Part shown: one piece after another, positions 1 to 64,000 of the stretch
Layout: each line of letters starts with the position of its first letter
How positions within the stretch are numbered: position 1 is the first letter of the stretch
NCBI GenBank assembly: GCA_043818055.1
Contig: JBDRGF010000075.1
Coordinates: 1,733 to 65,732, forward strand
Length of the DNA: 64,000 nucleotides
DNA from: Pseudomonadota bacterium
Lineage (GTDB): Bacteria > UBA10199 > 2-02-FULL-44-16 > JBDRGF01
Direction: 5' to 3'
The notes under the pieces: generated by a model
What the model was told of the DNA's origin: nothing
Database searches by the model: none
The model's input: only the letters and a program-made list of their open reading frames with translations
Made by a program: the position numbers and the translations under genes

Positions 1-32
1 CTAAAAAAATAATTCAAACATTTCTTGATTAC

Positions 33-320
33 TTGCAGAGTAAAATTGCCGTTGAGAAGGTATATCTGTTTGGTTCTTTTGCCTCAGGACGAACGAAAGA
101 GTTTAGTGATATTGATCTTGCAATTATATCAAAAGATTTTAAAAAAATGGAGCCATTTGACCGACTTGTTTTTCTAGGAAAGATAGCGTGGCAGGCTGGC
201 ACACCGATTATTGAAGCTCTCGGTTATACGCCTGAGGAATTTAAATCAAATTCGCCTTTGGAATTTCCAAGCGAAATCAAAAAGACTGGCATTTCTCTTA
301 AAATCAAGCGCGTTGCCTGA
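33..320 (+). CDS. Nucleotidyltransferase-domain protein (MNT/antitoxin-like); TTG start, possibly 5'-partial at the window edge
   Basis: Motif VYLFGSFASGR...SDIDLAI is typical of minimal nucleotidyltransferases. The reading frame stays open to position 3, so the true start may lie upstream of the window. Confidence 0.6.
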   Translation: MQSKIAVEKVYLFGSFASGRTKEFSDIDLAIISKDFKKMEPFDRLVFLGKIAWQAGTPIIEALGYTPEEFKSNSPLEFPSEIKKTGISLKIKRVA

Positions 321-366
321 ATTCTCTTCACTTGATCTTGTTCCAAAACTGTTATAGCCACCTTAT

Positions 367-1512
367 ATGATTCCCAGAGAACAATATGAAAATCTTGAGA
401 AAGAGCTTTTAGCTCCTTACGCGCAGCTATCCTCAAAGAGCCTCGGAAGAGAGCATTCTGAGGATGAATGTCAATTCAGGCCATGTTTCTATCGCGATCT
501 GGGGCGCATCGTCCACTCCGCGGCCTTCAGGCGGCTCGAATATAAAACACAGGTCTTTGTAAATCACGAGGGGGATTATTATCGCACGCGGCTAACCCAC
601 ACGCTGGAGGCGAGCCAGATTTCAAGGGGATTAGCCCGAATTCTAAGGCTAAACGAAGATCTGGCGCAGACCATAGCTTTGGCCCACGATCTTGGCCACT
701 CGCCATTCGGCCATGCCGGCGAAGAGACATTAAATCAGCTCATGAAGAGTGATGGTGGGTTCGAACACAACATTCATAGTTTCAGGGTAGTTACGCACAT
801 CGAGGACAGGTATCCAAATATGAGGGGCTTGAATCTCTCCTACGAGGTGCTCGAGGGGATAGTCAAGCACACGACCGATTACGATAAACCACAAAAAGTC
901 GAAGGTTTTAAGGATGTCGGTTACCCAACGCTGGAAGCGCAGATCGTTAACTTTGCCGACGAGATAGCCTTCATGAACCACGATCTCGACGACGGTATAA
1001 AATGTGGCATGCTCTCGATGGAATCTTTAAAAGAGGTTCCACTCTGGAAAGAGGCGTTTGATTACGTTGAAAAAAATATGCCGACAACTTCAGATAAGAT
1101 AAAAAGGCTTCAGACGATCAGCTGGCTCATCAACGAACTCATCGACGATTTACAGCGCGAGACTAAAAGGCGCATAGAAAAAAATAACATCAGGTCACTA
1201 GCGGATGTAAGAAGCTGCGGCAAGGGTATCGTTTCACACAGCGCTGACATGCAAAAAAAGACGGATGAGATAAAATCATTTCTCTTTAAAAATATGTACA
1301 GGCATCCGAAGGTCGTGGAGATGGCAGAGAGGGCGAAGGAGAGGATCACATTTCTCTTTGAAGCCTATCTCAAAGACCCAAAGCTTATGCCTGATGAGTT
1401 GACGCGGCACATAGATGATGGCAACAAAAAGCGACTCGTGTGCGATTATATAGCGGGCATGACTGATCGCTTCGCTATTCAGGAATATCAAAAGTTGTTT
1501 GACCAGAAATAG
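367..1512 (+). CDS. dgt: dGTPase-like HD-domain deoxynucleoside triphosphate triphosphohydrolase
   Basis: HSAAFRRLEYKTQVF...RTRLTHTLEASQISRGLAR...ALAHDLGHSPFGHAGEE is the canonical Dgt/HD-domain signature. The C-terminus DYIAGMTDRFA matches the family. Confidence 0.85.
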   Translation: MIPREQYENLEKELLAPYAQLSSKSLGREHSEDECQFRPCFYRDLGRIVHSAAFRRLEYKTQVFVNHEGDYYRTRLTHTLEASQISRGLARILRLNEDLAQTIALAHDLGHSPFGHAGEETLNQLMKSDGGFEHNIHSFRVVTHIEDRYPNMRGLNLSYEVLEGIVKHTTDYDKPQKVEGFKDVGYPTLEAQIVNFADEIAFMNHDLDDGIKCGMLSMESLKEVPLWKEAFDYVEKNMPTTSDKIKRLQTISWLINELIDDLQRETKRRIEKNNIRSLADVRSCGKGIVSHSADMQKKTDEIKSFLFKNMYRHPKVVEMAERAKERITFLFEAYLKDPKLMPDELTRHIDDGNKKRLVCDYIAGMTDRFAIQEYQKLFDQK

Positions 1513-1560
1513 CGTGTTTGATAGGTCAGAAGATGACAACTATCTTGGGGGAGGCCTTTT

Positions 1561-2328
1561 GTGACTAAAAACTTTCATATCGGCATCATGGGTAATCTCT
1601 TTTCGGGGAAGACGACTCTCATGAACGCCCTATCTCAGGATCCTTACAAGTCAGATCTCGAAAAACTTCTCGGTTGTGCGACTATGCATACCTTCACTGA
1701 ACGTGTTGAAAAGGGGTCGCTCGCCGATGAATGTCTTGGGCTCTTCTACGAAAACCGGATCGCGAATATCTTCGCGACCGAGACCGCCTTTCTTCATATG
1801 CGCACAATGCAACAGCGCGAAATCCGTCACCTGATGACGCGTCATAATTCAGACGGCGTGTTGATCGTTGAGGACCGCCCGTTTTTGGATGGGCCCGAGG
1901 TCTTCGTAAAGAGGATGATCAAGTCGGGCGAGATGAAGCCGCCACACGCAAAGCTCTATAAGACTATCTTTTATCAAACGCTTTACAATGAGCGGATACG
2001 GCTGCCGGACTTAACTGTCTATCTGCGCTCGGAGCCGGAGTTGCTCGAAAATAGAAGGGCCGAGCGAGCTAAAAATGGCGATGGTTATGCAGGTACCATC
2101 ACGGCCGAATACCTCCACGAAATTCACGACAGCTACGAAGATATCGTCGCTAACTGGAAGAGGACGCTAGTGAGATATCAGGAGCATACTATCGTCCCGC
2201 CCGACGCTGATCTCATAGTCCTTCCGGCCGAGATCGACATGTACGAGCATCCCGATTATGTCCATGTCGCCGCTGGAACGATCAGGGAGAAGGTGAGAAA
2301 GATGATAGCTGCGAGGAGGAACGCATAG
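1561..2328 (+). CDS. Deoxynucleoside kinase family protein (GTG start)
   Basis: P-loop IGIMGNLFSGKTTLMNAL at the N-terminus. Length (255 aa) and DRxxxD/ERS-like motifs fit the dNK/dCK/dGK family. Confidence 0.7.
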   Translation: MTKNFHIGIMGNLFSGKTTLMNALSQDPYKSDLEKLLGCATMHTFTERVEKGSLADECLGLFYENRIANIFATETAFLHMRTMQQREIRHLMTRHNSDGVLIVEDRPFLDGPEVFVKRMIKSGEMKPPHAKLYKTIFYQTLYNERIRLPDLTVYLRSEPELLENRRAERAKNGDGYAGTITAEYLHEIHDSYEDIVANWKRTLVRYQEHTIVPPDADLIVLPAEIDMYEHPDYVHVAAGTIREKVRKMIAARRNA

Positions 2329-3269
2329 TGAATCAATCGCCGCAGATATTGGATGTCGTTGAGGATAAGACCATATTGAGGTATCAGATTCCTCATCGCC
2401 TCACCAGAGTTGTTCGTCGACTCATGAAATATTTTAAGACCAATTCGACGCTCGTCACCTGCATCGGAAACATCGGGGCGGGGAAGAGCTCGCTTGTGAA
2501 GGTGCTCGCATATAACACAGGCATGAATGCCCTCTTCGAACTCCCAGACGAAGGATTCGAAGATCATTTTGTGCACAACGAATCGCTCTCTCCTCTATTG
2601 GCAACCGCGAAGAATACCGCAAAGCGCACACTCGGACGATACTACGGGGCGATAAATTCGTTCATCGAATGTCAGAGTAAGGAAACCGATGATAATCATG
2701 CCTGGAAGATCGCAAAGGAGAATCTTGAAAATGCCGCGCTCGATATTCAACACGCCTATCTCGATTTAAGAAAGATGCAGCTGCAGACGGTAACGAGTTT
2801 AGAGCGATCCACATGCATAGATGGATCGTCGCTCGCAGACCGCTATGCCTTCTGTGAGGTTCTTCATAAAGATATGGATGTTCCATACCTCACCCAAGAG
2901 GGCGTGAGAGTTGTAGATGAAAGGCTGGAAAATGAATTCAAGTCGCTTGTCCAGCCGGGGCTTGTAATCTTTCTTCACGGCCCGACTGAATATCTCTTTC
3001 AGAATATCAGGGAGCGAGCGAGAAACGAAGAAAAGTCAGCCTCAGTTGTTTCGAATGAAGATATTCCGGAAGGTTTGTCGCGTCTGGTTAGATCGCTCAA
3101 CAACCGTTACGATAATTTTGTCGACACTGTTCGTGAGACGGGATGGTACACTGGGCCGGTATTGAAGGTCGATGTCTCAAAGATAGACTTCATCTCAAAC
3201 GTAAAACACCTGATCGCAGTATATGAAGGAATAGAAAAGCTGCTGATTCCGGAAGATTTTAAGATATAA
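2328..3269 (+). CDS. Deoxynucleoside kinase-like P-loop protein, paralog with N- and C-terminal extensions
   Basis: P-loop CIGNIGAGKSSLVKVLA with a dNK-like core. The start overlaps the upstream stop by 1 nt, consistent with translational coupling. Confidence 0.55.
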   Translation: MNQSPQILDVVEDKTILRYQIPHRLTRVVRRLMKYFKTNSTLVTCIGNIGAGKSSLVKVLAYNTGMNALFELPDEGFEDHFVHNESLSPLLATAKNTAKRTLGRYYGAINSFIECQSKETDDNHAWKIAKENLENAALDIQHAYLDLRKMQLQTVTSLERSTCIDGSSLADRYAFCEVLHKDMDVPYLTQEGVRVVDERLENEFKSLVQPGLVIFLHGPTEYLFQNIRERARNEEKSASVVSNEDIPEGLSRLVRSLNNRYDNFVDTVRETGWYTGPVLKVDVSKIDFISNVKHLIAVYEGIEKLLIPEDFKI

Positions 3270-3339
3270 AATAGGCTATCGATTATTGGTAATTATTTTT
3301 TATTAATTGGAAATTGAATATTGTTAATTGATTATTGCT

Positions 3340-3879
3340 TTACTCTGATTCTTCAAATGTTTCTTCTTTGATCTCATGCTTATCGAGGGCATGTAATATA
3401 TCCTTCTGAATAATTTCATATGTGGCATGCCTGATGGTTCCATCTTCCATCGCATGCTTGTAAATCTCATCGCCTCCGTTGCCTGCCATGTTGATGATCT
3501 CCTGCGGTTTTACATCTTCCACGTGTTCAGCGTGCAAATCTCTTCCGTCGCCGTTGGGATTTTTAAAATCTACCTTGAGGCCCTGCAAAATCAACATTCC
3601 TTTCAGGTTATGACTGATCTGTTCTCTGGTCGGTGTTGTTTGCATTCCATGATCGGAGAGGAAAAGGTGATGGATCTCACCCTTTATTTCAACGGAGCTG
3701 TGGTCGCTTATTTCCTTTGATGGCGCTGCGCTGATGATGATTTGATAATTTCCATATTTCGCATGCACATTGAATACATGCGTTGTTCCCGGTTGCATAT
3801 GGCTAAACGCCTCGATTTTTTTCTCGAGCTCATCCATAAATCTTCTTTTTCCGTTGTTATTGTTTGTTTCTTTTCTCAT
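3340..3879 (-). CDS. Hypothetical protein (179 aa), preceded by a sigma-54 promoter
   Basis: Clean ORF with no recognisable domain. A perfect -24/-12 element lies about 40 nt upstream on the minus strand. Confidence 0.5.
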   Translation of the reverse strand: MRKETNNNNGKRRFMDELEKKIEAFSHMQPGTTHVFNVHAKYGNYQIIISAAPSKEISDHSSVEIKGEIHHLFLSDHGMQTTPTREQISHNLKGMLILQGLKVDFKNPNGDGRDLHAEHVEDVKPQEIINMAGNGGDEIYKHAMEDGTIRHATYEIIQKDILHALDKHEIKEETFEESE

Positions 3880-3919
3880 CGTTTCCCCCTTCAGGATGGT
3901 CTTCTATGACTAAAAAAAA

Positions 3920-3934
3920 GCAAGTTTTGTGCCA
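3920..3934 (-). promoter_or_regulatory. Sigma-54 (RpoN) -24/-12 promoter TGGCAC-N5-TTGCT, minus strand, driving the 3340..3879 gene
   Basis: The reverse complement of 3920-3934 reads TGGCACAAAACTTGC(T), an exact match to the consensus TGGCAC-N5-TTGCW. It sits about 40 nt upstream of the start codon at 3879. Confidence 0.6.
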
Positions 3935-4269
3935 CATTTATTTTGACCCTATTTAGCGTCTAACTAGTTGAAATTGCGTATAGCGCCCTCTGCTTGAAGT
4001 GAGTAAGTGCCGTGTTTTTTGACATGTGAAGCACGATCTTTTGACGGCCGTGCCCATCATGAGATTTAGATAAGTTCGATGATCAGATGATTTAAGCGAT
4101 TTGGTGTTCTTTCGATCCGATGAGGAAGTTTATAGAAATTTTGCATAGGAAATTTTTAGCGTCAAAATATTGTTATGAAGTGTCAAATTCTTAGTCTCTC
4201 GCAGCACGTAGAAAAATAAACAATTCATAAAATTCAACTGGTTACAGAATCAAGACAAGGAAATCTGAG

Positions 4270-4285
4270 TGGCATGGAAAATGCT
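4270..4285 (+). promoter_or_regulatory. Weak sigma-54-like element TGGCAT-N5-ATGCT upstream of the 4329 gene
   Basis: tGGcat-ggaaa-atGCt keeps the GG/GC dinucleotides at the correct spacing but has mismatches. It lies about 45 nt upstream of the ATG. Confidence 0.25.
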
Positions 4286-4328
4286 ATATCCATTGTATAG
4301 TTAATTATCAATTTTTAGGGGGATTAAT

Positions 4329-6983
4329 ATGAAGAATAAAATCAGGGCATTGCTTGTGTTGTTATCCATTTTTGCATCGATGAGCCTGATAGAGATCGCT
4401 CATGCTCAGGTTGAAGCAGTCTCATTTATTTTTGAAAATCCTGAAGTCAGGTGGGTTAGAGAGGAATTATGTTTTAGTTGGAACGGTGATATCGTCAGGG
4501 AGAATGATCCAAATATTGAGACCATTTTTGGTATTGGTTACAAGGTGCTCAACGCATATGGAGAACAGATTTTGGTAGGGGAAGCACGGGAACGCGAACT
4601 TTGTTTTCCTCTGTTTGAGCAAAATCCAAGGACTGCACAGAGCGGTAGGTTTGTTCTGACTGTTGATTTCATCGGTGTGCATAGGGAAAAGGGAGAGAAT
4701 GTGGTTGTGGCGAAGGTCGAAAAGGTATTCAATGTTGACATTTCGCCACCCCCTCCATCTGAGATTGTCGAGCTACGTGCGAATCCGTTTGAACTCATCT
4801 GCACCAAAGTAATTGATGAAAATAGCGGATTTTGGAAGCCGATAATCAATCTATCAACGGTCTCTAAAAGGTCATTTTTTTCACAAGCTCAACTCTCATT
4901 CATCGAGGAACCATTCAAATGGGAGCTTACAGAGGATGGCAGATTTTTGAAGCTCAAATTGACAGGTGAAGATTTTCAAAAACTGCTTAACGAGGCCTCC
5001 ATCACCGAACTTGATTCGAGAATTTACCTAAATGTCGCGGCAATGGATTTTGCAAAGAATCCATCACAAACGGTAGCGATAGAGGTAAAAGAGGATGTGC
5101 TCATGGCGTTAGGGGTGATAACTCCTCCAGCCCCAGCGCCTGTAGCAGTAGTACAAACTACTCCAGCTCCAACACTTTCTCCAGCGCCAGCTCCTAAGCC
5201 TGTTGTTCCGACACAGACAACAACTTATACGCCACCGCCTGCGGTAACGCAGGTAACAAAGCCACCAGTGGTAGTGCAGCCGACTCAGGCCCCAACACCA
5301 CCCCCAGCCCCTGTCCCAACCCAGACGACGACATATACACCGCCGCCAGCTGTTCCTATAGTGACACCGGTTCCAGCGCCTACAAATGTGGTTCAACCAT
5401 CTCCAGCGCCTTCTGTTCCGCTTGTCGTTCAACAGCCAGCGCCGAGTGCACCTGTGGGAGTAGCAACTCAGACACCTGCAACTCAAAATACGGTTGTCGA
5501 AAGTGGAACTGGAGAAGAAACATCGAGTTCCGGCAAAGTAGGAATGTCTGTGCAAGTTCCCACTGCTCCGATTGAAGTGACACCTGTAAACCCAGAGGAT
5601 GGCAAGGTCTCAACTGCTGTTCCTTCTTCAAATTTAAACTTAGTTCAGACGGCTCCAACGGCAACATCCACGGTAGAAGTTAAACCACCAACAATGCAAG
5701 TAGAGCCAAAATCGGCACCTATTCCGGAACCTATTATTGTTGAAGCGCCACTAGCTGCCAACATCTTCACTCCTGATATTCCAGATTCCATGTTGGCAAA
5801 GAACATAATTGATGTACCACCTCCCACAATGGAAGAAATAGCGCCCTCAATTGGAACGATCAATCCTCCAACAGGAGTCATTGCCAAGCCAGCACCTTTG
5901 GAAGAGCCTCCTTCTCAAATGAGTGTTGTTAGTGTACCACCTCCGAAGACACCGGTAACTGTTGTCGAAAAGCCAGCCGAAGAGGCCGGCACATTTTCTA
6001 CGGGTATGGAGACCCCTGTTGTTCCTGCGCCAGCGCCGGAGGTTGGTAAGATGACAGCAGCAACATCTGTAGCCGAACCTGAACCAGTTGTTTCAGAGGT
6101 GGCTACATTTTCTCAGGCAACACTGGAACCAGTTGTTCCAGAGAAGACGCTGGAAGTTAGTGAAGTGACAACCGAAACCTCTGTAGAAGAACCAGCCCCA
6201 GTTGTTTCAGAGGCGGTCACATTTTCTCAGGCAACACCGGAACCAGTTATTCCAGAGAAGACGCTGGAAGTTAGTGAAGTGACAACCGAAACCTCTGTAG
6301 AAGAACCAGCCCCAGTTGTTTCAGAGATGGCCATATTTTCTCAGACAACGCCCGAACCGGTTGTTGCAGAGCCAGCGCCGGAGGTTGGAAAGATTACAAC
6401 GGCAACCTCTGTGGCTGAACCAGCACCAGTTGTTTCTCAAATGATAACAGAACAAACAGCCACATCTAATGTACCAGCTACTATACATGTAGTGACGGCA
6501 GAAACAAAAATTGTGCAGGTTGAACCTGAAGTAAAGATAGAGGAGGGCAAAGAGGATTTAGGATCGTTTGAACAGGGAATAGAGACTCCAAAATTTGAGG
6601 AACAGAAAGTAGAAGAAAAACCGGAGGAGACAAAATCGTTCACGCAGGGCATGCCACTTCCGACTACACCTCTTCCTCCTTCAGAGCCTGAAAAGCTGAC
6701 TCATACGGAAGTACCCCCATCTCAGGAAACCATTGCAAAAGCCGGTGAGTTGACACCGCCCAGTGATATGACAGTTGATGAACAAGCCCCTGAGGGCGGC
6801 ATATCGGAGTTTTTAGGAATGGGCGGAGGAGGAAAGTGTTCGCTCACCCCTAATGGCGAAGCCACGAATTCGATGGAGCTGATATTTTTAGCCTTTGGCA
6901 TGCTGATAATTATTGCAGCCAAATTTAAGCCGGTCGAAGTAATAATTAGAAAGTTGTCTGTACGAAAACTCCGAAGGAAGTAG
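4329..6983 (+). CDS. Secreted Pro/Thr/Val/Glu-rich surface protein (884 aa) with signal peptide, tandem 38-aa repeats and a C-terminal TM anchor with basic tail
   Basis: N-terminal signal peptide MKNKIRALLVLLSIFASMSLIEIAHA. About 220 aa are globular, followed by a long PAPAP/TQTTTYTPPPAV low-complexity stalk. The C-terminus is GGGGKCSLTPNG + hydrophobic helix + RKLSVRKLRRK. Confidence 0.8.
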   Translation: MKNKIRALLVLLSIFASMSLIEIAHAQVEAVSFIFENPEVRWVREELCFSWNGDIVRENDPNIETIFGIGYKVLNAYGEQILVGEARERELCFPLFEQNPRTAQSGRFVLTVDFIGVHREKGENVVVAKVEKVFNVDISPPPPSEIVELRANPFELICTKVIDENSGFWKPIINLSTVSKRSFFSQAQLSFIEEPFKWELTEDGRFLKLKLTGEDFQKLLNEASITELDSRIYLNVAAMDFAKNPSQTVAIEVKEDVLMALGVITPPAPAPVAVVQTTPAPTLSPAPAPKPVVPTQTTTYTPPPAVTQVTKPPVVVQPTQAPTPPPAPVPTQTTTYTPPPAVPIVTPVPAPTNVVQPSPAPSVPLVVQQPAPSAPVGVATQTPATQNTVVESGTGEETSSSGKVGMSVQVPTAPIEVTPVNPEDGKVSTAVPSSNLNLVQTAPTATSTVEVKPPTMQVEPKSAPIPEPIIVEAPLAANIFTPDIPDSMLAKNIIDVPPPTMEEIAPSIGTINPPTGVIAKPAPLEEPPSQMSVVSVPPPKTPVTVVEKPAEEAGTFSTGMETPVVPAPAPEVGKMTAATSVAEPEPVVSEVATFSQATLEPVVPEKTLEVSEVTTETSVEEPAPVVSEAVTFSQATPEPVIPEKTLEVSEVTTETSVEEPAPVVSEMAIFSQTTPEPVVAEPAPEVGKITTATSVAEPAPVVSQMITEQTATSNVPATIHVVTAETKIVQVEPEVKIEEGKEDLGSFEQGIETPKFEEQKVEEKPEETKSFTQGMPLPTTPLPPSEPEKLTHTEVPPSQETIAKAGELTPPSDMTVDEQAPEGGISEFLGMGGGGKCSLTPNGEATNSMELIFLAFGMLIIIAAKFKPVEVIIRKLSVRKLRRK
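6084..6425 (+). repeat. Three tandem copies of a 114-nt (38-aa) coding repeat inside the surface-protein gene
   Basis: ccagttgtttcagag...gaagaaccagcc units begin at 6084, 6198 and 6312 with period 114 nt and more than 90% nucleotide identity. Related flanking half-repeats sit at about 6031 and 6370. Confidence 0.85.
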
Positions 6984-7128
6984 CTTTAACTCGCATTTTT
7001 CACAACCTTGTAAAAATTTATCGGGTTAAACTTGATTTATTTCTACCCTACCTATCAGCCTAAACACCTACAGTCTATCCACCTAAATAATTATTATTAC
7101 ATAATTCCTTGCAAATTATCCCCAAGTA

Positions 7129-8349
7129 TTGAAAATACGGTTGGAATATGGAGGATTGATGGGGCTCATTTCGAGAATTTCAATAAGCGACATTTTAGAC
7201 ATCATAATTGTATCGACATTGATATATCTAGCGCTCAGCTGGTTCAAAAAGACTCGTGCGGCTTTTGTACTCATAGGGATATTTCTCGTAGGAGTTGTAT
7301 ATATAGCAGCAAGGCATTTCGGACTCTTTCTCACCACTTCAATATTACAGGGCTTTTTCGCCGTCTTGCTCGTCGCGCTTGTAGTAATTTTTCAGGAGGA
7401 GTTGAGGCACTTTTTTGAGAGGCTCGCAGTTTGGGGATTGAGGCGAAGGCAAAGATATATGGATATCTCACCACTCGTAGGCGAGATTGTGAGATCGGTG
7501 GCCGATTTTATAAGGGAGAGAACGGGAGCTCTTTTCGTCATCGTCGGAAGAGATCCTGTCGATCGCCATCTCGAGGGTGGATATGATCTCGATGGTATTC
7601 CAACAACCTCACTCTTCAAGAGCATCTTTGATCCTCACTCTGTCGGTCATGATGGGGCGGTTGTTATCGAAAACGAGCGAATTAAATGTTTCGCTGCCCA
7701 TCTTCCACTCTCAAAGAATCTACAGAAGATAGCCGACTATGGAACTCGTCATACGGCAGCTTTGGGTCTTTCTGAACGCTGTGACGCCTTGTGTATAGTC
7801 GTCTCCGAGGAGAGAGGGCGCGTGTCGATTGCAAGAGATGGCAATTTAAGAGAGGTTGGAGATCTGGAGAGGTTAGGGCCGATCGTCACAAGGTTTATGA
7901 AGGAAAAATTTCCTCAAGGGAAAGAGAGTATTTGGAAGAGAGTATTCGGAAAGAACTGGAAGGAGAAGATGATAGCTCTGGCTTTGGGTATCGTCCTGTG
8001 GCTTTTGTTTGCACAGCCATCCGAAGTCTTTGTGAAGGATTTCGAAGTCCCGATTGAATATATAAACCTACCTCATGATTATGTTCTCGATAAGGTCGAA
8101 CCGAAAAAATTACAGGTGACGTTATCTGGAGATGTGAGGGCGTTCGATATTTTTAACACTGATTCTCTCAAAGCTGTGCTGGATCTTTCAAAGATCAAGA
8201 TTGGAAAGCAGAACGTCAAGATCCGGGAAAATATGTTCGAGCTGCCAAGGCAGATCAAACTGAGAAGCGTCGATCCCAACGAGGTCGATATCAAAGCAAG
8301 CCTGAAACCTCCAATCGAACCGGAAAAAGAGAAGGAGACCGCAAAATAA
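7129..8349 (+). CDS. cdaA: Diadenylate cyclase CdaA (DAC domain) fused to a C-terminal YbbR/CdaR-like domain
   Basis: N-terminal TM helices, then the DAC motifs HDGAVVIENERI and YGTRHTAALGLSERCDALCIVVSEERGRVSIA (DGA / GTRHxAA). The roughly 150-aa C-terminal extension has YbbR-like beta-repeats. An alternative start exists at 7159. Confidence 0.8.
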   Translation: MKIRLEYGGLMGLISRISISDILDIIIVSTLIYLALSWFKKTRAAFVLIGIFLVGVVYIAARHFGLFLTTSILQGFFAVLLVALVVIFQEELRHFFERLAVWGLRRRQRYMDISPLVGEIVRSVADFIRERTGALFVIVGRDPVDRHLEGGYDLDGIPTTSLFKSIFDPHSVGHDGAVVIENERIKCFAAHLPLSKNLQKIADYGTRHTAALGLSERCDALCIVVSEERGRVSIARDGNLREVGDLERLGPIVTRFMKEKFPQGKESIWKRVFGKNWKEKMIALALGIVLWLLFAQPSEVFVKDFEVPIEYINLPHDYVLDKVEPKKLQVTLSGDVRAFDIFNTDSLKAVLDLSKIKIGKQNVKIRENMFELPRQIKLRSVDPNEVDIKASLKPPIEPEKEKETAK

Positions 8350-8361
8350 GAGTAAGGTGTT

Positions 8362-9129
8362 TTAGCTTTTAATGTTTTTTCTCAGAACTTCAAAGGCAGA
8401 CAACTTTCCATAACAGACCAAAACGCAGGAGTCAGGAATTTTTGTGCTTGCCGGAGGAAGCGACATAAGCCCTTTAGAATCTTCGAGAGATAAGACCATG
8501 ATCTTGCGTTCTCTCAGGCCCGATTCCATCAACGTCTTTCCCGCCAGTGGGGAAAATTCATCGACGGTCAATTTTACAATACCATAGTTATTTTTTTGAT
8601 TTAAGAGCTGTTCAAGATTTGTATATTGCAGATCGGTTACCTGTGTCAGTTTTCTCTTTGCCCATTTATTCAAACCGTTGTTGAACCTTGCGAACCTTGA
8701 AAGGAAATTTATCAGGGCTACGACTCCTATTACGGTCAATATGGTGAATCCTGAGCTTGAAAATTTTCCCCCACCCAGAGATACGATGAATGTGGCGAGA
8801 ACAGAAACGATACCTGCGTTTCCGAGTATGATGAGATAGGTGATGATCTTTCGTCTCTTGGGATGATGGAGGATCATCTCAGATTCCCTAGTCGTAAAGC
8901 CTGTGCTGGAAAATGCTGAAAGCGCCTGAAACCGAGCGACATCCTGAGGCAGCCCCGTGAGCTCGAGGGCGATTCCCCCGAGTTTTACGATCGTGTATGA
9001 AAGAATTATAAAGAGGCCTAATAGTATTAAACTCATATTTCGCAGTCTAACATGATTTTGTTTTGAAAACAATGTGGATTCCAAAATCCTGGATCGGAAT
9101 CCGGGATTTTGGACAAAATTTTTCATCAT
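8362..9129 (-). CDS. Potassium-channel-like membrane protein with a C-terminal TrkA-C (RCK_C) domain
   Basis: Two TM helices flank a pore-like segment SAFSSTGFTT. The C-terminal part resembles TrkA-C. The likely true start is the internal Met at 9036 (MSLILLGLF...), which leaves the upstream palindromic sites non-coding. Confidence 0.55.
   Translation of the reverse strand: MMKNFVQNPGFRSRILESTLFSKQNHVRLRNMSLILLGLFIILSYTIVKLGGIALELTGLPQDVARFQALSAFSSTGFTTRESEMILHHPKRRKIITYLIILGNAGIVSVLATFIVSLGGGKFSSSGFTILTVIGVVALINFLSRFARFNNGLNKWAKRKLTQVTDLQYTNLEQLLNQKNNYGIVKLTVDEFSPLAGKTLMESGLRERKIMVLSLEDSKGLMSLPPASTKIPDSCVLVCYGKLSAFEVLRKNIKS
9080..9113. promoter_or_regulatory. Pair of 14-bp palindromic sites (consensus TCCAGGATTTTGGA) 20 bp apart, about 80-110 bp upstream of the sigma-54 promoter; putative enhancer-binding-protein UAS
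   Basis: tccaaaatcctgga (9080-9093) and tccgggattttgga (9100-9113) are near reverse complements of each other. The same motif pair recurs at 19561-19594 upstream of the second sigma-54 promoter. Confidence 0.5.
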
Positions 9130-9190
9130 AAATATACTAGAAAAAAATCGACCTGTTTATATTTCAACAACTTAATTCCCAAAACAACTT

Positions 9191-9205
9191 TGGCACAATA
9201 ATTGC
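9191..9205 (+). promoter_or_regulatory. Sigma-54 promoter TGGCAC-AATAA-TTGCT about 60 nt upstream of precursor ORF A
   Basis: Exact match to the -24/-12 consensus TGGCAC-N5-TTGCW. It points into the precursor / radical-SAM operon. Confidence 0.7.
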
Positions 9206-9267
9206 TATAGAGATTTTCGAAGCTCGAGCAAAAACAAATTAACCAATAACAAAGAAAGGAGAGGAAA

Positions 9268-9360
9268 ATGGAAGCATTAAAAAAGGGCATTACCGAAATT
9301 GAAATCGTCACAGAAGGCTCTGAAGAAGAGATGCTTTGGGGAGTTGTTGGTGGTAAGTAA
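9268..9360 (+). CDS. Putative RiPP precursor peptide A (30 aa): MEALKKGITEIEIVTEGSEEEMLWGVVGGK
   Basis: Strong RBS AAAGGAGAGG 7 nt upstream. It is a tandem paralog of ORF B and lies immediately upstream of radical-SAM genes. Acidic leader-like region plus a Gly-rich C-terminus carrying Trp and Lys. Confidence 0.6.
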   Translation: MEALKKGITEIEIVTEGSEEEMLWGVVGGK

Positions 9361-9389
9361 ACCAAAAACAATTTAAAAAGGAGAGAAAA

Positions 9390-9488
9390 ATGGAAACGTT
9401 AAGAAAAGACATCAATGAAATTGAAGTTGTCACAGAAGGTTCCGAAGAGGAGATGCTTTGGGGCGTTGGCGGCAGCAAGAACAATTAA
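9390..9488 (+). CDS. Putative RiPP precursor peptide B (32 aa): METLRKDINEIEVVTEGSEEEMLWGVGGSKNN
   Basis: RBS AAAGGAGAGA. Shares 21 of 30 residues with peptide A, including the invariant EIE(I/V)VTEGSEEEMLWGV stretch. Confidence 0.6.
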   Translation: METLRKDINEIEVVTEGSEEEMLWGVGGSKNN

Positions 9489-9502
9489 TGAATTAATCGT
9501 GT

Positions 9503-10894
9503 ATGGGGGAGTCAAACTTGCGACTCCCCTCATACATCATATCTACTATGAAAAAACTACTATTAAATAAAAATGTTATTATCAGGGATGAAAGATCATT
9601 TTGGTTGATGTTTAATCCTAATAATGGAGCTACTGTTAAATTGAACAATGATATTGGTAGTCATATCAAAAAGACACTAGATAATGATGAAAAAAAATTA
9701 AACATACCAAACATCAGCGAAAGAACGATCGATGTTTTAAACAAGGAAGGATTTCTAATAAAAGATGGATGTAATAAAGAAGTCTCCCTGAACAATCGCG
9801 TTCAAATCGGTGAAAGATGCAATTGGGTGGTTGGCCCTCAGATAGAATTCAGTTCAAAAATCTCTCCCGTAGGGTTGCTTTGGGAGATAACAAACATGTG
9901 TAATCTGAATTGTGTTTATTGTTTGCCCAATGCAAAGGAAAAAAGAAAAAACAACAAAGAGTTATCAGCTAATGAATTGAACACCATAGTCGACAATATC
10001 ATAAGGGCAAAGGTTTGCAGGGTGACGATATCGGGCGGTGAGGCGTTGCTTAGAAAAGATGATATGTTTCAGATAGCCAGAAAATTAAAATCTGCAAACA
10101 TAATGGTGGGAGCTATTTCGAATGGATTGATCATTGACGAAAAGATGGCAGATGAGATTAAAGAATTGGGAATTCTCATGGGCGTTAGTTTGGATGCTCC
10201 GAAGGGAAATATCAATTGTATAACAAGGGGAAAAGGCGTTTTTGAAAAGGCTCTGACTGCTATTAGGTTGTTGAAAAAAAGAAAAATTCCATTTAATGTG
10301 ATATCTACAGTTACCAATATCAACTTCGACTACCTTCCAGAATTATTTCTGTTGCTCAGGTCTATAGGAGTTACCAATATCGGCCTTCAGGATTTAAAAC
10401 CATCAAATCCGGATGTGTACGAAAAATTTAAACTTACAAGAGAACAAGAGCTAAAAATAAATGACATGTACGCATATCTTAAATCAACTTATCCGGAGAT
10501 ATGCTTTAATGATAACGAATTGAGAATCTTTTCAGGATTGGTTGATAAAAATGGATGCGAAGACAAAACGATAATGAGGTGTTTGGCAGGCACAGTTACT
10601 GGATATATCAATAGCGAAGGTGACATGTTTCCATGCACAAGTTTAAAAAGCTTAAAAATGGGGAATGCTGTTGAGGATGAAATTACACAGATGTGGCAGC
10701 ATTCAGAAGCAATGAAAAAGCTAAAGAAAATGAAAAATCAAACTACAGATGTATTAAGTGGTTGTGATCAAAGCTGTCCCATCAAGAAAACTTGCGATGG
10801 GGGCTGCCGAGGAGAAGCCTTTTATTTAAATGGAGATTGGAGTTCCTTGCATCCTAGATGCTTGAAGATATTAAGATATGAAAATAAAATTTAA
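9503..10894 (+). CDS. Radical SAM enzyme with C-terminal SPASM-like Cys cluster (peptide-modifying maturase candidate)
   Basis: CNLNCVYCLP is the CX3CX2C radical-SAM motif. A C-terminal CDQSCPIKKTCDGGCRGE auxiliary-cluster motif is present. The roughly 100-aa N-terminal region ahead of the core could be a precursor-binding (RRE-like) domain. An alternative start exists at 9548. Confidence 0.75.
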   Translation: MGESNLRLPSYIISTMKKLLLNKNVIIRDERSFWLMFNPNNGATVKLNNDIGSHIKKTLDNDEKKLNIPNISERTIDVLNKEGFLIKDGCNKEVSLNNRVQIGERCNWVVGPQIEFSSKISPVGLLWEITNMCNLNCVYCLPNAKEKRKNNKELSANELNTIVDNIIRAKVCRVTISGGEALLRKDDMFQIARKLKSANIMVGAISNGLIIDEKMADEIKELGILMGVSLDAPKGNINCITRGKGVFEKALTAIRLLKKRKIPFNVISTVTNINFDYLPELFLLLRSIGVTNIGLQDLKPSNPDVYEKFKLTREQELKINDMYAYLKSTYPEICFNDNELRIFSGLVDKNGCEDKTIMRCLAGTVTGYINSEGDMFPCTSLKSLKMGNAVEDEITQMWQHSEAMKKLKKMKNQTTDVLSGCDQSCPIKKTCDGGCRGEAFYLNGDWSSLHPRCLKILRYENKI

Positions 10895-11909
10895 CACATT
10901 TGATTTTCTGATCACAAATGCATGCGACAAAAGATGCTCGATATGCTGCACCAATCCGCATGCCATGAATGAAATCCAGCATTTAAAATTCAATGATTTT
11001 TGTGGGGTTGTCGATTGTATCGAAAAATACTTAGAAGAAAAAAACGAAACAGGCAACTGGGGGATTTCGGGGGGAGAACCCTTTATGTATAGTGATCATG
11101 AGGTGGGAAAAAATTATACGCTGGTTGATATTGTGGAATATCTTAGCACAAAGAAATTTATAAATAGTGTTTCCATCAGAACGTCAGGCTTCGATATAAA
11201 TTCAAAACAAAAATTGATTTTTGATGCATTAGAGAAACTCAGAGCACGCAAATTTATCACTTTTACTACTAGCTACAATTTATTTCAAAAAGGAGACATC
11301 AACGAAAGATTGAAGTGGATTTTACCAATATGGCTGGAATCTCAAGATAATCTTGAGATTCAAGTTATATATAATAAATCCAATTATCAAAAGACCTTGG
11401 ATGGCTTAAATCAGTTGCTAAAGACGGCAAATTTACTTGTCGATAAATCACAGACCATAAAAATCTTGCAGGAAAGATTGCACAAGTCAAATTATTATAG
11501 CTGGTCTATCGATGGAAAGAGAGTGGATATCAAAACATACCCGGCGTATTCTCATGGGAAAATTGATGGTGAAGAGTTTTTTGAGTTCAAGACAGCAAAA
11601 TGCGTTTCACTATCAAAAGCGGATTCAAACGCTGTCTTAGTCGTTAATTTTGATGGAACGCTACATCATTGTTGTAATCCGTATTATAGTTTTAAAAGAC
11701 GGTTTTTTTCACCAAAGATAGAAGGTCTTTTAAGTGGAGGAATAGCATTGGAAGATATCGCCAATTTGTTTTCAGATGGTATGGAAAGGGTTCTGCTTGA
11801 GCCAAAAATAAAATATAATCTCCAGAGAGATTATTGCGATATGTGTTCAGTACTACTCTTTGGACCTGTAATTACAGCAGAAGGAAAGTTTTGTGAAAAA
11901 CCAAATTGA
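10878..11909 (+). CDS. Radical SAM domain protein (second maturase candidate)
   Basis: ITNACDKRCSICCT has CX3CX2C spacing. Downstream Cys pairs HHCCNPYY and CDMCS are present. It overlaps the upstream gene by 17 nt. Confidence 0.65.
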   Translation: MKIKFNTFDFLITNACDKRCSICCTNPHAMNEIQHLKFNDFCGVVDCIEKYLEEKNETGNWGISGGEPFMYSDHEVGKNYTLVDIVEYLSTKKFINSVSIRTSGFDINSKQKLIFDALEKLRARKFITFTTSYNLFQKGDINERLKWILPIWLESQDNLEIQVIYNKSNYQKTLDGLNQLLKTANLLVDKSQTIKILQERLHKSNYYSWSIDGKRVDIKTYPAYSHGKIDGEEFFEFKTAKCVSLSKADSNAVLVVNFDGTLHHCCNPYYSFKRRFFSPKIEGLLSGGIALEDIANLFSDGMERVLLEPKIKYNLQRDYCDMCSVLLFGPVITAEGKFCEKPN

Positions 11910-13314
11910 ACAATTGATCAGCTATTTTCCTGGCGATTATGTCGAAGCCGCGGTTCAGCATAAGATGGTAAACTCATTCTCTTTGCTAAATGGAAAAGGA
12001 GATGGAACTGATTTCAGCGGGACAAAAACTTCTGCGAGAGTGACTTTGTACAGGGGTGGACAAAGGCTTCACCTGCCGATCAGAGAAATAAATGGCAGAA
12101 TTTCATTTTCGGATTTAAAAGATAAGATTTTTAATTCTCATTTCGATAATAAATTTGATGTATATTATAATAAAAACGGTTTTCAAAGGCTCCAAAAGAA
12201 ATCTAAGAATATACTCCGAGATAAAGAGGCTTTTTACTTAACAAAATGCAAGTTGCCTTTCAATTCAATCAACAACAACACAAAAAGAGAGATATTTGCA
12301 GATAGATTGATAAAATGTGATAGGTGTAAGCCATCCTTTGTCGATCTGATAATTTTTTATCAGGATTCTATGACAGAAACCTGCTATTATAATTCCAACA
12401 ATTTCTATCATAACAGAGTGGATAGCATGATTGAATTCTCCGGTTTTCTTAAATATGAGAGAAAACTATATCCAATTTTTTCGCACAACGAAATGGCAGG
12501 ATTGGAAGTTTTGGTTGATTATGTTTTTGGGAATGGATTTGAAGAAAAGATCGAGATGATAAAAGTATTTAAGAATGCATGGGCTACAAAAATAAAGTCG
12601 GGAATCTATAATGTGATCTTGGACCCAACGCTTGGTGCGGGCTTAATTCACGAAGCATTTGGTCATACTTGTGAGGCGGACATCTCATTCAGTAAAAATG
12701 TTAAAGGTCGAAGGGAGTTATTTGCCAAATTTAGAAATGAAGACATCACTATTGCCGATGATCCAACAATTGCTGAAAAGGGGTTTGTCTATATTGATGA
12801 CGAAGGGGTTATGGCTAAAAAAAAATATCTTGTTGAAAAGGGAGTTCTTAAATCCTGCATGCATTCAATATTTACAGCTACAAACAATAATTCAGAAGTT
12901 ATGGGAAATGGCAGAACATCTGATGCGAGCCAAATTCCAATTCCAAGGATGACAAACACTTATATCGAGCCAAAAAATATCAGTCTGACAGAAATGTTCA
13001 GTTCCCTTGACAATGGATTGTATCTCAAAGGTAACATTGGAGGTGGTAAAACAAACGGAAGAAAGTTTTCTTTAAATGTTGAACAAGGATACATTGTAAA
13101 AAAGGGGAAAATAACAGGGAGCCCTATCTCAAATCTTGTCATAAAGGGAGATTGTTTTGCTACGATCAATAATATTGTCAAAATAGGAAATGATTTAACA
13201 TTTGTGAAAGGTTTTGGAGGATGTTCAAAAAAAGGACAAAACAATCTTCCAGTGTCGGGTGGGTCTCCTCATCTTATGGTAAAAAATGTTTTTGTAACGC
13301 ATGTTGAAAGTTGA
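11893..13314 (+). CDS. TldD/PmbA-family metallopeptidase (candidate leader peptidase)
   Basis: LIHEAFGHTCEAD is the HExxxH-type TldD/PmbA signature. The Gly-rich C-terminal beta-region fits the family. GTG start overlaps the upstream gene. Confidence 0.7.
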   Translation: MKNQIEQLISYFPGDYVEAAVQHKMVNSFSLLNGKGDGTDFSGTKTSARVTLYRGGQRLHLPIREINGRISFSDLKDKIFNSHFDNKFDVYYNKNGFQRLQKKSKNILRDKEAFYLTKCKLPFNSINNNTKREIFADRLIKCDRCKPSFVDLIIFYQDSMTETCYYNSNNFYHNRVDSMIEFSGFLKYERKLYPIFSHNEMAGLEVLVDYVFGNGFEEKIEMIKVFKNAWATKIKSGIYNVILDPTLGAGLIHEAFGHTCEADISFSKNVKGRRELFAKFRNEDITIADDPTIAEKGFVYIDDEGVMAKKKYLVEKGVLKSCMHSIFTATNNNSEVMGNGRTSDASQIPIPRMTNTYIEPKNISLTEMFSSLDNGLYLKGNIGGGKTNGRKFSLNVEQGYIVKKGKITGSPISNLVIKGDCFATINNIVKIGNDLTFVKGFGGCSKKGQNNLPVSGGSPHLMVKNVFVTHVES

Positions 13315-13319
13315 TGTAA

Positions 13320-15293
13320 ATGAATATGAAGATACTCTTAGTCAATCCATATTGGTCCATAGTTTCTAAATATACTCCTTATAGTTTATTGCAATTGGGG
13401 TCATATATCAATGCAAAGACAATTCATAAAGCAGAAGTGTTAGATCTCAACATTGAATTACATGATGATATGTACAATCCTCACATTCTTATTGAAAAGG
13501 CTTGTAATTTGGTTTTGCAAAAGGATTTTGACATATTAGGGATTTCGGTCACCACTATAGACCTTCCGTTTACAGTCAGCTTTACCAAAAAATTTAACAA
13601 ATTGTGCAATAAGCCAGTTGTTTTAGGAGGGATTCATGCAACTCTTGCCCCAGATGAGTTATTTTCACTTTGTCCAGTTGATTACATTGTTCGTGGAGAG
13701 GGAGAGATAACTATTTCCAACCTTCTGGATAATTTGGATATAATGAACAATAAAAATCTTAAGGACATTATGGGTCTTTCTTATCGTGATGGGAGTGCGA
13801 TAGTTCACAATAATAACAGAAAAGTAATTTCCGATCTTTCTATCCTGCCTCTAGTGGATTATCAACTCATAAAACCATTGAAACATTATTTTATCAACAA
13901 ACTTAAAAAAAGTTATATCATGTGCAGCAGGGGATGTGGATACAATTGCAAGTTTTGTTCAGGCAGTCGAATATGGATGAAACAGCGCAGATTTCCCATT
14001 GATAGAATATTGAATGAAATCAAATTTCTAAAAGATTCCGGATCCGAGTTCATTTCCATCCAGGATGATTGTTTGACTATGAAGCGCTCCTGGTTTTTGG
14101 AGTTGGCTGAAGGCATTGGAAAAATAGGCATTAATTGGGGATGTTTGAGCAGGCTCGACCGCATTGATGAAGATATGCTTGATACAATGAAATCAAGCAG
14201 GTGCAAAGAGGTCTATTATGGCATAGAGTCGGGTAGCCCAAGGGTAAGAAAATTTTTGGAAAAAGGACTGATGTTTTCAAATGAAATAATTATAAAAAAA
14301 GTCAAAGACACTTTGAAAAGGGGAATTAATCCAATTTGCTCTTTTATGACAGGCATACCGACTGAAACTGAAGAAGAGTTCAATGAAACGGTTAATCTGG
14401 CCGTTGAAATTAAAAGGTGTGGTGCAAAACCTCAACTCAACCTGCTCACTCCACTTACTGGGACTAGACTCAAAGAAGAATACAAAGACAAAATTATTAA
14501 ATATGACAAGTGGGAGAAAATAGGTTTTGCAGACATTTTTGCAAAGGATCAACATTGGCTATTCAACTATCTTCTGGATGAGTTGAAGGATTATCTTCCG
14601 GACTATTATTTGTTCAAAAATCAAATGCCGCTTAATAGATTTGTTTCAAAGTATATGAAAGCCAGAAAAGAGCTTTCCCTCGAGAGCAAAAGCAACAAGA
14701 TGTTTTTTCTAGATAGAACAGAAGATGAGATATTGGTGCTCAATGGTGAAAGGTTGCGTGTCGATAAAAGCAGTTTTATAGAATTAAAACTCGAATGCGG
14801 CATGCTTGATGAGTACAGAGCTCAGCGCAATAAGCTTTCTTCTAATATCATTTTTATTCAATTTAAATATTCATCCTTCAAGTGCAATATTATTCCTGAA
14901 ACAAAGGAATTTTTAACAGAAATCTTAAAAGAAATTAATTCTGGGTATCGTATAATTATATTAAATCCCCTGCCGCGTTGTTCACTGTCGGATGAAGCGA
15001 CGAAACTGTTACGTGAGATAACGCTCCCTCATAATTGTCTTTGGTGTTCAAATCTTTTTTATAAATGTTTGGATAAGATAAAAATGTGCTCAGCCATAGG
15101 GGATGATGTTGAGCTCAAGGTTCCATTTGAACACATAGATAGCAGGAATAGAATATATCGCTATTTTGTAAAAGAAACTTTGGATAAAAATATAATCAGT
15201 GATAAAAAGTGTAGTGAATGTTCAATGCAACGAGATTGCACTATGCTTTGCATAGGTAGAGGTGATCGACAAAACAATGAGAGTTTTGCATGA
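13320..15293 (+). CDS. B12-binding-domain radical SAM protein (class B-like) with a Cys-rich C-terminal extension
   Basis: The N-terminus MKILLVNPYW...VLGGIHATL resembles a B12-binding domain. YIMCSRGCGYNCKFCSG is the radical-SAM cluster. The roughly 190-aa C-terminus has several CxxC motifs. Confidence 0.7.
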   Translation: MNMKILLVNPYWSIVSKYTPYSLLQLGSYINAKTIHKAEVLDLNIELHDDMYNPHILIEKACNLVLQKDFDILGISVTTIDLPFTVSFTKKFNKLCNKPVVLGGIHATLAPDELFSLCPVDYIVRGEGEITISNLLDNLDIMNNKNLKDIMGLSYRDGSAIVHNNNRKVISDLSILPLVDYQLIKPLKHYFINKLKKSYIMCSRGCGYNCKFCSGSRIWMKQRRFPIDRILNEIKFLKDSGSEFISIQDDCLTMKRSWFLELAEGIGKIGINWGCLSRLDRIDEDMLDTMKSSRCKEVYYGIESGSPRVRKFLEKGLMFSNEIIIKKVKDTLKRGINPICSFMTGIPTETEEEFNETVNLAVEIKRCGAKPQLNLLTPLTGTRLKEEYKDKIIKYDKWEKIGFADIFAKDQHWLFNYLLDELKDYLPDYYLFKNQMPLNRFVSKYMKARKELSLESKSNKMFFLDRTEDEILVLNGERLRVDKSSFIELKLECGMLDEYRAQRNKLSSNIIFIQFKYSSFKCNIIPETKEFLTEILKEINSGYRIIILNPLPRCSLSDEATKLLREITLPHNCLWCSNLFYKCLDKIKMCSAIGDDVELKVPFEHIDSRNRIYRYFVKETLDKNIISDKKCSECSMQRDCTMLCIGRGDRQNNESFA

Positions 15294-18200
15294 AAAGGAT
15301 ATATACAGAAAGATTCTACATTCTTTCGGTTGCTGTCATCATCATTCTGGCGGGTATCTATTACTCCCTAAGAATCCCCATAGAGTTATATCCCAACGCC
15401 ACTCAGACGAAAATAACAGTCCAAACTCATTATAAAAGTCTATCTCCTTTCGCCTTTAAAGATCGTTATGGAGATTTGATAGAAAAAGAATTGAATGGAG
15501 AAGGCGAATTTGAAGAGGTAGATTGTAAATATCAATACGAATATGCAATTTGCAGGGGAAAGTTGCCGTTCGGTTCAGATGATCATGTAATTTTGGAAAG
15601 GGTAAAAAACAAGCTTGAACCAATTTTTTTGTCATTTCCCGCTGAATGGAAAGAGGCAGAGGTAAACTTTGGCGATTCCAACAAGGGAGTTCTTATAATA
15701 GCATTATACTCAAAAAATATACCTCTGAAAAAGGTCTATGATGAGATATCGCCATCGATCAATTCGTTCCTTTCGACTCATCCCGATGTCAGTGTCGGTG
15801 AAGTTTCAAATCTTTTTGAAAAAAAGATTTCAATAAGCATAAAACCAAATGTTGAAAATAAAATCACCAAAGAAATGATCTTTAATCAACTTAGTTCTTC
15901 AAACAATGATATTAAAACCATTGGAAACATTTCCATTGAAGGAAATATTCTTTCAATAGAAGCAAGTTCAAAATTGATAGAAAGCCTTGATGATCTCGAA
16001 AATTTCAAGCTTTTGACCAAACAAAATGAGATACTAAAGCTGAAAGATATCGCCGACGTAAAAATCATTCCAGTCGAACCTAATGAATTGTTTAAAGGAA
16101 ATAATCAAAATTCACTCATAGTGTGGGTTGCTCCTCAGGCAAAGGCTAACCTGGTTAATTTTAGCGATTCCATCGAATCCAAAGTCAAAGCAGAGATTAA
16201 ACGTTTCAACGGCGAAGTTACTGCTCAAACGCTTTTGAATCCGGCATCTTTTATCAGGAACGCGGTTAAAGACATTTTGTATTCATTGATTATCAGCGTG
16301 ATACTCTCTGGAATTGTCGTCTTCTTGTTTTTGGGATCCTTGAAATATTCCACAGTTATAAATCTAGTCATGCCCTTGTCGTTATTTGGCACTATTTTAT
16401 TCATGTATATCTTAGGTATAGAAGTGAACCTCATTTCAATGGGGGCAATGGCCATTGCAATAGGCATGGTTGTCGATGCATCTATAGTGGTAATAGAAAA
16501 TATTTTTAGGCACCTGCAAAATACGCATCCGAAGGATTATTCCGAGAAACTTGGAATCTATGTCAAAGCTGTATCAGAAGTTAAAGGTGCACTTTTTTCG
16601 TCAACGATAACGACCATATGTGTTTTCGTGCCACTGCACTATGCCTCTCCTCTTGTCAGCGCCATCTTGGGAGATGTTGCGACGGTGATGACGCTCAGTC
16701 TTTTTCTTTCCATGATAATGGCCATCTTTTTTGTTCCTTCAATCCTTTTGTGGATAAATCCAGATATCACGCAGATGGAAAATTTAAAGCACAAGTCCAA
16801 TTTTCTAAATAGATGTTTTACAAATATTCAAAAATACTACTCAGAGGCAGTTAAATGCTTTATCACAAATAAAGTCATCAATGTCCCGATTATAATAACA
16901 TTGTTAATCCTCTTTTTACTATCTTTATATTTGGCTGTTTACAAGATTGACCACGAACTTATAGCAACACCGACATCAGATATAATTGTTTTTCATAGGG
17001 GTAATTCAAAAGACGTTGACAGCATTGCTACGCAGGAAAAGGATTTTCACGATACTGAGCGGGAGGTGTTTAAGCTAACATCTGACTATGTTGATTTTAC
17101 GCTTACCGTCTTGCGCAAGGATTTAGCGATGATGTTGTTGCACATCAAAAATGAAAAATACAAAGAAACATTGAAACAACTTCTCATAAAAAAATATAAG
17201 AGCTCAGAAAAATATGAATTCAAGGTAGTCGATTGGGTTCCAACGCAATTTGAAATACCAGACCCACCACAGATGAAGGTGTTGATCGGCGGTGCAAGCC
17301 CAGCTGAAAGCAAATTGATTCAGGCTGAGGTGGAAAAATTCATTTTAGCAAACAGCAAAACGGTAAGGTCTTATTCCATTCCGACAAGCCTAACTTCGGA
17401 TGAGATAATCGTTGATATAGACGTTGAAAAACTGGGTTATCAAAACAGAATTCACGGAACATCTTATTCAAAAAAACAAATCCTTGATATCTTGAATTTT
17501 CACGCGAAAGAAAAATATTTAAGGCACATGAAGTTTGATGGAGCAAAAACAGCGGTATTTCTTGAATCGGACTATCCCAAATTAAAGAGAGAAAAGATTT
17601 CAAGCTTTAGCATACCGTTTGGGAACGGATCGCTAACGCTGGATAAAATCGCAGACATAAAATTAGTCAAATCAGATAGTGAGATTCACAGCTACAATGG
17701 TGGTATGCAATATGAAGTAGATGCCTTTTTTTCGGACAAGGGCTTCACATATTTCGATGAATTTTCAACAACATTAATTCATAAATTTGGTAAAGAGAAA
17801 ATATCAACACATTATCCTTATGGACTGATAAACGATACAATAAACAAACTCTTTTGGGCATTGGCTGTTTCCTGTTTGCTCGTATTCCTTGTGGTTTTTT
17901 TACAATACAGGAACATCTATTACACCTTAATAATATTGATGGCAATTCCTACTAGCGTGATTGGAGCTCTCATTTCATTATATATATTCAAATCAACTCT
18001 TGGCATGAACGCGCTTTTGGGTCTCATTTTGCTTTCAGGCATAAGTGTCAACAGCACAATCATCATCATAGATTTTTACGATAAAATAGGCTCTGACGAC
18101 ATCGCTGACGGAATTGTTCAAACGATGAACTTGAGATTAAAGCCAATTTGCATGACTGCCTTTACCACTGTCATAGCAATGGTACCCATCGCTGTAAAAT

Positions 18201-18343
18201 TATTCAGCGGTTCAGAGGCGCTGCAGCCGCTGGGAATAACGATAAGTTGCGGATTATTTGTTTCAACACTATTGATACTCTTTATCGTTCCCTGGCTACT
18301 CTATTGTTTGCCGAAGAAGAGAGTTGGGAAATCACAGTTATGA
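15290..18343 (+). CDS. RND-superfamily (AcrB/HAE-like) efflux transporter permease, 1017 aa
   Basis: The N-terminus SLRIPIELYPNATQTKITVQT matches the AcrB motif. Two 6-TM bundles are separated by large extracytoplasmic domains. Confidence 0.75.
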   Translation: MKRIYTERFYILSVAVIIILAGIYYSLRIPIELYPNATQTKITVQTHYKSLSPFAFKDRYGDLIEKELNGEGEFEEVDCKYQYEYAICRGKLPFGSDDHVILERVKNKLEPIFLSFPAEWKEAEVNFGDSNKGVLIIALYSKNIPLKKVYDEISPSINSFLSTHPDVSVGEVSNLFEKKISISIKPNVENKITKEMIFNQLSSSNNDIKTIGNISIEGNILSIEASSKLIESLDDLENFKLLTKQNEILKLKDIADVKIIPVEPNELFKGNNQNSLIVWVAPQAKANLVNFSDSIESKVKAEIKRFNGEVTAQTLLNPASFIRNAVKDILYSLIISVILSGIVVFLFLGSLKYSTVINLVMPLSLFGTILFMYILGIEVNLISMGAMAIAIGMVVDASIVVIENIFRHLQNTHPKDYSEKLGIYVKAVSEVKGALFSSTITTICVFVPLHYASPLVSAILGDVATVMTLSLFLSMIMAIFFVPSILLWINPDITQMENLKHKSNFLNRCFTNIQKYYSEAVKCFITNKVINVPIIITLLILFLLSLYLAVYKIDHELIATPTSDIIVFHRGNSKDVDSIATQEKDFHDTEREVFKLTSDYVDFTLTVLRKDLAMMLLHIKNEKYKETLKQLLIKKYKSSEKYEFKVVDWVPTQFEIPDPPQMKVLIGGASPAESKLIQAEVEKFILANSKTVRSYSIPTSLTSDEIIVDIDVEKLGYQNRIHGTSYSKKQILDILNFHAKEKYLRHMKFDGAKTAVFLESDYPKLKREKISSFSIPFGNGSLTLDKIADIKLVKSDSEIHSYNGGMQYEVDAFFSDKGFTYFDEFSTTLIHKFGKEKISTHYPYGLINDTINKLFWALAVSCLLVFLVVFLQYRNIYYTLIILMAIPTSVIGALISLYIFKSTLGMNALLGLILLSGISVNSTIIIIDFYDKIGSDDIADGIVQTMNLRLKPICMTAFTTVIAMVPIAVKLFSGSEALQPLGITISCGLFVSTLLILFIVPWLLYCLPKKRVGKSQL

Positions 18344-19578
18344 AAATGTTAGGCGCATTAAAATTGAACAGAAATTTTTGGCTGCTCATAACAGGCCAGT
18401 TCACATCGAATATCGGCAGCACAATTTCAGAGCTGGGAATATCTTGGCTCGTCCTCAAGGAGTACTCGATCACAGAGTTTACCATATTTTCCGGAATATG
18501 CTTGCTGCCAAGGGTTATTCTGACTCCTCTGTTAGCCCCCCTCTTTGAAAGGGTGAATAAGAAGTTGCTGATGATCTTGTCTGATATCGTAAAAGGCATC
18601 TGTTTGTTTACAATGTATCTGCTCTTTCTCACGAAGGGTCTCAGATACGAGTATATCGTTTCCTTGATGTTTGTTCACGGACTTGTCGGCGTTTTGTTCA
18701 GCATTGCGGTAGAACCTCTGTATTACGACATATTATCGTTGGACGAATATCCAAAGGGGACATCGCTCAGAGAATTATTTGGCCGCATGGCGCCTCTCAT
18801 CGGACCTTCAGCGACTGCCATAATAATGGCAATATCCGGAAACATCGGTCTTTTGCTTCTTATAGATTCAATTACTTTTTTTGTCTCAGCCCTTTGTATC
18901 GTTTTTATCCGCTTGCATATGAAAACAGACTTTGAAAAAACGCCCAAGACAACAGGGTTTAGTTCGTATGCTAAAAATCTGTTTCAGGGGTTGGCGTATG
19001 TCAGCAAAAACAAAAATCTGTTGATGCTCTTTACGTCGTTGATAGCGATTGGGTCTATGTTGGGGGTTTTGGCTTCAATAATGCCGATATACATACGGGA
19101 TCATCTCTCTTCGGGAGTTGTTGGGTTGAGTATTTTTCAGTTGATAGGTAATGCAGGCGCTATAATCGTAGCTATCGGATTGACGATTTGGCAGTACAAA
19201 AGCTCACATTCGAGTATATATTCCTTTGGCGTTGGCATCATTGGCATTGTCGTCATGGGGCTGGTCGTCACTTCAAATTTCTATGCAGCGACATTCATAT
19301 ACTTTTTGCTGCAGGTGACGATCACCATCGCAAGCTATGCGGCAAAAATCCTTTTACGGGAAAATATCGAAGATGACTACAAAACCAGGGCATATTCGTT
19401 GATGTCCATGGAGCAGCTGTTGCAACCGATAACCATCTCTCTGTCAGGGCTCGCAATAAAAGCAATCGGGATTGATAGCATCGTGATGATCATAGGTATT
19501 ACTATAATGATAATAGGGCTTGTTTTGTTGGTGATAAATTTTAAAACGAGTCTTGTTTTTTCCAGAATTTTGGACTGA
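18340..19578 (+). CDS. MFS transporter
   Basis: 12 predicted TM helices. Start chosen at ATG 18340 (MKMLGALKL...), overlapping the RND stop as ATGA. The longer track ORF starting at 18148 would overlap the RND gene. Confidence 0.65.
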   Translation: MKMLGALKLNRNFWLLITGQFTSNIGSTISELGISWLVLKEYSITEFTIFSGICLLPRVILTPLLAPLFERVNKKLLMILSDIVKGICLFTMYLLFLTKGLRYEYIVSLMFVHGLVGVLFSIAVEPLYYDILSLDEYPKGTSLRELFGRMAPLIGPSATAIIMAISGNIGLLLLIDSITFFVSALCIVFIRLHMKTDFEKTPKTTGFSSYAKNLFQGLAYVSKNKNLLMLFTSLIAIGSMLGVLASIMPIYIRDHLSSGVVGLSIFQLIGNAGAIIVAIGLTIWQYKSSHSSIYSFGVGIIGIVVMGLVVTSNFYAATFIYFLLQVTITIASYAAKILLRENIEDDYKTRAYSLMSMEQLLQPITISLSGLAIKAIGIDSIVMIIGITIMIIGLVLLVINFKTSLVFSRILD

Positions 19579-19594
19579 AATCCAGGATTCTGGA
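19561..19594. promoter_or_regulatory. Second pair of TCCAGGATTTTGGA-type palindromic sites, 20 bp apart, about 90-120 bp upstream of the second sigma-54 promoter
   Basis: tccagaattttgga (19561-19574) and tccaggattctgga (19581-19594) have the same consensus and the same spacing as the pair at 9080-9113. Confidence 0.5.
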
Positions 19595-19681
19595 CAGAAA
19601 ATTAGGATTTTATCCGGCTAAATTGACTGTGTAGTTGTGTAACCATATAAAATATAACGTTTTGTGTTTTTTCCTCCACTT

Positions 19682-19696
19682 TGGCACATGGATTGC
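19682..19696 (+). promoter_or_regulatory. Sigma-54 promoter TGGCAC-ATGGA-TTGCT upstream of the MFS / precursor C / methyltransferase operon
   Basis: Exact -24/-12 consensus. The flanks (cTTTGGCACa...aTTGCTATA) closely resemble the promoter at 9191. Confidence 0.7.
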
Positions 19697-19831
19697 TATA
19701 TATTTCAAAAAGTTAAGCAACAAGTTGTAATAGAGTGCGATAATGGTGGGGTAATATAAAGTTACGTAATGAAGTTTTTATATTCAAATTGAAATTGAAA
19801 TTTATTTTCTAATGAAACATGACTTACCGTA

Positions 19832-21076
19832 ATGATAATCAATGGTAAGAGGCATATGGTAAATAATAAAAACCTTTTACAGATATCCTACTTTATTAAT
19901 CAATTAGGTACTTATACAAGCTATCTTGCCATCATTGCAATAGCTCGGGAACACAATAATTCTATAAATTCTATTGCTATGGTATTGGGTGCTTCAGCGG
20001 CAGGGACAATGGTTGGGTGGCTTTTGACAATGAAATATCTTAAAAATGTGCACGCAAAACTTCTCCTTTCGTCATCGTTGATATTGTCAGGTTTGATGAT
20101 GGTATCAATTTTATGTCTGGTTAATTGGTGGCTAGTTGTTGCTGCTTTTTTTGTGTTAGGAATGTGTACCAATACCTACATGTCATCATTCTATACTTTA
20201 ATTCCCAGGATGATCAAAAAAACAGATGTGCCTAATATTAATCAGAACATTCAGATATTGTCTCAATTAGCCATAGTTATAGGTGCGATTTTGGGCGGCA
20301 TTTTGTTAGATCGGTTTGGGTTTAGGCTTCCGCTATTTGTTGATATTATTTCTTATTTATTAGTTGGGGTTGTTTATATGTGTCTTTCCCATAATAGATT
20401 TGTAATTTTATCAGCAGAGAAAGCGAATGATAATACGAAAGACCAAGAAGTGGTACGTCCAAAATGTCCATTTCAAAGGACATTGTTATTTTCTCCATTG
20501 GTGTTGGCTTTTCTGGTGGCTTTTGCTGCAGGTGCATATAATGTGATTGAAATTCCATTTTTCACCGATATTTTAGGGTTGCCCTATCGCTACATTGGAT
20601 TTTATTTTTCAATTTCGGTATTGGGAATTCCAGTTTTTCATGCTTTGGTACGTAAAAAGATGTTGCAAATGGAGTCGCTGCGATCCCTGTTTATCGGTAT
20701 TGCATTAGGTGGTTTGGTTTATTTAGTATGGGGTATGCAGAGCAGCTTATGGATAACTGGTCTTTTGTTAATTTTATTCAGCCTCTTTCAATTAGTTATA
20801 TTCACTTCAGTGAATAATTATCTACATGCCCATGTATTGGAAGATAATAAACTTCAAACGGTTTTTTCAACTTTGCAATTTGGGAGACGTGTGGCAGCTC
20901 TGCTGGGTAAATTAGCGATTCCCTTTATTGTAGGTTTTGCAGGAGAAAAATTTTCTTTTTCAGTGCTAGGTGTTATTATGATAATTGGATTGATTGTTGT
21001 TTTGATAACCAAAAGAGTGATAGAAGGAAGTATGAGTATTGTTGGAGATTTACAACAAAATGCCGCCGAATATTAA
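19832..21076 (+). CDS. MFS-type transporter (second)
   Basis: About 12 TM helices with typical MFS loop spacing. An alternative start exists at 19856. Confidence 0.6.
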   Translation: MIINGKRHMVNNKNLLQISYFINQLGTYTSYLAIIAIAREHNNSINSIAMVLGASAAGTMVGWLLTMKYLKNVHAKLLLSSSLILSGLMMVSILCLVNWWLVVAAFFVLGMCTNTYMSSFYTLIPRMIKKTDVPNINQNIQILSQLAIVIGAILGGILLDRFGFRLPLFVDIISYLLVGVVYMCLSHNRFVILSAEKANDNTKDQEVVRPKCPFQRTLLFSPLVLAFLVAFAAGAYNVIEIPFFTDILGLPYRYIGFYFSISVLGIPVFHALVRKKMLQMESLRSLFIGIALGGLVYLVWGMQSSLWITGLLLILFSLFQLVIFTSVNNYLHAHVLEDNKLQTVFSTLQFGRRVAALLGKLAIPFIVGFAGEKFSFSVLGVIMIIGLIVVLITKRVIEGSMSIVGDLQQNAAEY

Positions 21077-21095
21077 ATTAGAGAAAGGAGGAGGT

Positions 21096-21176
21096 ATGAA
21101 GCAAATGGATTTGCTTGGATTGGACAACATTGAAATTCAGCAAGAAGGATGTTGCCCTCAGGGAATTGACGGATAA
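21096..21176 (+). CDS. Putative RiPP precursor peptide C (26 aa): MKQMDLLGLDNIEIQQEGCCPQGIDG
   Basis: Strong RBS AAAGGAGGAGG 6 nt upstream. It shares the leader motif NIEIxxEG with peptides A and B. The CC-containing C-terminus sits directly upstream of the methyltransferase and the anSME-like radical SAM. Confidence 0.5.
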   Translation: MKQMDLLGLDNIEIQQEGCCPQGIDG

Positions 21177-21270
21177 TACATCAAGAATATTCATATTATT
21201 ATGAATCTATTATCCGGGGGATCTCATTGCTTTAGTCCCCCGGATAACATGATTCAAAAGGAGTGATGCG

Positions 21271-22281
21271 ATGAATCCTGTAAGTCAGATGAGAAGTTGG
21301 ATTAATTCTATGCACATTGCTAAGGCTGTTAATATTGGTGTTGAGGTGGGATTATTCGGTGTGATTGCTGAAATAAAATGTCCAACAACAGTTCAAGAAC
21401 TAGCCAGGCAAGCTTGCTGTGATCAGGGATATGTAGAATCCTGGATACATGTTATGCAAGCGGCAGGAATTATTGATGTTGATCAAAATGGTCATCTGTC
21501 GTTTGTTAGTGACTGGAAGGAAGCCCTTACAGATCGAGATAGTGATAAATATGTGCCGCCGATGATGGAATGTCATTTCGCTATTGCAGATACCTATCCG
21601 AGATTTGCAAAATTTTTTAGAAATGGAAATTGCATGCATTCAAATGAATTCAGTGAACCACTGCTGGTCGGTATTGCTGCGGATGCAGTGCGATTTGCAA
21701 ACTATTTTTTGCATGTAGCTGTGGATAAGATTCCAGATTTGAAGCTAAAACTGGAAGAAGGAATAGATGTTTTAGACGTGGGTTGTGGTGGCGGGCAATT
21801 TCTTTCAAAAATAGCAACACAATTTCCAAAGTCGCGCTATGTAGGTATCGACCCGTTAGATAAAGTTATTGATATGGCTAGGGAGGAGGCCAAACATTAT
21901 AAAGTAGAGAGTAGAGTAGATTTTATTGTCGGTTGCGGTTCCGAAATCAAAAAGGAATGTGCTGATTTAATAATTCTTAATGAAGTACCTCACGAAATGG
22001 ATGCTAAAGTAAGACAACCGGTGCTGGATGCTTGTTGTAAAGCATTGAAAAAGGATGGTCTTTTGTTTCTGGTTGATATTTTGGCCCCCGAAAATGCCGG
22101 GGATTATGTACGGCCTAATTTCTTATTATCATCACTAGTTCAGTTTTTTGAAAAACCATGGGGTTCAAAATTGTTGACATACTCAGAATTGAAAATCTTA
22201 ATTAGAAATGCAGGTTTTTCGGATTTGACACACTTGGTGTCAGCAGATGATGTAGTTGTCGCATATACAAAACCCATATAG
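21271..22281 (+). CDS. Class I SAM-dependent methyltransferase (O-methyltransferase-like, with N-terminal dimerisation/winged-helix-like region)
   Basis: IDVLDVGCGGGQF is the glycine-rich SAM-binding motif I. A downstream acidic motif LIILNEV is present. Confidence 0.75.
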   Translation: MNPVSQMRSWINSMHIAKAVNIGVEVGLFGVIAEIKCPTTVQELARQACCDQGYVESWIHVMQAAGIIDVDQNGHLSFVSDWKEALTDRDSDKYVPPMMECHFAIADTYPRFAKFFRNGNCMHSNEFSEPLLVGIAADAVRFANYFLHVAVDKIPDLKLKLEEGIDVLDVGCGGGQFLSKIATQFPKSRYVGIDPLDKVIDMAREEAKHYKVESRVDFIVGCGSEIKKECADLIILNEVPHEMDAKVRQPVLDACCKALKKDGLLFLVDILAPENAGDYVRPNFLLSSLVQFFEKPWGSKLLTYSELKILIRNAGFSDLTHLVSADDVVVAYTKPI

Positions 22282-22289
22282 ATATATTA

Positions 22290-23522
22290 ATGAAAAAAAA
22301 TTATCATAATATTTTAGTTGATGGAAAAAAAATTCGTTTTTATCCCGATGAAATGTTATTTTATAAAGGCAGTTCATTTCCGAAGGATGTGGATAAAGAT
22401 AGAAATGTGAGGCCATCCGTTTGTAAATCGGTAAAGATCGCAAACAGCAGGAAACTACAACTGGCGTTGACAATCACTAAGAGCTGCAACATGAAATGTA
22501 CATATTGCTATGATAAGAAAAATATGAATATTTCTTCTAATTCGAAAAATATGCATTTTAGTACACTATGCGATGCAGTGAATAAGTTTTGTAATAGCAG
22601 GATTGGTAATTACAATATACATTTCATAGGTGGAGAGCCGCTTTTATGTCTGGATTTAATCAAACAAACTGTAGATTATTGCAATAAGAAGGCTGCAATT
22701 GATAGCTCGGTATTTACATATAGTATTTCGACTAACGGTACAATAATTGACAAAGCCATAGCAAAGTATTTTTCCGAAAATAAAATTAAAATAAGATTAA
22801 CCTTTGATGGTGTAGAAGAATCTCAGAATGTCAATCGACCGATGCGCAATCGGGAGCAGAGCTTTTCTCATGTGGTACGATCGTTATCAAATCTAAGAAA
22901 TGCAAGTTGTGATTTTAGTGTTATATCTGTACTTCATCCCAATTTTCTTCATAAAATGCTTAAAGCTTTTGAAAATATAATTCAATACAATCCAAATGCG
23001 ATAAAATTTGTTCCTCTAATAAATATAGATGCGCTTGGATGTAAGTATGTCAGTGATCATAGTGTCATGTTTGCAGAATCTCTTCGGAATATCGCTAATC
23101 AATTGATCAGTAGAAAAGATGAAAAAACAATTATGAAAATTAAGAATATAAGCGTGTATTTGCCTTATATTCATAATCGTATAGCGAACATCAAGGGGTG
23201 TATTGCAGTTAATAAACAATCATATGCAGTGAATGTAGATGGTTCTGTGTATCCATGCTCAACCTTTGTTGGTATAGATACTCATCGTTTGGGGATGATA
23301 AATGATTATGAACTCAATCCTAATTCCATAAAATGTGAATCAATAACGACGAGATGTTTATCCTGCTGGGCACGAACATTATGTCCTGGAGTATGTGCTT
23401 ATACTGCCGATAATAATTCAGCATGCTCATCAGCAATGAATTGTGAGTTTATAAAAGGAGAGATTACTGTTGCTTTGGAAGTATATAGCAAGTTGTATCC
23501 TCATAAAATTAGAAGGGAGTGA
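22290..23522 (+). CDS. Radical SAM/SPASM protein of the anSME/thioether-forming maturase family
   Basis: LTITKSCNMKCTYCYD is the CX3CX2C motif. The C-terminal SPASM-like stretch is CESITTRCLSCWARTLCPGVCAY. Confidence 0.75.
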   Translation: MKKNYHNILVDGKKIRFYPDEMLFYKGSSFPKDVDKDRNVRPSVCKSVKIANSRKLQLALTITKSCNMKCTYCYDKKNMNISSNSKNMHFSTLCDAVNKFCNSRIGNYNIHFIGGEPLLCLDLIKQTVDYCNKKAAIDSSVFTYSISTNGTIIDKAIAKYFSENKIKIRLTFDGVEESQNVNRPMRNREQSFSHVVRSLSNLRNASCDFSVISVLHPNFLHKMLKAFENIIQYNPNAIKFVPLINIDALGCKYVSDHSVMFAESLRNIANQLISRKDEKTIMKIKNISVYLPYIHNRIANIKGCIAVNKQSYAVNVDGSVYPCSTFVGIDTHRLGMINDYELNPNSIKCESITTRCLSCWARTLCPGVCAYTADNNSACSSAMNCEFIKGEITVALEVYSKLYPHKIRRE

Positions 23523-23531
23523 CGAATTGCC

Positions 23532-24716
23532 ATGAATAACCTAATAAAAAAAGCATTTCAACTTTGCTGTTTTTTAATTATCATACTAATACCATTTTAT
23601 ATTCAAGCGGATCAAAATATTACAATAGCGCTGGTGAATAATTTTTCGGATTTTAGATCTCCATGTGGTGATCCTAAAGGAGAAAACTTTTTGAATGCTT
23701 TGAATTTAGCATTGGAAGATTTTTTAAAAGATCATAAAAAATATTCAGATCAAATAATACTTAGAAAATATGATTATGGTAATTCACCACTTAATACGGA
23801 ACGTATTACATTAGAAGCTGTTCGCTCCGATGCAGTAGCATTAATTGGATATCCATGCTCTAGTTTTGCTCTTCTTGCTGCTCCAATAGCTGAGGCGCAC
23901 AATGTTGCTATGATTACGCCATCGGCTACAATTGATTCATTAACCGAGAGTCGTGAATATGTATATCGCGCTTCATTTAGGGATGAAGATCAAGCTAAAG
24001 TTATGGCGGAATTTCTGGCAAATGATCTGGATAAGAAAAAGGCTGTAGTTATTGTTAATCAGAATTACCCATATTGCACTAATTTATCAGAGCAATTCCA
24101 GCATTATTTTAAAAAATATGGAGGAAAGATTGTAAAAGTGTTTAACACGCTTTCGAGCCAAAAAAGCTATAATAAAGAAGTAAATGAAATGAATCACTTA
24201 TCATATGATGTAGTTTTTATTCCTAATCATGAAATGGAGAGCGCTACTATGGTTAAAGAAATATATAATTTGAGTATGGAAACCACTGTTGCTGGTGGAG
24301 ACGGATGGGGGAATTTGTATGGGTATATTTTTCCTGCTATAGTTGGAAATAAAAAAATTGATGCGTATGCAATTGCTCATTGGAATCGTGATTCTGTTGA
24401 CACTAGTTCAAAAGAATTTCAGAAAAGGTATTATAATCGTTTTGGATTTTATCCAAACGATAATTCAGCATTAGCTTATGATGCTATGAGTCTGCTTTTA
24501 CATGCAATATCTAAGGCGAAAAAAATAAATAGGAAAGAAATCAACGCAGAGCTCAAATCAATCCGGTCTCATTTCGGTGTAACTGGGAGATTCTCTTATA
24601 ATCGAGGTAATGGAACGCCTTCAAAAAATGTTTATATAGTAAAATATCCTCAACCCAATTTGTCTCATGAAGGTGATCGTAGATTTGAGCATTACAAGAG
24701 TGTTATCGTAAAATAA
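23532..24716 (+). CDS. Periplasmic substrate-binding protein (type I PBP, Leu/Ile/Val-binding / ANF-receptor-like), secreted
   Basis: Has a signal peptide, and its architecture and length fit type I PBPs. It sits directly upstream of, and is translationally coupled to, the sensor kinase. Confidence 0.6.
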   Translation: MNNLIKKAFQLCCFLIIILIPFYIQADQNITIALVNNFSDFRSPCGDPKGENFLNALNLALEDFLKDHKKYSDQIILRKYDYGNSPLNTERITLEAVRSDAVALIGYPCSSFALLAAPIAEAHNVAMITPSATIDSLTESREYVYRASFRDEDQAKVMAEFLANDLDKKKAVVIVNQNYPYCTNLSEQFQHYFKKYGGKIVKVFNTLSSQKSYNKEVNEMNHLSYDVVFIPNHEMESATMVKEIYNLSMETTVAGGDGWGNLYGYIFPAIVGNKKIDAYAIAHWNRDSVDTSSKEFQKRYYNRFGFYPNDNSALAYDAMSLLLHAISKAKKINRKEINAELKSIRSHFGVTGRFSYNRGNGTPSKNVYIVKYPQPNLSHEGDRRFEHYKSVIVK

Positions 24717-24717
24717 T

Positions 24718-26499
24718 ATGCAGCTTAAATTGAGTCATAAAATAAACTTCTATTTTATTTTAATCATGCTTCTGGTGACGCTATGTTCTGTTGTATTTAT
24801 TTTTTACATGGCAAAAGTTGAACGCAGTAAGCAAATCGACATGGCGGTTTCTAAAATGAAAAATATAGCTGCTATTGAATCAGAAGATATTATTGCTCAA
24901 ATTCTTTTTCATTCATACTCGTCACTCGATCTAATAAGTAAAAAAATTCTAGAAGAAAACAAAAATATATTTGTTGATATTCGACTTAATGATTTTGTTA
25001 CAGGAAATGAATTGAAATATAAATATTGTATTCCTGATAATAATGGAGTGTGCTACAACAGGGATGATGATGTGCTTCAATTCGTATATTCCTTGAATTA
25101 TGGAGGTAAGGATTTAGGAAGCCTCATCATGGCACAACAGATGGGTTCTTTCACTATGCTGATTAAGCCATCAGTATCAGTAATTGTATTATTTGCATCC
25201 TTGGTAACAATAGCGATGCTCGGAATGTTTATGTTCTTTATCAGAAAAAATATCAGTCAGCCAATCAATATATGTATTCGATCATTTTCAGAAATTAAAT
25301 CTGGGAAGAGAAAAAATATTCCAAAAATGAATACTCGCGATATGAATATACTAGTTGAAAATATTAATTCACTTATGGAAGATTTAGGAATATTTCAAAA
25401 AATTGCTGAAAGAAATACACATTTAGCCGCCATAGGACAAATATCATCCCACGTCGCACACGATATGCGATCGCCGCTGTCTGTCATACAGGGATATCTG
25501 CGGGGAAATCAAAAAAACATGAAACTTCTCGAAGCAGCAAAGGGAAGCGCAAATAAACTGAATAACATGGCCGATGAACTATTGGATTATGCCAAGGCCT
25601 CGAAGATTGAGCCGGTTGCAACATCGTTAAAAAGCCTCGTTGAAACCACCGTCAGCAAAGAGGTTAAAAATATCGCCGATGAAAAGGGTGTAAAGCTTAT
25701 TTATGATGTGAGGGATGATGTTGTTGCTAAGATAGATCATTACCGAATGGAACGTGTCCTGACCAACCTCATCACGAACGCCGTTCAGGCGATTGATGCG
25801 GAATCAGGTGAGGTAAAAGTTTCTGTTAAATCAGACAACGAAAATCTCAAAATAACAGTTACAGATAATGGCAGGGGAATAAGCAAAGAAGATCAGAAAA
25901 AGATTTTCGATAGCTTTTTCACAAAGGGAAAGATGAGAGGGACAGGCCTTGGGCTCTCATATTGCAAAAACGTCATAGAGGCACATGGGGGCGCTATTGC
26001 AGTAGAGAGTGAAGTTGGAAGAGGAACAGAGTTTTCGATTAATATTCCATCTTGTATTACAACACCACATGCCACATGCTACATACCACATGCTGTCCCT
26101 AGCCATCAGACATCAGCGGTCAGCGGTCAGCCGACAAAAGGCGAGTTGGACTCGGATAACGACATCCTCGTCGTCGATGATGATGTGGGAATAATTTTAA
26201 TATGGTGTGGCCTGATAGAGAAGAAAACAGGAAAACCGCCCATAACCGCAAAGAGCCCTGAAGAGATGATGAAAGCCAAAATCGATTACAGCAGGGTATC
26301 AAAGGCGATTGTTGACTATCAATATGAGGGAAGTAAGCTCACCGGCCTCGATGTCGTACAATTTTTGAAAGAGAAGGGCGTGCAGGTGATCCACATGTGC
26401 ACGGGGATGTATCACGATGAAGAATTGCAATCGCAGGCGAGAAAGTTAGGCGTTGCTTCGATCATACCTAAGCCTATTAGCGCCGATACGAATATTTGA
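24718..26499 (+). CDS. Sensor histidine kinase (two TM helices, periplasmic loop, HisKA + HATPase_c) with a degenerate C-terminal receiver-like extension
   Basis: H-box SHVAHDMRSPLSVIQGY. N/G boxes ITNAVQAID, TDNGRGISKEDQKKIFDSFFT, GTGLGLSY. The C-terminus DILVVDDDVGI...IVDYQ resembles a receiver domain. Confidence 0.8.
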   Translation: MQLKLSHKINFYFILIMLLVTLCSVVFIFYMAKVERSKQIDMAVSKMKNIAAIESEDIIAQILFHSYSSLDLISKKILEENKNIFVDIRLNDFVTGNELKYKYCIPDNNGVCYNRDDDVLQFVYSLNYGGKDLGSLIMAQQMGSFTMLIKPSVSVIVLFASLVTIAMLGMFMFFIRKNISQPINICIRSFSEIKSGKRKNIPKMNTRDMNILVENINSLMEDLGIFQKIAERNTHLAAIGQISSHVAHDMRSPLSVIQGYLRGNQKNMKLLEAAKGSANKLNNMADELLDYAKASKIEPVATSLKSLVETTVSKEVKNIADEKGVKLIYDVRDDVVAKIDHYRMERVLTNLITNAVQAIDAESGEVKVSVKSDNENLKITVTDNGRGISKEDQKKIFDSFFTKGKMRGTGLGLSYCKNVIEAHGGAIAVESEVGRGTEFSINIPSCITTPHATCYIPHAVPSHQTSAVSGQPTKGELDSDNDILVVDDDVGIILIWCGLIEKKTGKPPITAKSPEEMMKAKIDYSRVSKAIVDYQYEGSKLTGLDVVQFLKEKGVQVIHMCTGMYHDEELQSQARKLGVASIIPKPISADTNI

Positions 26500-26522
26500 A
26501 TTCGCTGAGATGGGAGGCAAAG

Positions 26523-27929
26523 ATGAACAAAGATTATACGATACTCTGTGTTGACGATGATGAGAATTTTCTTGTTCAGCTGGAGAGTATATTTGCGGAT
26601 TACACAGTTTTCAAAGCGACATGCATGGATGATGCCCTGTCGATCATAGACCGGAACGATATCAATACAGTTCTATTGGACATCAGCCTCAACGGCGAGG
26701 ATGGTCTGGATGGGTTGAACCTGATTAAAAAAAGAAATTCGTTCATCGATGTCGTGATGGTGACAGGCCATAGGGACACCGAATATATAGTGAAGGCGAT
26801 TCAAAGCGGCGCGAGCGATTATGTGTTGAAGCCTGTGGATCAGGGAGCGTTGCTCGCGTGCGTGGAAAAATCGAAACAATCCAAAAAAGAAAAGGAAAAA
26901 TATAATGCTCTGCTCTGTGAGTTGAATTCAGCGGATATCGCTTCGAGGATTGTCGGCAGGAGCGCGGAGCTCTCAAAAATTCTGAATATAGCAAAGAAGG
27001 TGAAGGGACATCACAGGGCAAACATCCTGATCGAAGGAGAGAGCGGCACGGGAAAGGAACTCCTGGCGCGCTACATCCACAGGCTTGAGGAGAATACAAG
27101 GCGACCGTTCATTGCGATCAATTGTGCTGCTATTCCGGACAATCTTATAGAATCAGAATTGTTTGGCCACGAAAAAGGAGCTTTTACCGGTGCGATTGGC
27201 AAGAAGATAGGGAAATTCGTTCTTGCTGACAAAGGTGATATCTTCCTTGATGAAATCAGTTCACTAAAACCTGATCTGCAGGCAAAATTATTGCGCGTGT
27301 TTCAGGAAAAGGAATTTTGTCCCCTTGGCGGCAACGATCCAGTGAAATCGGATTTCAGGGTGATCGCCGCGACCAATGAAAATCTGGAGGAGCTGGTGAA
27401 TTCAGAAAAGTTCAGGCTCGATCTCTATCATCGCATGAAGATCGTCAATCTCTACATGCCTCCACTTCGCGACCGGAAGGATGATATAGAAGAGCTTGCT
27501 CAACATTTCCTCAGAAAATATTCAGATGGGAAAAGGGGTTTGAAAATTGCAGATAAAGCAATCGCAATATTAAAGGAATATTCCTGGCCCGGAAATGTGA
27601 GAGAACTGGAAAATATAATACACCGGGCAATCGTCCTCGCTGAGGGCTATATGCTTTCGGAGAAGGATTTTTCGCATTTGCTAACCCCTTCCTCAGCCTG
27701 CATCAATGAAGGGCAGTCCACGCCCTTTATACAATTGTTTTCGGAGATATCGCCCAAACTCTCCGGCAATGTGATGCCGCTTAAGGATTATGTCATGAAG
27801 GCCGAGACCGAATATTTAAAAGAGGTGCTCGATCTCAAGGCCGGCAACAAAGACGAGGCAGCTGTTTCTCTCAAGATGAGCCGTTCGAGTTTTTATTCAA
27901 AATTGAAACAATGCGGTTTTTTAACATGA
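26523..27929 (+). CDS. Sigma-54-dependent Fis-family response regulator (NtrC-like enhancer-binding protein)
   Basis: Receiver domain (CVDDDENF...LLDISL). AAA+ sigma-54 activation domain with Walker A GESGTGKE, the GAFTGA motif and ESELFGHEKGAFTGA. C-terminal HTH. RBS GGGAGG lies ahead of ATG 26523 (the track ORF begins at 26496). Confidence 0.85.
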   Translation: MNKDYTILCVDDDENFLVQLESIFADYTVFKATCMDDALSIIDRNDINTVLLDISLNGEDGLDGLNLIKKRNSFIDVVMVTGHRDTEYIVKAIQSGASDYVLKPVDQGALLACVEKSKQSKKEKEKYNALLCELNSADIASRIVGRSAELSKILNIAKKVKGHHRANILIEGESGTGKELLARYIHRLEENTRRPFIAINCAAIPDNLIESELFGHEKGAFTGAIGKKIGKFVLADKGDIFLDEISSLKPDLQAKLLRVFQEKEFCPLGGNDPVKSDFRVIAATNENLEELVNSEKFRLDLYHRMKIVNLYMPPLRDRKDDIEELAQHFLRKYSDGKRGLKIADKAIAILKEYSWPGNVRELENIIHRAIVLAEGYMLSEKDFSHLLTPSSACINEGQSTPFIQLFSEISPKLSGNVMPLKDYVMKAETEYLKEVLDLKAGNKDEAAVSLKMSRSSFYSKLKQCGFLT

Positions 27930-28027
27930 ATTGATTATCTTTTAGTTTATCGCCACTTTTCGTTGCATTCCCTTTTACAGTTAGCTAAATGGAATTGATC
28001 ACAATTTCAAAACATAGGAGGGCATCG

Positions 28028-28762
28028 ATGACTAACACCTTTGATCATCTCTTTCTGATGGGGCGGCCTGCTGCTGGAAAATCCGAATTCATAGATTTCA
28101 TGAAAAAAGTTACAGACGAGGAGAGGGCGAAGAAATTTCATATCGGCCATTTTACCGAGGTCGATGATTTCGTCTGGCTTTGGGAGAAGTTCATGGAGGA
28201 TCACCTCTGGGAGGAGGTCGGTTGTGAGAGGCTCTATTCATTCAATGAGGATGACAACCCGGGACTTAAGCCCGACAAGGGAAAGCTCTTCGATATGATG
28301 ATAGCCAAGATCGATCATATAGTTCGTGATAATTTTTTATCGAAGGCCGATTTTTATTCTCAAAATACCCTGATAATCGAGTTCGCGAGGGGGATGGAAA
28401 CGGGATATAAACATTCATTCGATCTTATCAAAAGTGATCTTTGGGATAAAGCCGCGATTTTGTATGTTGAGGTCGATGGTGCGGAATCATGGAAGAGGAA
28501 CGTCGCAAGGTACGAGGAGAAGCTCAAACATTCGATATTAGCCCATATGGTTCCGAAAAAGACCTTCGATGCCTTTTATTCGCATGATGACTGGCACGAT
28601 CTTACTGAGAATAAGAGGGAGGGTTATTTAAACCTGAAGGGAATTGAAGTCCCATTTGTTACGATGAACAACTGTCCGGAGTCGACAGATCCGGCTGTGT
28701 TAAGCCCCCGTTACGGTCAAGCGCTCGATAACCTCATGGAATTGAAGGAGAAACTAAAATAA
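28028..28762 (+). CDS. P-loop NTPase/kinase-like protein, paralog 1 of 3
   Basis: Walker A LMGRPAAGKSEF. Conserved C-terminus VPFVTMNN.PESTDP..L.PRYG. RBS AGGAGGG lies ahead of ATG 28028 (the track ORF begins at 27989). Confidence 0.6.
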   Translation: MTNTFDHLFLMGRPAAGKSEFIDFMKKVTDEERAKKFHIGHFTEVDDFVWLWEKFMEDHLWEEVGCERLYSFNEDDNPGLKPDKGKLFDMMIAKIDHIVRDNFLSKADFYSQNTLIIEFARGMETGYKHSFDLIKSDLWDKAAILYVEVDGAESWKRNVARYEEKLKHSILAHMVPKKTFDAFYSHDDWHDLTENKREGYLNLKGIEVPFVTMNNCPESTDPAVLSPRYGQALDNLMELKEKLK

Positions 28763-28785
28763 TCAGCTGAAGGGAGTCTTTCGGG

Positions 28786-29508
28786 ATGAAATATTTTAAA
28801 AATCTTTTTGTTTTAGGCCGTCCTGCCTGTGGAAAATCAGAATTTCTGGATTTTATGCGAAATAAGATCTCGGATGATGAGAGGCAGGATATCTATCACA
28901 TAGGAAAAATGAAGGTGATGGATGATTTCGTGTGGCTCTGGGAAAAATTCGAAGACGACGATATCTGGGAAAAGGTCACGGGGAAAAGATTTCATTCCAA
29001 CAGAGATGGACATCTATATAATGCGAGGAGCGCGATTCTATATAATTTTTTGACCGAGCGTTTGAGCGAAGAGGTAAAAAAGAATTTAAAAGATCAGGAG
29101 TTTTATAATTCAGGGACGTTGTTGATCGAATTCTCAAGGGGAGGAGAATGTTCTTATAAGGATGCCCTCAATCGCTTTGACCCCGAGGTGCTTAAAAGTT
29201 CTGCGATATTGTATATGGAGGTGGATGGGGCCGAGTCGTGGAGGAGAAATGAGGCGCGTTATCAGGAAAAGTTAAAACACTCGATTCTGGCCCACAAAGT
29301 TCCGAGAGAGACCTTCGATACATTTTATTCCTTTGATGACTGGGATGCGCTCACTGGAAAAAAACGCGATGGTGAGCTTGATCTTCAGGGGGTCAGAGTT
29401 CCATTTGTTACGATGAATAACACCCCCGAATCAACTGATCCAGGTGTTTTAGCGCCAAGATATGGCGATGCCCTGAACCGCCTGATGGATGTTTTCAACA
29501 AGAGATAA
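28786..29508 (+). CDS. P-loop NTPase/kinase-like protein, paralog 2 of 3
   Basis: Walker A LGRPACGKSEF. About 50% identical to paralogs 1 and 3 and collinear with them along its whole length. Confidence 0.6.
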   Translation: MKYFKNLFVLGRPACGKSEFLDFMRNKISDDERQDIYHIGKMKVMDDFVWLWEKFEDDDIWEKVTGKRFHSNRDGHLYNARSAILYNFLTERLSEEVKKNLKDQEFYNSGTLLIEFSRGGECSYKDALNRFDPEVLKSSAILYMEVDGAESWRRNEARYQEKLKHSILAHKVPRETFDTFYSFDDWDALTGKKRDGELDLQGVRVPFVTMNNTPESTDPGVLAPRYGDALNRLMDVFNKR

Positions 29509-29530
29509 TCAACGAAAGGAAATTTCAACC

Positions 29531-30259
29531 ATGAACCATTTTAAAAATCTCTTCGTTCTTGGAAAACCCGCCTGCGGCAAATCTGAATTGTTGGATTTTA
29601 TGACGAATAAGATCAGCTCAGAGGAGAGGTCTAAGATCTATCATATCGGAGAGATGAAAGTTATGGATGATTTTGTCTGGCTTTGGCAAAAATTTATCGA
29701 GGATAATCTCTGGGAGCGTTTGATCGGAAAGAGATTTCATTCAAAAAGGAGCGGAAATTTGCACATAGTCGATGACGCTTCTCTATATGATTTCATGATT
29801 GAAAAGCTGAATATTGAGGCGAAAAAACTTCTTAAGAATGATGGTTTTTATGACGAACACACCCTCTTGATAGAGTTTGCCCGTGGAGGAGAGAAGCCCT
29901 ATCTTCCTGCCATGAACCGATTCGATTCGGAAGTGCTGAAGTCATCTGTGATACTCTATGTAGATGTCTCCGCTGAGGAGTCGAGGCGAAGGAATGAAGC
30001 TCGTTATCAGGAGAAGCTTAAACACTCTGTGCTATCACATAAATGTCCCGATGAGGATATGGAGCGCTTTTATCAGTCAGATGACTGGGCCGCGATAACA
30101 GGAGGTAAGGTTGATGGCTTCTTGAAACTTAATGGTGTCGATGTTCCTTTTGTCACCATGAACAATGAACCTGAGAGTAAAGATCCTGTCATATTAGGCC
30201 CAAGATATAAAAAGGCATTGGATCTCCTCTATGAGCTTTATCAAAAAAATACCCTCTGA
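29531..30259 (+). CDS. P-loop NTPase/kinase-like protein, paralog 3 of 3
   Basis: Walker A LGKPACGKSEL, same family. RBS AAAGGA lies ahead of ATG 29531 (the track ORF begins at 29489). Confidence 0.6.
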   Translation: MNHFKNLFVLGKPACGKSELLDFMTNKISSEERSKIYHIGEMKVMDDFVWLWQKFIEDNLWERLIGKRFHSKRSGNLHIVDDASLYDFMIEKLNIEAKKLLKNDGFYDEHTLLIEFARGGEKPYLPAMNRFDSEVLKSSVILYVDVSAEESRRRNEARYQEKLKHSVLSHKCPDEDMERFYQSDDWAAITGGKVDGFLKLNGVDVPFVTMNNEPESKDPVILGPRYKKALDLLYELYQKNTL

Positions 30260-30468
30260 TTGCTATTTTTTTTCAAAATTCATTTATATCTCTTGCTTAA
30301 AGGATATTTTTTTCCTATAGAGTCACCAGTTGTGTTGGGGGAAAACACCACAACTATTCATAAAAATATAATAAAAATGTCCTTTAAACCTTTACATTTA
30401 GAGCGTTTCCTATTAATAATTTCTTCTTATAGAGCTATAAGAATTTATAACCTTACCCTGGAGGATCT

Positions 30469-31626
30469 ATGAGTTTAAAAGCCTATCTCAATAAAAAAGT
30501 TGCTGCCTGTGGCATAGCAGCGCTTTGCTTCGGCTATTTTGCCTCTTATGTTCCCTATTCGATGATGACCAAGATGGTAACCAAGGGTCTTTTCACAGGG
30601 ATGGACGGGACAGGTTATTCAGGCTTTGCGATTCAACCCATCGCAGTTTTGGGAAGCTTTGTTGCGATGTATTTGTTCATAACGCTGAAGGGCTGGTGGA
30701 AGTTTGCGACTCAGTGGAAAGTGGGAGGTATTTCGTTGCCGCGTCCGAGGTGGTTCACCTTTTTGTCAGGGCTTTGCACGGCAGGTATCATAGTTACAAC
30801 AACCTTATCTTATTCATTCAGCGGAATAAGCATAGTTTTCGCGATGCTTCTGATGCGTGGTGGCGTGTTGATCATAGCCCCCGTCGTAGATCTGTTTTCC
30901 AGGAGAAAGAGAAAAATCTATTGGCCGTCGCTCGTGGCATCCTTTCTCAGCGTCGGCGCTTTGCTCGTTGCCTTCTCTGGAAACGCAGGAACTGCTATGA
31001 CAACCGTTGCAGCGATCGACATCGCATGTTATTTGGGATGCTACTTTTTAAGGCTCACATTCATGAGCAACAAGGCCAAGTCGAACGACATCGCGGAGAA
31101 GAGAAGATTTTTCACCGAGGAGCAGATGGTGGCGAACCCTGTTTTGTTAGTAGCGCTTTTAATCGTTGGATTGATCGGCTCGACGATGAGTCCGGATTCT
31201 ATGCCGGGACTTATCTGGACTGGCTTTTCCAAAGTGCCTTTTGAAGGTTTCTTCTTCACGGTATTACTTATCGGCATATTCTCATACGGGACGGGTCTCT
31301 TTGGCAGTCTGATATTCCTCGATAAACGCGAACACACGTTCTGTGCCCCTGCAAATAGATGCTCAAGCATCGTTTCCGGAGTGATCGCCACATACCTTTT
31401 GGCCATCTTTTATGGTCAGAAATATCCCAGCACACTTCAGATCATAGGTGTTGCCCTGATCATCGGTGCTATTCTCTTCTTGATGTATCGAGCTGTGATG
31501 GAGAGGAGAAGAAAGGGTGCGGCATCGTGTATCACATGCACGCCAGATACACCTGAGATCACAGAAGAGAGCGAAGAGGAGACGACAGAGGGCGGAAAGT
31601 TGCTATGTGATCCTCTGAAGGCTTGA
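30469..31626 (+). CDS. Polytopic membrane protein (about 10 TM helices, transporter-like) with an acidic C-terminal tail
   Basis: The hydrophobicity pattern shows about 10 TM segments. The C-terminus is ITEESEEETTEGG. No confident family assignment. Confidence 0.5.
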   Translation: MSLKAYLNKKVAACGIAALCFGYFASYVPYSMMTKMVTKGLFTGMDGTGYSGFAIQPIAVLGSFVAMYLFITLKGWWKFATQWKVGGISLPRPRWFTFLSGLCTAGIIVTTTLSYSFSGISIVFAMLLMRGGVLIIAPVVDLFSRRKRKIYWPSLVASFLSVGALLVAFSGNAGTAMTTVAAIDIACYLGCYFLRLTFMSNKAKSNDIAEKRRFFTEEQMVANPVLLVALLIVGLIGSTMSPDSMPGLIWTGFSKVPFEGFFFTVLLIGIFSYGTGLFGSLIFLDKREHTFCAPANRCSSIVSGVIATYLLAIFYGQKYPSTLQIIGVALIIGAILFLMYRAVMERRRKGAASCITCTPDTPEITEESEEETTEGGKLLCDPLKA

Positions 31627-31650
31627 TAAGATTTTGATGATTTTTTATTG

Positions 31651-31683
31651 CGGCCGGTGTTATAAAGACACCGGCCGTTTTTT
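31651..31683 (+). terminator. Rho-independent terminator after the membrane-protein gene
   Basis: cggccggtgt-tataaag-acaccggccg forms a 10-bp GC-rich stem, followed immediately by TTTTTT. Confidence 0.8.
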
Positions 31684-31977
31684 ATGTGCGCCCGGTAGGG
31701 CTCATCGATTTGGTGAAAAGAAGCGTAAGGGAGTGTATGTAAAAGTTGGAGCGTTGACCTTTCTTGGTGGATGGGATGTCGATGATGATGTTAAAGGTTT
31801 TCGCGCCAGCCCATTGGTTGTTCCTCAATTTTATCTCGGATATCAGGCTATGATGGGCGATAGATCGTCATTTGCTGTTGAGGTAGGAGCAAAAACCCTT
31901 TCATTATATACCGATAAGAGTGATGGCTGGTTTGGTGTTGCAATCCCTGTGGGCAAGGTCTCGTTTAGCTATAGCTT

Positions 31978-32745
31978 CTAAAAATCAAAATCATCGAGAC
32001 TTGGAATCCCCTCATCTACGATAACCGGTTCTTCGCGCTTTGGAGTTGGTCTTGGGCGGGCGCGCCTTGGGGCAGGTTTTGAAAAGCCGTGTCTGTATAG
32101 TGGCAGATCGTCGCTGTTTCCTTCGACAACATTTATTCTATGGCCGCTTTGAGCTTCCCATTTTTTTAGTCCCTTTTCGAGCAACGGTTGATTGAGCGAC
32201 CAGAGAAGGTTGTGTTCCCCCTGAAGCTTTTGCTCTGAGAAGAGGCGATAGCTGATGGAGAAGGTCTGAAATCCGGTTTCGTCAGGGCCACCCCATATGA
32301 TGAAGCTCGCCGGCTCCTGAATCTGAATCCTGATCGGGTTGTCCGGATCAGATTCCGTTCGCAGAAAACCTACGATATTGAGATTGAGTCGAGACACCCA
32401 GAGTGGCTGTTTTAGCTTTTTCAAAACAAGCATGAACTCGTCGAGGAATGTCATCTGGTTGAGGTTGTCGCGTGTGATCTGTTCGGAGGCATTATATGCG
32501 GTGACCTCGAGGTTATCCGGCACGACAAGGCCAAACATAGCGCGCAGGAAATTGAATACCTGCTCAAAGAACCAGACATTCGATTCATCCTTGGACATTC
32601 TTGTGAAATCGACACCGGAATCAAATCCCCATGTGCCGACTATATGGCCCTTTTTTTTCGCCTGCTCCAGATAGTCATCAAGTCCGGTCGGAACCCTGAT
32701 CCGGGATCGTGATGAAGGCTTTGGTCTTGGTCGTCTTCTGATCAT
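31978..32745 (-). CDS. Hypothetical protein (255 aa) with Arg/Pro-rich termini
   Basis: Clean ORF with no recognised domains. Start and stop are well placed relative to neighbouring genes. Confidence 0.45.
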   Translation of the reverse strand: MIRRRPRPKPSSRSRIRVPTGLDDYLEQAKKKGHIVGTWGFDSGVDFTRMSKDESNVWFFEQVFNFLRAMFGLVVPDNLEVTAYNASEQITRDNLNQMTFLDEFMLVLKKLKQPLWVSRLNLNIVGFLRTESDPDNPIRIQIQEPASFIIWGGPDETGFQTFSISYRLFSEQKLQGEHNLLWSLNQPLLEKGLKKWEAQSGHRINVVEGNSDDLPLYRHGFSKPAPRRARPRPTPKREEPVIVDEGIPSLDDFDF

Positions 32746-32803
32746 AATCGGTGCTCAGTATATAGTAAGTGACGTGTGGTGAAAAGGGTAAAAAGGGCTA
32801 AAA

Positions 32804-32877
32804 GCGCATGTGGCATGTAGCATGTGGGCAAAAGCTTGTTTAATGAGCATTTTCCACATACTACATGCCACATGCGC
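32804..32877. repeat. Near-perfect 24-bp inverted repeat (GCGCATGTGGCATGTAGCATGTGG) with a 26-nt spacer; hairpin/terminator or operator between two minus-strand genes
   Basis: The arms at 32804-32827 and 32854-32877 are reverse complements with 1 mismatch. On the minus strand it is followed by a T-rich run. The half-motif GCGCATGTAGCATG recurs at 50271. Confidence 0.7.
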
Positions 32878-32886
32878 TTTTTGCTT

Positions 32887-33363
32887 CTACAATTCCAAAT
32901 CCTCTTCCCGTTTTTTGATTCTTGAGATGAATTGGGATGTCTCTTTGATCTGGCTTAGCTCGTCCACGAGATTGGGTTCCGAGAATATTGAGGATATCTG
33001 TGATAAGAATTTAAGATGCTCAGCAAAGGCCTTCTCATTCGCAGGTGAAAAGAAGAGACAAAATATTTTTGCCTTAGAATTGCCAGACTCCGATCGATCG
33101 CTTATTCCATTTGGCGCAACTCCGATGATCAAACTTAAATCTTTTACAAGATCGCTTCTTGCATGAGGGAGGGCAAGGCCGTTGGGTAAAAAAGTTGAGG
33201 CCAGCGACTCCCTGCTCCTGAGCTCATCGAAAAGCGCTTTTGGGTTTGTGATGTGATATGTACTCGCGAATTTATTTACCAGCTCCTGCAAAACTCCATC
33301 TTTTGTTGTGGAGATCATTGGTAGAATTATCGCATCAGGTTTTAGCCTTTCTGTGAAGTTCAT
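32887..33363 (-). CDS. ptsN: PTS EIIA type-2 domain protein (PtsN/EIIA-Ntr-like nitrogen regulatory protein)
   Basis: The stretch around the phospho-histidine reads LPNGLALPHARSD. Size (158 aa) and motifs fit EIIA-Ntr. Confidence 0.65.
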   Translation of the reverse strand: MNFTERLKPDAIILPMISTTKDGVLQELVNKFASTYHITNPKALFDELRSRESLASTFLPNGLALPHARSDLVKDLSLIIGVAPNGISDRSESGNSKAKIFCLFFSPANEKAFAEHLKFLSQISSIFSEPNLVDELSQIKETSQFISRIKKREEDLEL

Positions 33364-33398
33364 AGTCTGATGCGCGTATCACGCTTTCGCCTTCATTG

Positions 33399-34316
33399 TC
33401 AACTTGACGCTTCCGATTCGCGTATTGGATTTGTTTGCACAGTTATAGTTGGATTAATTTTGTGCTCAATAGTCAGTTTTGCGAAAGAGGCAGAAATTAT
33501 GAGAAGCGAGATGCCTATCCACATTATCACAGGTACAGACTCTTTCAGAATCAGAACAGAGAGGAGAGCTGCTATAGGGGCTTTGAGATTGGAGATGAGG
33601 CCGGGATAAAGAGCTCCCAGTTTATTGACGCTTCTGTTCCAGAACCAAAATCCTATACCTGTGGCGACTACACTCAAGTATATAAGTATCGCAAAGCGTT
33701 CAGTTGAAATCCTATTCGGTGCGCCGACGACCAGAATACTTGCTATCATGCTCATAATGCCGGCAACGATTTGTGCTGAGCCTGTGACGAATATATTGCT
33801 CGAATTCATTCTCGATCTCAAAATCACATTTGCGAAGGCGAACGATGTGTTGCTTATTATGATGCAGATAAATCCGATGATCTGATTATATTTATCCGCT
33901 GAGTGCGATGCCGATTTATCATAGAGGACTACAGCGCCTAACGTTGCAAAGATAAATGGAATTAAAATTTTTAACAGAGGCATCTTTCTTTTGAATATTG
34001 AATCGAGTATCAGAACGATCACTGGCGTTGTGAGTGTAAGGGCCGCCACTTTTGATGCTGGGAGATATTTGATGGAGGTGAGATAGAAGAAATAGACCAG
34101 AAAAAATTCGAATATGGCGAGGAAGATAATCAACCTGACAGATTCAATCTTTAATTTTCTCTTTTCCCCTTTGAACAAGAAAAATAAAAAGAGGGCCAGC
34201 CCCCCCAATAAAAATCTAAAGGTTGTGATCCATAACGGATCAAGCTCTGCTACTAAAAAACGAGCGAGCGGAAAGGAGAGACCCCAACATAATGTGACAA
34301 GCCATATTTCTATCAT
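33399..34316 (-). CDS. EamA/DMT-family transporter
   Basis: 10 TM helices arranged as two repeated EamA-like halves. Confidence 0.65.
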   Translation of the reverse strand: MIEIWLVTLCWGLSFPLARFLVAELDPLWITTFRFLLGGLALFLFFLFKGEKRKLKIESVRLIIFLAIFEFFLVYFFYLTSIKYLPASKVAALTLTTPVIVLILDSIFKRKMPLLKILIPFIFATLGAVVLYDKSASHSADKYNQIIGFICIIISNTSFAFANVILRSRMNSSNIFVTGSAQIVAGIMSMIASILVVGAPNRISTERFAILIYLSVVATGIGFWFWNRSVNKLGALYPGLISNLKAPIAALLSVLILKESVPVIMWIGISLLIISASFAKLTIEHKINPTITVQTNPIRESEASS

Positions 34317-34323
34317 AAATTTA

Positions 34324-35283
34324 TTAACTCTCCGACCTCAGATATTTTATCATTCGCGACTTGGCAATTGAAAAGATCAGTGGCATTTCGGTCAAAATAA
34401 CGCCGCTCATTATGAAGCAGGCTCCAATGAAAGCGAGCTTTGTCATGATCTCGCCTCCCCACCACCATCCGAAGAGGGCTCCAAAGACTGCTTCCATTCC
34501 GAAGATGATGCCAGCCCTCGTAGGACTGATCATCCTCTGAGCAGTAGTTTGAATGAGGAAGGCAAGAGATGTGGCGAATATCCCGGTGATTATTATTGTA
34601 ATAACCGCGATTTTAGAGAGATGAAGGCTGGGAACTCCCTTGATGAAACTTAGGATGCCAAACATCAGCGCAGCGAAGAATAGCTGAAACATCACGATCG
34701 GTACGATATCATGACGATGCGCCATCCGCTTGGTGAGGATGATGTGCCATGAGAAAGCGAATGCGCAGATAAGTGTTATGTAGTCTCCTACGTTGATGCC
34801 CTGTACGCCATGATAGGTCAAAAGATAGAGACCAAAAAATGAGATCATCACTCCGATAATAGCTGGTCTGGTTATCTCTTCTCTCCCTTTTTTTGAGAGG
34901 GCTGAGAGCAGAGGAATAAGGATGATATAGAGTCCTGTTATGAATGCGGAGTTTCCAGCTGTTGTATATTTCAATCCTTCAGTCTGGGCGAGATATCCTA
35001 TTGAGAGATAGATGCTTAAATTTAATGATGCTGTGATCTCGGATTTTTTTGCCTTAAGAATTCGTTTTCTGAAGATGATGGCCAGAAACAAAAAGGCGAC
35101 TAAAAATCTCAAAAAGAGAAAATAATAAGCGTCAATCTCGGTGATCGTCCACTTCACGAGAGTGAAGGATGCCCCCCAAATAATCGTGTCGGCGACGAGC
35201 CCGATCATAGCCAAAGCCTGAATTTTGGGAGAGTAGGTTTTCATGCTGTGTGGGGTAATAGTAATAAATCGCAGGGCTGGCAA
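34324..35283 (-). CDS. EamA/DMT-family transporter (tandem paralog)
   Basis: 10 TM helices with the same duplicated 5-TM architecture. Confidence 0.65.
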   Translation of the reverse strand: MPALRFITITPHSMKTYSPKIQALAMIGLVADTIIWGASFTLVKWTITEIDAYYFLFLRFLVAFLFLAIIFRKRILKAKKSEITASLNLSIYLSIGYLAQTEGLKYTTAGNSAFITGLYIILIPLLSALSKKGREEITRPAIIGVMISFFGLYLLTYHGVQGINVGDYITLICAFAFSWHIILTKRMAHRHDIVPIVMFQLFFAALMFGILSFIKGVPSLHLSKIAVITIIITGIFATSLAFLIQTTAQRMISPTRAGIIFGMEAVFGALFGWWWGGEIMTKLAFIGACFIMSGVILTEMPLIFSIAKSRMIKYLRSES

Positions 35284-35284
35284 G

Positions 35285-37330
35285 CTAGAATATCGCTACA
35301 TCCCTCCAGATGAATTTATTTCCCAGAGACTCCTGTCGAAAGGTGAGCGTTCCATTTGGATCAGTTGTTGTCTCGGATATTTGTTCACCTATTTTTACCT
35401 TATATTTTTTCTCCTTCGAAAGTCCGCCGATCTGGAAGCTTAAGCTATCCATATTTCTTATCTTAAATGATAGCCCCTCTTCCCCTTTGGTCCAGTTTTC
35501 AATCTTGCCGTTGGCCTTTATGAGAAAAGGGGTCTTTGGATAATTTGGAGTCAGGTGGATCTCAGAGATGGTGCCATTGTCTAGATGCACATATGTCACT
35601 CCCTGAAGGCTATTGAAACCTATCACCCCTTTTGATTTTTCCAAATCTATATTACCTGTATAGTTGTCGAATCTGATGGTCCTCAAATCGCCGTTATCTG
35701 AAACCGCCCACGCGGTTTTTGAAATCTTGCTAAATTTGGTCGACAAAAAACCCTTCAGGACATGGAGATATTCAGAGAGGAAGGCCGGGTTCATCTCCTG
35801 GGTGAGTGCCCAGTCATAGGCCTTTATTATTGCATTAAGGGAGGGTTCGCGTTCCGCGTTATATATATGATAATAGACATCGATCGCACGCAGGCGAATA
35901 GGAGATCCTGTATTTTTAAATGTTTCAATTATATATTTGTATCCCCAGTAAGGTCCGCTCCACATATTGGTATAAACATTTTCGTTGCTATTGATGGCGT
36001 AGTTTTGCAGCAGGCCGTTCACATGACGAAAGAGCGGGGCGACATAGGTGTAGCTTGGGTATTCGTTGTCGAATCTCGTATCGCCACCGTTGACATTCAT
36101 TATGTTATGATCATTCACATATTTTAAAGCCTCATAGTCAGGCAGACAATCACCCGTCCAGAAGAACATATCGACCTTTTTTCCTTTCGGAACGATGTTT
36201 TTGTTTAAATATTCGATCGATTTTCCGATCTCGAATTCAGGAGAGTACGTATAGCCGGGGACCTTGATGCCGATGAGACGATCTTTTTTCTCCCATATGA
36301 ACGGGTGAGCCCAGCCGTGACTTGCGGGTTGAATATTTGGCAGCTCAAATGTCCTTTTCATTATTCCTACGATCGAGTCTCTTTCCCTCTTGCTGACCGT
36401 AGTCAAAATATCTCCAACAACAAATGATGCCGAAACCGGAAGGTTATATTTGTTCAAAACCCTATCATACATGACCTGTCCGCAATTCTTTTTTTTGTCT
36501 ATCAGGCTCATGCTTCTTACACCATCACCATCAATATGGCTGTAGAACATGCGCGTGCCATTTAGTGTTGTAACATCCGGCTTGGGAAAATCGGCGTCAA
36601 AGACAGCTGCAAAATATTTAAAAGGATTGATCAACCAACGTGTCTGGTAGTTTATTGAATTATAATATACGGCATACGATGAAAGAATATATCCGCCGAC
36701 AGAGCTTTTAAAAACTGCGTCACAAACAGTTCCGGTGTCCTTTCTCTTGAGTTTTAGATATACCTTTGCCAGTTTGTCGGTTGTTTGAAGGTTAGAGAAT
36801 GAATTCAAATCCTTTCCAAGCTTTCTTTCAAACTCGGTGATATCAGGATCTTTGTATTCTACATCGATCAGAATTGAGCTGGTTGTCGCGCCTCTAGGTT
36901 CATATTTTACTTTGAAAGCTTTGAAAAAATTATCCCAGATACTCTTTTTTGTTGGAATCATATTCTCATTATAATCGAAGCCGAACTGATCTATTATCAT
37001 CACTTTTTTGCCGTTATTCAGCTGTCGGGTAAGCCATTTGGCATAGTTCGGAGCATTGCTAAGCACATTGTCAGTAAACCAGCTGACGATTCCTACGTAT
37101 TTTTGCATCTCCTCGTCAGAGGGGAGCCTCTTTGAAATATCGACGTAATCGACCGTAAAGCCGAGATGATTGAGCGGCATCTCGACCCTTTTTGCAATCA
37201 TGTTTTCGTAGATCTCTTTAATTTCGTTACCGTCGATTACAGCAAGAATGTTTCGATTCACAGCCTGAGCAAATGAGCTTGAGGAAATAAGAATGGCAAC
37301 AGTAAAAATAAAATATTTTAAGTTCTTCAT
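35285..37330 (-). CDS. Secreted PelA-like polysaccharide deacetylase (CE4-like) domain protein, paralog of 48143..50215
   Basis: Signal peptide MKNLKYFIFTVAILISSSSFAQA. CE4-like motifs FYSHIDGDG (TFDDG-like) and PASHGWAHP (H-x-W-x-H-P) lie about 70 aa apart. About 55% identical to the second copy. Start taken at the internal Met ahead of the signal peptide. Confidence 0.45.
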   Translation of the reverse strand: MKNLKYFIFTVAILISSSSFAQAVNRNILAVIDGNEIKEIYENMIAKRVEMPLNHLGFTVDYVDISKRLPSDEEMQKYVGIVSWFTDNVLSNAPNYAKWLTRQLNNGKKVMIIDQFGFDYNENMIPTKKSIWDNFFKAFKVKYEPRGATTSSILIDVEYKDPDITEFERKLGKDLNSFSNLQTTDKLAKVYLKLKRKDTGTVCDAVFKSSVGGYILSSYAVYYNSINYQTRWLINPFKYFAAVFDADFPKPDVTTLNGTRMFYSHIDGDGVRSMSLIDKKKNCGQVMYDRVLNKYNLPVSASFVVGDILTTVSKRERDSIVGIMKRTFELPNIQPASHGWAHPFIWEKKDRLIGIKVPGYTYSPEFEIGKSIEYLNKNIVPKGKKVDMFFWTGDCLPDYEALKYVNDHNIMNVNGGDTRFDNEYPSYTYVAPLFRHVNGLLQNYAINSNENVYTNMWSGPYWGYKYIIETFKNTGSPIRLRAIDVYYHIYNAEREPSLNAIIKAYDWALTQEMNPAFLSEYLHVLKGFLSTKFSKISKTAWAVSDNGDLRTIRFDNYTGNIDLEKSKGVIGFNSLQGVTYVHLDNGTISEIHLTPNYPKTPFLIKANGKIENWTKGEEGLSFKIRNMDSLSFQIGGLSKEKKYKVKIGEQISETTTDPNGTLTFRQESLGNKFIWRDVAIF

Positions 37331-37331
37331 A

Positions 37332-38741
37332 TTATGCCTCCGCCGTATCGACGTGCACGATGATCCTTTGGCTGACAAATGTATAAAAGAGAAGGTGCTT
37401 GAGTCTGTAGTTGAAAAGGATAAAGCCGGTCAGCAGTGCCAGAAAGCAGCTACCCAGATATCCATATCCATAGTAGCTATAACCTAGCTCGATAGATAAT
37501 CTGGAAAGGACTATATTGGTGATTGCGAAAATCGCTGACATGATGAGGGCGTCGAGTCTGAAATCGAAATAAAGCATCATGAGGAGCAAAGGTAAAAGCA
37601 GCGACTGGAGAAATGTCGCGAGTATGACCACCTGAAATATGGCAAGCCCCATCGCCGACATCCCCACGCGTTCGTATATGCTGTTCGAAAAAACGATTCC
37701 TATGAGGGTTATAGTGCCCTGAAAGACCAACATCCTCCCCAAACTTAAGTAGAGATCCTTGAGTATGTTCTTTCTTCTCTCATCCAGTGAGACATATGGA
37801 TGCTTGTTCAGGATTGAGAGAAAATATTTTTTGTAATGTATGTAGAAGCTCGTCTCAACTCTTATCGTCACCATAGCCAGAGAGGGTACGATGAAGAGGT
37901 ATGCAAGAAAGACTGGGACATCATATGATGGGGAGGCATAGAGGAAGCCATGAACGTAGTCTCTGGTTTCAGGAGAGAACCAAAAAACGAATTTATCTCC
38001 CCACACACCGATGTTGTAAAATGTGGCTATGAAAGCCAGGGCCGTATATTTTCTGAAATACTGAAAAAAATAGAATTCGATACGCTTTCTAAAATCGAAT
38101 TCGGTGAAGACCTGAACGACGAGGAGGATGACCAGTGTCACCTGCCCGACGGTGAAACCGGATAACAGTCCCAACAGTCCGAAGTATTTTCCAAGAAAGA
38201 ATCCGGCGAAGATGGAGAGTATTGATCCTACCATGAATGAATGTACGATTCTTATATATTCCTTCGCGCCAGAGAGGAGGATCATGGCGATCCAGCTGAT
38301 GCCGATAGTTATGAATAAGACGATAGCAGTGATTTCGATGCCAAAGCCTAAGTCCAGAAATAGTGATCCTGTCACGCCTACGATAGCATGGAGGAGTATG
38401 GACATGCAAAGAAGGCCGACGAAAGCCGGGATGAGCGCTTTGAAATCTTTTACGAATATTCTATCCGCGATATATCTCGTTAAGACCATCTGCGAGAAAG
38501 ATGAGAGTATCAGTGAAAAGCCGTATATATAAACGACTAACGTTCTAAAGACTGTAACATCGTAAGGGTCCATTTTTCCATAGGAGAGGATTGTGAGGAT
38601 GAGGATCGAAAAGATTGTGAATAGCACCGGTCCGGCAGAGACGACGGCGGAGTAGGCATACCCTTCCAACAAATTCAGGTATGAATTTCTTGATAGAATT
38701 TTTTCCAGTCTAAATCCAATTCCAGCCATAAAAAACTCCAA
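37332..38741 (-). CDS. PelG-like polytopic membrane protein (about 12 TM, PST/MATE-like polysaccharide exporter)
   Basis: 469 aa with 12 predicted TM helices. Sits next to a GT4 glycosyltransferase, as in pel operons. Confidence 0.45.
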   Translation of the reverse strand: MEFFMAGIGFRLEKILSRNSYLNLLEGYAYSAVVSAGPVLFTIFSILILTILSYGKMDPYDVTVFRTLVVYIYGFSLILSSFSQMVLTRYIADRIFVKDFKALIPAFVGLLCMSILLHAIVGVTGSLFLDLGFGIEITAIVLFITIGISWIAMILLSGAKEYIRIVHSFMVGSILSIFAGFFLGKYFGLLGLLSGFTVGQVTLVILLVVQVFTEFDFRKRIEFYFFQYFRKYTALAFIATFYNIGVWGDKFVFWFSPETRDYVHGFLYASPSYDVPVFLAYLFIVPSLAMVTIRVETSFYIHYKKYFLSILNKHPYVSLDERRKNILKDLYLSLGRMLVFQGTITLIGIVFSNSIYERVGMSAMGLAIFQVVILATFLQSLLLPLLLMMLYFDFRLDALIMSAIFAITNIVLSRLSIELGYSYYGYGYLGSCFLALLTGFILFNYRLKHLLFYTFVSQRIIVHVDTAEA

Positions 38742-38752
38742 AAAAACAGTAG

Positions 38753-38779
38753 TAGGGGTGGTTCGCGAACCATCCTACC
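38753..38779. repeat. GTAGGGG...CCTAC palindromic intergenic element (variant copy)
   Basis: gtaggggtggttcgcgaaccatcctac; the G/A difference between arms still permits G-U pairing. Confidence 0.6.
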
Positions 38780-38781
38780 TT

Positions 38782-40251
38782 TTATATATAATGTTCATAC
38801 AAATTCCGATATGAGAGTATCATATCCTCTTCATTGTAATATTTCTCAATTCTCTTTATTCCAGCCTGAGACATTTTCTCATATAACTCATCGTCATTTA
38901 ATAGTTTCATAATAGATACCGCGGTCTCTTCGGGAGAATAGAACTTGCAAACTATTCCGCTCGGACCGATATCTCTGTCCTCATCATTTTTTCCCTCTAG
39001 AAGCTCTCTGCATGATCCGACATCGGTTGCGACGACAGGTATTCCGCAGGCGTTTGCTTCCAGAATAACGAGGGGTTGAGCCTCGCTGATGCTGGTCAAT
39101 ATGATGAGATCTATCATAGGATAATACTTTTTCACATCGACATGTCCTGTGAAAACGATATTGTCATTGAGCTTCATCATTCTTATCAGAACGCTGCATT
39201 CCTGATAGTAATCCGACTCCTCCTCCTGAGGCCCGATCAAAAAGATCTTAAGATCGGGTACCTGTTGAACGATGATCTTACACGCCTTGATGAGAGTTTT
39301 GACATCCTTGATCGGAACAATTCGTCCAATGTAGGCGATGCTCTTTCTCTGTCCGCCCTTTTTTCTCTGCATCACGATCTCTTTGAAATCGTTTAAATTT
39401 ACACCGTTTGGTATGATATCAATCTTTTTTGCGTCTGCGCCATCCAGGATTTCGGATTCTTTATTTCCTGAATAGAGAGTGGTTATGGTGTCAGCATATG
39501 AATAAGCAAGTTTACTCATCGTGTTGAAATATTTGATCCACCACTCTTTGAAGAAGCTGAGCTCCGGTGTCGCCTTTATGAATTCGCTTTCCACTTCGTA
39601 GAGCCAGCTTGCCTGTGCGATTTCGATTCTGCGCTCTTTCGTATATATTCCGTGCTCGGTGATGATCATGTTGCTGTTGAATTTGATCTTGGCAAGGGAT
39701 GCCAGAACTCCTGCGTAACCGGTGGATATGGTATGATAGACCGGGGCAGGAGGGATGTTGGCTTTGAGCACCTGCATGATAGGTAAAAAGGTGAAACGAT
39801 AATTCCAGAAAAAGTCGAGAAAGCTTATATTAGTACGCGTCTTATCATATGATGCCCTGACGGTATTCCAGAAATCCCTTGAGCTGAATGCATATGAAAG
39901 ATCCAATTGATATCGTTGCTTCATGAGTCTTAAGAGAAACATCTCCATCTTATCTTTCGGAACCTCATCGATACCCTTATAGAAGAGATCGAAGAATTCA
40001 AAGAGATCTTTGATCTTTGTCGGAAAGAGTTTCGGTTTGAATTCGAAATCGTGAAGATAGACATTGATGATACTTTGCACATTGTTGGGAAGCTCATAAC
40101 GCTCGATCCTCGTGTCCTTTGGCTTCGGCATGATGGAAAGGATCGAAAATTTAATCTCAGGCATGCCTTTTATGATGTTGTGCACCCAGGCGGAGACTCC
40201 TCCTCTTACATATGGATAGGTGCCCTCAAGCACCAGGCAGACATCACTCAT
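38782..40251 (-). CDS. Glycosyltransferase family 4 (PelF-like)
   Basis: The C-terminal GT-B domain has the EX7E-like motif region ...ISEAQPLVILEANACGIPVVATDVGSCRELLEG. Confidence 0.75.
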   Translation of the reverse strand: MSDVCLVLEGTYPYVRGGVSAWVHNIIKGMPEIKFSILSIMPKPKDTRIERYELPNNVQSIINVYLHDFEFKPKLFPTKIKDLFEFFDLFYKGIDEVPKDKMEMFLLRLMKQRYQLDLSYAFSSRDFWNTVRASYDKTRTNISFLDFFWNYRFTFLPIMQVLKANIPPAPVYHTISTGYAGVLASLAKIKFNSNMIITEHGIYTKERRIEIAQASWLYEVESEFIKATPELSFFKEWWIKYFNTMSKLAYSYADTITTLYSGNKESEILDGADAKKIDIIPNGVNLNDFKEIVMQRKKGGQRKSIAYIGRIVPIKDVKTLIKACKIIVQQVPDLKIFLIGPQEEESDYYQECSVLIRMMKLNDNIVFTGHVDVKKYYPMIDLIILTSISEAQPLVILEANACGIPVVATDVGSCRELLEGKNDEDRDIGPSGIVCKFYSPEETAVSIMKLLNDDELYEKMSQAGIKRIEKYYNEEDMILSYRNLYEHYI

Positions 40252-42134
40252 ATAATCCCCTCTTTTAGGAAGGTCTGGACGATCGTTTTTGCAATCGTAC
40301 CGGATTCTTTGAATTTATCTCTTTCTGCAATCTTTATCAAATATGGAAGCGCGCGTGGATCCCTGTGCGTCGTAATAATTTTCAATAAAATGTTTCGCAT
40401 TTCATCATCATCGACAGCGAGCATTTCAATTAATTCCTCAAGCAGAGATTGAATCAGTTTTTCATCATTGAGGTCATACAGTTTTTTCAAAAAGAGCCTC
40501 TTCCATTTTACATCGGGCATTGTTTTGAAAAATTGCCTGGCTATTCTTTGTTTGGAAAAAAATATAGTTGTCATCTGGTCGCACACGGAGTTGATAGTCG
40601 GTTCATCATTTTCCAGACTCAATTTTGTGAATATAGCCTCAGAGAGCAATCTGTAAAATTGCAGTTTCATGACTATGGGTGTAAAGTTCAGAAGCAGAGG
40701 ATATTTTTTACTATCATCGTTTTTTATATATATGAACAGAAGTTCGCTGTGATGTGTTATCAGGCTCGTGAGGGCAAGCCTTATAGCATCCCCTTCATAG
40801 TGTGAAAGCTGTTTTTGATGTGAGCTTAATAAAAACTCAAATGTTGATATCGATGGTGAAAACTCCAATAATGCCAAAGCAAGATATCGGACGTTGTTGT
40901 TATGTTCTCTTTCGAGCGTCATTTTCACGCTTTCCAGTATCTGATCCGGTGATAGAGAGAGCCCGCTTCGGCGAATTAGAAATTTAATGATGATTTGTTT
41001 TTGCATAGGAAGTATCTGTTGTGACATGACGCTTAAAATCTTCTCCTTATCTTCGAGTCTCCATGTTCTGCAAAGAGCCCAAGTAGCATTATATGAGGTG
41101 AGAGGATCCTTCTGGATAAATTTCATCAGCATATCGATATTTGAATGTTCTGCGAGATATCCGATAGAGTAAATGAAGGATTGTAGCAGGATCTGGTTGC
41201 TGGTCTGCATGAGGCCTTCCTTCAGAAACTGTTTATGTTTTTCATCATCAGTTCCGAATTTACCGATCCTGAAAATTATTTCTGATTTCAGTTTTATATC
41301 GCTGATATTTCTAAGTTTGTAGAGGATCTGAGGTTTTATCAACCCCTGTACCCTGTCGAGTGTGCGTGTCGCGGTGAGTCTTGCCCTTTGATCTTTATCA
41401 TACACTATTATTTTGATCAGTGGGAGGACGATTTTCCTGGTTGGTATCCTTCCGACGAATTCAATCAGAGAGTTTCTTGTTTTGGGATCCTTTTCGGTCT
41501 TTATCGCCTTGAGAAGATGTCTTGCGCTCCATGGCGATTTTCGCATAGCAAGGGCAAAAGCAGCTTCGGTTCGCACATCCTTATCCTTGTGATGAAGGAG
41601 TTTTAAAAATGTTCTCCAGGAGACATTGGTGGTCCACTTTGAAAGTGTTTTTATGGAATTGATGAGGAGCTTTTTGTTTGTAGATTTTAGAGTATGTTTT
41701 ACAATTCCTGCCGCCATCGGATCATTAATGCTTCCTAAGGCTTCAATGATATACGTGCTTGAAATGATATCTTCCGGATCCAGTATGTCTAAGAGGTAAG
41801 GTGTTGCAAGTCGTTCCTGCAGCATACCCAACAGGTAAATAGACGTAAGCTTTATTTCAGAATCTATTGAGTTGAGTTGGCTGATAAAATAGTTTGTTTT
41901 AAAAATTTTATCTCCGAAGTGGATACTCCTTCTGATCTCATGCCTCAACTCTCTGTCGCCGTTGAGATAGAATAAAAATATTTTGGAAATACTCTCTTCG
42001 TCGTTTGTATCATTCAGGTGTTGTATCTGGTAGATCTTGTCGTTGAGTGTAAAGTTTACCATCTCCCTTTCGAAGGTCTCAAGAGGGGCTCTCAATATCT
42101 CATTTCCTAAAATAATATTTTGTGAATAGCTCAT
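40248..42134 (-). CDS. HEAT/PBS-lyase-like repeat protein (628 aa)
   Basis: Repeated 30-40 aa alpha-helical pairs, for example RTEAAFALAMRKSPWSARHLLKAIK. Confidence 0.5.
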   Translation of the reverse strand: MSYSQNIILGNEILRAPLETFEREMVNFTLNDKIYQIQHLNDTNDEESISKIFLFYLNGDRELRHEIRRSIHFGDKIFKTNYFISQLNSIDSEIKLTSIYLLGMLQERLATPYLLDILDPEDIISSTYIIEALGSINDPMAAGIVKHTLKSTNKKLLINSIKTLSKWTTNVSWRTFLKLLHHKDKDVRTEAAFALAMRKSPWSARHLLKAIKTEKDPKTRNSLIEFVGRIPTRKIVLPLIKIIVYDKDQRARLTATRTLDRVQGLIKPQILYKLRNISDIKLKSEIIFRIGKFGTDDEKHKQFLKEGLMQTSNQILLQSFIYSIGYLAEHSNIDMLMKFIQKDPLTSYNATWALCRTWRLEDKEKILSVMSQQILPMQKQIIIKFLIRRSGLSLSPDQILESVKMTLEREHNNNVRYLALALLEFSPSISTFEFLLSSHQKQLSHYEGDAIRLALTSLITHHSELLFIYIKNDDSKKYPLLLNFTPIVMKLQFYRLLSEAIFTKLSLENDEPTINSVCDQMTTIFFSKQRIARQFFKTMPDVKWKRLFLKKLYDLNDEKLIQSLLEELIEMLAVDDDEMRNILLKIITTHRDPRALPYLIKIAERDKFKESGTIAKTIVQTFLKEGII

Positions 42135-42137
42135 TTT

Positions 42138-43229
42138 CTATGCCCAGAAATTTACTACTTCATATTTTTTAAAATCTTCAATTTTGGAAAGATCCACTTT
42201 TTTTAACATCGACACAAATGCATCGTAATCCTTCAGCGCAAATAGAGTTTCCATAATCAGTTGTTGATAAGCCGGATTGTCGCCGTCTGTATCAAGACAT
42301 TCCTTGATATCATTTTTTGCTTTTTCATAATCTCCGATCTCATAATATATGTGGGCCTTTAAATATGTGTATTTTACATCTTGACTGAGCGTGCTCAGTA
42401 TCCTCAACGCCTCATTATAATAATAGTATTTTGAGATATCATCCAACAATCCGCTCTCGGCGTAAGTTACATAAAACTGGGCGAGATCAAACCCCAAAAA
42501 CTTGTCATTCGGATTCAGATCATGCTTGAAAACCTTATCCTTGATCTTTATTGCAAATTCATCTTCCAGCCTTCCCAATATGCCGGCAGCGAAGAGGCGC
42601 ACCTCGATATCTTCATCCAGAAGGGCTATTCTCAATGTGCTTATGGCTTTTTGTGTGTGGATGCTTCCCAGAAGTTTTACCGCGCTCTTTTTTAGATCCT
42701 GCTGCTCCCCCCTGAAGATGTCTATAAAAGGTTCGATGTCGAGCCTGTCGAGTATTTCGAGTTGTTTAAGTCTTTTATTTTTTTCCTTAAATACATTTGG
42801 ATCCTGAACGGTGATCTCGTCGCTGATGATGGGGGGAGGCCTTCTCTTTTGAACGAGCTGGATGAGATAGATGAAGAGAAACATGATGATTCCATATAGT
42901 GGCAGTGTAATGCATAGGAAGAAGGCGTAGACCCACCACACGTTGTTCCTGTATTTGCGTTTCAATTCATCACGGGCAGTTATCAAAAAGAAACCGAAGG
43001 CGCAAAGTATTGCATTGAGAGTGTGGAATATTAAAAAGAAGAAAAAACTGACATATTCAATGCCGAATATTTTTAGTGCTACAGGAATATTGCAGAGGAC
43101 GGCTAGTATTATCGCTATTATTCCGATGACGATTTCAATGCGTTTCTGGGTCTTCCTCCATCGGGGAGCGTTTTTGATATATATTCTTTCGAACCAGTTC
43201 ATTTTGTACCGTTTTTCCCATAAAGCCAA
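42138..43229 (-). CDS. Membrane-anchored TPR-repeat protein (PelE-like)
   Basis: N-terminal TM helices, then TPR-like helices (AHIYYEIGDYEKAKNDIKECL). Confidence 0.45.
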   Translation of the reverse strand: MALWEKRYKMNWFERIYIKNAPRWRKTQKRIEIVIGIIAIILAVLCNIPVALKIFGIEYVSFFFFLIFHTLNAILCAFGFFLITARDELKRKYRNNVWWVYAFFLCITLPLYGIIMFLFIYLIQLVQKRRPPPIISDEITVQDPNVFKEKNKRLKQLEILDRLDIEPFIDIFRGEQQDLKKSAVKLLGSIHTQKAISTLRIALLDEDIEVRLFAAGILGRLEDEFAIKIKDKVFKHDLNPNDKFLGFDLAQFYVTYAESGLLDDISKYYYYNEALRILSTLSQDVKYTYLKAHIYYEIGDYEKAKNDIKECLDTDGDNPAYQQLIMETLFALKDYDAFVSMLKKVDLSKIEDFKKYEVVNFWA

Positions 43230-43236
43230 TCGCTAG

Positions 43237-43264
43237 AAAGGGCGGTTCGCGAACCGCCCCTACA
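43237..43264. repeat. GGGCGGTTCGCGAACCGCCC perfect 20-bp palindrome with a CTAC flank (REP-like intergenic element)
   Basis: An identical palindrome occurs at 60025-60044 with a GTAG flank. Confidence 0.7.
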
Positions 43265-43269
43265 TTAGT

Positions 43270-44670
43270 TTATAATCCCACCTCTTTCAACATGTCCTGC
43301 GTCGATTTAATCCTGTTGGGATTATAATCCGAAACTACAATCGTATCTTCGAGCTTTTCATCGGTAAGCGCTCTCTTAAATTCGTATTCATTTATCTTTT
43401 TAGTTATTTTTTCCTTAAGCCCCTGAGCCTGCGGTCCGGGGGTCGTAGCTAAAAGCAGAACCAGAGGGACTTCATCCTTTGGCGTTCTCGCAAGAACGTC
43501 GAAGGATCTCAAATTCGTTTTAATAAGGGAGACGATCGATTTGATGACTGCTTCATGTTCTTCCCCTTTGAGCTCATTCATCTTCGTCCACTTGAACGCC
43601 ATGATGGAGAGCGGCAGCATGTAGTTGATCGAACGGGTGAACTCTTCATCCAGACGGGTTAGGAAGAAATGATATTTATATACATCATATAGCTCATCCT
43701 TGATCTGTTTCTCCTTCATCTTCATAAATGTGAAGGCGTTGTTGAGTGAAGATGCTGCGAGTTCGCATGTGATTCTTGCCGCCTGAATCGTAGAGTCGGT
43801 CATTTTAAGAAGCGGAATCTTCTCAATGCTCGCTACGCCGTAAACTTTGTTCTCGATGCCGAGCACCGGTATGGCCAGGACGGAATCACCCAGAAAGGTC
43901 GATTGGTTTACGTCATATGTCTCTTTGTTTAAAACGAAATCCTTGATGTTGAGAGTCTTCTTTGTTTCAGCAGAGAGGCCTATCAATCCCTGTCCTACTT
44001 CAAAGGATGTCGGTCGCCTGTAGTAATCCTTCCATCCCTTGGAATGTTTTAGGTACAAAAGGTTTCCCTCGAGTGCGTAGAATGAACTCTCTTCGGCAGA
44101 GAGATAATTGGAAAAACCGTCCAGAATCCCCTTGTAGATATCGTCGGGATTGAATGACTTCAGTTTTTTGCTTATCTCGTTTAGTATCGTGATCGTGTCG
44201 TGGGTTGTGGCAACATTGACAGTGAGATCTTTATGCGCCTCTTTGACGATTTCATTTTCTCTTGTCAAATTGTCGTTCTGATTTTCCAGCTCCTCAACGC
44301 GCGTTGTGAGATAATCCTCTCTGAGGATGTAGACGGTCTTGATCTCACCTATGAGAAATCCAACCTGAAGGAACAAAAATGGATGGATGAGTACCCACGG
44401 GTTGTCATAGAGGATGTCCGTGCCATTGAATAAGAACTGATAGGATAAGAAGACGATCGATGTGGATATGCTGGCAAAGAGCCCCCCATTTCTTCCGTAT
44501 CGGCCGGCGATTCCCAAGACTATTATCCAGTATGGGCTTGGATTGAGTCCTTCAAATGCAGGTCTGTCAGGCATGAAGGCAAGATTGATTCCGATCAATA
44601 TCATCAGCCCCAGAACTGTCTCAATGATATAAAGCTTAGTGCGTTTTATTCTGATTATTCGATCATACAT
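43270..44670 (-). CDS. PelD-like protein: N-terminal TM helices + GAF domain + degenerate GGDEF-like domain (putative c-di-GMP receptor)
   Basis: 4 TM helices at the N-terminus. The central GAF-like fold is ...GQGLIGLSAETKKTLNIKDF...AIPVLGIENKVYGVASIE. The C-terminal part is GGDEF-shaped but lacks the catalytic motif. Confidence 0.5.
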   Translation of the reverse strand: MYDRIIRIKRTKLYIIETVLGLMILIGINLAFMPDRPAFEGLNPSPYWIIVLGIAGRYGRNGGLFASISTSIVFLSYQFLFNGTDILYDNPWVLIHPFLFLQVGFLIGEIKTVYILREDYLTTRVEELENQNDNLTRENEIVKEAHKDLTVNVATTHDTITILNEISKKLKSFNPDDIYKGILDGFSNYLSAEESSFYALEGNLLYLKHSKGWKDYYRRPTSFEVGQGLIGLSAETKKTLNIKDFVLNKETYDVNQSTFLGDSVLAIPVLGIENKVYGVASIEKIPLLKMTDSTIQAARITCELAASSLNNAFTFMKMKEKQIKDELYDVYKYHFFLTRLDEEFTRSINYMLPLSIMAFKWTKMNELKGEEHEAVIKSIVSLIKTNLRSFDVLARTPKDEVPLVLLLATTPGPQAQGLKEKITKKINEYEFKRALTDEKLEDTIVVSDYNPNRIKSTQDMLKEVGL

Positions 44671-44672
44671 AT

Positions 44673-45050
44673 CTACTCAGTCAATATTTCACGCACCTTT
44701 TCAAGGAGTCGGTGCGGTTCAAATGGCTTTGACATGACAAAGGCCTTCATATTTTTACAAAAATCTGTTTCATCCTTGGTCAGCTGTCTGCTGCTTAGGA
44801 TCATCACCGGTAATTTTTGAAGTGAGGCTTCCCGTCTCAATTTTTCAAGCAGTGCGAATCCATCGAGTTTGGGCATCATGAGGTCGAGGATCAAAAGGGA
44901 GTAATCTGTCTTTTTAAGTTCTTCGATTGCTAAGGTAGAATCATCGAGGCGCACTACTTCGAAGCCGCCGTTGGATAGGACAAATTCGACGATATATATG
45001 ATATCGATTTCGTCGTCGACATGAAGGATCTTCTTTGATTGTTCAGCCAT
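44673..45050 (-). CDS. Single-domain response regulator receiver (CheY-like)
   Basis: ILHVDDE...LLILDLMMPKLDG...SKP gives the conserved D/D/K receiver residues. Confidence 0.8.
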   Translation of the reverse strand: MAEQSKKILHVDDEIDIIYIVEFVLSNGGFEVVRLDDSTLAIEELKKTDYSLLILDLMMPKLDGFALLEKLRREASLQKLPVMILSSRQLTKDETDFCKNMKAFVMSKPFEPHRLLEKVREILTE

Positions 45051-45084
45051 AGTTTAACCTCTAAAACAGTTGCTTGTTAATAAT

Positions 45085-45145
45085 GTAGGGGCACACCCAC
45101 GTGTTTGCCCGTCTTTTTCGGGCGGACACATGGGTCCGCCCCTAC
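45085..45145. repeat. Long GTAGGGGC...GCCCCTAC hairpin element between the receiver gene and the PelB-like gene
   Basis: About 27-nt arms in imperfect inverted orientation around a tctttttc loop. It has the same termini as the other family members. Confidence 0.6.
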
Positions 45146-45159
45146 AACCATCAACATTT

Positions 45160-48081
45160 TTAATAAAACCTATACAACACCCCAAGGTTGAAATACTGAA
45201 ATCTTCCGGTCTCATCGGTCAGGCTCTCACTCGAATATGTATAATCTCCGAAGATTTCAAGCCTTTCGCTCAATTTTAACCTATTTGAGATATTAAAACC
45301 ATATAAATCTAAACCGCTCAACGTCAGATTTCTTTTCCTATCCTCTCCGACAAAGCCCCCGACATAAGTGCTGATCCACTTATTCCATTCATGGTAGATT
45401 TCTGTCGTGATGTCATGTTGTTCTGTTTCTTCTATCAACGGTATTATCGACAGATAATTGTTTTTGATATGCAGTTTGCCATATGTGAATTCATAGCCAA
45501 GTCTGATTTCCGGGCGTTTAAGGATGATGAACCTCAAAGATGCATTGATATTATCATCCCTGCCGAAGTCGTTTCCTATATTCTGAGGTGTCTTGCTGCT
45601 GTTCACCCAGTACCAGTTGCTCCTGTAACTGGCATTCAGGATGGCCCTCTCATAAAATATTTTTTCATAGAAGAGCCCGGCGGTTGCCATTTTGCCGTCG
45701 TAATAGAGTGCGTCAACCGGGTCTTCCAGGATTTTGTTGTAGCTGTAATCCAACTGGAGCAGCCCGAATTTTCTGTCTTTCCACTCAAAGAAGAGATTTC
45801 CTGCAGGGTAATATTTTTTATCGACCATCTGGTTAGAAATTCCAGCCCCCAGCGTGATCGAATGATATGGTTTGAATTTTATCATGGCGTCTACGACATT
45901 CGTCAAAGTCCAGAATCTCTTGTTGATCAGCGGCAGATCTGCGCCATCTCTTCTTATTGTGTAGCCAGCTTCAAACGTCCATTGGCAGTTGAATGGATGT
46001 ACATATCTTGCATATGGGCCGGAAAAGTTCTGGCTTCCGCTTATGCTTCCATCCGCTCCGGCTGTGATATAAGGCTTAAATTCCTTGTCTAGTTCACCCA
46101 AAATCTCCTTTACGGTCTCATCTCCCGGATAGAGCTCTTTGAATTTGGTGAACATAGGATACGCCCGGCACCAGTCTCCGAGCTCGTAAAGAATTGATGC
46201 ATATGTGATCTGTAGCCTGCTGTCGTTTGGAAACCTCTCAAGCAGAGGTTCAAGCTCCTGCCTGGCCTTCTTGTATTCCTGTTTTGTGATGTAGATTCTT
46301 GCTATGTTGTTGATGAGGACGACGTCGTAAGGAAATCTTTTCCTGTAATCTGAAGCAAGATCATGTGCCTCACTGAGTCTTTTGGTGTCGATGAGGGTTT
46401 CGATGTATTGGTTAGCGATATCTATATTGTCAGGGTGTGCCTTTATGAGTTTCCCAAACAATTCATCGGATAGCTCCTTCTGACCGAGCAAGGCGTAAAT
46501 TCTGGCCTTGTGGGTAGCAAAGGTGAAGTCATCATCTCTTGTCGCACCTTTTTCGATCTCCTCTCTGTACATCAGGTCGAGAGCGGTTTTTAATTCTCCC
46601 TCTGATTTTTTCTTCTCGTTCATGGAGATGTAATACTCGCCCAATCTGTAATGAGGATAGTAATCGAGAGGATTTTTGGCCGAGTATTCATTATACGCTT
46701 TTATAGCAGCTAAAGGATTATTCTGATAGAGGTAGATATCTCCCATATATCGATAGATCGAGGGATTGTCGTACTGCCTGTCGATCAGCATCTGAAAGAC
46801 CTTGTTGGCCTTTTCCATCTGTCCAGCCCATACATATCTCTCTCCCAGATCTAAATACATCGCAGGGTCGTTCGTGCTCTTCGCACATTTTTCAATGACC
46901 GCTATGGCCGCGTCGGTATTCCCCTCCATGTCATAAAGGGCAGCGAGATCTATCGCAAACTCTTTATTTTTAGGCATCATCTCTGTCAGCGTTGTCAGCA
47001 CACCCTTTGCGACGTCATATTTTTTCAGTTCCAACAATATATAGACCAGTTCATCCTTATCTTCGAATGTAGCCGGGTTTGCGTAGAACTCCTTCAGATA
47101 GATGGGGAGCAGCTTTTCCTTCACGTCGTTCCATTTATATAGCTCGGAGAGCATCTTGAGGTAATAAGGATCTTCGATTTTTGATTTTGCAAGGAGATCT
47201 TCGATATAGCCCATAGCCCTTTTTTGTTGTTCCGTGCCGACATACCATTCTATGAGGTTCTTTTTCAGCTCCAGGTTACCTGGCTCCCTCTTTATCCATT
47301 TTTTGAACCACTTGTCGGCATCATCATATTCCTTTGCCATCGTCTTGTATTCGATCATCCTCTCCCATTCCTTCGTATCTTTCGGATTCTTGTTGATGTT
47401 TTTTTCGAGGATTTTCTCAAGCGATTTTCCTCTGCCACTGATTTTGGCGAGGCTCATATATTTTTCAAGCGCCTCTATATTTTCGCTGTCGGCCTGCAAC
47501 ACCTTTTCGATCAGTGCGATTGTCGTATTCAGGTCTCCTGATTTTTCGTATAGAATGAGCAGCTCATTGTCGATAGTTTTGATCTCTTCAGGTTTATATC
47601 TCTTCTGTCTTTGAAGAACATCTATTGCGCTTTTGTATTTCTGATCCATGAGGAAGAAGCCATAGAGGTCGTTCAATATCTGTTTTCCATCCTCATCGTC
47701 GAAAGAGATGCCGCTCTTTGTGCGATAGTCATACCAGCCTTCATAAGCTTTTTTGGTCTTGTCCGGCTGTTCTGTCCATGTGTAGAATCGCACTACCTCT
47801 TTGAAATTTTCATCAGAGGGTTTTAGCGTTAACAATTTTTCAAAATATCTTCCCGCCTCTTCGGTCTCCCCGATATTTTCAAGGCTTTTAGCAAGCATGT
47901 TGATTGCGCGATAATTGTCAGGCTCCTCTGTAAGTATCGTTTTGAATTTCTCTATCGCCTCATGAACCTTGGCGCTCTTGTAGAGCATCCATCCCTCTCT
48001 CATCTTCGATGGATGTAAAATCACACCTACGATCAGAATCAGGAGGACAAAGAGTGCTATGTACCACGATTTAAGACTCAT
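45160..48081 (-). CDS. PelB-like TPR-repeat protein with a C-terminal outer-membrane beta-barrel-like domain
   Basis: N-terminal signal/TM, then about 650 aa of TPR repeats. The C-terminal 300 aa has alternating hydrophobic beta-strands and ends in ...LGVLYRFY (terminal aromatic). Confidence 0.55.
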   Translation of the reverse strand: MSLKSWYIALFVLLILIVGVILHPSKMREGWMLYKSAKVHEAIEKFKTILTEEPDNYRAINMLAKSLENIGETEEAGRYFEKLLTLKPSDENFKEVVRFYTWTEQPDKTKKAYEGWYDYRTKSGISFDDEDGKQILNDLYGFFLMDQKYKSAIDVLQRQKRYKPEEIKTIDNELLILYEKSGDLNTTIALIEKVLQADSENIEALEKYMSLAKISGRGKSLEKILEKNINKNPKDTKEWERMIEYKTMAKEYDDADKWFKKWIKREPGNLELKKNLIEWYVGTEQQKRAMGYIEDLLAKSKIEDPYYLKMLSELYKWNDVKEKLLPIYLKEFYANPATFEDKDELVYILLELKKYDVAKGVLTTLTEMMPKNKEFAIDLAALYDMEGNTDAAIAVIEKCAKSTNDPAMYLDLGERYVWAGQMEKANKVFQMLIDRQYDNPSIYRYMGDIYLYQNNPLAAIKAYNEYSAKNPLDYYPHYRLGEYYISMNEKKKSEGELKTALDLMYREEIEKGATRDDDFTFATHKARIYALLGQKELSDELFGKLIKAHPDNIDIANQYIETLIDTKRLSEAHDLASDYRKRFPYDVVLINNIARIYITKQEYKKARQELEPLLERFPNDSRLQITYASILYELGDWCRAYPMFTKFKELYPGDETVKEILGELDKEFKPYITAGADGSISGSQNFSGPYARYVHPFNCQWTFEAGYTIRRDGADLPLINKRFWTLTNVVDAMIKFKPYHSITLGAGISNQMVDKKYYPAGNLFFEWKDRKFGLLQLDYSYNKILEDPVDALYYDGKMATAGLFYEKIFYERAILNASYRSNWYWVNSSKTPQNIGNDFGRDDNINASLRFIILKRPEIRLGYEFTYGKLHIKNNYLSIIPLIEETEQHDITTEIYHEWNKWISTYVGGFVGEDRKRNLTLSGLDLYGFNISNRLKLSERLEIFGDYTYSSESLTDETGRFQYFNLGVLYRFY

Positions 48082-48088
48082 AATAAAT

Positions 48089-48139
48089 GTAGCCGCGGGC
48101 TTTAGCCCGCGTCTTGCGCAGGCTGAAGCCTGCGGCTAC
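48089..48139. repeat. GTAGCCGC...GCGGCTAC double-hairpin palindromic element between the PelB-like and PelA-like genes
   Basis: Inner hairpins gcgggc-ttta-gcccgc and gcaggc-tgaa-gcctgc are enclosed by the gtagccgc/gcggctac outer stem. Confidence 0.6.
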
Positions 48140-48142
48140 TTT

Positions 48143-57245: not shown

Positions 57246-60018
57246 GAAGATCAAAAAAAGTTCTCAAAATGCCGGAAAAAAAGGCAAAATTTCCAGGAAG
57301 GCGCGTAAGGGGCTTTCCTCTCTCAATGATGATATAAATAATACAAAGGCTAAAAATCTTTATGGTAAAGCTGCCGAAAACGCGCTCGCCAAAAGAGAAA
57401 AACGTCTGGGGGATTTTTCTCTTTGGAATCGCGAAGAGCTGGTTCACGAGCTCGAGGTCCATCAGATAGAGCTCGAGATGCAAAATGATGAGTTGAAGAG
57501 GGCTCAAACCGAGATTGAAAACTCCCGCGTCGAGTATGCCGATCTCTACGACTTTGCACCTGTGACCTACTTCACGCTCGATAAAAACGGCCTGATACTT
57601 AAAATTAATCTGACGGGCGCCTCCCTTCTGGGGAGGGAGAGATCGCATCTTATCAACAAGCCCTTCTCGCTCTTCATCGCAGAGGAGAGCAAGTCGCTCT
57701 TTTATTCCCACCTGAGAAGGGTATTTAAAACGAAGGATGTCGAATCAAATGAAGTGATTATTAAAACAAAGAGCGGGGTTGAGTTAAAGGTCATTTCAAA
57801 GAGCCTCTTTTTGGAAGGCAAGGCGAACGGTCAACAATGTATCACAGTTGCCGTTGACATATCGAACACGAAGAGGCTCGAGCGGGAGCTGCTGTCGTCC
57901 TTTGAAAACTGGAGAAAGACCTTCGACTCGGATAAAGACCTGATCATGCTTCTCGATAAGGATTTTACGATACAGAAGGTGAATATCTCTGTTATGGATT
58001 TTCTCGGAAAAAAAGAAGAGGAGCTGATCGGGAAAAAATGTTTTCAGTTGATGCACGGTATGAATACCTCTCCCGATTTTTGTCCATTTAATAGAGTTAA
58101 AAAATCCAAAAGACGTGAGATGGCAGATGCCTTTATTGAAGAAAGGGGTCTCTGGATAAGGGTTACGGTCGATCCGATTCTCGACAATAAGGGGGATTTC
58201 ACCGGGGCAGTTCACATTGTGGAGGATATCACTGAAGAGAAAAAAACACATGATGATCTTAGAGAGAATGAAAAAAGATTTCGTATGCTCTTTGAGAATA
58301 TGACCAGCGCCGTGGCGATCTATGAAGCGGTCGATGGAGGAGAGGATTTTATCTTCAAAGAATTCAACATGAGTGCTGAGAGGACTGAAAAGATCAAAAG
58401 GGAGGAGCTCTTAGGAAAGAGAGTCAAAAAGGTCTTTCCGGGGGTCGAAACCTTTGGCATATTCGATGTCTTTAAAAGGGTTTGGAAGACAGGAAAACCC
58501 GAACATTTTCCGGTTAACCTATACAAAGATAAGAGGATTCAGGGCTGGCGGGATAACCATATCTATAAACTGCCATCAGGCGAGGTTGTCGCGATCTATG
58601 ACGATGTCACTGAAAAAATGCAGGCCGCTCAAGGCGTAGAATTCGAACACAAACAGCTCCTCTCCATCTTCGATTCCATTCAGGAGGTGATCTATGTCAC
58701 GGATCCAAAGACGTATGAAGTCATATACGTGAATAAGTATTGGAGGGATGTTTTGGGAAAGGATCCCATCGGGAAAAAATGTTACGAGGCGTTTCAGGGA
58801 TACAAACATCCATGCGGATTTTGCACAAACAAGATCATCACAAAGCTCAAGGGAAAGCCATACACATGGGAGTATTATAATCCAATGGTGGGTCGGGATT
58901 ACATGATCGTCGACAGGATCATAAAGTGGCCTGATGGCAGGGATGTGCGGTTTGAATTCGCACTTGATATCACGGATAGAAAAAAGGCGGAGAGCGAACT
59001 TAGATTGGCAAAATTCTCAATCGATCGCGCATCCGACTCCGTCTTCTGGGCTGATTCTAACGCAAATATCGTCAATGTGAATGATGCGGCCTGCCGCTCC
59101 CTTGGATACTCCAAAAAAGAGCTGCTTAAGATGAAGGTCCATGACTTTGACCCCGATTTTACAAGGCAGAGATGGCCATCTCACTGGGAGGATCTAAAAA
59201 AGCGCAAATCCCTTATAATCGAAACACGCCATAGGAGAAAGGACGGGACGATATTCCCTGTCGAGATGCTTCTTAATTACTTCGATTACGGAGGCAAGGA
59301 GATGAATTTCGCATTTGCGAGAGATATCTCCGAGAGGAAGAGGATAGATGAGATGAAGGACAATCTGGTGCGCAACGTGACTCACGAGTTCAAGACTCCG
59401 GTTGCGATGATGCAGATGGCGCTTGAGATATCGCAATTAGGTTTTGAAAATAAGGATCTCAAGGAGATTTACCGGGGACAGAAGATCGCCATGAAGAATG
59501 TCGAAAGGCTCCGCCGCGACATGGATCATATACTCGAGATGTTTAAACTGGAGATCGACCCGCGTTCAAAAAAGAAGAAGAGTTGTCATTTAAAGGGAAT
59601 TGTAAAAGATATTGCGAAAAGTTTGAAACAGATGTGTGTTAATAATCACGTATCGATAGCAGTCGAGATTTCAGAGCGTGCAAATAAGGTGCCGATGAGG
59701 GAGAGCGATGCCCGGACTATGCTCAGCAATCTCATTGAGAATGCGGTGAAATTTACGAATAATGGAAAGGTATCTGTTTCCAGTGGCATAAAGGGGAATA
59801 AGCTGGTATTAAAGGTCAAGGATACAGGCTGCGGTATTATAAAAGAAAACAGGAAGAGGGTTTTTGAGAAGTTTGAACAACGACATGCCTCGATTCCCGG
59901 AACGGGTTTGGGACTCTTTATAGTAAAAGAGATCGCTGAAAGCTATAATGGCAAAATAAAGCTGGATTCAAAGGGAAGAGGAAAGGGCGTGACATTCACT
60001 GTCGAATTGCCGATATAA
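57232..60018 (+). CDS. Multi-PAS sensor histidine kinase (about 4 PAS domains + HisKA + HATPase_c)
   Basis: Repeated PAS cores. H-box THEFKTPVAMMQMALE. N/G boxes IENAVKFT, KDTGCGI, GTGLGLFIVKEIAE. Start chosen at ATG 57232 after GGGGGAAAAGG (track ORF 57205). Confidence 0.8.
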   Translation: MKRGKKIKKSSQNAGKKGKISRKARKGLSSLNDDINNTKAKNLYGKAAENALAKREKRLGDFSLWNREELVHELEVHQIELEMQNDELKRAQTEIENSRVEYADLYDFAPVTYFTLDKNGLILKINLTGASLLGRERSHLINKPFSLFIAEESKSLFYSHLRRVFKTKDVESNEVIIKTKSGVELKVISKSLFLEGKANGQQCITVAVDISNTKRLERELLSSFENWRKTFDSDKDLIMLLDKDFTIQKVNISVMDFLGKKEEELIGKKCFQLMHGMNTSPDFCPFNRVKKSKRREMADAFIEERGLWIRVTVDPILDNKGDFTGAVHIVEDITEEKKTHDDLRENEKRFRMLFENMTSAVAIYEAVDGGEDFIFKEFNMSAERTEKIKREELLGKRVKKVFPGVETFGIFDVFKRVWKTGKPEHFPVNLYKDKRIQGWRDNHIYKLPSGEVVAIYDDVTEKMQAAQGVEFEHKQLLSIFDSIQEVIYVTDPKTYEVIYVNKYWRDVLGKDPIGKKCYEAFQGYKHPCGFCTNKIITKLKGKPYTWEYYNPMVGRDYMIVDRIIKWPDGRDVRFEFALDITDRKKAESELRLAKFSIDRASDSVFWADSNANIVNVNDAACRSLGYSKKELLKMKVHDFDPDFTRQRWPSHWEDLKKRKSLIIETRHRRKDGTIFPVEMLLNYFDYGGKEMNFAFARDISERKRIDEMKDNLVRNVTHEFKTPVAMMQMALEISQLGFENKDLKEIYRGQKIAMKNVERLRRDMDHILEMFKLEIDPRSKKKKSCHLKGIVKDIAKSLKQMCVNNHVSIAVEISERANKVPMRESDARTMLSNLIENAVKFTNNGKVSVSSGIKGNKLVLKVKDTGCGIIKENRKRVFEKFEQRHASIPGTGLGLFIVKEIAESYNGKIKLDSKGRGKGVTFTVELPI

Positions 60019-60020
60019 AA

Positions 60021-60044
60021 GTAGGGGCGGTTCGCGAACCGCCC
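60021..60044. repeat. GTAG + GGGCGGTTCGCGAACCGCCC palindrome (second exact copy) downstream of the PAS histidine kinase
   Basis: Identical 20-bp core to the copy at 43241-43260. Confidence 0.7.
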
Positions 60045-60069
60045 AATCTATTAGTAATAGGAGGCTTTT

Positions 60070-60432
60070 ATGAAAAAGATTTTAATCGTAGAAGATGACA
60101 AGGATATGCAGGAGGTCTATCGCAGCTTTTTTGAGGATGAGAAGGAAAAATACGAGATCGCTGTTATGGATGATGCTACGGATGCCCTGACAGTCCTCAA
60201 GGATGGTGGCTATGATCTGGTCGTTCTGGACATAATAATGGAGCCGATGACTGGGGACAGCTTCTTCGTCTATGCTAAGGATGATATCAAGACCATGAAC
60301 ATACCGATAATAATAGTGAGCGTCTTGAGCCAGGATATCATGACGAATCTCAACCACATCGGCAAATTCGAATATCTACAAAAGCCGATTTCGAAGGAAC
60401 AGCTGATAAACAAAATTGAGGATTTGATATAA
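60070..60432 (+). CDS. Single-domain response regulator receiver
   Basis: ILIVEDD...LVVLDIIMEPMTG...QKP. Confidence 0.8.
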   Translation: MKKILIVEDDKDMQEVYRSFFEDEKEKYEIAVMDDATDALTVLKDGGYDLVVLDIIMEPMTGDSFFVYAKDDIKTMNIPIIIVSVLSQDIMTNLNHIGKFEYLQKPISKEQLINKIEDLI

Positions 60433-60435
60433 GGG

Positions 60436-60604
60436 AACCTCTAAAAACTTATGAGAACCGCAGATTGTCATTCTGAGCGAAGCGAAGGATCCTAAGTTTT
60501 TGAAATTACAAGATTCTTCGCTACGCTCAGAATGACAGAACATACAAAATCCTAATTGCGACACAGTCTCTTCGCTCAGGATGACAGAGGAGATTTTTAG
60601 AGGT
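60436..60604. mobile_element. MITE-like nested palindromic element (11-bp outer IR around 22-bp inner IRs, TGTCATTCTGAGCGAAGCGAAG-type, three arm copies)
   Basis: Outer inverted repeat aacctctaaaaa / tttttagaggt. Inner arms at 60466-60488, 60514-60538 (inverted) and 60567-60587. Non-coding, lying between the receiver and the histidine-kinase gene. Confidence 0.5.
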
Positions 60605-60639
60605 GCCCATAAGAAGTCAGTATTTCTGAGAATGTTGCT

Positions 60640-62322
60640 ATGCCAAAGAAAATAAAGAAAAAGATCAAAAAAGTTGTGGCAAAGACAAAGCTCCCCATGA
60701 GCATCAGGAAGAGGGTTGCCACACCTTCAAAAAGCCCTCGAGAGCTGTTGATCCTCTATGATCTTTCAAATGCGATTTTTTCAACCACCGACGAAGATAA
60801 GCTGATGGATGTGACGATGGAATCCCTTAAGAGGATGGTCGATTACGATCTCTCCGGCACAATATTGCTAAAAGATGGCAGCGCCTCTGTAGTCTTAAAA
60901 ACCCTTCATAATGAGTGTTGTAAGTTTCTGGATGATATAAAGGAGAGGTTGATAAGTCGGGCATCTGAATTGACGGGGGAAAATGTAGGTGAAAAGAATA
61001 TTGTTGTTCGTAAAGAGAGTTTTGATCTCGGGAAAAAGGTAAAAAGGGTTAAGGAAATAAAAGAGAAGGGACTTATATCGATTTTCAGAGTTCCGTTTAT
61101 CGTTCTGGGAAATGCTATCGGCGTTCTCATTGTGGCCAGCTGTAAGAAGAAGGCATTCACCAATGAAGAGATCAGGTTTATGTACATAGTTGTGAATCAG
61201 GTTTCGCAGGCGATTGAAAGGCTGAGGATAATGCTGGCGAACGAGCAATCTAAGATGCTCTCGATGGTCGAGTCTATGACTGAGGGTGTTATTTTTACCG
61301 ATAGTTCAAGGGAGATTATCGTCATAAACCCAGCTGCCAGCATGATGTTGGGATTGGCCCGGATGAAGAGCATTTCGCTCAGGGATATAGAGAAAAAATT
61401 TTATGAAATAGATATGGATGATATCGTGATCAGGAGAATGAAATTTGAAAGCGAGGAAGAAGGGGATATCTCAAGACAGGTCACATTTAAAGATTTGGCG
61501 CTTCAGATCTTTCAGGAAGCGGTTTGTGATAGAGAGGGGAAAAAGATCGGCTTTGTAACATTTCTCAAGGATATCACAGAGCAAAAGAAGCTCGAACGAC
61601 TAAAAGATGAGTTCATCTCTTCGGTATCGCATGAGCTGCGCACCCCTCTGACCACCATAAAGAACGTCGTATCTAACGCGCTGGCAGGAATCACCGGGGA
61701 AATATCTGAAAGCCTAAAGACGTATCTTCATATGGCAAACTCCGAGATCGACAGATTAACGCGAATCATAAACGACCTTTTGGATATTTCGAAGATAGAA
61801 TCCGGAAAATTTGAGTTAAGAAGGGATTTCGTGGATATCAGCAAACTTCTCGATTGTGTGGTCAAGGTCTTTGCCGATTTTGCCCTCAAGAAGGGGGTTG
61901 AATTAAAAAAGTCATATGTCGGCGTAAAAAAGCTCCCCATTTATATAGATCCCGACAGAATTACACAGGTTGTTTTCAATCTTGTCGATAACGCGATTAA
62001 ATTTACGCCGACCGGCGGATCGGTCTCGATCAATATTGAAGATCTTAAAAATGAGATCGAGGTGCGTGTGAGCGATACCGGTATGGGAATTTCACCCGAG
62101 GGAGCAAATATTGTTTTTGAAAAGTTCAGGCAGGTGGGAAGGATCGAAGGGAGTGGCATAAAGGGAACAGGCTTGGGGCTGGCTATAGCAAGGGAGCTCA
62201 TCGAGATGCACGGCGGTAAGATTTGGCTCTCTAGCGAGTTGGGGAAAGGGTCGGTCTTTGGATTCAGGCTCCCTAAGATCAGCTCAAAAGAGGTTGCGAA
62301 GATTAAAGCTGAAAAGAGCTGA
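60640..62322 (+). CDS. Sensor histidine kinase with GAF and PAS domains (cytoplasmic)
   Basis: H-box SHELRTPLTTI. N/G boxes VDNAIKFT, SDTGMGI, GTGLGLAIARELIE. Upstream GAF-like and PAS-like regions. Confidence 0.8.
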   Translation: MPKKIKKKIKKVVAKTKLPMSIRKRVATPSKSPRELLILYDLSNAIFSTTDEDKLMDVTMESLKRMVDYDLSGTILLKDGSASVVLKTLHNECCKFLDDIKERLISRASELTGENVGEKNIVVRKESFDLGKKVKRVKEIKEKGLISIFRVPFIVLGNAIGVLIVASCKKKAFTNEEIRFMYIVVNQVSQAIERLRIMLANEQSKMLSMVESMTEGVIFTDSSREIIVINPAASMMLGLARMKSISLRDIEKKFYEIDMDDIVIRRMKFESEEEGDISRQVTFKDLALQIFQEAVCDREGKKIGFVTFLKDITEQKKLERLKDEFISSVSHELRTPLTTIKNVVSNALAGITGEISESLKTYLHMANSEIDRLTRIINDLLDISKIESGKFELRRDFVDISKLLDCVVKVFADFALKKGVELKKSYVGVKKLPIYIDPDRITQVVFNLVDNAIKFTPTGGSVSINIEDLKNEIEVRVSDTGMGISPEGANIVFEKFRQVGRIEGSGIKGTGLGLAIARELIEMHGGKIWLSSELGKGSVFGFRLPKISSKEVAKIKAEKS

Positions 62323-62417
62323 TGCTCTATAAAACTTGAGGTGCTTTTTTCTAAAGATGTGTTATGATTTTAGATTGGAAGGTTGATAAGACAAAATTAT
62401 TTTAAAAGGAATTTACT

Positions 62418-62798
62418 ATGGCGGAAAAAAAGAAGAAAAAAATTCTGGTGATCGATGATGAGAACAGCTTTGTATCGACAATGAAAATCGCGCTCGAATT
62501 TCAGGGGTATGAGATTCTGACAGCCGTGAATGGTCAGGAGGGTATCGAGGTAGTGAGGGAAGAGAAGCCCGACATCGTGCTCCTCGATATCATGATGGCG
62601 AAGATCGACGGCTTTCAGGTCTGCAGGATATTAAAATTTGACAAACGCTATCAGGAAATCCCTATCATAATGGTCACGGCAAAGGGCCAGGAGAAGGACA
62701 AGACGATCGGCCACCAGGTAGGTGCTGACGCCTACATCACCAAACCATTTGAGATGCCCGCTCTGCTTGAGAAAATAAAATCTTTGTTGAAGGAGTAA
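62418..62798 (+). CDS. Single-domain response regulator receiver
   Basis: ILVIDDE...IVLLDIMMAKIDG...TKP. Confidence 0.8.
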   Translation: MAEKKKKKILVIDDENSFVSTMKIALEFQGYEILTAVNGQEGIEVVREEKPDIVLLDIMMAKIDGFQVCRILKFDKRYQEIPIIMVTAKGQEKDKTIGHQVGADAYITKPFEMPALLEKIKSLLKE

Positions 62799-62822
62799 GT
62801 GTCAGAATCTTCGGAGATCGTT

Positions 62823-63497
62823 ATGAATAAGGAAGTCCTCTCGCCAGCGCAAGCGGCAGCAAAGATAAAGGAAAACGATGTTTTGATGATAGGCGGATTT
62901 CTCACCGTCGGAGAACCTACAAAGATCATAGAGGCGCTTGTCAAATTGGGAACGAAGGGGCTTACCATCATCGGCAACGATTCAGGTTACGATCTCCCCC
63001 TGCCCGATGGCTCTAGGCGTGTGGAAGGGATCGGCAAGCTCACAAAGAACGATCAGGTCAGAAAGATCATCGCCTCATACATCGGTGCCAACGTAAAAAA
63101 TCAGGAAAAGATGGCAACATCGGAGATCGAGACAGATCTCACGCCGCAAGGCACGCTCGCGGAACAGATTCGTGCAGCAGGGGTAGGGTTGGGCGGTGTG
63201 CTCACGCCAACAGGGGTTGGCACATTGAGGGCGAAGGGTAGAAAAATTCTCACGATCGACGGTAAAAAATATCTGTTGGAAAAACCTCTTCATGCAGATG
63301 TAGCGCTCATCAGGGCAAAGAGGGCAGACCGCTCCGGCAACCTCGTCTATCACGGTACTGCACAAAATTTTAATCCGCTGATGGCGATGGCGGCTAAACT
63401 CGTGATCGCCGAGGTGGATGAGATTATAGATGTAGGCGAGATTCATCCGGGCGATGTTGTAACGCCGGGGATTTTTGTAGATTATTTGGTGATGTAG
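62823..63497 (+). CDS. 3-oxoacid/acetate CoA-transferase subunit A
   Basis: MIGGFLTVGEP...SGNLVYHGTAQNFNPLMAMAA is the subunit A (AtoD/ScoA) signature. Start at ATG 62823 after GGAGATCG (track ORF 62799, GTG). Confidence 0.8.
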   Translation: MNKEVLSPAQAAAKIKENDVLMIGGFLTVGEPTKIIEALVKLGTKGLTIIGNDSGYDLPLPDGSRRVEGIGKLTKNDQVRKIIASYIGANVKNQEKMATSEIETDLTPQGTLAEQIRAAGVGLGGVLTPTGVGTLRAKGRKILTIDGKKYLLEKPLHADVALIRAKRADRSGNLVYHGTAQNFNPLMAMAAKLVIAEVDEIIDVGEIHPGDVVTPGIFVDYLVM

Positions 63498-63593
63498 AGG
63501 AGTTAACTGTCCAAGTGCTTGAGTGTGTAAGTGTCTAAGTAAAAACTAAAAGACTTTGCCGAAACTTAAGCACTTACGCACTATCATTAATTT

Positions 63594-64000
63594 ATGGATA
63601 AAAAAGAGATTCGAACAATCATCGCAAAGAGGATCGCCCGAGAGCTCAAAGAGGGTGATGTCGTGAATTTGGGCATCGGCATGCCGACCCTCGTGGCCAA
63701 CTTTGTCCCGAGGGATGTTCATATCATACTTCATTCCGAAAACGGGATCTTGAGGATGGGACCCACACCTCCGAAAGGGGGCGAAGACCTTGAACTGACA
63801 AATGCGGGAAATGCCCCTGTCACCATATTACCCGGCGGCATGTTCTTCGATTCGGCTTTCAGTTTTGGCATCATACGCGGCGGGCATCTCGATGTTACTG
63901 TCTTGGGCGGGCTCCAAGTCGATTCACATGGCAACCTCGCCAACTGGATGATCCCGGGCAAGAAGGTCCCGGGCATGGGTGGCGGAATGGATCTGGCGTT
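63594..64000 (+). CDS. 3-oxoacid/acetate CoA-transferase subunit B (3'-partial, runs off the window)
   Basis: [37 protein letters not shown]...SENGIL is the subunit B (AtoA/ScoB) N-terminal signature including the ENG motif. The frame is open to the window end. Confidence 0.75.

Follow-up and report, generated by a model that had tools for sequence, protein, structure and literature searches.

The region at positions 9080–27929 of the window (the whole 64-kb stretch of DNA analysed, from a metagenome-assembled contig) is very probably a biosynthetic gene cluster for radical-SAM-modified ribosomal peptides (RiPPs), organized as two operons within one sigma-54 regulon (Table 1). By sequence comparison, the cluster core belongs to a rare, undescribed family that is scattered across bacteria and archaea. 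The two operons are best read as two sub-pathways with one common regulator. In the first, the peptide, the SPASM enzyme and the small radical-SAM enzyme form a conserved cassette; in the second, a Cys-rich peptide, a methyltransferase and a PapB-like enzyme form an orphan set. Genes overlap or nearly abut inside each operon. Radical-SAM RiPPs are a known kind; here the core is coupled to a sigma-54 sensor-regulator circuit of its own.

An earlier note on this DNA had listed the gene content, and the list holds. The three small open reading frames have GGAG or AGGAGGAGG upstream. All four radical-SAM enzymes, two of them with SPASM domains, are recovered by profile matches and cysteine motifs, as are, by their domains, the TldD/PmbA peptidase at 11893, the SAM methyltransferase at 21271, one RND and two MFS exporters, and the module of periplasmic binding protein, histidine kinase and sigma-54 activator. 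The sole correction concerns the first SPASM enzyme, which was placed at 9503; this first ATG falls within a hairpin, and the start is at 9548, where the public protein begins. The note could name no RiPP family with this leader motif and sigma-54 control. No named NCBIfam family has a curated cut-off that any peptide or enzyme of the locus attains, and a full-text literature search for the core motif gave no relevant match. Because no enzyme meets such a threshold, the chemical assignments given below all rest on distant resemblance.

Table 1. Features of the locus (window coordinates).
Feature	Position	Strand	Evidence or description
Upstream activator site 1 (putative)	9080..9113	+	two 14-bp palindromes TCCAAAATCCTGGA, TCCGGGATTTTGGA, 20 bp centre to centre
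Sigma-54 -24/-12 promoter, operon 1	9191..9206	+	TGGCACAATAATTGCT; exact consensus TGGCAC-N5-TTGCW
Precursor peptide P1, 30 aa	9268..9360	+	MEALKKGITEIEIVTEGSEEEMLWGVVGGK; ORF, GGAG 6 nt before ATG
Precursor peptide P2, 32 aa	9390..9488	+	METLRKDINEIEVVTEGSEEEMLWGVGGSKNN; ORF, GGAG 6 nt before ATG
Strong stem-loop, no U-tract	9499..9537	+	directly 3′ of P1/P2 genes; -24.8 kcal/mol, z -5.7, 0/200 shuffles as stable
rSAM1, Radical_SAM + SPASM maturase with N-terminal RRE-like domain	9548..10894	+	family scans
rSAM2, small divergent 343-aa radical-SAM enzyme, one predicted auxiliary cluster	10878..11909	+	Radical_SAM 23.9 bits
Stand-alone TldD-type metalloprotease	11893..13314	+	PmbA_TldD_3rd domain, HEAFGH motif
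Cobalamin-binding radical-SAM enzyme	13320..15293	+	B12-binding + Radical_SAM domains
RND-type permease	15290..18343	+	family scans
MFS transporter 1	18340..19578	+	family scans; start overlaps RND stop codon; host-like GC3
Upstream activator site 2 (putative)	19561..19594	+	two 14-bp palindromes TCCAGAATTTTGGA, TCCAGGATTCTGGA, 20 bp apart
Sigma-54 -24/-12 promoter, operon 2	19682..19697	+	TGGCACATGGATTGCT; exact consensus
MFS transporter 2	19832..21076	+	family scans
Precursor peptide P3, 26 aa	21096..21176	+	MKQMDLLGLDNIEIQQEGCCPQGIDG; ORF preceded by AGGAGGAGG
13-bp stem-loop, no U-tract	21210..21247	+	directly 3′ of P3; 98-nt segment -31.6 kcal/mol, z -4.5
Class I SAM methyltransferase, N-terminal winged-helix domain (HTH_65)	21271..22281	+	family scans
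rSAM3, Radical_SAM/SPASM, nearest PapB-type thioether (ranthipeptide) maturases	22290..23522	+	family scans
Secreted periplasmic binding protein (LivJ-like)	23532..24716	+	Peripla_BP_6 match, signal peptide
Membrane hybrid histidine kinase	24718..26499	+	2 TM segments, H-box, HATPase, C-terminal REC
NtrC-family sigma-54 enhancer-binding response regulator	26496..27929	+	REC, AAA+ with GAFTGA, Fis-type HTH (HTH_8)

Operon 1 and the rSAM1 family

P1 displays a leader with ..ITEIEIVTEG.. and the core ..MLWGVVGGK. P2 is a paralogue of P1 with the core ..MLWGVGGSKNN, and 7 of the 14 codon differences between them are synonymous. Both are called as genes by IMG. The W-G-V-(V/G)-G core typifies a rare family of precursors, and the stem-loop that follows the two genes may be a transcript-stabilising or attenuating element.

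The rSAM1 family is very rare, with about 16 loci over all collections searched. Each of three very large collections holds about ten relatives at 33%–38% identity, after which identity falls to 28% or less. A small open reading frame with the core sequence [W/F]-G-[V/A/C]-x-G, counted as [WF]G[AVC][AVG]G, lies upstream in 9 of the 16 family loci and in 0 of 44 control loci. The loci with the motif span bacteria and archaea, and the RiPP-cluster architecture claimed in the earlier note is supported by this count. The aligned precursors show a fixed spacing between the leader strand and the Trp or Phe, and about five core residues only are conserved across the family; the C-terminal tails are long and variable and there are several copies per locus. 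The precursor family always adjoins one family of RRE-SPASM radical-SAM enzymes; small open reading frames of the P1/P2 type are conserved beside homologous enzymes in unrelated organisms. No precursor of any type is detectable in 5 of the 16 family loci and a sixth locus has a different precursor type. About one third of the enzyme family is found in NRPS-PKS clusters (L016, and L169, L170, L172 and L173, which were retrieved separately), where no small precursor open reading frame was found or called, so this is not purely a RiPP enzyme family.

The rSAM2 sequence scores below the Pfam cut-off for Radical_SAM but contains CX3CX2C, GGE and four more invariant Cys residues; among known folds, that of EpeE, a peptide epimerase, comes nearest to its model. 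A homologue of rSAM2 is directly downstream of the rSAM1 homologue in five loci. It is a second conserved partner of rSAM1 in W-G-[V/A]-G-G loci.

The cobalamin radical-SAM enzyme, the stand-alone TldD protease, the RND pump and the MFS pump are additions within the locus of this genome. The TldD protease may be a leader peptidase; PbsP is a precedent for a partner-less TldD protease within a RiPP cluster (PMC12257519). The cobalamin enzyme is probably a C-methyltransferase, its best NCBIfam match being the C-beta methylase ApyD. RND genes also follow the rSAM1 homologues in two other loci (L001 and L008), and the locus has no RND adaptor or outer-membrane gene. No other rSAM1-family locus has the TldD protease, the cobalamin enzyme, sigma-54 control or the sensor module, which are particular to this genome.

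Operon 2 and sigma-54 control

P3 has a leader with ..LDNIEIQQEG and the core CCPQGIDG; translation could also begin at Met4. The gene is absent from all public gene calls, and the exact sequence has no match among approximately 15 billion proteins. The leader similarity of P3 to P1 is equalled by 156 of 20,000 shuffles; that of P3 to P2, taken alone, is weak (1,230 of 20,000). The leader motif common to the three peptides, already pointed out in the earlier note, reads IE[IV]..EG; when the whole 64 kb is translated in all six frames it occurs three times only, in P1, P2 and P3.

The rSAM3 sequence displays CX3CX2C and a canonical CX2CX5CX3C SPASM motif. The best solved relative is CteB, whose first ~97 residues have no counterpart in rSAM3, and by this comparison the full RRE is absent. 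The protein database searched has no relative nearer than 25% identity. rSAM3 is an orphan enzyme and P3 likewise an orphan peptide; searches found no relatives of either for a conservation test.

As previously stated, a perfect sigma-54 promoter heads each operon. The window has 3 exact matches to TGGCAC-N5-TTGCW where 0.04 are expected. The paired palindromes are ~95 bp (operon 1) and ~105 bp (operon 2) upstream of the -24 element. The window has five sites with TCCNNNATNNTGGA (8 matches when counted by strand, 1.0 expected), and four of the five are at the two promoters. The sole activator gene of the locus is in operon 2, together with a binding protein that may act as the signal receptor. 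Other members of the rSAM1 enzyme family have no sigma-54 promoter of this type, and a literature search for sigma-54 combined with radical-SAM RiPPs gave nothing relevant. The base composition of the locus is a mosaic, with a GC3 junction inside the kinase gene.

Alternative explanations

The product may be a small molecule or cofactor of the PQQ/mycofactocin type, the core being cross-linked, the rest digested by TldD, and the product exported and sensed by the LivJ-like protein. This would fit the presence of a TldD-type protease, a binding protein of the amino-acid/small-ligand class and the small number of conserved core residues. The best NCBIfam matches of rSAM1 are also MftC (135 bits), NirJ/AhbD and PqqE, but all are far below the cut-offs, and homologues of MftB/D/E/F and PqqB/C/D and partner oxidoreductases are absent from the window. 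Three exporters are a poor fit to an intracellular cofactor, and long variable tails and multiple precursor copies are typical of peptide products. A product of this type is considered unlikely.

It is very unlikely that the operons are two unrelated neighbouring clusters, a W-G-x-G-G peptide operon and a ranthipeptide-like operon with its own regulator, that share no biosynthetic step. The rSAM1/rSAM2 cassette does occur elsewhere without any operon-2 gene, rSAM3 is an orphan and the composition is mosaic. However the same paired palindrome, nearly absent elsewhere in the window, and the same exact sigma-54 promoter precede both operons, and the only activator gene is in operon 2; in addition, the leader motif is confined to the three peptides and rSAM3 itself has no complete RRE. 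Most improbable is that the small open reading frames are chance or regulatory leader peptides and that the substrate of the radical-SAM enzymes is a non-ribosomal metabolite, as it presumably is for rSAM1-family members embedded in NRPS-PKS clusters. Of the ten database homologues nearest to rSAM1, four are in such clusters, where the gene calls include no small precursor, and P3 was never called as a gene. Against this are the motif count in family and control loci from bacteria and archaea, the ribosome-binding sites, the excess of synonymous substitutions, the terminal hairpins and the RRE-like domain of rSAM1; the 64-kb window contains no NRPS or PKS genes.

Known systems and proposed pathway

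Streptide-type RaS-RiPPs, in which SuiB or StrB forms a Lys-Trp C-C cross-link, also employ an RRE-radical SAM-SPASM enzyme. Structurally, the rSAM1 model matches SuiB best and aligns with it over the longest stretch, N-terminal domain included. In addition, rSAM1-family precursors have an invariant Trp or Phe in the core, and P1 and P2 have a Lys six residues C-terminal of the Trp. However the sequence identity to SuiB is 15% only, the related NCBIfam model WgkB gives 118 bits against a cut-off of 650, other members of the precursor family do not conserve this Lys, and the taxa differ. Streptococcal RaS-RiPPs are regulated by Rgg/SHP quorum sensing, unlike the sigma-54 regulation of this locus.

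The epipeptide enzyme EpeE (YydG) has the size and build of rSAM2, a radical-SAM core and a short C-terminal domain with extra conserved Cys residues. EpeE epimerises the C-alpha of Val and Ile, and rSAM1-family precursors have Val, Ala or Cys two positions after the Trp/Phe. However rSAM2 is 17% identical, with the sequence match limited to the first ~70 residues, and it always occurs together with a SPASM enzyme, not by itself. Epipeptides are reported to be restricted to Bacillota, and the precursor here is unrelated to EpeX.

The PapB model of ranthipeptide (freyrasin) maturases is the top NCBIfam match of rSAM3, which shares the canonical SPASM motif. PapB makes thioethers from Cys to Asp/Glu or to the C-terminus, and the P3 core, two Cys then Asp and a free C-terminus, offers these donor and acceptor types. 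The score, however, is 178.6 bits against a cut-off of 340, a methyltransferase is coupled to rSAM3, and the P3 leader is common to a non-Cys peptide class. P3 has a single site of CX4D or CX5D spacing, which counts against PapB-type chemistry; the PapA motif is CX3D, with repeated sites.

Biphenomycin-like and aminopyruvatide clusters likewise combine a B12 radical-SAM enzyme with a partner-less HExxxH TldD protease (PbsP). ApyD and ApyS match the cobalamin enzyme and, weakly, the methyltransferase, but their scores of 157 and 39 bits fall far short of the respective cut-offs of 750 and 400; the precursor motifs are unrelated and the locus has no MNIO, P450, arginase or cupin gene. The regulatory module resembles NtrC/AtoC-type regulons with a binding-protein co-sensor: the activator has REC, AAA+ GAFTGA and Fis-type HTH domains, with AtoC and NtrC as its best matches, the kinase resembles the AtoS/ZraS type, and tandem palindromes are ~100 bp upstream of exact -24/-12 promoters. 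The difference is that the genes controlled here are a RiPP pathway.

With one sigma-54-controlled RiPP cluster as the preferred reading, the leader strand, ~10 residues before the Trp, would dock on the RRE of rSAM1, which would install a C-C or similar link by radical chemistry at the invariant aromatic-Gly-aliphatic site. The EpeE-like rSAM2 would abstract a C-alpha hydrogen, L-to-D epimerisation being the simplest outcome. C-methylation of the peptide by the cobalamin enzyme, leader trimming by TldD and export via the RND and MFS pumps would complete this product. In P3, rSAM3 would connect the sulfur of a Cys with either the side chain of the downstream Asp or the C-terminus, and a carboxylate may be capped by the methyltransferase. 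Both promoters would be opened by the phosphorylated activator bound to the paired palindromes. Induction would be self-reinforcing because the sensor genes belong to operon 2, and, more speculatively, the exported product may itself be the ligand of the binding protein.

Precursor peptides and the rSAM1 family

The three tiny open reading frames with ribosome-binding sites described in the earlier note are all present, P1 and P2 in operon 1 and P3 in operon 2. Of 29 codons, 14 differ between P1 and P2, seven of them synonymously. Both are called as genes by the IMG gene caller and are left out of the NCBI annotation, as is evident from the consecutive run of accessions MFH1653629 to MFH1653637.

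Positions of the candidate precursor genes, and of features at other loci (L numbers) that encode rSAM1 homologues; homologues in hybrid NRPS-PKS clusters display 33–37% identity
Feature	Position	Strand	Remarks
P1	9268-9360	+	30 aa, purine-rich ribosome-binding site
P2	9390-9488	+	32 aa, purine-rich ribosome-binding site
P3	21096-21176	+	26 aa, purine-rich ribosome-binding site
L169	8001-9314		rSAM1 homologue, NRPS-PKS cluster
L170	1057-2367		rSAM1 homologue, NRPS-PKS cluster
L172	524-1705		rSAM1 homologue, NRPS-PKS cluster
L173	5001-6314		rSAM1 homologue, NRPS-PKS cluster
L016	10001-11275		rSAM1 homologue, NRPS-PKS cluster
L015	9336-9554		upstream peptide, 72 aa
L001	9136-9744		secreted repeat protein
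L171	274-909		secreted repeat protein
L004	7427-8764		extra radical-SAM enzyme
L171	1231-2568		extra radical-SAM enzyme

At the loci tabulated below, small open reading frames immediately 5′ of the genes for homologues of rSAM1, the radical-SAM/SPASM enzyme of operon 1, carry one common core. In a regular-expression test, [WF]G[AVC][AVG]G was found in a small upstream open reading frame at 9 of 16 dereplicated family loci (the family being the rSAM1 homologues and their loci) and at none of 44 control loci, all of which encode unrelated SPASM enzymes. The claim that short precursors are kept beside homologous enzymes elsewhere is thus borne out for the P1/P2 type.

Peptide cores encoded immediately upstream of rSAM1 and its homologues
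Locus	Core
Window	..MLWGVVGGK and ..MLWGVGGSKNN
L090/L091	..LLWGVGGSSGG
L010	..LAWGVGGGSGG
L011/L014	..ADWGVGGV..
L004/L007/L171	..VGWGAGGC..
L013	..MDFGVGGS
L001/L009	..ALFGCVGA
L006 (variant)	..RWGGLFGAGLA

The family precursor alignment displays an alternating hydrophobic strand about 10 residues before the aromatic residue at near-constant spacing, e.g. EIEIVT, IDILI, YEIVC, FKVVT, FQVID and FEVVS. This is what a leader strand that docks on an RRE (leader-recognition domain) would look like. The peptides have no match in NCBIfam at E-values up to 10, and a full-text literature search for the core motif found nothing relevant. A Trp-Lys link through a conserved Lys was rejected as a family feature, as the Lys is confined to P1 and P2 in the alignment. 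At two gammaproteobacterial family loci (L001 and L171) the gene 5′ of the precursor encodes a secreted repeat protein of about 200 aa (..NGNITFESGNG..VIGNVIGGKI..), which is conserved but lacks a counterpart in the window. The open reading frame upstream of the SPASM homologue in L015 (Oligoflexia) encodes a peptide whose leader is of the double-glycine type (..LEKVSGG..) and which lacks a W-G-x-G-G core, therefore the rSAM1 family also pairs with a different precursor type.

The enzyme class assigned earlier to rSAM1 stands, but not the start at position 9503. The start is most likely at 9548, where the public protein (448 aa) begins, because a hairpin encloses the ATG at 9503. The family is very small. 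A search of 5.8 billion proteins gave 11 proteins at an E-value of 1e-20 or better; among one genome per species (185,579 species) there are 10 loci at 33–38% identity and then a sharp drop to 28% or less; and a metagenome scan gave about nine loci, one of them a fragment of the window's own locus. The hosts are scattered, i.e. Gammaproteobacteria MAGs, an alphaproteobacterium (Cohaesibacter), Bacteroidota, Myxococcales, Oligoflexia and Holosporaceae, as well as two archaeal MAGs, including Bathyarchaeota. In the rSAM1 model an N-terminal domain of three strands plus helices aligns with the SuiB N-terminus; it has no Pfam PqqD match.

Four of the 10 closest homologues, and also that of L016, are housed in NRPS-PKS clusters where no small precursor was found or called; the family is thus divided into a RiPP branch and a non-ribosomal one. 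Near these NRPS-PKS homologues are genes for a hexapeptide-repeat acyltransferase, an alpha/beta hydrolase and a PKS dehydratase-like protein. Such a setting, with no precursor found, points to a non-ribosomal substrate for this branch. No TldD homologue, B12 enzyme, binding protein, sigma-54 activator or sigma-54 promoter was found at the other family loci. In loci with the G-W-G-A-G-G-C core (L004, L171 and L007/L092) a further radical-SAM enzyme of 445 aa is encoded after the precursors and before the SPASM homologue. In L004 a CPBP (Rce1-like) protease is at the place held by TldD in the window.

Modifying enzymes and rejected identities

By its gene content the cluster is a radical-SAM RiPP cluster, and as such is of a known kind: short precursor open reading frames lie beside a radical-SAM enzyme that has CX3CX2C as well as an auxiliary-cluster domain. 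Pfam and NCBIfam scans, together with motifs, agree with the earlier note on four radical-SAM enzymes, two of them SPASM. The scans also confirm the classes of the B12-binding radical-SAM enzyme, the TldD-type peptidase, the RND pump and the MFS pump of operon 1, and of the second MFS exporter and the methyltransferase (class I) of operon 2.

rSAM2, the small radical-SAM enzyme of operon 1, is 343 aa long. Despite a Pfam radical-SAM score below the cut-off (23.9 vs 29.5 bits) it is a genuine radical-SAM member, with the motifs CDKRCSIC (CX3CX2C) and GGE and four further Cys that are invariant across its family. Homologues lie directly 3′ of the SPASM enzyme in L002, L004, L010, L014 and L091 (21–27% identity, E-values 1e-14 to 1e-25), and L171 has the same layout. 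The loci with an rSAM2 homologue are exactly the W-G-[V/A]-G-G loci. HMMER, run exhaustively on 1.84 billion representatives, gave only 42 relatives. The modelled fold is closest to EpeE, by a small margin over MoaA (18.0) and ChlB (17.0). The epipeptide epimerase has been reported only from Bacillota, and rSAM2 would be an epimerase-like partner outside that range.

The TldD homologue has the motif HEAFGH, and there is no second TldD/PmbA gene in the locus. Compared by these features alone, it matches the PbsP-like stand-alone RiPP proteases in its HExxxH motif, the lack of a TldE/PmbA partner and the RiPP-cluster setting; PbsP is the precedent for a partner-less HExxxH TldD protease that matures a RiPP (PMC12257519). 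For the B12 enzyme the nearest model is ApyD (NF050148), the product of which is beta-methyl-tyrosine, but the score is 157 bits against a cut-off of 750 and membership was rejected.

Several further identities were rejected. The score for mycofactocin (MftC, TIGR03962) is 135 bits vs a cut-off of 265; P1 and P2 end in GGK or SKNN and not in the GVY of MftA, and there are no mftB/D/E/F neighbours. PQQ-type membership was rejected on the same three grounds of score, peptide end and absent partner genes. The triceptide maturase models (GrrM/OscB, AmcB, YhhB) give 71.6 bits vs 310 and 69.4 vs 425. Triceptide cores have an aromatic-X-X pattern with a beta-carbon on the third residue. [WF]-G-[VAC] fits this pattern in nine loci, a fit that is silent on the bond formed. 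The V-G-G of the P1/P2 core resembles the TVGG repeats, which is the source of the idea of a radical-SAM cyclopropyl synthase (TvgB/TigE). All CP synthases are stated to be marked by a Gly-Tyr-Trp motif unique to them, with its Tyr as a ligand to auxiliary cluster I. This motif is absent from rSAM1 and from rSAM3, the PapB-like enzyme of operon 2, and the TigE profile match is only 56 bits.

Operon 2 and predicted sigma-54 control

P3 has never been called as a gene in about 15 billion proteins. Its leader (LDNIEIQQEG) is similar to those of P1 (ITEIEIVTEG) and P2 (INEIEVVTEG); the local score was reached by 156 of 20,000 shuffles against P1 and by 1,230 of 20,000 against P2. The leader-like motif that the earlier note ascribed to all three peptides holds as IE[IV]..EG, and is found nowhere else in any frame of the window.

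rSAM3 displays a canonical SPASM motif, CX2CX5CX3C, which is missed by Pfam. It is an orphan: at an E-value of 1e-30 only the protein itself is found, and at 1e-8 there are three matches with 24–25% identity. PapB (NF047865) is the nearest model, but membership was rejected at 178.6 bits vs a cut-off of 340. The P3 core CCPQGIDG supplies donors and acceptors of the PapB type, with Cys upstream of the Asp acceptor. The Cys-Asp spacing is X4-5, whereas that of PapA is X3. The nearest solved structure is CteB, the first ~97 residues of which have no counterpart in rSAM3.

The exact consensus TGGCAC-N5-TTGCW occurs three times in the 64 kb, where 0.04 is expected, and two of these sites lie 60–135 bp 5′ of the first gene of each operon, in accord with the perfect promoters proposed earlier. 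A pair of 14-bp palindromes, TCCNNNATNNTGGA, 20 bp apart, lies about 95–105 bp 5′ of each promoter. They make up all but one of the five copies in the window, and their geometry matches that expected of enhancer-binding-protein sites. The fifth copy (39443-39456, minus strand) is inside a coding region far from the cluster and is probably a chance match. The third exact sigma-54 element (3919-3934, minus strand) is ~40 bp 5′ of an unannotated 179 aa open reading frame (3340-3879, minus) and has no palindrome pair.

The only activator gene is the last gene of operon 2 and carries GAFTGA. By its sequence features the locus thus resembles an NtrC-family sigma-54 regulon, with a REC-AAA+(GAFTGA)-HTH activator, exact -24/-12 promoters and upstream palindromic sites. 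The proposed sensory module is likewise upheld by Pfam and NCBIfam, i.e. a secreted Peripla_BP_6 protein, a hybrid histidine kinase and the NtrC-family activator. Genes overlap or abut within each operon. Sigma-54 control is not a family trait, because the consensus is absent from the other family loci.

Stem-loops directly follow P2 (-24.8 kcal/mol, z -5.7) and P3 (13-bp stem, segment z -4.5), neither with a U-tract. They may be read as enriching the precursor transcript over the enzyme transcript, by analogy with other bacteriocin and RiPP operons. An Rfam scan of 8500-28500 gave nothing at an E-value of 0.1 or below, thus there is no riboswitch or known leader RNA in this region. Sigma-70 promoter and terminator scans gave counts equal to the shuffled expectation and were set aside.

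Proposed pathway, alternatives and flanking sequences

A signal bound by the secreted LivJ-like protein would activate the membrane kinase. The phosphorylated NtrC-type regulator would then bind the palindrome pairs and open both sigma-54 promoters; it may amplify its own synthesis, since its genes lie in operon 2. The P1/P2 leader strand would dock on the putative RRE of rSAM1 and rSAM1 would modify the aromatic-Gly-aliphatic site, most likely by a C-C cross-link on the analogy of SuiB. rSAM2 would abstract a C-alpha hydrogen, with epimerisation as the most likely outcome if it acts as EpeE does. The B12 enzyme may add one or more methyl groups at carbon, TldD would remove the leader, and the RND and MFS pumps would export the product. 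In P3 a thioether may be formed by rSAM3, and the methyltransferase may add a methyl ester or methylate it otherwise.

Three other explanations were considered. A small-molecule pathway similar to that of PQQ or mycofactocin is improbable, as the defining partner genes are missing and three exporters fit it poorly. Somewhat less probable still is the presence of two independent adjacent clusters, against which stand the regulatory sites and leader motif found in both operons. Because leader motif, palindromes and promoter type are common to both, and rSAM3 is without a full RRE, the sequences argue for one functional unit, possibly with common leader recognition. It is very improbable that the small open reading frames are spurious, given the occurrence of the core motif at family loci and not at controls. 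A radical-SAM RiPP cluster is the probable and preferred reading.

The precursor family, the pairing of SPASM and EpeE-like enzymes, the layout of dual cores with a common leader, and the sigma-54/two-component control are undescribed in the libraries and papers searched. No relevant literature was found that joins radical SAM, RiPP and sigma-54. The precursor-enzyme pair is retained in hosts as far apart as Gammaproteobacteria and Bathyarchaeota and is absent from the curated family libraries and literature searched. A wider proposal, tentative and rather unlikely, is that [W/F]-G-[V/A]-x-G peptides form a new RiPP class of bacteria and archaea in which SuiB-like SPASM and EpeE-like enzymes install undescribed chemistry (e.g. 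an aromatic-to-aliphatic cross-link plus a D-residue), and that here the exported product is an autoinducer read by the binding-protein/kinase/NtrC module. If true, the locus would encode the first radical-SAM peptide signalling circuit of a Gram-negative bacterium that is both sigma-54-dependent and self-amplifying. To a specialist the cluster would be of interest but no great surprise, because many radical-SAM RiPP clusters are uncharacterised. Radical-SAM RiPPs are among the main sources of novel peptide chemistry and of leads for antibiotics (darobactin, ranthipeptides), and the present cluster is unusually clear-cut and open to direct testing. With its two exact sigma-54 promoters, defined activator sites and cognate sensor, an otherwise silent cluster would be easy to switch on in a heterologous host. 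It would also allow one to test directly whether a single leader motif can route W-G-V-G-G and C-C-P-Q-G-I-D-G cores through one pathway.

The GC3 of the cluster genes (9548-27929) is 0.22–0.39 compared with 0.46–0.62 in most flanking genes (one of them, 4329-6983, has 0.375). The right-hand junction is near 25500, within the histidine-kinase gene, where the value is 0.29 over the sensor half (residues 1–260) and 0.46 over the catalytic half; that of the activator gene is 0.52. This suggests horizontal acquisition of the cluster, which would have been joined to a kinase core and an activator already resident. An ARAGORN scan of the window gave neither tRNA nor tmRNA, thus there is no obvious integration site. 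MFS transporter 1 (18340-19578) has a host-like GC3 of 0.51 in the middle of the low-GC cluster, and the second activator site overlaps its 3′ end. Three tandem paralogues of about 250 aa, none with a Pfam or NCBIfam match, are found directly 3′ of the activator on the same strand (27989-30259), and each displays a P-loop (GRPAAGKSEF, GRPACGKSEF and GKPACGKSEL).

Follow-up and report, generated by a model that had tools for sequence, protein, structure and literature searches.

Tandem Trp-Gly-Val peptides beside radical-SAM enzymes as putative RiPP precursors in a Pseudomonadota metagenome-assembled genome

The window analysed here, a 64,000-nucleotide stretch of DNA from a Pseudomonadota metagenome-assembled genome, contains a low-GC island of radical-SAM, protease and exporter genes headed by two putative precursor peptides, A and B; all positions below are those of the window, and all features lie on the forward strand. 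Peptide A (9268..9360; 30 aa, MEALKKGITEIEIVTEGSEEEMLWGVVGGK) and peptide B (9390..9488; 32 aa, METLRKDINEIEVVTEGSEEEMLWGVGGSKNN) are encoded in the same orientation, each preceded by its own ribosome-binding site AAAGGAGAG (9255..9263 and 9377..9385, respectively). Re-translation returned both sequences and their ribosome-binding sites as given in the first-pass annotation, and the tandem duplicates that it placed about 120 nt apart correspond to a 103-nt direct repeat of 81% identity at a spacing of 122 nt. Its statement that the peptides are missed by standard gene callers proved wrong: both are annotated as genes on the JGI contig Ga0180007_10104057, and the representative protein library also contains the 30-aa one.

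Comparison of the two paralogues, a check proposed at that stage, revealed 23 identical residues out of 30 and 19 nucleotide differences, 12 of them in the third codon position (binomial p = 0.007). The changes are divided into 12 synonymous and 7 non-synonymous ones, giving a dN/dS of about 0.07, and for codons 10-26 the ratio is 5 synonymous to 1 non-synonymous. Judged by this dN/dS, peptides A and B are real coding sequences under purifying selection. Both share a conserved acidic leader (residues ~8-23, EIE(I/V)VTEGSEEEM), and the strongest-conserved block terminates in W-G-V. The C-terminal stretches read WGVVGGK in A and WGVGGSK in B, with GGK and SKNN as the respective C-termini. Trp24 and Lys30 are common to A and B at identical spacing, the gap being exactly 5 residues (W-x5-K) in each instead of the 4-5 first described, and residues 27 and 29 differ.

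Downstream of peptide B there is a 15-bp stem-loop with no T-run (9499..9537; -24.8 kcal/mol, z = -5.7, none of 200 shuffles folding as well), which is likely a partial terminator or a transcript stabiliser between the peptide and enzyme genes. An Rfam search of 8900-9700 gave sub-threshold chance matches only (snoZ194, 26.8 bits; gathering score, 50), and no known RNA accounts for this region. A weak terminator-like match was also seen at 9318-9341, inside the coding sequence of peptide A. The stem-loop is followed by the gene of a 448-aa radical-SAM/SPASM maturase (9548..10894), assigned from domain matches, homologues and predicted structure. Its start is most likely the ATG at 9548 and not 9503, given that public gene calls yield the 448-aa product, that the N-terminus aligns with those of the homologues, and that position 9503 falls within the strong hairpin; no Shine-Dalgarno sequence is found upstream of ATG 9548. 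The gap between peptide B and the enzyme is thus 59 nt with the hairpin inside, which revises the 15 nt originally assigned to it.

Domain matches assigned a Radical_SAM and a SPASM domain to the maturase, and C118, C122 and C125 of the CxxxCxxC core as well as seven SPASM cysteines are invariant in 12 homologues. In the AlphaFold model (pLDDT 79, pTM 0.84), an RRE-like N-terminal domain of beta-beta-beta-alpha-alpha order (residues 1-72) is followed by the radical-SAM barrel and then the SPASM domain. The top full-length PDB matches of the model are SuiB (TM 0.65-0.70), CteB and TigE, all of which are RRE-fused RiPP maturases, with the streptide synthase SuiB as the best; for SuiB and CteB, the matched length takes in their RRE. 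A Pfam search detected no PqqD/RRE in four N-terminal domains, that of the maturase included. At the sequence level, the maturase shares 14-15% identity with SuiB at 58.8 bits, a score below that of anSME or SkfB, and the likeness to SuiB is one of architecture only. The maturase also falls below all curated family cut-offs, the best match being MftC (TIGR03962; 135.5 bits against 265) with PqqE also among the top matches, and neither core enzyme nor the peptides fall in a curated family. A scan of species-representative genomes, a set that lacks the source genome, returned only a 27% relative, from a Candidatus Taylorbacteria metagenome-assembled genome.

A second, small radical-SAM enzyme (343 aa), in which the motifs CDKRCSICC and GGEPF occur, is encoded by the following gene (10878..11909). 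Its pairing with the maturase is conserved: tblastn over the fetched homologous loci (L numbers hereafter) found this enzyme kept downstream of the maturase homologues in L004, L005, L007, L013 and L045. A word-indexed search with this enzyme returned itself only. Weak HxsC matches (~31 bits; cut-off, 268) were obtained for each of the five small-partner family members. Further downstream are a stand-alone TldD-type metalloprotease with an HEAFGH (HExxxH) motif (11893..13314) and a 657-aa B12-binding radical-SAM enzyme with a Cys-rich C-terminal extension (13320..15293). The former is a candidate leader-removing protease, for which the stand-alone TldD-type RiPP protease PbsP provides a precedent (PMC12257519); the latter is a putative tailoring enzyme (methylation or cross-link), which comes closest to ApyD (157 bits; cut-off, 750). 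Domain matches identified the last two genes as an RND-type efflux permease (15290..18343) and an MFS transporter (18340..19578). The cluster encodes no C39 peptidase/ABC exporter, its transporters being of the RND and MFS types only.

A second operon of the island contains another MFS transporter (19832..21076, from domain matches) and a third small ORF of 26 aa (21096..21176; MKQMDLLGLDNIEIQQEGCCPQGIDG), which has a ribosome-binding site AGGAGGAGG and a leader-like NIEIQQEG. After a 13-bp stem-loop (21210..21247), it continues with a SAM-dependent methyltransferase bearing an N-terminal winged-helix domain (21271..22281, from domain matches) and a second radical-SAM/SPASM enzyme (22290..23522), which best matches the ranthipeptide enzyme PapB at 178.6 bits, under the cut-off of 340. 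The third small ORF is likely the substrate of this second SPASM enzyme. Domain matches further identified a periplasmic binding protein (Peripla_BP_6; 23532..24716), a membrane hybrid histidine kinase (24718..26499) and an NtrC-type sigma-54-dependent response regulator with receiver, Sigma54_activat and HTH_8 domains (26523..27929).

Of three exact sigma-54 consensus matches in the 64 kb, two stand at the head of the island's two operons. The first (-24/-12; TGGCACAATAATTGCT, 9191..9206) lies ~60 nt upstream of peptide A, and the second reads TGGCACATGGATTGCT (19682..19697). A 35-nt inverted repeat, TCCAAAATCCTGGAT-N4-ATCCGGGATTTTGGA (9080..9114), is located 76 nt upstream of the first -24 element, and its second copy (19561..19595) is 86 nt upstream of the second promoter. 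This repeat is a candidate enhancer site for a sigma-54 activator. The palindrome at 9080-9113 was picked up as terminator-like, but since its near-identical counterpart lies about as far ahead of the second sigma-54 promoter, we take it to be an activator site.

Searching for homologues with the peptides themselves, as first suggested, was uninformative: the concatenated A/B query gave no candidate homologues, and the sole match of an A/B profile among 1.84 billion representative proteins was the peptide itself. Evidence on the family was therefore drawn via the enzyme, and family membership of the peptides is defined by a short motif and its position, with no significant sequence similarity. 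Relatives of the maturase share 33-37% identity with it, and in most of them small upstream ORFs carry the motif W-G-(V/A/I)-G-G. Such ORFs are found directly upstream and in the same orientation in L004, L005, L007/L014, L012/L013 and L045; variant motifs occur in L003, L016 and L043, and the sole peptide in L015 contains GGGIGS but no Trp. In the relatives, the motif and a hydrophobic leader motif of beta-strand-like character are separated by a constant distance, and across the 424 kb of fetched loci the presence of W-G-(V/A/I)-G-G in small ORFs is essentially confined to the neighbourhood of close homologues. Its first three residues are W-G-V in A and B, and W-G-A, W-G-I or W-G-V in the relatives. 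Several members have no Lys after Trp, such as the L012 peptide (WGVGGSSGGTT), WGAGGCMSGNYGFSNEA, and the precursors of L007 and L045 (WGAGGC...). On comparison of these sequences, the conserved unit of the peptide family is W-G-(V/A/I)-G-G, with Lys excluded. None of 12 related peptides matched an NCBIfam or Pfam model, and a full-text literature search on W-G-(V/A/I)-G-G motif strings gave nothing relevant. In one subgroup of homologues (P0008-P0011; loci L011 and L044), the enzymes belong to PKS/NRPS clusters in which no peptide could be detected, so that the enzyme clade is not strictly bound to ribosomal peptides.

We interpret A and B as paralogous RiPP precursors whose maturation is carried out by the radical-SAM enzymes next to them, with a probability of roughly 0.68. 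This reading is supported by the finding that the related enzymes are mostly preceded by W-G-(V/A/I)-G-G small ORFs. Together with the SuiB-like fold order of the maturase, these Trp-Gly-rich ORFs uphold the earlier proposal that the peptides are substrates of the neighbouring SPASM enzyme. The product of the cluster is most likely a small exported natural product of a family so far uncharacterised. The modification is likely centred on Trp, and the pattern of conservation suggests that an aromatic-to-C-beta cyclophane link on W-G-V would fit better than a Lys-Trp bond.

These features enable us to propose a putative pathway. Initially, leader residues ~8-23 would bind in strand form to the N-terminal domain of the maturase encoded at 9548. 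This enzyme, together with or followed by the 10878 enzyme, would then abstract a hydrogen near Trp24, yielding a Trp-centred cross-link within W24-G25-V26, a chemistry that we infer. An aromatic-to-C-beta three-residue cyclophane on W-G-V is a tentative but serious candidate for this link, and a bond to Lys30 an unlikely one; the remaining weight would go to other routes, for example epimerisation or a reaction at a Gly C-alpha. Afterwards, the B12 radical-SAM enzyme may add a methyl group or a further link, and the TldD-type protease would trim the unmodified leader, leaving a protected C-terminal portion of 7-9 residues. Finally, the RND and MFS transporters would carry the product out. Expression would be driven by the binding-protein/kinase/NtrC-type regulator via the 35-nt element and the sigma-54 promoters.

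The putative cyclophane is reminiscent of the triceptides (XyeB, OscB/GrrM, YhhB, HaaB, HtkB), which are made by SPASM radical-SAM type enzymes as well. Their motif is Omega1-X2-X3, into which the aromatic-X-X unit W-G-V/A/I fits, and HaaB links His to the C-beta of Ala (PMC11499958); this precedent for Ala at X3 would by extension cover other aliphatic X3 residues. However, the maturase scores only 71.5 against 310 and 69.6 against 425 with the curated GrrM/OscB (TIGR04261) and AmcB (NF041718) models, respectively, and YhhB (NF041707) is not among its best 25 curated matches. Also unlike the triceptides, the motif here extends to G-G and occurs once per peptide with no repeats, and an obligate-looking second small radical-SAM enzyme stands beside the maturase.

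Alternatively, the SPASM enzyme might form a streptide-like C-C bond between Lys30 and Trp24, giving a 7-residue macrocycle. The bond in streptide joins Lys C-beta to Trp C7 and changes the mass by -2 Da. Consistent with this idea, both residues are kept at equal spacing in the two paralogues while positions 27 and 29 vary, and the closest structural match, SuiB, is a Lys-Trp cross-linking enzyme. The streptide systems (StrA/StrB; SuiA/SuiB, Streptococcus) resemble the present one in further respects: a short precursor directly upstream of an RRE/radical-SAM/SPASM enzyme, a Trp in the target region, likely export of the product and a dedicated sensory circuit over expression, which for streptide is quorum sensing (PMC9389541). 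Nevertheless, we consider a Lys-Trp bond of this type unlikely, and the pairing of these residues put forward in the first-pass annotation loses ground, because Lys is absent after Trp from the homologous precursors of L007, L012 and L045, the constraint in the family is W-G-(V/A/I)-G-G, and the SuiB resemblance is architectural. Moreover, Lys is N-terminal to Trp in the streptide motif K-x3-W, and the tetrahydrobenzindole of tryglysin requires a contiguous W-G-K (PMC9389541), neither of which is matched by W-x5-K. Tryglysin (WgkA/WgkB) is similar in that its motif opens with Trp-Gly and has a Lys downstream, and WgkB is among the better curated matches of the maturase; but four further residues intervene before Lys in A and B, and WgkB (NF050035) scores 117.9 bits against a cut-off of 650. 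The gene content also differs, with one radical-SAM enzyme and a peptidase/ABC exporter for streptide, and four radical-SAM enzymes, a TldD-type protease and RND/MFS transporters under sigma-54 control in this Pseudomonadota metagenome-assembled genome.

A mycofactocin- or PQQ-like role appears more doubtful still. In that case the peptide would be a scaffold, from which cross-linked residues of the Trp region are excised by the TldD-type protease to yield a small non-peptidic molecule. The mycofactocin precursor MftA has ~30 aa, an acidic leader and a Gly/Val-rich C-terminus, and A and B are built likewise. Mycofactocin (MftA/MftC) and PQQ (PqqA/PqqE) further share with the present system a very short acidic precursor with the target at the extreme C-terminus and an expected trimming by a protease. 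In addition, MftC and PqqE are among the top curated matches of the maturase, MftC being the best, and the cluster holds several further radical-SAM enzymes. Yet the MftC score is half of the family cut-off, the MftA model finds no match, and MftB/D/E/F-type genes are absent from the cluster; nor do A and B contain the C-terminal Val-Tyr or Glu...Tyr pair (MftA ends in Gly-Val-Tyr). The RND/MFS exporters and the periplasmic sensor system suggest an extracellular product and not an intracellular cofactor, and duplicated precursors with divergent C-termini would be unusual for a cofactor.

Very improbable is the possibility, also raised at the outset, that the G-G pair near the C-terminus is a double-glycine cleavage site with the mature part following it. 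In L007 and L045, two loci that also encode a second radical-SAM enzyme, what comes after GG (CMSGNYGFSNEA and the like) has sufficient length for a core; but in peptides A and B the cores would be K and SKNN, of 1 and 4-5 residues, a TldD-type protease is encoded in place of a C39 peptidase-ABC transporter, and the W-G-V motif itself is the conserved portion. Least credible is a regulatory reading, in which translation of A and B, as attenuation-type leader peptides or as duplicated DNA with no function of its own, merely controls read-through of 9499-9537: a strong hairpin does follow directly and the profile search detects no homologues of the peptides, but purifying selection acts at the amino-acid level across the entire conserved block, the ribosome-binding sites are strong, unrelated genomes carry the motif ahead of homologous enzymes as well, and the hairpin, with no T-run and situated past the stop codon of peptide B without overlap, is unlike classical attenuators.

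For A and B as RiPP precursors, two additional systems offer partial parallels. The biphenomycin-like pbs pathway has a B12 radical-SAM enzyme with a RiPP substrate, and its small macrocyclic core is freed by a stand-alone TldD-type HExxxH protease (PMC12257519); in contrast, the cluster described here has no MNIO enzyme, arginase or cupin, the pbs precursor motif is FHAFRF, and the match of the B12 enzyme to ApyD is weak. The His-Xaa-Ser system (HxsB/HxsC) likewise pairs a SPASM radical-SAM enzyme with a smaller non-SPASM one, but the HxsC scores are low and no His-Xaa-Ser repeat peptide is found here. A bolder proposal, which we regard as speculative, is that the W-G-(V/A/I)-G-G peptides, the RRE-fused SPASM enzyme and the obligate small partner form an undescribed RiPP class with new chemistry, for example two-enzyme Trp-to-aliphatic or Trp-to-Gly rings or a Trp-derived small molecule. 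The exported product would here act as an autoinducer, detected by the neighbouring periplasmic binding protein/kinase/sigma-54 activator, with positive feedback on both operons via the 35-nt element.

In summary, these genes constitute a good genome-mining lead, of a kind (radical-SAM RiPPs) that is itself already known; only about a dozen relatives, from uncultivated bacteria, are known. Among the Trp-based cross-linked peptides that radical-SAM enzymes make are darobactin, tryglysin and streptide, examples of potent antibiotics and signals. If confirmed, the system would provide a compact entry to uncharacterised radical-SAM peptide chemistry, with a fixed short target motif and a two-enzyme core. 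Should the link be a three-residue cyclophane, that class would reach a distant enzyme clade and Gly/aliphatic motifs. The sigma-54/two-component wiring, if confirmed, would represent a rare documented case of RiPP autoregulation beyond Gram-positive quorum sensing.

Two small plus-strand genes open an island of low GC content (~0.34–0.39 at ~9 to 26 kb, versus ~0.45 in the flanks). Peptide A (30 aa, MEALKKGITEIEIVTEGSEEEMLWGVVGGK) is encoded from ATG 9268 to TAA 9360 and peptide B (32 aa, METLRKDINEIEVVTEGSEEEMLWGVGGSKNN) from ATG 9390 to TAA 9488, each with a ribosome-binding site (AAAGGAGAG) 5' of the start; translation of the plus strand bore out both ORFs and their ribosome-binding sites as described in the first-pass annotation. 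Together with their 5' flanks, the genes form a 103-nt direct repeat of 81% identity at a spacing of 122 nt, and the two peptides share 23 of 30 residues. Third codon positions hold 12 of the 19 nucleotide differences (binomial p = 0.007). The paralog comparison proposed in that annotation yielded 12 synonymous and 7 non-synonymous changes, corresponding to a dN/dS of ~0.07, and codons 10–26 show five synonymous changes versus one conservative Ile/Val change. Judged from the sequence, this is the pattern of selected coding sequence. The peptides had been considered too short for gene callers; however, a public JGI contig has both as called genes and a representative protein library includes the 30-aa one, thus gene callers do see them.

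The start codon of the adjacent radical-SAM/SPASM gene (9548–10894) is most likely ATG 9548 and not, as first annotated, 9503, given that public gene calls predict a 448-aa product, that its N-terminus lines up with those of eleven homologs, and that position 9503 falls inside the 5' arm of a hairpin. This 15-bp hairpin (9499–9537; –24.8 kcal/mol, z = –5.7) lies directly 3' of the peptide genes and has no T-run. In operons for peptide natural products, a strong stem-loop of this T-run-less type is common after the structural genes, the precursor transcript exceeding that of the enzymes. Downstream are encoded a 343-aa radical-SAM enzyme (10878–11909; motifs CDKRCSICC and GGEPF), a TldD-type metalloprotease (11893–13314; HEAFGH), a B12-binding radical-SAM enzyme (13320–15293; best match ApyD, 157 bits versus a cut-off of 750), an RND permease (15290–18343) and an MFS transporter (18340–19578). 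A second MFS transporter (19832–21076) begins a second unit and is followed by a 26-aa ORF (21096–21176, plus strand), a methyltransferase (21271–22281), a second SPASM enzyme (22290–23522; closest to PapB, 178.6 bits versus a cut-off of 340), a periplasmic binding protein (23532–24716), a hybrid histidine kinase (24718–26499) and an NtrC-type sigma-54 activator (26523–27929). The 26-aa ORF (MKQMDLLGLDNIEIQQEGCCPQGIDG), located between the MFS gene and those of the methyltransferase and the PapB-like SPASM enzyme, has a strong ribosome-binding site (AGGAGGAGG), its own downstream hairpin (21210–21247) and a stretch, NIEIQQEG, similar to NEIEVVTEG of peptides A and B; judging by the Cys-Cys...Asp at its C-terminus, it may be a thioether (ranthipeptide-like) substrate. 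The low GC across the whole cluster (~9000–26000) suggests horizontal acquisition, and the sigma-54 regulator gene, unlike the rest of the cluster, has a GC content like that of the flanks.

Pfam assigns Radical_SAM, Fer4_12 and SPASM domains to the 448-aa enzyme. A 12-sequence alignment shows no variation in its CxxxCxxC triad or in seven C-terminal cysteines. In its AlphaFold model (mean pLDDT 79, pTM 0.84), residues 1–72 form four short strands and two helices, followed by a disordered linker, the barrel and the SPASM domain. Pfam makes no PqqD-like call for this N-terminal domain, so its assignment as a putative recognition element is based on the predicted fold. Full-length Foldseek alignments against the PDB gave as best matches SuiB (streptide synthase; TM 0.65–0.70), CteB (sactisynthase) and TigE (cyclopropylglycine synthase). 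Each of these RiPP maturases carries a fused recognition domain, yet they are distant by sequence (58.8 bits for SuiB; anSME and SkfB score 87.6 and 85.5). The enzyme reaches no cut-off in curated NCBIfam, scoring 135.5 bits for MftC (cut-off 265), 117.9 for WgkB (650), 71.5 for GrrM/OscB (310) and 69.6 for AmcB (425). A fate of the peptide as a small molecule resembling mycofactocin or PQQ would agree with MftC as the best curated match and with the very short, acidic precursor; it is nevertheless unlikely, as the accessory genes are missing and the exporters and periplasmic sensor fit it poorly.

In the large protein database, the identical protein is attributed by NCBI to a Pseudomonadota metagenome-assembled genome, and there are just eleven relatives, with 33–37% identity over 75–98% of the length. 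We compared the contigs of these relatives and further metagenome loci (designated L003 to L045). At several relatives' loci, small ORFs lie directly upstream of, and co-oriented with, the homologous enzymes. They read ...IVGWGAGGC(M/G/A)SG.YG... at L007, L014 and L045, where two or three copies stand in tandem, ...FKVVTRPGGLVADWG(I/V)GGV... at L004 and L005, and ...FEVVSTGHNQLLWGVGGSSGGTT at L012 and L013; looser variants are ...ALFGCVGA at L003, CFNGVGGSG, twice in a single ORF, at L016, and ...RWGGLFGAGLA at L043. The sole candidate peptide at L015 lacks Trp. Alignment revealed a shared hydrophobic x-(E/K/D)-(V/I)-(V/I) element and, some ten residues further on, an invariant Trp-Gly, after which come an aliphatic residue and Gly-Gly; peptides A and B fit this frame (EIE(I/V)VTEGSEEEMLWGV...). 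A six-frame scan of 424 kb of loci placed the motif in short ORFs essentially only beside close homologs and not beside 24–29% identical relatives. The 343-aa partner is kept directly downstream at L004, L005, L007, L013 and L045 (21–28% identity; CDKxCxxCC and GGEPF invariant), and all five members weakly match HxsC, the small partner in another paired radical-SAM system. This partner and the strict W-G-x-G-G motif occur together, whereas the looser-motif loci L003 and L043 lack it. These motif-bearing ORFs beside homologs support the earlier view of A and B as substrates of the adjacent SPASM enzyme, and the data support their being precursors with a leader recognized by its N-terminal domain.

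Several variations were observed among these loci. L007 (6595–7307) and L014 (3627–4258) have three precursor genes in tandem, of which the last lacks Trp (…IVGAGIAGCESGGFGFFVEA). A CPBP (Rce1-like) protease and an additional radical-SAM enzyme of 445 aa are encoded there as well, which suggests a version of the system with two substrates or two enzymes. At L003 (9136–9744) and L045 (319–909), a conserved ~200-aa protein with a signal peptide, repeated NGT/VxG beta-strand-like units and no Pfam match is encoded immediately upstream of the peptide genes. A subgroup of homologous enzymes (P0008–P0011) keeps the N-terminal domain and sits at the end of hybrid PKS/NRPS clusters (L044 1–12080, L011 29–8126), in which no precursor peptide was found, a hint that substrates of the clade can include non-ribosomal or carrier-bound ones.

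The data support W-G-(aliphatic)-G-G as the putative modified region, because this is the part conserved among precursors that are otherwise unrelated, and because the conserved block of A and B reaches V26, with positions 27 and 29 varying. A streptide-type Lys-Trp crosslink had been suggested from a Trp and a Lys four to five residues apart; the spaced pair is present, but Trp24 and Lys30 are separated by five residues in both peptides. Lys30 is absent from several relatives' peptides, therefore a Lys-Trp link cannot define the family reaction. Moreover, the W-x5-K order differs from both the streptide motif K-x3-W, in which Lys C-beta is joined to Trp C7, and the contiguous W-G-K needed for tryglysin (PMC9389541). 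An aromatic-to-C-beta three-residue cyclophane on W-G-(aliphatic) fits the Omega1-X2-X3 definition of triceptides, and HaaB, which joins His to Ala C-beta, is a precedent for an aliphatic X3 (PMC11499958). The enzyme falls outside the curated cyclophane synthase families, so we only liken it to them: it may work as they do. Leader cleavage at the GG, the alternative offered in the first-pass annotation, is very improbable, since the resulting cores would be one and four to five residues long and the cluster encodes no C39 exporter. Also very improbable is an attenuator or upstream-ORF role, contradicted by selection at the amino-acid level and recurrence of the motif in other genomes. For precursors modified at W-G-(aliphatic)-G-G, maturation may resemble that by PbsP, a stand-alone TldD-type HExxxH protease releasing a small macrocyclic core (PMC12257519): the protein encoded at 11893 would remove the leader as far as the protected C-terminal 7–9 residues, and export of the product would then fall to the RND and MFS proteins.

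The sigma-54 consensus TGGCAC-N5-TTGCW has three exact matches in the window, of which those at 9191–9206 and 19682–19697 head the first and second units. A 35-nt inverted-repeat element, with only two copies within the window (9080–9114 and 19561–19595), precedes the first promoter by 76 nt and the second by 86 nt, distances that differ by one helical turn. At the sequence level, the paired elements and exact promoters imply co-regulation of the two operons. The NtrC-type regulator (26523–27929), with the binding protein and kinase (23532–26499), plausibly co-regulates both, and we infer that this adjacent activator binds the 35-nt element. The third match (3919–3934, minus strand), without the element, lies upstream of a 179-aa ORF (3340–3879, minus strand) with no Pfam match. 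Elsewhere on the plus strand, 4329–6983 encodes an 884-aa secreted protein with a high content of Pro, Thr, Val and Glu; it contains long internal repeats (…EVSEVTTETSVEEPAPVVSE…) and, at the C-terminus, a Gly-rich stretch that precedes a hydrophobic anchor. Three tandem paralogs at 27989–30259 (257, 240 and 256 aa; motifs FDHLF/LGRPA.GKSE...VPFVTMNN.PES.DP) resemble P-loop kinases, their only match being a faint one to Zeta_toxin.

None of the peptides is covered by an NCBIfam or Pfam model, the profile built from A and B recovered only itself among 1.84 billion representatives, and a full-text literature search with the motif strings turned up nothing of relevance. As a kind, radical-SAM-modified ribosomal peptides whose pathway has a fused recognition domain are well known; the combination of a W-G-x-G-G motif with a SPASM enzyme and small radical-SAM partner, here joined by a TldD-type protease, a B12 enzyme and control through sigma-54, has apparently not been described in the resources searched. 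The twin-peptide cluster is thus no surprise in principle, but a solid and experimentally tractable lead.

Follow-up and report, generated by a model that had tools for sequence, protein, structure and literature searches.

In the 64-kb window, the whole stretch of 64,000 nucleotides that was analysed, the segment 19561-19697 is probably an enhancer-dependent sigma-54 promoter controlled by an NtrC-type activator encoded in the cluster itself, an arrangement that would bring both operons of a radical SAM peptide cluster under common control and make the sensing module self-amplifying. The promoter architecture as such is textbook, an ordinary bacterial control element, and is well supported.

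The -24/-12 element, TGGCACatggaTTGCT (TGGCAC-ATGGA-TTGCT), occupies positions 19682-19697 of the forward strand and matches TGGCAC-N5-TTGCW exactly, as the original prediction had claimed, with the end at 19697 rather than 19696 once the omitted final T is included. The GG (19683-84) and the GC (19695-96) have the canonical GG-N10-GC spacing. Three exact matches are present in the window, at 3934-3919 (minus strand), 9191-9206 (plus strand) and 19682-19697, against 0.04 expected (none of 100 shuffles reached three), a number beyond chance. It is intergenic and correctly oriented, and the transcription start, read off the GC, is predicted near 19708, 148 nt before the ATG of the MFS transporter gene at 19856. 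The predicted 5' leader of about 148 nt (19708-19855, plus strand) has no match in Rfam and its fold is not significant (z = +0.47); a structured RNA in the leader was dropped as a candidate on both grounds. With up to one mismatch allowed, no sigma-54 sites beyond these two promoters were found on the plus strand from 9.2 to 28 kb. The rpoN gene is absent from the window, and its presence in the organism is implied by the intact activator gene together with the three consensus promoters.

Two 14-bp palindromes lie upstream of the promoter, the candidate activator sites A (TCCAGAATTTTGGA, 19561-19574) and B (TCCAGGATTCTGGA, 19581-19594), the latter with perfect 5-bp arms. They are 20 bp apart from start to start, 121 and 101 bp upstream of TGGCAC, and have their midpoints near -140.5 and -120.5 relative to the predicted start; the earlier description of sites 88-121 bp upstream and 20 bp apart is borne out. 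Site A overlaps the final five codons and the stop codon of the upstream MFS gene (stop at 19578). The four half-sites (TCCA/TGGA) recur at 10-bp steps and hence share one helix face, which gives the geometry of a candidate enhancer, two inverted-repeat sites within about 80-150 bp upstream on the same side of the helix. The spacer (19595-19681) is 87 bp long and 69% A+T. Of the two spacers, that of the first promoter holds a single one-mismatch match to the IHF consensus and that of the second holds none, and no claim is made for IHF; intrinsic bending of the AT-rich DNA is an alternative.

Both strands of the window were scanned with the pattern TCC-N3-AT-N2-TGGA-N6-TCC-N3-AT-N2-TGGA, allowing up to three mismatches and using shuffles as control. 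The pair was detected at 9080-9113 and 19561-19594 only (four strand-hits against 0.13 expected, a number that no shuffle reached), that is, before the two promoters and nowhere else in the window, the recurrence expected of activator sites in one regulon. Lone 14-mers with one mismatch occurred at chance level (18 against 14 expected); therefore, the signal is the pair together with its position. A third site at 19603-19616 (GGATTTTATCC) was dropped, being out of register and having no counterpart at the first promoter, and a single TCCGAAATCCTGGA at 39443, unpaired and apparently within a coding ORF, was taken as a chance occurrence. A scan of the genome collection with a loose form of the site-pair pattern yielded at least 119 matches, mostly due to chance; the source genome was not among the matches listed, and none of the matches listed had a downstream sigma-54 promoter.

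The sister module comprises the site pair TCCAAAATCCTGGA and TCCGGGATTTTGGA, separated by 6 bp (9080-9113), and the sigma-54 promoter TGGCACaataaTTGCT (9191-9206, plus strand), which heads precursors A and B and the first operon (9268-19578). Along with the two precursors, this operon encodes three radical SAM enzymes, a TldD-like peptidase, and RND and MFS exporters. Conservation between the two copies is limited to the sites, identical at 26 of 34 positions, and the promoter core, where 87% of the 23 nt in ACTTTGGCACA...ATTGCTATA agree, in line with the resemblance of the flanks noted earlier. The spacers (77 bp at the first promoter, 87 bp at the second) agree at 31-36% of positions, no more than the background for DNA so rich in A+T. 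The distance from the sites to the promoter is 111 bp in the first copy and 121 bp in the second, a difference of exactly 10 bp, or one helical turn. Thus, of the original proposal that an identical module appears twice, the recurrence of the module stands, but the copies are similar rather than identical. Neither TCCA/TGGA sites nor clear repeats lie upstream of the third exact promoter (3934-3919, minus strand), and this promoter was for this reason rejected as a member of the regulon.

Downstream of the second promoter, on the same strand, are genes encoding an MFS transporter (19856-21076; the likely ATG at 19856 follows AAGAGG, and the longest ORF begins at 19832), the small Cys-containing precursor peptide C (MKQMDLLGLDNIEIQQEGCCPQGIDG, 26 aa, 21096-21176), a class I SAM methyltransferase with an N-terminal winged-helix domain (21271-22281), a radical SAM peptide maturase (22290-23522), a periplasmic binding protein of the Peripla_BP_6 family with a signal peptide (23532-24716), a membrane hybrid histidine kinase (24718-26499) and the NtrC-type sigma-54 activator (26523-27929). 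This content agrees with the gene list given previously. The best NCBIfam match of the maturase, under the family cut-off, is PapB, a ranthipeptide maturase, while the kinase contains two transmembrane segments, HisKA and HATPase domains and a C-terminal receiver domain. The intergenic gaps are 1-23 bp, with the exception of a 93-bp gap between the precursor and methyltransferase genes, which houses a hairpin with a 13-bp stem and no U tract (21210-21247, plus strand, z = -3.9). It is a candidate attenuator or transcript stabiliser, and it could attenuate transcription, making a uniform single transcript over 19832-27929 uncertain. The same-strand gene string runs on to 31981, with no terminator visible after the activator gene. 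A scan for sigma-70-type internal promoters gave 69 matches against 69.5 expected, a chance-level result that neither supports nor excludes such promoters. A positive loop requires a basal promoter, and none was identified among these sigma-70-like matches.

The activator is the only one encoded within the 64 kb and the last gene named in the operon. Its Pfam domains (Response_reg, Sigma54_activat with 4e-63, AAA_lid_14 and HTH_8) are those of an NtrC-type (group I) enhancer-binding response regulator, and its translation contains every functional motif, including Asp53 in the receiver domain, GESGTGKE, and GAFTGA in the AAA+ domain. The best PDB matches are NtrC1 and NtrC4, while the scores against the NCBIfam equivalogs (AtoC, NtrC, ZraR, LuxO and others) are all below the cut-offs, the best being AtoC with 371 against 714. 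The genes for the kinase and the activator, as the last genes behind the promoter with gaps of 1-23 bp, place the regulators inside a regulated operon. No Hpt domain was found among the cluster proteins; an Hpt protein linking the hybrid kinase to the activator may be encoded elsewhere in the genome, or phosphotransfer may take another route.

From these elements we infer a course of activation in which sigma-54 RNA polymerase would form a closed complex on the -24/-12 element (19682-19697), while dimers of an NtrC-type activator would occupy both palindromes, centred near -140 and -120 on one helix face. The phosphorylated activator would form an ATPase ring, loop across the AT-rich spacer and open the promoter, and the transcript starting near 19708 would extend through the genes for the MFS transporter, precursor C, methyltransferase, radical SAM enzyme, binding protein, hybrid kinase and activator. 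The module at 9080-9206 would bring the first operon under the same activator, which would be fed by the neighbouring binding protein and kinase, so that the sensing module would amplify its own synthesis. Accordingly worded, the sensor and activator genes of the cluster probably switch on both halves of the cluster and themselves. The activator most likely acts at both site pairs, an assignment made by proximity, and positive feedback is a reasonable reading of its position in the operon.

Homologous loci were compared with this arrangement. The closest homologous operon, in L140, encodes a methyltransferase, a binding protein, a radical SAM enzyme and a kinase that are 50%, 54%, 35% (tblastn, E = 3e-73) and 33% identical to those described here; when the PapB-like radical SAM enzyme was used as query for homologues at E <= 1e-40, it found itself only, the threshold being too strict. 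The L140 operon begins at the sigma-54 promoter TGGCATagattTTGCT, behind which a homologous precursor comes next. A 14+6+14 inverted repeat, similar to the present site pair though not the same in sequence, lies 65-100 bp upstream of the promoter. No operon is located upstream, and the activator gene is not within the DNA examined. Homologous activators that are 47-53% identical are found in L131, L137 and L138, each time with a sigma-54 promoter ahead of the activator gene or of the operon containing it. In L131, three TCTCA-N4-TGAGA palindromes accompany the sigma-54 promoter driving the activator-containing operon, and in L137 and L138 exact sigma-54 promoters with upstream inverted repeats are present 65-110 bp before the activator gene. 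The inference of positive feedback is reinforced because sigma-54 promoters are found at these three activator loci and at the precursor operon of L140.

Three or more other organisms (L140, L143 and L134/L135) have the cassette of precursor, methyltransferase, radical SAM enzyme, binding protein and hybrid kinase but lack the first operon beside it. Homologues of precursor C occupy the same place in L140 and L143, and L143 also has a similar hairpin (z = -5.5). An activator gene adjoins the cassette in L143, where the region upstream of the cassette falls off the contig, and another is nearby in the syntenic L134/L135, where no good sigma-54 promoter or upstream sites were found in the sequence examined. 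In L141 and L142 the methyltransferase is linked to the binding protein and the kinase although the radical SAM gene is absent. The closest homologue of the activator (P0002 in L002, 60% identical) is encoded as an orphan; its surroundings are unrelated, and neither a sigma-54 promoter nor sites are nearby. When recognition helices were compared with sites, the activator of L143 was found to end in GRTTLYAKLRELG, like P0012, and the repeats of L140 and L138 to have CGAAATCCGAAC in common; the trend across the homologues is consistent, but the loci are too few and incomplete for it to count as a test.

The palindromes could instead be bound by another activator encoded outside the window, with the 26523-27929 protein acting elsewhere, and the two operons would then be co-regulated without an autoregulatory loop. 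The genome must have at least one other activator, given that the third exact promoter (3934-3919) lacks such sites, and L002 shows that a related activator can be an orphan. In addition, the TCCA-N6-TGGA format is used by an activator just 34% identical to the one described here: on the unrelated contigs L123 and L125, arrays of this type with a 20-bp period are located upstream of sigma-54 promoters and directly downstream of that activator gene. These arrays speak equally for the preferred reading, since they show the same type of site serving sigma-54 promoters in other DNA. We nevertheless regard an outside activator as unlikely, considering that the 26523-27929 gene is the sole activator gene in 64 kb and lies inside the regulated operon, that the homologous loci place a sigma-54 promoter and repeats before the activator gene or its operon, and that the homologous cassette has activator genes in its neighbourhood in both L143 and L134/L135. 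The original claim of one regulon with a feedback loop is partly upheld, with regard to the structure of the elements, the presence of the activator in the operon and the homologous loci, while its link between this activator and these sites is one of proximity.

No terminator was found between the last stop codon of the first operon (19578) and the second promoter, and read-through from the first promoter may for this reason feed the second half too. It is quite improbable that the second half is transcribed mostly in this way, or from unrecognised constitutive promoters, with the 19682 site contributing little. Such a reading would accommodate the tight, co-directional gene string from 9268 on, and it would supply the basal expression that a feedback loop must get from somewhere. 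In other bacteria, many consensus-like sigma-54 sites are bound yet transcriptionally silent. Many intragenic sigma-54 sites are reported by the genome-wide studies cited in PMC7910581. A silent site, however, is not expected to have a phased pair of activator sites matching that of the first promoter; the 19682 site is intergenic, correctly oriented and 148 nt ahead of a gene, and the homologous operon in L140 is headed by a sigma-54 promoter with no operon upstream. As RNA, the site pair also folds into a hairpin with 14-bp arms directly after the stop codon of the upstream MFS gene (-24.9 kcal/mol, z = -3.5), and the pair of the first promoter folds alike and is flagged as terminator-like. 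The palindromes might thus act chiefly as a 3' stem-loop ending or stabilising the first transcript, or else as a repressor operator, their proximity to the promoter being incidental, but this seems very improbable. Two palindromes derived from one consensus are automatically complementary, which makes the hairpin a by-product, and both copies have the distance and the helical phase to a sigma-54 promoter in common. Moreover, the first promoter has no upstream plus-strand gene to terminate, the neighbouring gene being divergent, while the pair at the second promoter is not followed by the U tract of an intrinsic terminator and was not listed by the terminator scan.

The preferred reading, an enhancer-dependent promoter under the activator of the cluster, has its textbook counterpart in the NtrC-activated glnAp2-type promoters of enteric bacteria. 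These likewise have a GG-N10-GC promoter and, about 100-140 bp upstream of it, a pair of strong dimer sites facing the same side of the helix. Their receiver-AAA+-HTH activator is fed by a histidine kinase and drives the promoter from which its own gene is read, as predicted here. They differ in the site (TGCACC-N5-GGTGCA for NtrC, TCCAR-N4-YTGGA here), in the site spacing (32 bp against 20 bp here) and in the target, which is nitrogen assimilation rather than a peptide natural-product cluster. The autoinduced lantibiotic clusters of nisin (NisRK) and subtilin (SpaRK) have several co-regulated promoters per RiPP cluster and resemble the present one in having a two-component system in the cluster and one operator-promoter module repeated before different operons. 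However, they employ OmpR-type regulators and sigma-70 promoters, with the mature peptide as the proven signal, in place of sigma-54, an AAA+ activator and a periplasmic binding protein. In domain content, the sensing module is similar to the LuxP-LuxQ-LuxU-LuxO relay of Vibrio, which likewise joins a binding protein in the periplasm to a hybrid kinase in the membrane and a sigma-54 dependent response regulator. It differs from that relay in the lack of a LuxU-like Hpt protein in the cluster, in NCBIfam scores far under the cut-offs (LuxO 293 against 800, LuxQ 90 against 1200), in a binding protein of the LivJ type (Peripla_BP_6) rather than the LuxP type, and in targets that are operons rather than small RNAs. 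In Myxococcus xanthus, Nla28 and sigma-54 control polyketide and non-ribosomal peptide clusters through internal promoters with activator sites within the upstream gene (PMC7910581). Sigma-54 promoters with tandem activator half-sites before or inside natural-product operons are common to both systems, and site A similarly reaches into the end of the MFS gene that precedes it. In contrast, Nla28 is a global developmental regulator that is not encoded in the clusters it controls, most of its promoters are intragenic, and these clusters do not produce ribosomal peptides.

The operon may, as a tentative and rather doubtful extension, encode a peptide-signalling system complete in itself. The methyltransferase and the PapB-like radical SAM enzyme would act on precursor C, the MFS transporter would export the product, and the binding protein and the hybrid kinase would sense it outside the cell and signal to the sigma-54 activator; the product would be a RiPP autoinducer that, with a logic like that of LuxPQ/LuxO, switches on its own operon and the other, larger RiPP operon. 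What speaks for the mature peptide as the inducer is the conserved linkage of the precursor, methyltransferase and radical SAM genes with those of the binding protein and the kinase. The reading is consistent with the recurrence of the cassette without the first operon, with the activator genes next to it in L143 and near it in L134/L135, and with the linkage of the methyltransferase to the binding-protein and kinase genes in L141 and L142.

Within the literature searched, control of biosynthetic genes for natural products by sigma-54 activators was described solely for polyketide and non-ribosomal peptide clusters. If the assignment is correct, the control of natural-product genes by sigma-54 and enhancer-binding proteins would extend to ribosomal peptides. 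It would also offer a means of controlling an uncharacterised radical SAM peptide cluster with several precursors, from an uncultured bacterium: sigma-54 and a constitutively active form of the activator, co-expressed in a heterologous host, should turn on both operons. The conserved small cassette of precursor, methyltransferase, radical SAM enzyme, binding protein, hybrid kinase and activator may itself be a peptide signalling unit.

The operon running from the MFS gene to the activator gene is preceded by a sigma-54 promoter, TGGCACatggaTTGCT, at 19682-19697 on the plus strand (GG at 19683-84, GC at 19695-96), as the original prediction had it, apart from an end coordinate that falls 1 bp early. 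Exact matches to TGGCAC-N5-TTGCW occur three times in the 64 kb (at 9191, at 19682 and, on the minus strand, at 3934), against 0.04 expected from dinucleotide-preserving shuffles. The two sites anticipated upstream are also present, site A (TCCAGAATTTTGGA) at 19561-19574 and site B (TCCAGGATTCTGGA) at 19581-19594, 20 bp apart from start to start. A single 14-mer with one mismatch is about as frequent as chance predicts (18 versus 14 expected); the pair, with up to three mismatches, is found in the window only here and at 9080-9113, ahead of the first promoter (9191-9206), which is above chance (0.13 expected). Since the sites are 14 bp long and the gaps 6 bp, the half-sites TCCA, TGGA, TCCA and TGGA follow each other every 10 bp on one helix face, and either half-site register could constitute the dimer site.

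About 40 nt separate the third exact match, TGGCACaaaacTTGCT (3919-3934, minus strand), from a 179-aa ORF (3879-3340) that matches no family; a weaker, divergent site, TGGCATggaaaATGCT (4270-4285, plus strand), is 59 bp upstream of an 884-aa ORF (4329-6983). TCCA/TGGA sites are absent at both, implying another activator encoded outside the window.

The modules at the two promoters, described earlier as identical, are alike only in the site pairs (26 of 34 positions) and in the promoter cores and adjacent bases (ACTTTGGCACA...ATTGCTATA, 87% identity over 23 nt), whereas the spacers, of 77 bp at the first promoter and 87 bp at the second, share 31-36% identity, the background for DNA of 69-77% A+T. 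Site-to-promoter distances of 111 bp and 121 bp differ by one helical turn, the site centres falling at -130.5/-110.5 and -140.5/-120.5, respectively, if +1 is placed 12 nt past the GC. The common parts appear to be exactly what a protein would read, which fits selection on function rather than recent duplication. The 32 nt leading into site A (TAAAACGAGTCTTGTTTTTTCCAGAATTTTGG, 19542-19573) resemble those leading into the -24 element (TATAACGTTTTGTGTTTTTTCCTCCACTTTGG, 19653-19684; 72% identity, 111 bp apart), a likeness that may be due to chance in AT-rich DNA; the -24 element of the comparison locus L140 is likewise embedded in TCCAGATTTTGGCA.

All genes of the second operon are on the plus strand, with gaps of 1-23 bp except for 93 bp ahead of the methyltransferase gene. 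They encode an MFS transporter (19856-21076; likely start, with AAGAGG 6 nt upstream), the 26-aa precursor C (MKQMDLLGLDNIEIQQEGCCPQGIDG, 21096-21176), a methyltransferase (21271-22281), a radical SAM maturase (22290-23522) whose top NCBIfam match, PapB, scores 179 bits where the cut-off is 340, a Peripla_BP_6 periplasmic binding protein with a signal peptide (23532-24716), a HisKA-HATPase-receiver hybrid kinase with two transmembrane segments (24718-26499), and the NtrC-type activator (26523-27929) with Asp53, GESGTGKE, GAFTGA and HTH_8. No Hpt protein is encoded in the cluster. A tblastn search of the window with the activator as query found no further activator gene. The first operon (9268-19578) comprises two tandem precursors, a SPASM radical SAM enzyme, a second radical-SAM-like protein, a TldD-like peptidase, a B12 radical SAM protein, an RND pump and an MFS gene, the last five codons and stop (19578) of which overlap site A. 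Its precursors A and B (MEALKKGITEIEIVTEGSEEEMLWGVVGGK, METLRKDINEIEVVTEGSEEEMLWGVGGSKNN) contain no Cys and form a 122-bp tandem duplication (9255-9479), 81% identical and including the ribosome-binding sites; the top matches of the adjoining SPASM enzyme, MftC and WgkB, are all far under cut-off.

The second promoter is probably a standard enhancer-dependent promoter, which is the best reading of these features. The sigma-54 holoenzyme would occupy 19682-19697 as a closed complex and activator dimers the two palindromes; phosphorylation would drive ring assembly, the AT-rich spacer would permit looping (a search of the spacers gave no convincing IHF site), and ATP hydrolysis would open the promoter. 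What the analysis shows is the sequence elements, with their statistics and geometry, the genes present and the comparative parallels; binding by the activator, dependence on sigma-54, the transcription start and the signal are what we infer. Both operons have the same module in front, and the second contains the only activator gene nearby, so the economical model would be a single regulon that is positively autoregulated. The structure and regulon logic of the original prediction are supported; its choice of activator, its feedback loop and its single transcript are putative. The architecture is that of glnAp2/NtrC-type promoters, the context resembles Nla28/sigma-54 control of Myxococcus natural-product operons, with internal promoters and activator sites within the upstream gene (PMC7910581), and autoinduced lantibiotic clusters follow a similar logic with repeated promoters. 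Control of a radical SAM peptide cluster by a sigma-54 activator was not found described in the searchable full-text literature.

No terminator was found between the stop at 19578 and the second promoter, so the first promoter may read through, and the second may then be an internal booster. In read-through transcripts the site pair forms a stable RNA hairpin (-24.9 kcal/mol, z = -3.5) that lacks a U tract; any two palindromes of one consensus are mutually complementary, and at the first promoter nothing lies upstream of the site pair for a hairpin to terminate. On the plus strand, no further sigma-54 site with at most one mismatch was found between the two promoters or within the second operon. 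Another hairpin without a U tract (21210-21247, 13-bp stem, z = -3.9), between the precursor C and methyltransferase genes, might attenuate transcription or stabilise the transcript; by analogy with many peptide clusters, it may give a short precursor transcript in excess, which makes a single transcript doubtful. The locus L143 has a stronger one, also without a U tract, in the equivalent place (about 1009-1050, z = -5.5), and L140 has none after its precursor gene. Past the activator gene, with no evident terminator, same-strand genes for three P-loop paralogues and a membrane protein follow at 27989-31981 and may be co-transcribed with the operon. The tandem P-loop proteins (about 240-257 aa; GRPAAGKSEF, GRPACGKSEF, GKPACGKSEL) have only faint family matches, to Zeta-toxin and AAA_33, and the membrane protein has 385 aa. 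The window also contains a PtsN-like EIIA gene (32887-33363), a CdaA-YbbR fusion (7129-8349) and, on the minus strand, a Pel-type exopolysaccharide operon (37332-52411) encoding PelG, a PelF-like DUF3492 glycosyltransferase, a degenerate-GGDEF PelD-like protein, a TPR PelB-like protein and a PelA-like hydrolase.

The cluster is rare, so direct footprinting via close orthologues was not possible and three other comparative lines were used. Relatives of the activator come mostly from MAGs labelled Deltaproteobacteria. At L131 (activator 53% identical) the promoter TGGCATgtaatTTGCT, with three TCTCA-N4-TGAGA palindromes upstream (3180-3310), heads an operon for a kinase, the activator, a binding protein and a hybrid kinase; in L137 (50%; 9720-9936) and L138 (47%; 9670-9889) the promoters match the consensus exactly and, with inverted repeats upstream, lie 65-110 bp ahead of the activator gene. 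A sigma-54 promoter before the activator's own gene or operon thus recurs in the clade. The repeats in this set are clade-specific (TCTCA-N4-TGAGA; GAACA/TGTTC; TTCGGGTTTCCGAA); the 14-bp, 5+4+5 palindrome format is common to the window and L131, but the half-site letters differ. These activators lie mostly beside SBP_bac_5 binding proteins and kinases, with peptidase and oligopeptide-transporter genes flanking L138, whose repeats share the 12-mer CGAAATCCGAAC with those of L140. A metagenome scan for site B with a sigma-54 promoter 62-92 bp downstream matched nine contigs, one of which (L129) was this organism's first promoter. In L123 (380-1891, minus strand) and L125 (1096-3152, plus strand), unrelated contigs with another activator family, the interval from the activator gene (34% identical) to a sigma-54 promoter holds two to three TCCAYAATTRTGGA sites with a 20-bp period; in L125 this promoter drives a chemotaxis-type STAS-CheY-CheA-CheW-CheR operon. 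TCCA-N6-TGGA at a 20-bp period is thus a recurring enhancer format of other regulons.

A profile search with the methyltransferase yielded a 17-protein family at E < 1e-86. A cassette (window 21096-26499) of a small Cys-containing precursor, methyltransferase, PapB-like radical SAM protein, Peripla_BP_6 binding protein and hybrid kinase is present in at least three other organisms, each without the first operon. In L140 (9718-15764) the sigma-54 promoter TGGCATagattTTGCT, with a 34-bp inverted repeat (14-nt arms, 6-nt gap) 65-100 bp upstream, is followed by the precursor MNKDTLCLDDINLEGCDLCPREISD, methyltransferase (50% identical), radical SAM (35%), binding protein (54%), hybrid kinase (33%) and MFS genes. 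The L143 genes (1-6264) for the precursor MKKKKDVLGLENIEVESDSCSQGIH, the methyltransferase, the radical SAM protein, the binding protein and the hybrid kinase come immediately after one for an activator homologue (45% identical). The precursors of the window, L143 and L140 can be aligned. The version in L134/L135 (L134, 10779-16581) is more distant, an activator gene (50% identical) lies nearby, and no good sigma-54 promoter is present within the sequence examined; in L141 and L142 the methyltransferase still adjoins the binding protein and kinase, and the radical SAM gene is absent. An activator gene is nearby in three of the four cassette loci. We hypothesise that the conserved cassette may be a peptide signalling unit, and as such it is a more interesting lead than the promoter element.

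Follow-up and report, generated by a model that had tools for sequence, protein, structure and literature searches.

Does the short open reading frame (ORF) that precedes a methyltransferase gene and a radical-SAM gene in this DNA encode a real peptide, and is that peptide the substrate of the neighboring enzymes? The sequence-only reading of the window (the whole stretch of DNA that was analyzed, 64,000 nt) had described the ORF, peptide C, as a precursor-like gene with a strong ribosome-binding site. It had tied the ORF to the methyltransferase and radical-SAM pair and had suggested that it shares a recognition motif with two further peptides, A and B. Its coordinates, its translation and its strong ribosome-binding site were found as first described. 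The ORF lies within the 194-nt gap between an MFS gene and the methyltransferase gene, in the following arrangement.

19832-21076, + strand: MFS transporter (Pfam MFS_1, E 7.6e-28)
21085-21094, + strand: Shine-Dalgarno sequence AAGGAGGAGG
21096-21176, + strand: precursor peptide gene C, 26 aa, ATG at 21096 and TAA at 21174-21176, translation MKQMDLLGLDNIEIQQEGCCPQGIDG
21210-21247, + strand: GC-rich hairpin of 13 bp with no T-tract (MFE -34.1 kcal/mol; z -3.7 and z -4.6 in two computations)
21271-22281, + strand: class I SAM-dependent methyltransferase with an N-terminal winged-helix (Pfam Methyltransf_31/25/12/2 and HTH_65)
22290-23522, + strand: radical SAM/SPASM peptide maturase, with CX3CX2C at CNMKCTYC and a seven-Cys SPASM motif
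23532-24716, + strand: secreted periplasmic binding protein of the Leu/Ile/Val type (Pfam Peripla_BP_6, E 1.1e-36)
24718-26499, + strand: hybrid histidine kinase (HisKA, HATPase, receiver) with two TM segments around a loop of ~115 residues
26496-27929, + strand: sigma-54-dependent response regulator (receiver, AAA+ Sigma54_activat, Fis HTH)

The sequence GGAGGAGG at 21087-21094 places its first GGAGG 4 nt from the ATG of peptide C. Within the peptide, a leader block DLLGLDNIEI spans residues 5-14 (21108-21137) and a putative core CCPQGIDG spans residues 19-26 (21150-21173). The core contains Cys20-X3-Ile24, both residues being invariant as described below, followed by Asp25.

In order to determine whether the ORF is conserved, relatives of the cassette were collected. 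A word-indexed homologue search recovered the query alone at E<=1e-20 and only generic radical-SAM proteins (21-25% identity) at 1e-3. Since the cassette family was not recovered in this way, an exhaustive HMMER search with the 22290 radical-SAM enzyme against 1.84 billion representative proteins was needed. It returned four close relatives (206-248 bits, 32-38% identity), the next match scoring 142 bits. Three of the four are full length and one, P0011, is N-terminally truncated. All four genes stand in the same order of methyltransferase, radical SAM, Peripla_BP_6 periplasmic binding protein and hybrid histidine kinase, and this order is thus kept in all five cassettes. Other searches added no member: a plasmid tblastn search gave at best <=29% identity; in a metagenome scan that used the radical-SAM alignment, the generic HxxGGEP pattern dominated, and among the matches listed, 19-34% identical, there was no cassette member; and a scan of a genome collection that used the methyltransferase alignment yielded nothing but paralogues, from Myxococcales and Desulfobacteraceae MAGs, with neither radical SAM nor peptide. 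A literature search found no description of the cassette.

Upstream DNA was readable for three of the four relatives' loci (L002, L003 and L004; the P0011 contig was left out). Each of the three carries a 25-aa ORF upstream of the methyltransferase gene at a distance of about 88-107 nt, compared with 94 nt in the window.

L002, 8803-8880: orthologous peptide MNKDTLCLDDINLEGCDLCPREISD
L003, 2374-2451: orthologous peptide MIENQDVLGLEDVEIEPSDCVKGIE, identical to that at 262-339 of L095
L004, 913-990: orthologous peptide MKKKKDVLGLENIEVESDSCSQGIH

Conservation of the ORF upstream of orthologous methyltransferase/radical-SAM pairs had been named beforehand as the check on the proposal, with absence or a frameshift in syntenic loci as the outcome that would speak against it. 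The ORF was present in all three additional readable loci and was neither missing nor frameshifted in any of them, so that the proposed association of ORF C with this gene pair extends to every cassette that could be read. In each of the four peptide genes, AAGGAGG precedes the ATG by 4-7 nt. The four peptides have in common a leader block, D-x-L-G/C-L-[ED]-[ND]-[IV]-[EN]-[IVL], and a C-terminal motif, C-x-[QKR]-[GE]-I-x(1-2); the two motifs occur together solely in these ORFs when 753 kb of sequence, comprising the window and the fetched loci, is read in six frames. Pairwise differences within the conserved blocks are distributed 34/12/54 over codon positions 1/2/3, a pattern that, judged from these alignments, is that of a translated gene. 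The conservation rests on four distinct peptide sequences only. All four readable cassettes present what is expected of a RiPP precursor: a small gene beside a maturase, conserved together with the enzyme, with a leader and a short core.

The alignment also settles details of the peptide itself. The conserved Cys is residue 19-20 in each of the four peptides, 5-6 residues from the C-terminus, and the residue at Cys+4 is an invariant Ile; besides this Ile, the Cys is the single invariant core residue. Position Cys+5 is Asp in the window, a C-terminal Glu in L003, a C-terminal His with its free carboxylate in L004 and Ser in L002; the L002 peptide has Glu at Cys+3 and a C-terminal Asp at Cys+6. 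The Cys-Cys motif pointed out in the sequence-only reading is present in the window peptide but is not a feature of the family, in which only Cys20 is conserved: the first Cys of the pair occurs in the window peptide only, and the second Cys of the L002 peptide is at a different position. Met4 was considered as an alternative start for peptide C and rejected. Met1 fits better, with a Shine-Dalgarno spacing of 4 nt as in L003, and the leader block is preceded by 3-5 residues in all orthologues. A sulfatase-type C-x-P-x-R reading of ‘CCPQG’ was likewise dropped because the motif is not conserved.

We then compared the 22290 enzyme with characterized radical-SAM proteins. Its cluster motif CNMKCTYC occupies residues 66-73 (Pfam Radical_SAM E 5.8e-17), and CX3CX2C is kept in the four full-length family members; the truncated P0011 is without that region. 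None of the SPASM cysteines (C304-X13-G318-X4-C323, C356-X2-C359-X5-C365-X3-C369 and C385) varies in the family alignment. The Pfam SPASM model fell short of the E 0.01 threshold for the enzyme, although the NCBIfam alignments do span the SPASM region. Among NCBIfam models, with which the enzyme aligns end to end, the best match is PapB with 178.6 bits (NF047865, cut-off 340), in an alignment of 314 residues that takes in both the radical-SAM and the SPASM regions. It is followed by the nif11 maturase (151), anSME (TIGR03942; 118.4 against a cut-off of 349), QhpD (115), CcpM (115) and the SCIFF maturase (TIGR03974; 110.6 against a cut-off of 425), all of these scores being below cut-off. A profile of the enzyme family searched against the PDB matched CteB (5wgg) with 153 bits and anSME with 117 bits. 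An AlphaFold model of the enzyme, built from five sequences only, had a pLDDT of 72.5; compared with solved folds by Foldseek, it matched anSME with TM 0.69-0.77, the best by E-value, and CteB with TM 0.73. The full seven-Cys set and the anSME fold match bear out the earlier description of the enzyme as anSME-like with a SPASM domain. In the model the N-terminal domain of ~50 residues consists of three strands, predicted with low confidence, and a disordered linker after them; as modeled, it is not a full recognition element, the helices of the standard one being absent. By sequence, the enzyme is anSME/CteB/PapB-like but falls outside every curated family. Since its scores are far below the curated cut-offs, the chemistry cannot be transferred with confidence; given that the best profile matches are of the anSME/CteB/PapB kind yet meet no curated family, the Cys thioether chemistry suggested for the 22290 enzyme is plausible.

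The methyltransferase is ~50% identical to its cassette orthologues. Its closest solved structures are TnmJ and Rv2258c, and its N-terminus is a winged helix like that of Rv2258c. A weak match to ApyS (39 bits) was also noted. The MFS protein encoded on the other side of peptide C is a possible exporter. An exporter was rejected as a conserved part of the cassette, since the MFS genes of the window and of L002 are not orthologous.

The binding protein and the kinase, which were overlooked in the first reading, belong to the conserved cassette, and the peptide is linked with both in all cassettes. The binding protein matches branched-chain amino-acid binding proteins in the PDB and is 50-53% identical to its cassette orthologues; no ABC permease or ATPase genes adjoin its gene. 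The kinase, whose topology was read from its sequence, is in the same position in L002, L003, L004 and the P0011 contig. A fragment of a sigma-54 activator lies just upstream of the peptide gene in L004. The sigma-54 regulator of the window is immediately followed by three tandem paralogues (27989-30259; 257, 240 and 256 aa). They contain the P-loop sequence GRPA(A/C)GKSE and match nothing in Pfam.

Loci of a different composition came from a profile search based on the methyltransferase. The binding protein and the kinase come directly after the methyltransferase (40-41% identical) in L090, L092 and L093, where both the radical-SAM gene and a peptide ORF are absent. In L006, from a Desulfobacteraceae MAG, the same upstream arrangement is seen, the contig stopping ~1 kb past the methyltransferase. 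We looked for a small ORF in these four methyltransferase loci without radical SAM and found none; a conserved non-coding leader was found instead. This highly conserved region of ~400 nt precedes the methyltransferase at 7515-8000 of L006, 3630-3996 of L090, 670-1110 of L092 and 945-1414 of L093, and has a TTGACA-type promoter and internal inverted repeats, with no Rfam match and no conserved ORF. No Rfam family matched the window or any of eight loci searched. Two further loci were recorded. L091, a sister cassette, has a divergent radical-SAM gene (28% identity). Between that gene and the methyltransferase gene, at 1387-1560, is an ORF of 57 aa preceded by a good ribosome-binding site; the encoded peptide is basic at its N-terminus, continues with a hydrophobic stretch and finishes in a lipobox-like ...LIAFGCSGKGA, with Cys likewise five residues away from the C-terminus. 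L005, from a Myxococcales MAG, has two tandem methyltransferase paralogues (1889-3894) with no radical SAM, binding protein or peptide nearby.

Across the loci recovered here, the peptide was present solely where a P0001-type radical-SAM enzyme was present, and this is the strongest argument that peptide C is the substrate of that enzyme. The loci that have methyltransferase, binding protein and kinase without the peptide indicate that this trio is the older unit. Because the trio exists without the peptide, an action of the methyltransferase on the peptide becomes less certain, and the ligand of the sensor may differ.

The promoter regions of both peptide operons were examined as well.

9080-9113: double palindrome before the A/B operon
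9191-9206, + strand: sigma-54 promoter of the A/B operon, before peptides A and B
9268-9360, + strand: peptide A
9390-9488, + strand: peptide B
19579-19589, not stranded: palindrome AATCCAGGATT, candidate enhancer site, ~100 nt upstream of the 19682 promoter
19682-19697, + strand: sigma-54 (-24/-12) promoter TGGCACATGGATTGCT, in the gap that precedes the MFS gene

Perfect TGGCAC-N5-TTGCW sequences occur three times in the window, compared with 0.04 expected (9191 on the + strand, 19682 on the + strand and 3919 on the - strand). The third, at 3919-3934 on the - strand, precedes an uncharacterized 179-aa ORF (3340-3879, - strand) and is without the palindrome. The promoter at 19682, 1.4 kb upstream of ORF C, is likely the start of the operon that contains it. 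The palindrome AATCCNGGAT, i.e. AATCCnGGAT(T), has seven matches in the window compared with 1.2 expected, and five of the seven precede the two + strand sigma-54 promoters by 85-105 nt. L002 has the palindrome AAATCCGGATTT at 8597-8608, ~100 nt upstream of a sigma-54-like promoter, TGGCAT-N5-TTGCT, that itself lies 101 nt before the peptide ATG; L003 has TGGCAT-N5-GTGCA 117 nt before the peptide ATG; before the peptide gene of L004 no sigma-54 promoter was found. Both peptide operons thus have sigma-54 promoters with a common upstream palindrome, a feature that the first reading had also overlooked. We infer that the palindrome acts as an enhancer-binding site. The arrangement fits a single activator, probably the cassette's own regulator, that would drive both peptide operons. 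The shared promoters and palindrome, taken together with the sigma-54 regulator of the cassette, suggest an autoregulated peptide-signal circuit.

The motif common to the three peptides was tested against chance. Over the six frames of the window, IE[IV]xxEG has exactly three occurrences, one in each of peptides A, B and C, compared with ~0.1 in shuffled sequence; the shared IEIxxEG-type motif is therefore real within the window. The interpretation placed on it, that one recognition element serves two modification routes, is weak, since the leader common to the whole C family reads D-x-LGL-[ED][ND][IV]E[IV], the ‘EG’ is absent in two of the three orthologues of peptide C (L003 and L004), and neither peptides nor enzymes of the A/B type are encoded in the available flanks, up to 10 kb on each side, of the orthologous cassettes. 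The A/B radical-SAM enzyme and the 22290 enzyme also have different N-terminal domains. Common export or leader removal, or leader exchange within the genome, would explain the motif no less readily than would a recognition shared by the modifying enzymes.

Several features of the A/B operon itself may be recorded here. The C-terminal sequences of peptides A and B are EEEMLWGVVGGK and EEEMLWGVGGSKNN, and their Trp...Lys core may be a cross-link substrate. The radical SAM/SPASM enzyme encoded beside them (9503-10894) has an N-terminal extension of ~120 residues and weak matches, below cut-off, to MftC (135 bits) and to the Trp-Lys cross-linker WgkB (118 bits). Its true start is probably the ATG at 9545, because a hairpin at 9499-9537 overlaps the listed start. 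Further along are a lone TldD/PmbA-like metalloprotease (11893-13314), a possible leader peptidase, and a B12-binding radical-SAM enzyme (13320-15293) whose best match is the RiPP enzyme ApyD (157 bits, below cut-off).

The reading of peptide C as a precursor acted on by the adjacent enzymes has good support; the thioether chemistry, the role of the methyltransferase, the shared leader and the signaling function are put forward as hypotheses. On balance, we believe that ORF C is probably a genuine, translated RiPP precursor that operates in the following scheme, a view we hold with moderate confidence. The radical-SAM enzyme would bind the leader and abstract a hydrogen from a residue 4-5 positions after Cys20; much as PapB, CteB or QhpD do, it would then close a single small thioether ring between the sulfur of Cys20 and residue 24 or 25. 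The acceptor is ambiguous, as the Ile at Cys+4 is invariant and the position of the carboxylate varies. The methyltransferase would add a methyl group, for instance at the other thiol, at a carboxylate or at the newly exposed N-terminus. The leader would then be cleaved, no leader peptidase being conserved in the cassette, and a modified peptide of ~7-8 residues would be exported. More speculatively, this product could be sensed in the periplasm by the Leu/Ile/Val-type binding protein and the hybrid kinase, and the signal could pass through the sigma-54 response regulator to the promoters at 19682 (its own operon) and 9191 (A/B). The result would be an autoinducer-like loop. Taken to its full extent, the scheme would make the five-gene cassette a self-contained peptide quorum-sensing module of Gram-negative anaerobes, with the modified peptide of ~7-8 residues as an autoinducer that also switches on the otherwise unrelated A/B RiPP operon; the related A/B and C leaders would then reflect shared export or leader removal. 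This extension is tentative, and we regard it as doubtful.

Other explanations of the ORF were weighed against the same data. The simplest, that it is a chance ORF in an intergenic region, might be entertained for a gene of 26 codons only that gene callers left unannotated and that matches no protein family; the comparative data have already refuted it, as four independent loci share its length, position, ribosome-binding site, motifs and coding substitution pattern, and we give it practically no weight. The hairpin that follows the ORF raises the prospect of a regulatory leader peptide (uORF), whose translation together with the hairpin would control read-through into the methyltransferase and radical-SAM genes. 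A strong hairpin lies between ORF and methyltransferase in three of the four loci (in L003 with z -2.9 and in L004 with z -5.2, in addition to the window), and is likely an attenuator or an mRNA-stabilizing element; a very similar one (z -5.7) follows peptide B. However, the window hairpin is 33 nt past the stop codon, has no T-tract and forms no alternative pairing with the ORF, and L002 has none. The amino-acid sequence is moreover conserved along the entire peptide with synonymous drift, and the ORF is found only where the radical-SAM gene is present, so that we consider a purely regulatory ORF very improbable.

Two explanations accept the peptide as real and differ in its chemistry or its role. 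It could be a true substrate of the enzyme that undergoes a reaction other than Cys thioether formation, such as formylglycine formation as in anSME, epimerization, a C-C or C-O cross-link, or formation of a thio-heterocycle. The enzyme belongs to no curated family and its fold is as close to anSME as to CteB, SPASM enzymes catalyze many reactions (PMC8326336), and the residue at Cys+4 is an invariant Ile, though aliphatic acceptors are unusual for PapB-type enzymes. Yet the best profile matches (PapB, nif11 maturase, QhpD, CcpM and SCIFF maturase) are all Cys-thioether formers, an invariant Cys with a nearby carboxylate fits PapB-type logic, and the four peptides do not have the sulfatase motif C-x-P/A-x-R in common; we think a different chemistry unlikely. 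It is also conceivable, though in our judgment rather doubtful, that methyltransferase, binding protein and kinase form an independent sensor of an amino-acid-like cue into which peptide and radical SAM were inserted, in which case the peptide would be a regulated output, e.g. an antimicrobial, rather than the ligand, and the methyltransferase might not modify it. The resemblance of the binding protein to Leu/Ile/Val-binding proteins and the occurrence of the trio without peptide or radical SAM in L090, L092 and L093 (and in part in L006) point in this direction. Against it, the gene order is fixed in five cassettes, and the methyltransferase and binding protein are ~50% identical within peptide-bearing cassettes compared with 28-41% to loci without a P0001-type gene, which argues that these two proteins diverged together with the peptide and the enzyme.

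Under the favored reading, peptide C is probably the precursor of a small modified peptide and perhaps a signal. Radical-SAM-modified peptides are already well-known natural products; the precursor and enzyme family described here is one without a curated model, with five members, including that of the window, among 1.84 billion representative proteins. To judge from its genes, the cassette represents a rare family in which very short precursors and a dedicated SPASM enzyme are placed within a methyltransferase/binding-protein/kinase module, and such a constant association with a methyltransferase and with a periplasmic binding protein/kinase pair is unusual. Should the sensor ligand be the product of the cassette, the cassette would be a compact, transplantable peptide-signaling circuit in Gram-negative, probably anaerobic, bacteria, in which peptide quorum sensing is barely documented. 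The short precursor (25-26 aa with one conserved Cys) should make the chemistry easy to probe, and the enzyme could possibly be useful for C-terminal macrocyclization of peptides.

By analogy, the cassette may work like a Cys-thioether RiPP pathway of the PapB/CteB/QhpD type, yet it scores below all family thresholds. The closest known system by curated match is PapA/PapB, which makes the ranthipeptide freyrasin in Paenibacillus polymyxa. PapB joins the Cys sulfur to the carbon beside a downstream Asp/Glu carboxylate, or to the C-terminal residue (PMC12373016), and works even without a leader (PMC12715619). As in that system, the peptides here have one invariant Cys near the C-terminus and a carboxylate at or near Cys+5. 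PapA, however, is a longer peptide with six CX3D repeats; in this family the repeated Cys-X3-Asp pattern of PapB substrates is replaced by one conserved Cys in a C-X4-D/E/C-terminus arrangement with an invariant Ile at +4, an Asp, Glu or C-terminal carboxylate being found at Cys+5 in three of the four peptides. PapB also has a standard recognition element, of which a deletion construct (delta-RRE) has been reported (PMC12715619); the enzymes here have ~50 N-terminal residues only. To our knowledge, the freyrasin cluster has no methyltransferase, binding protein or kinase.

CteA/CteB and the SCIFF maturases of Clostridia are the next comparison, CteB being the closest solved structure by sequence profile and, like the enzyme proposed here, acting on a short precursor, in which it forms Cys thioethers. 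SCIFF peptides have been linked to quorum sensing, according to the passage of PMC8326336 that cites Chen et al. 2020. Their precursors have six Cys in ~45 residues, compared with 1-2 Cys in 25-26 residues here, and their operons are without a dedicated binding-protein/kinase pair. The anSMEs have the same seven-Cys SPASM layout and give the best fold match; their substrate is a sulfatase, whereas here it would be a 26-aa peptide in whose family C/S-x-P/A-x-R is not conserved. QhpC/QhpD and NxxcA/NxxcB also rely on radical SAM/SPASM enzymes, whose products carry one or a few thioethers between Cys and a residue close by (Asp/Glu/Asn); they differ from the cassette in scores below cut-off, other substrates and other gene contexts. 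On the sensor side, LuxP/LuxQ and TorT/TorS couple a periplasmic binding protein to a membrane hybrid kinase, and their ligands are small molecules made by unrelated enzymes. The cassette appears to resemble them in that a secreted binding protein is encoded beside a hybrid kinase with a periplasmic loop and with no ABC genes. Unlike in those systems, the neighboring genes here encode a ribosomal peptide route.
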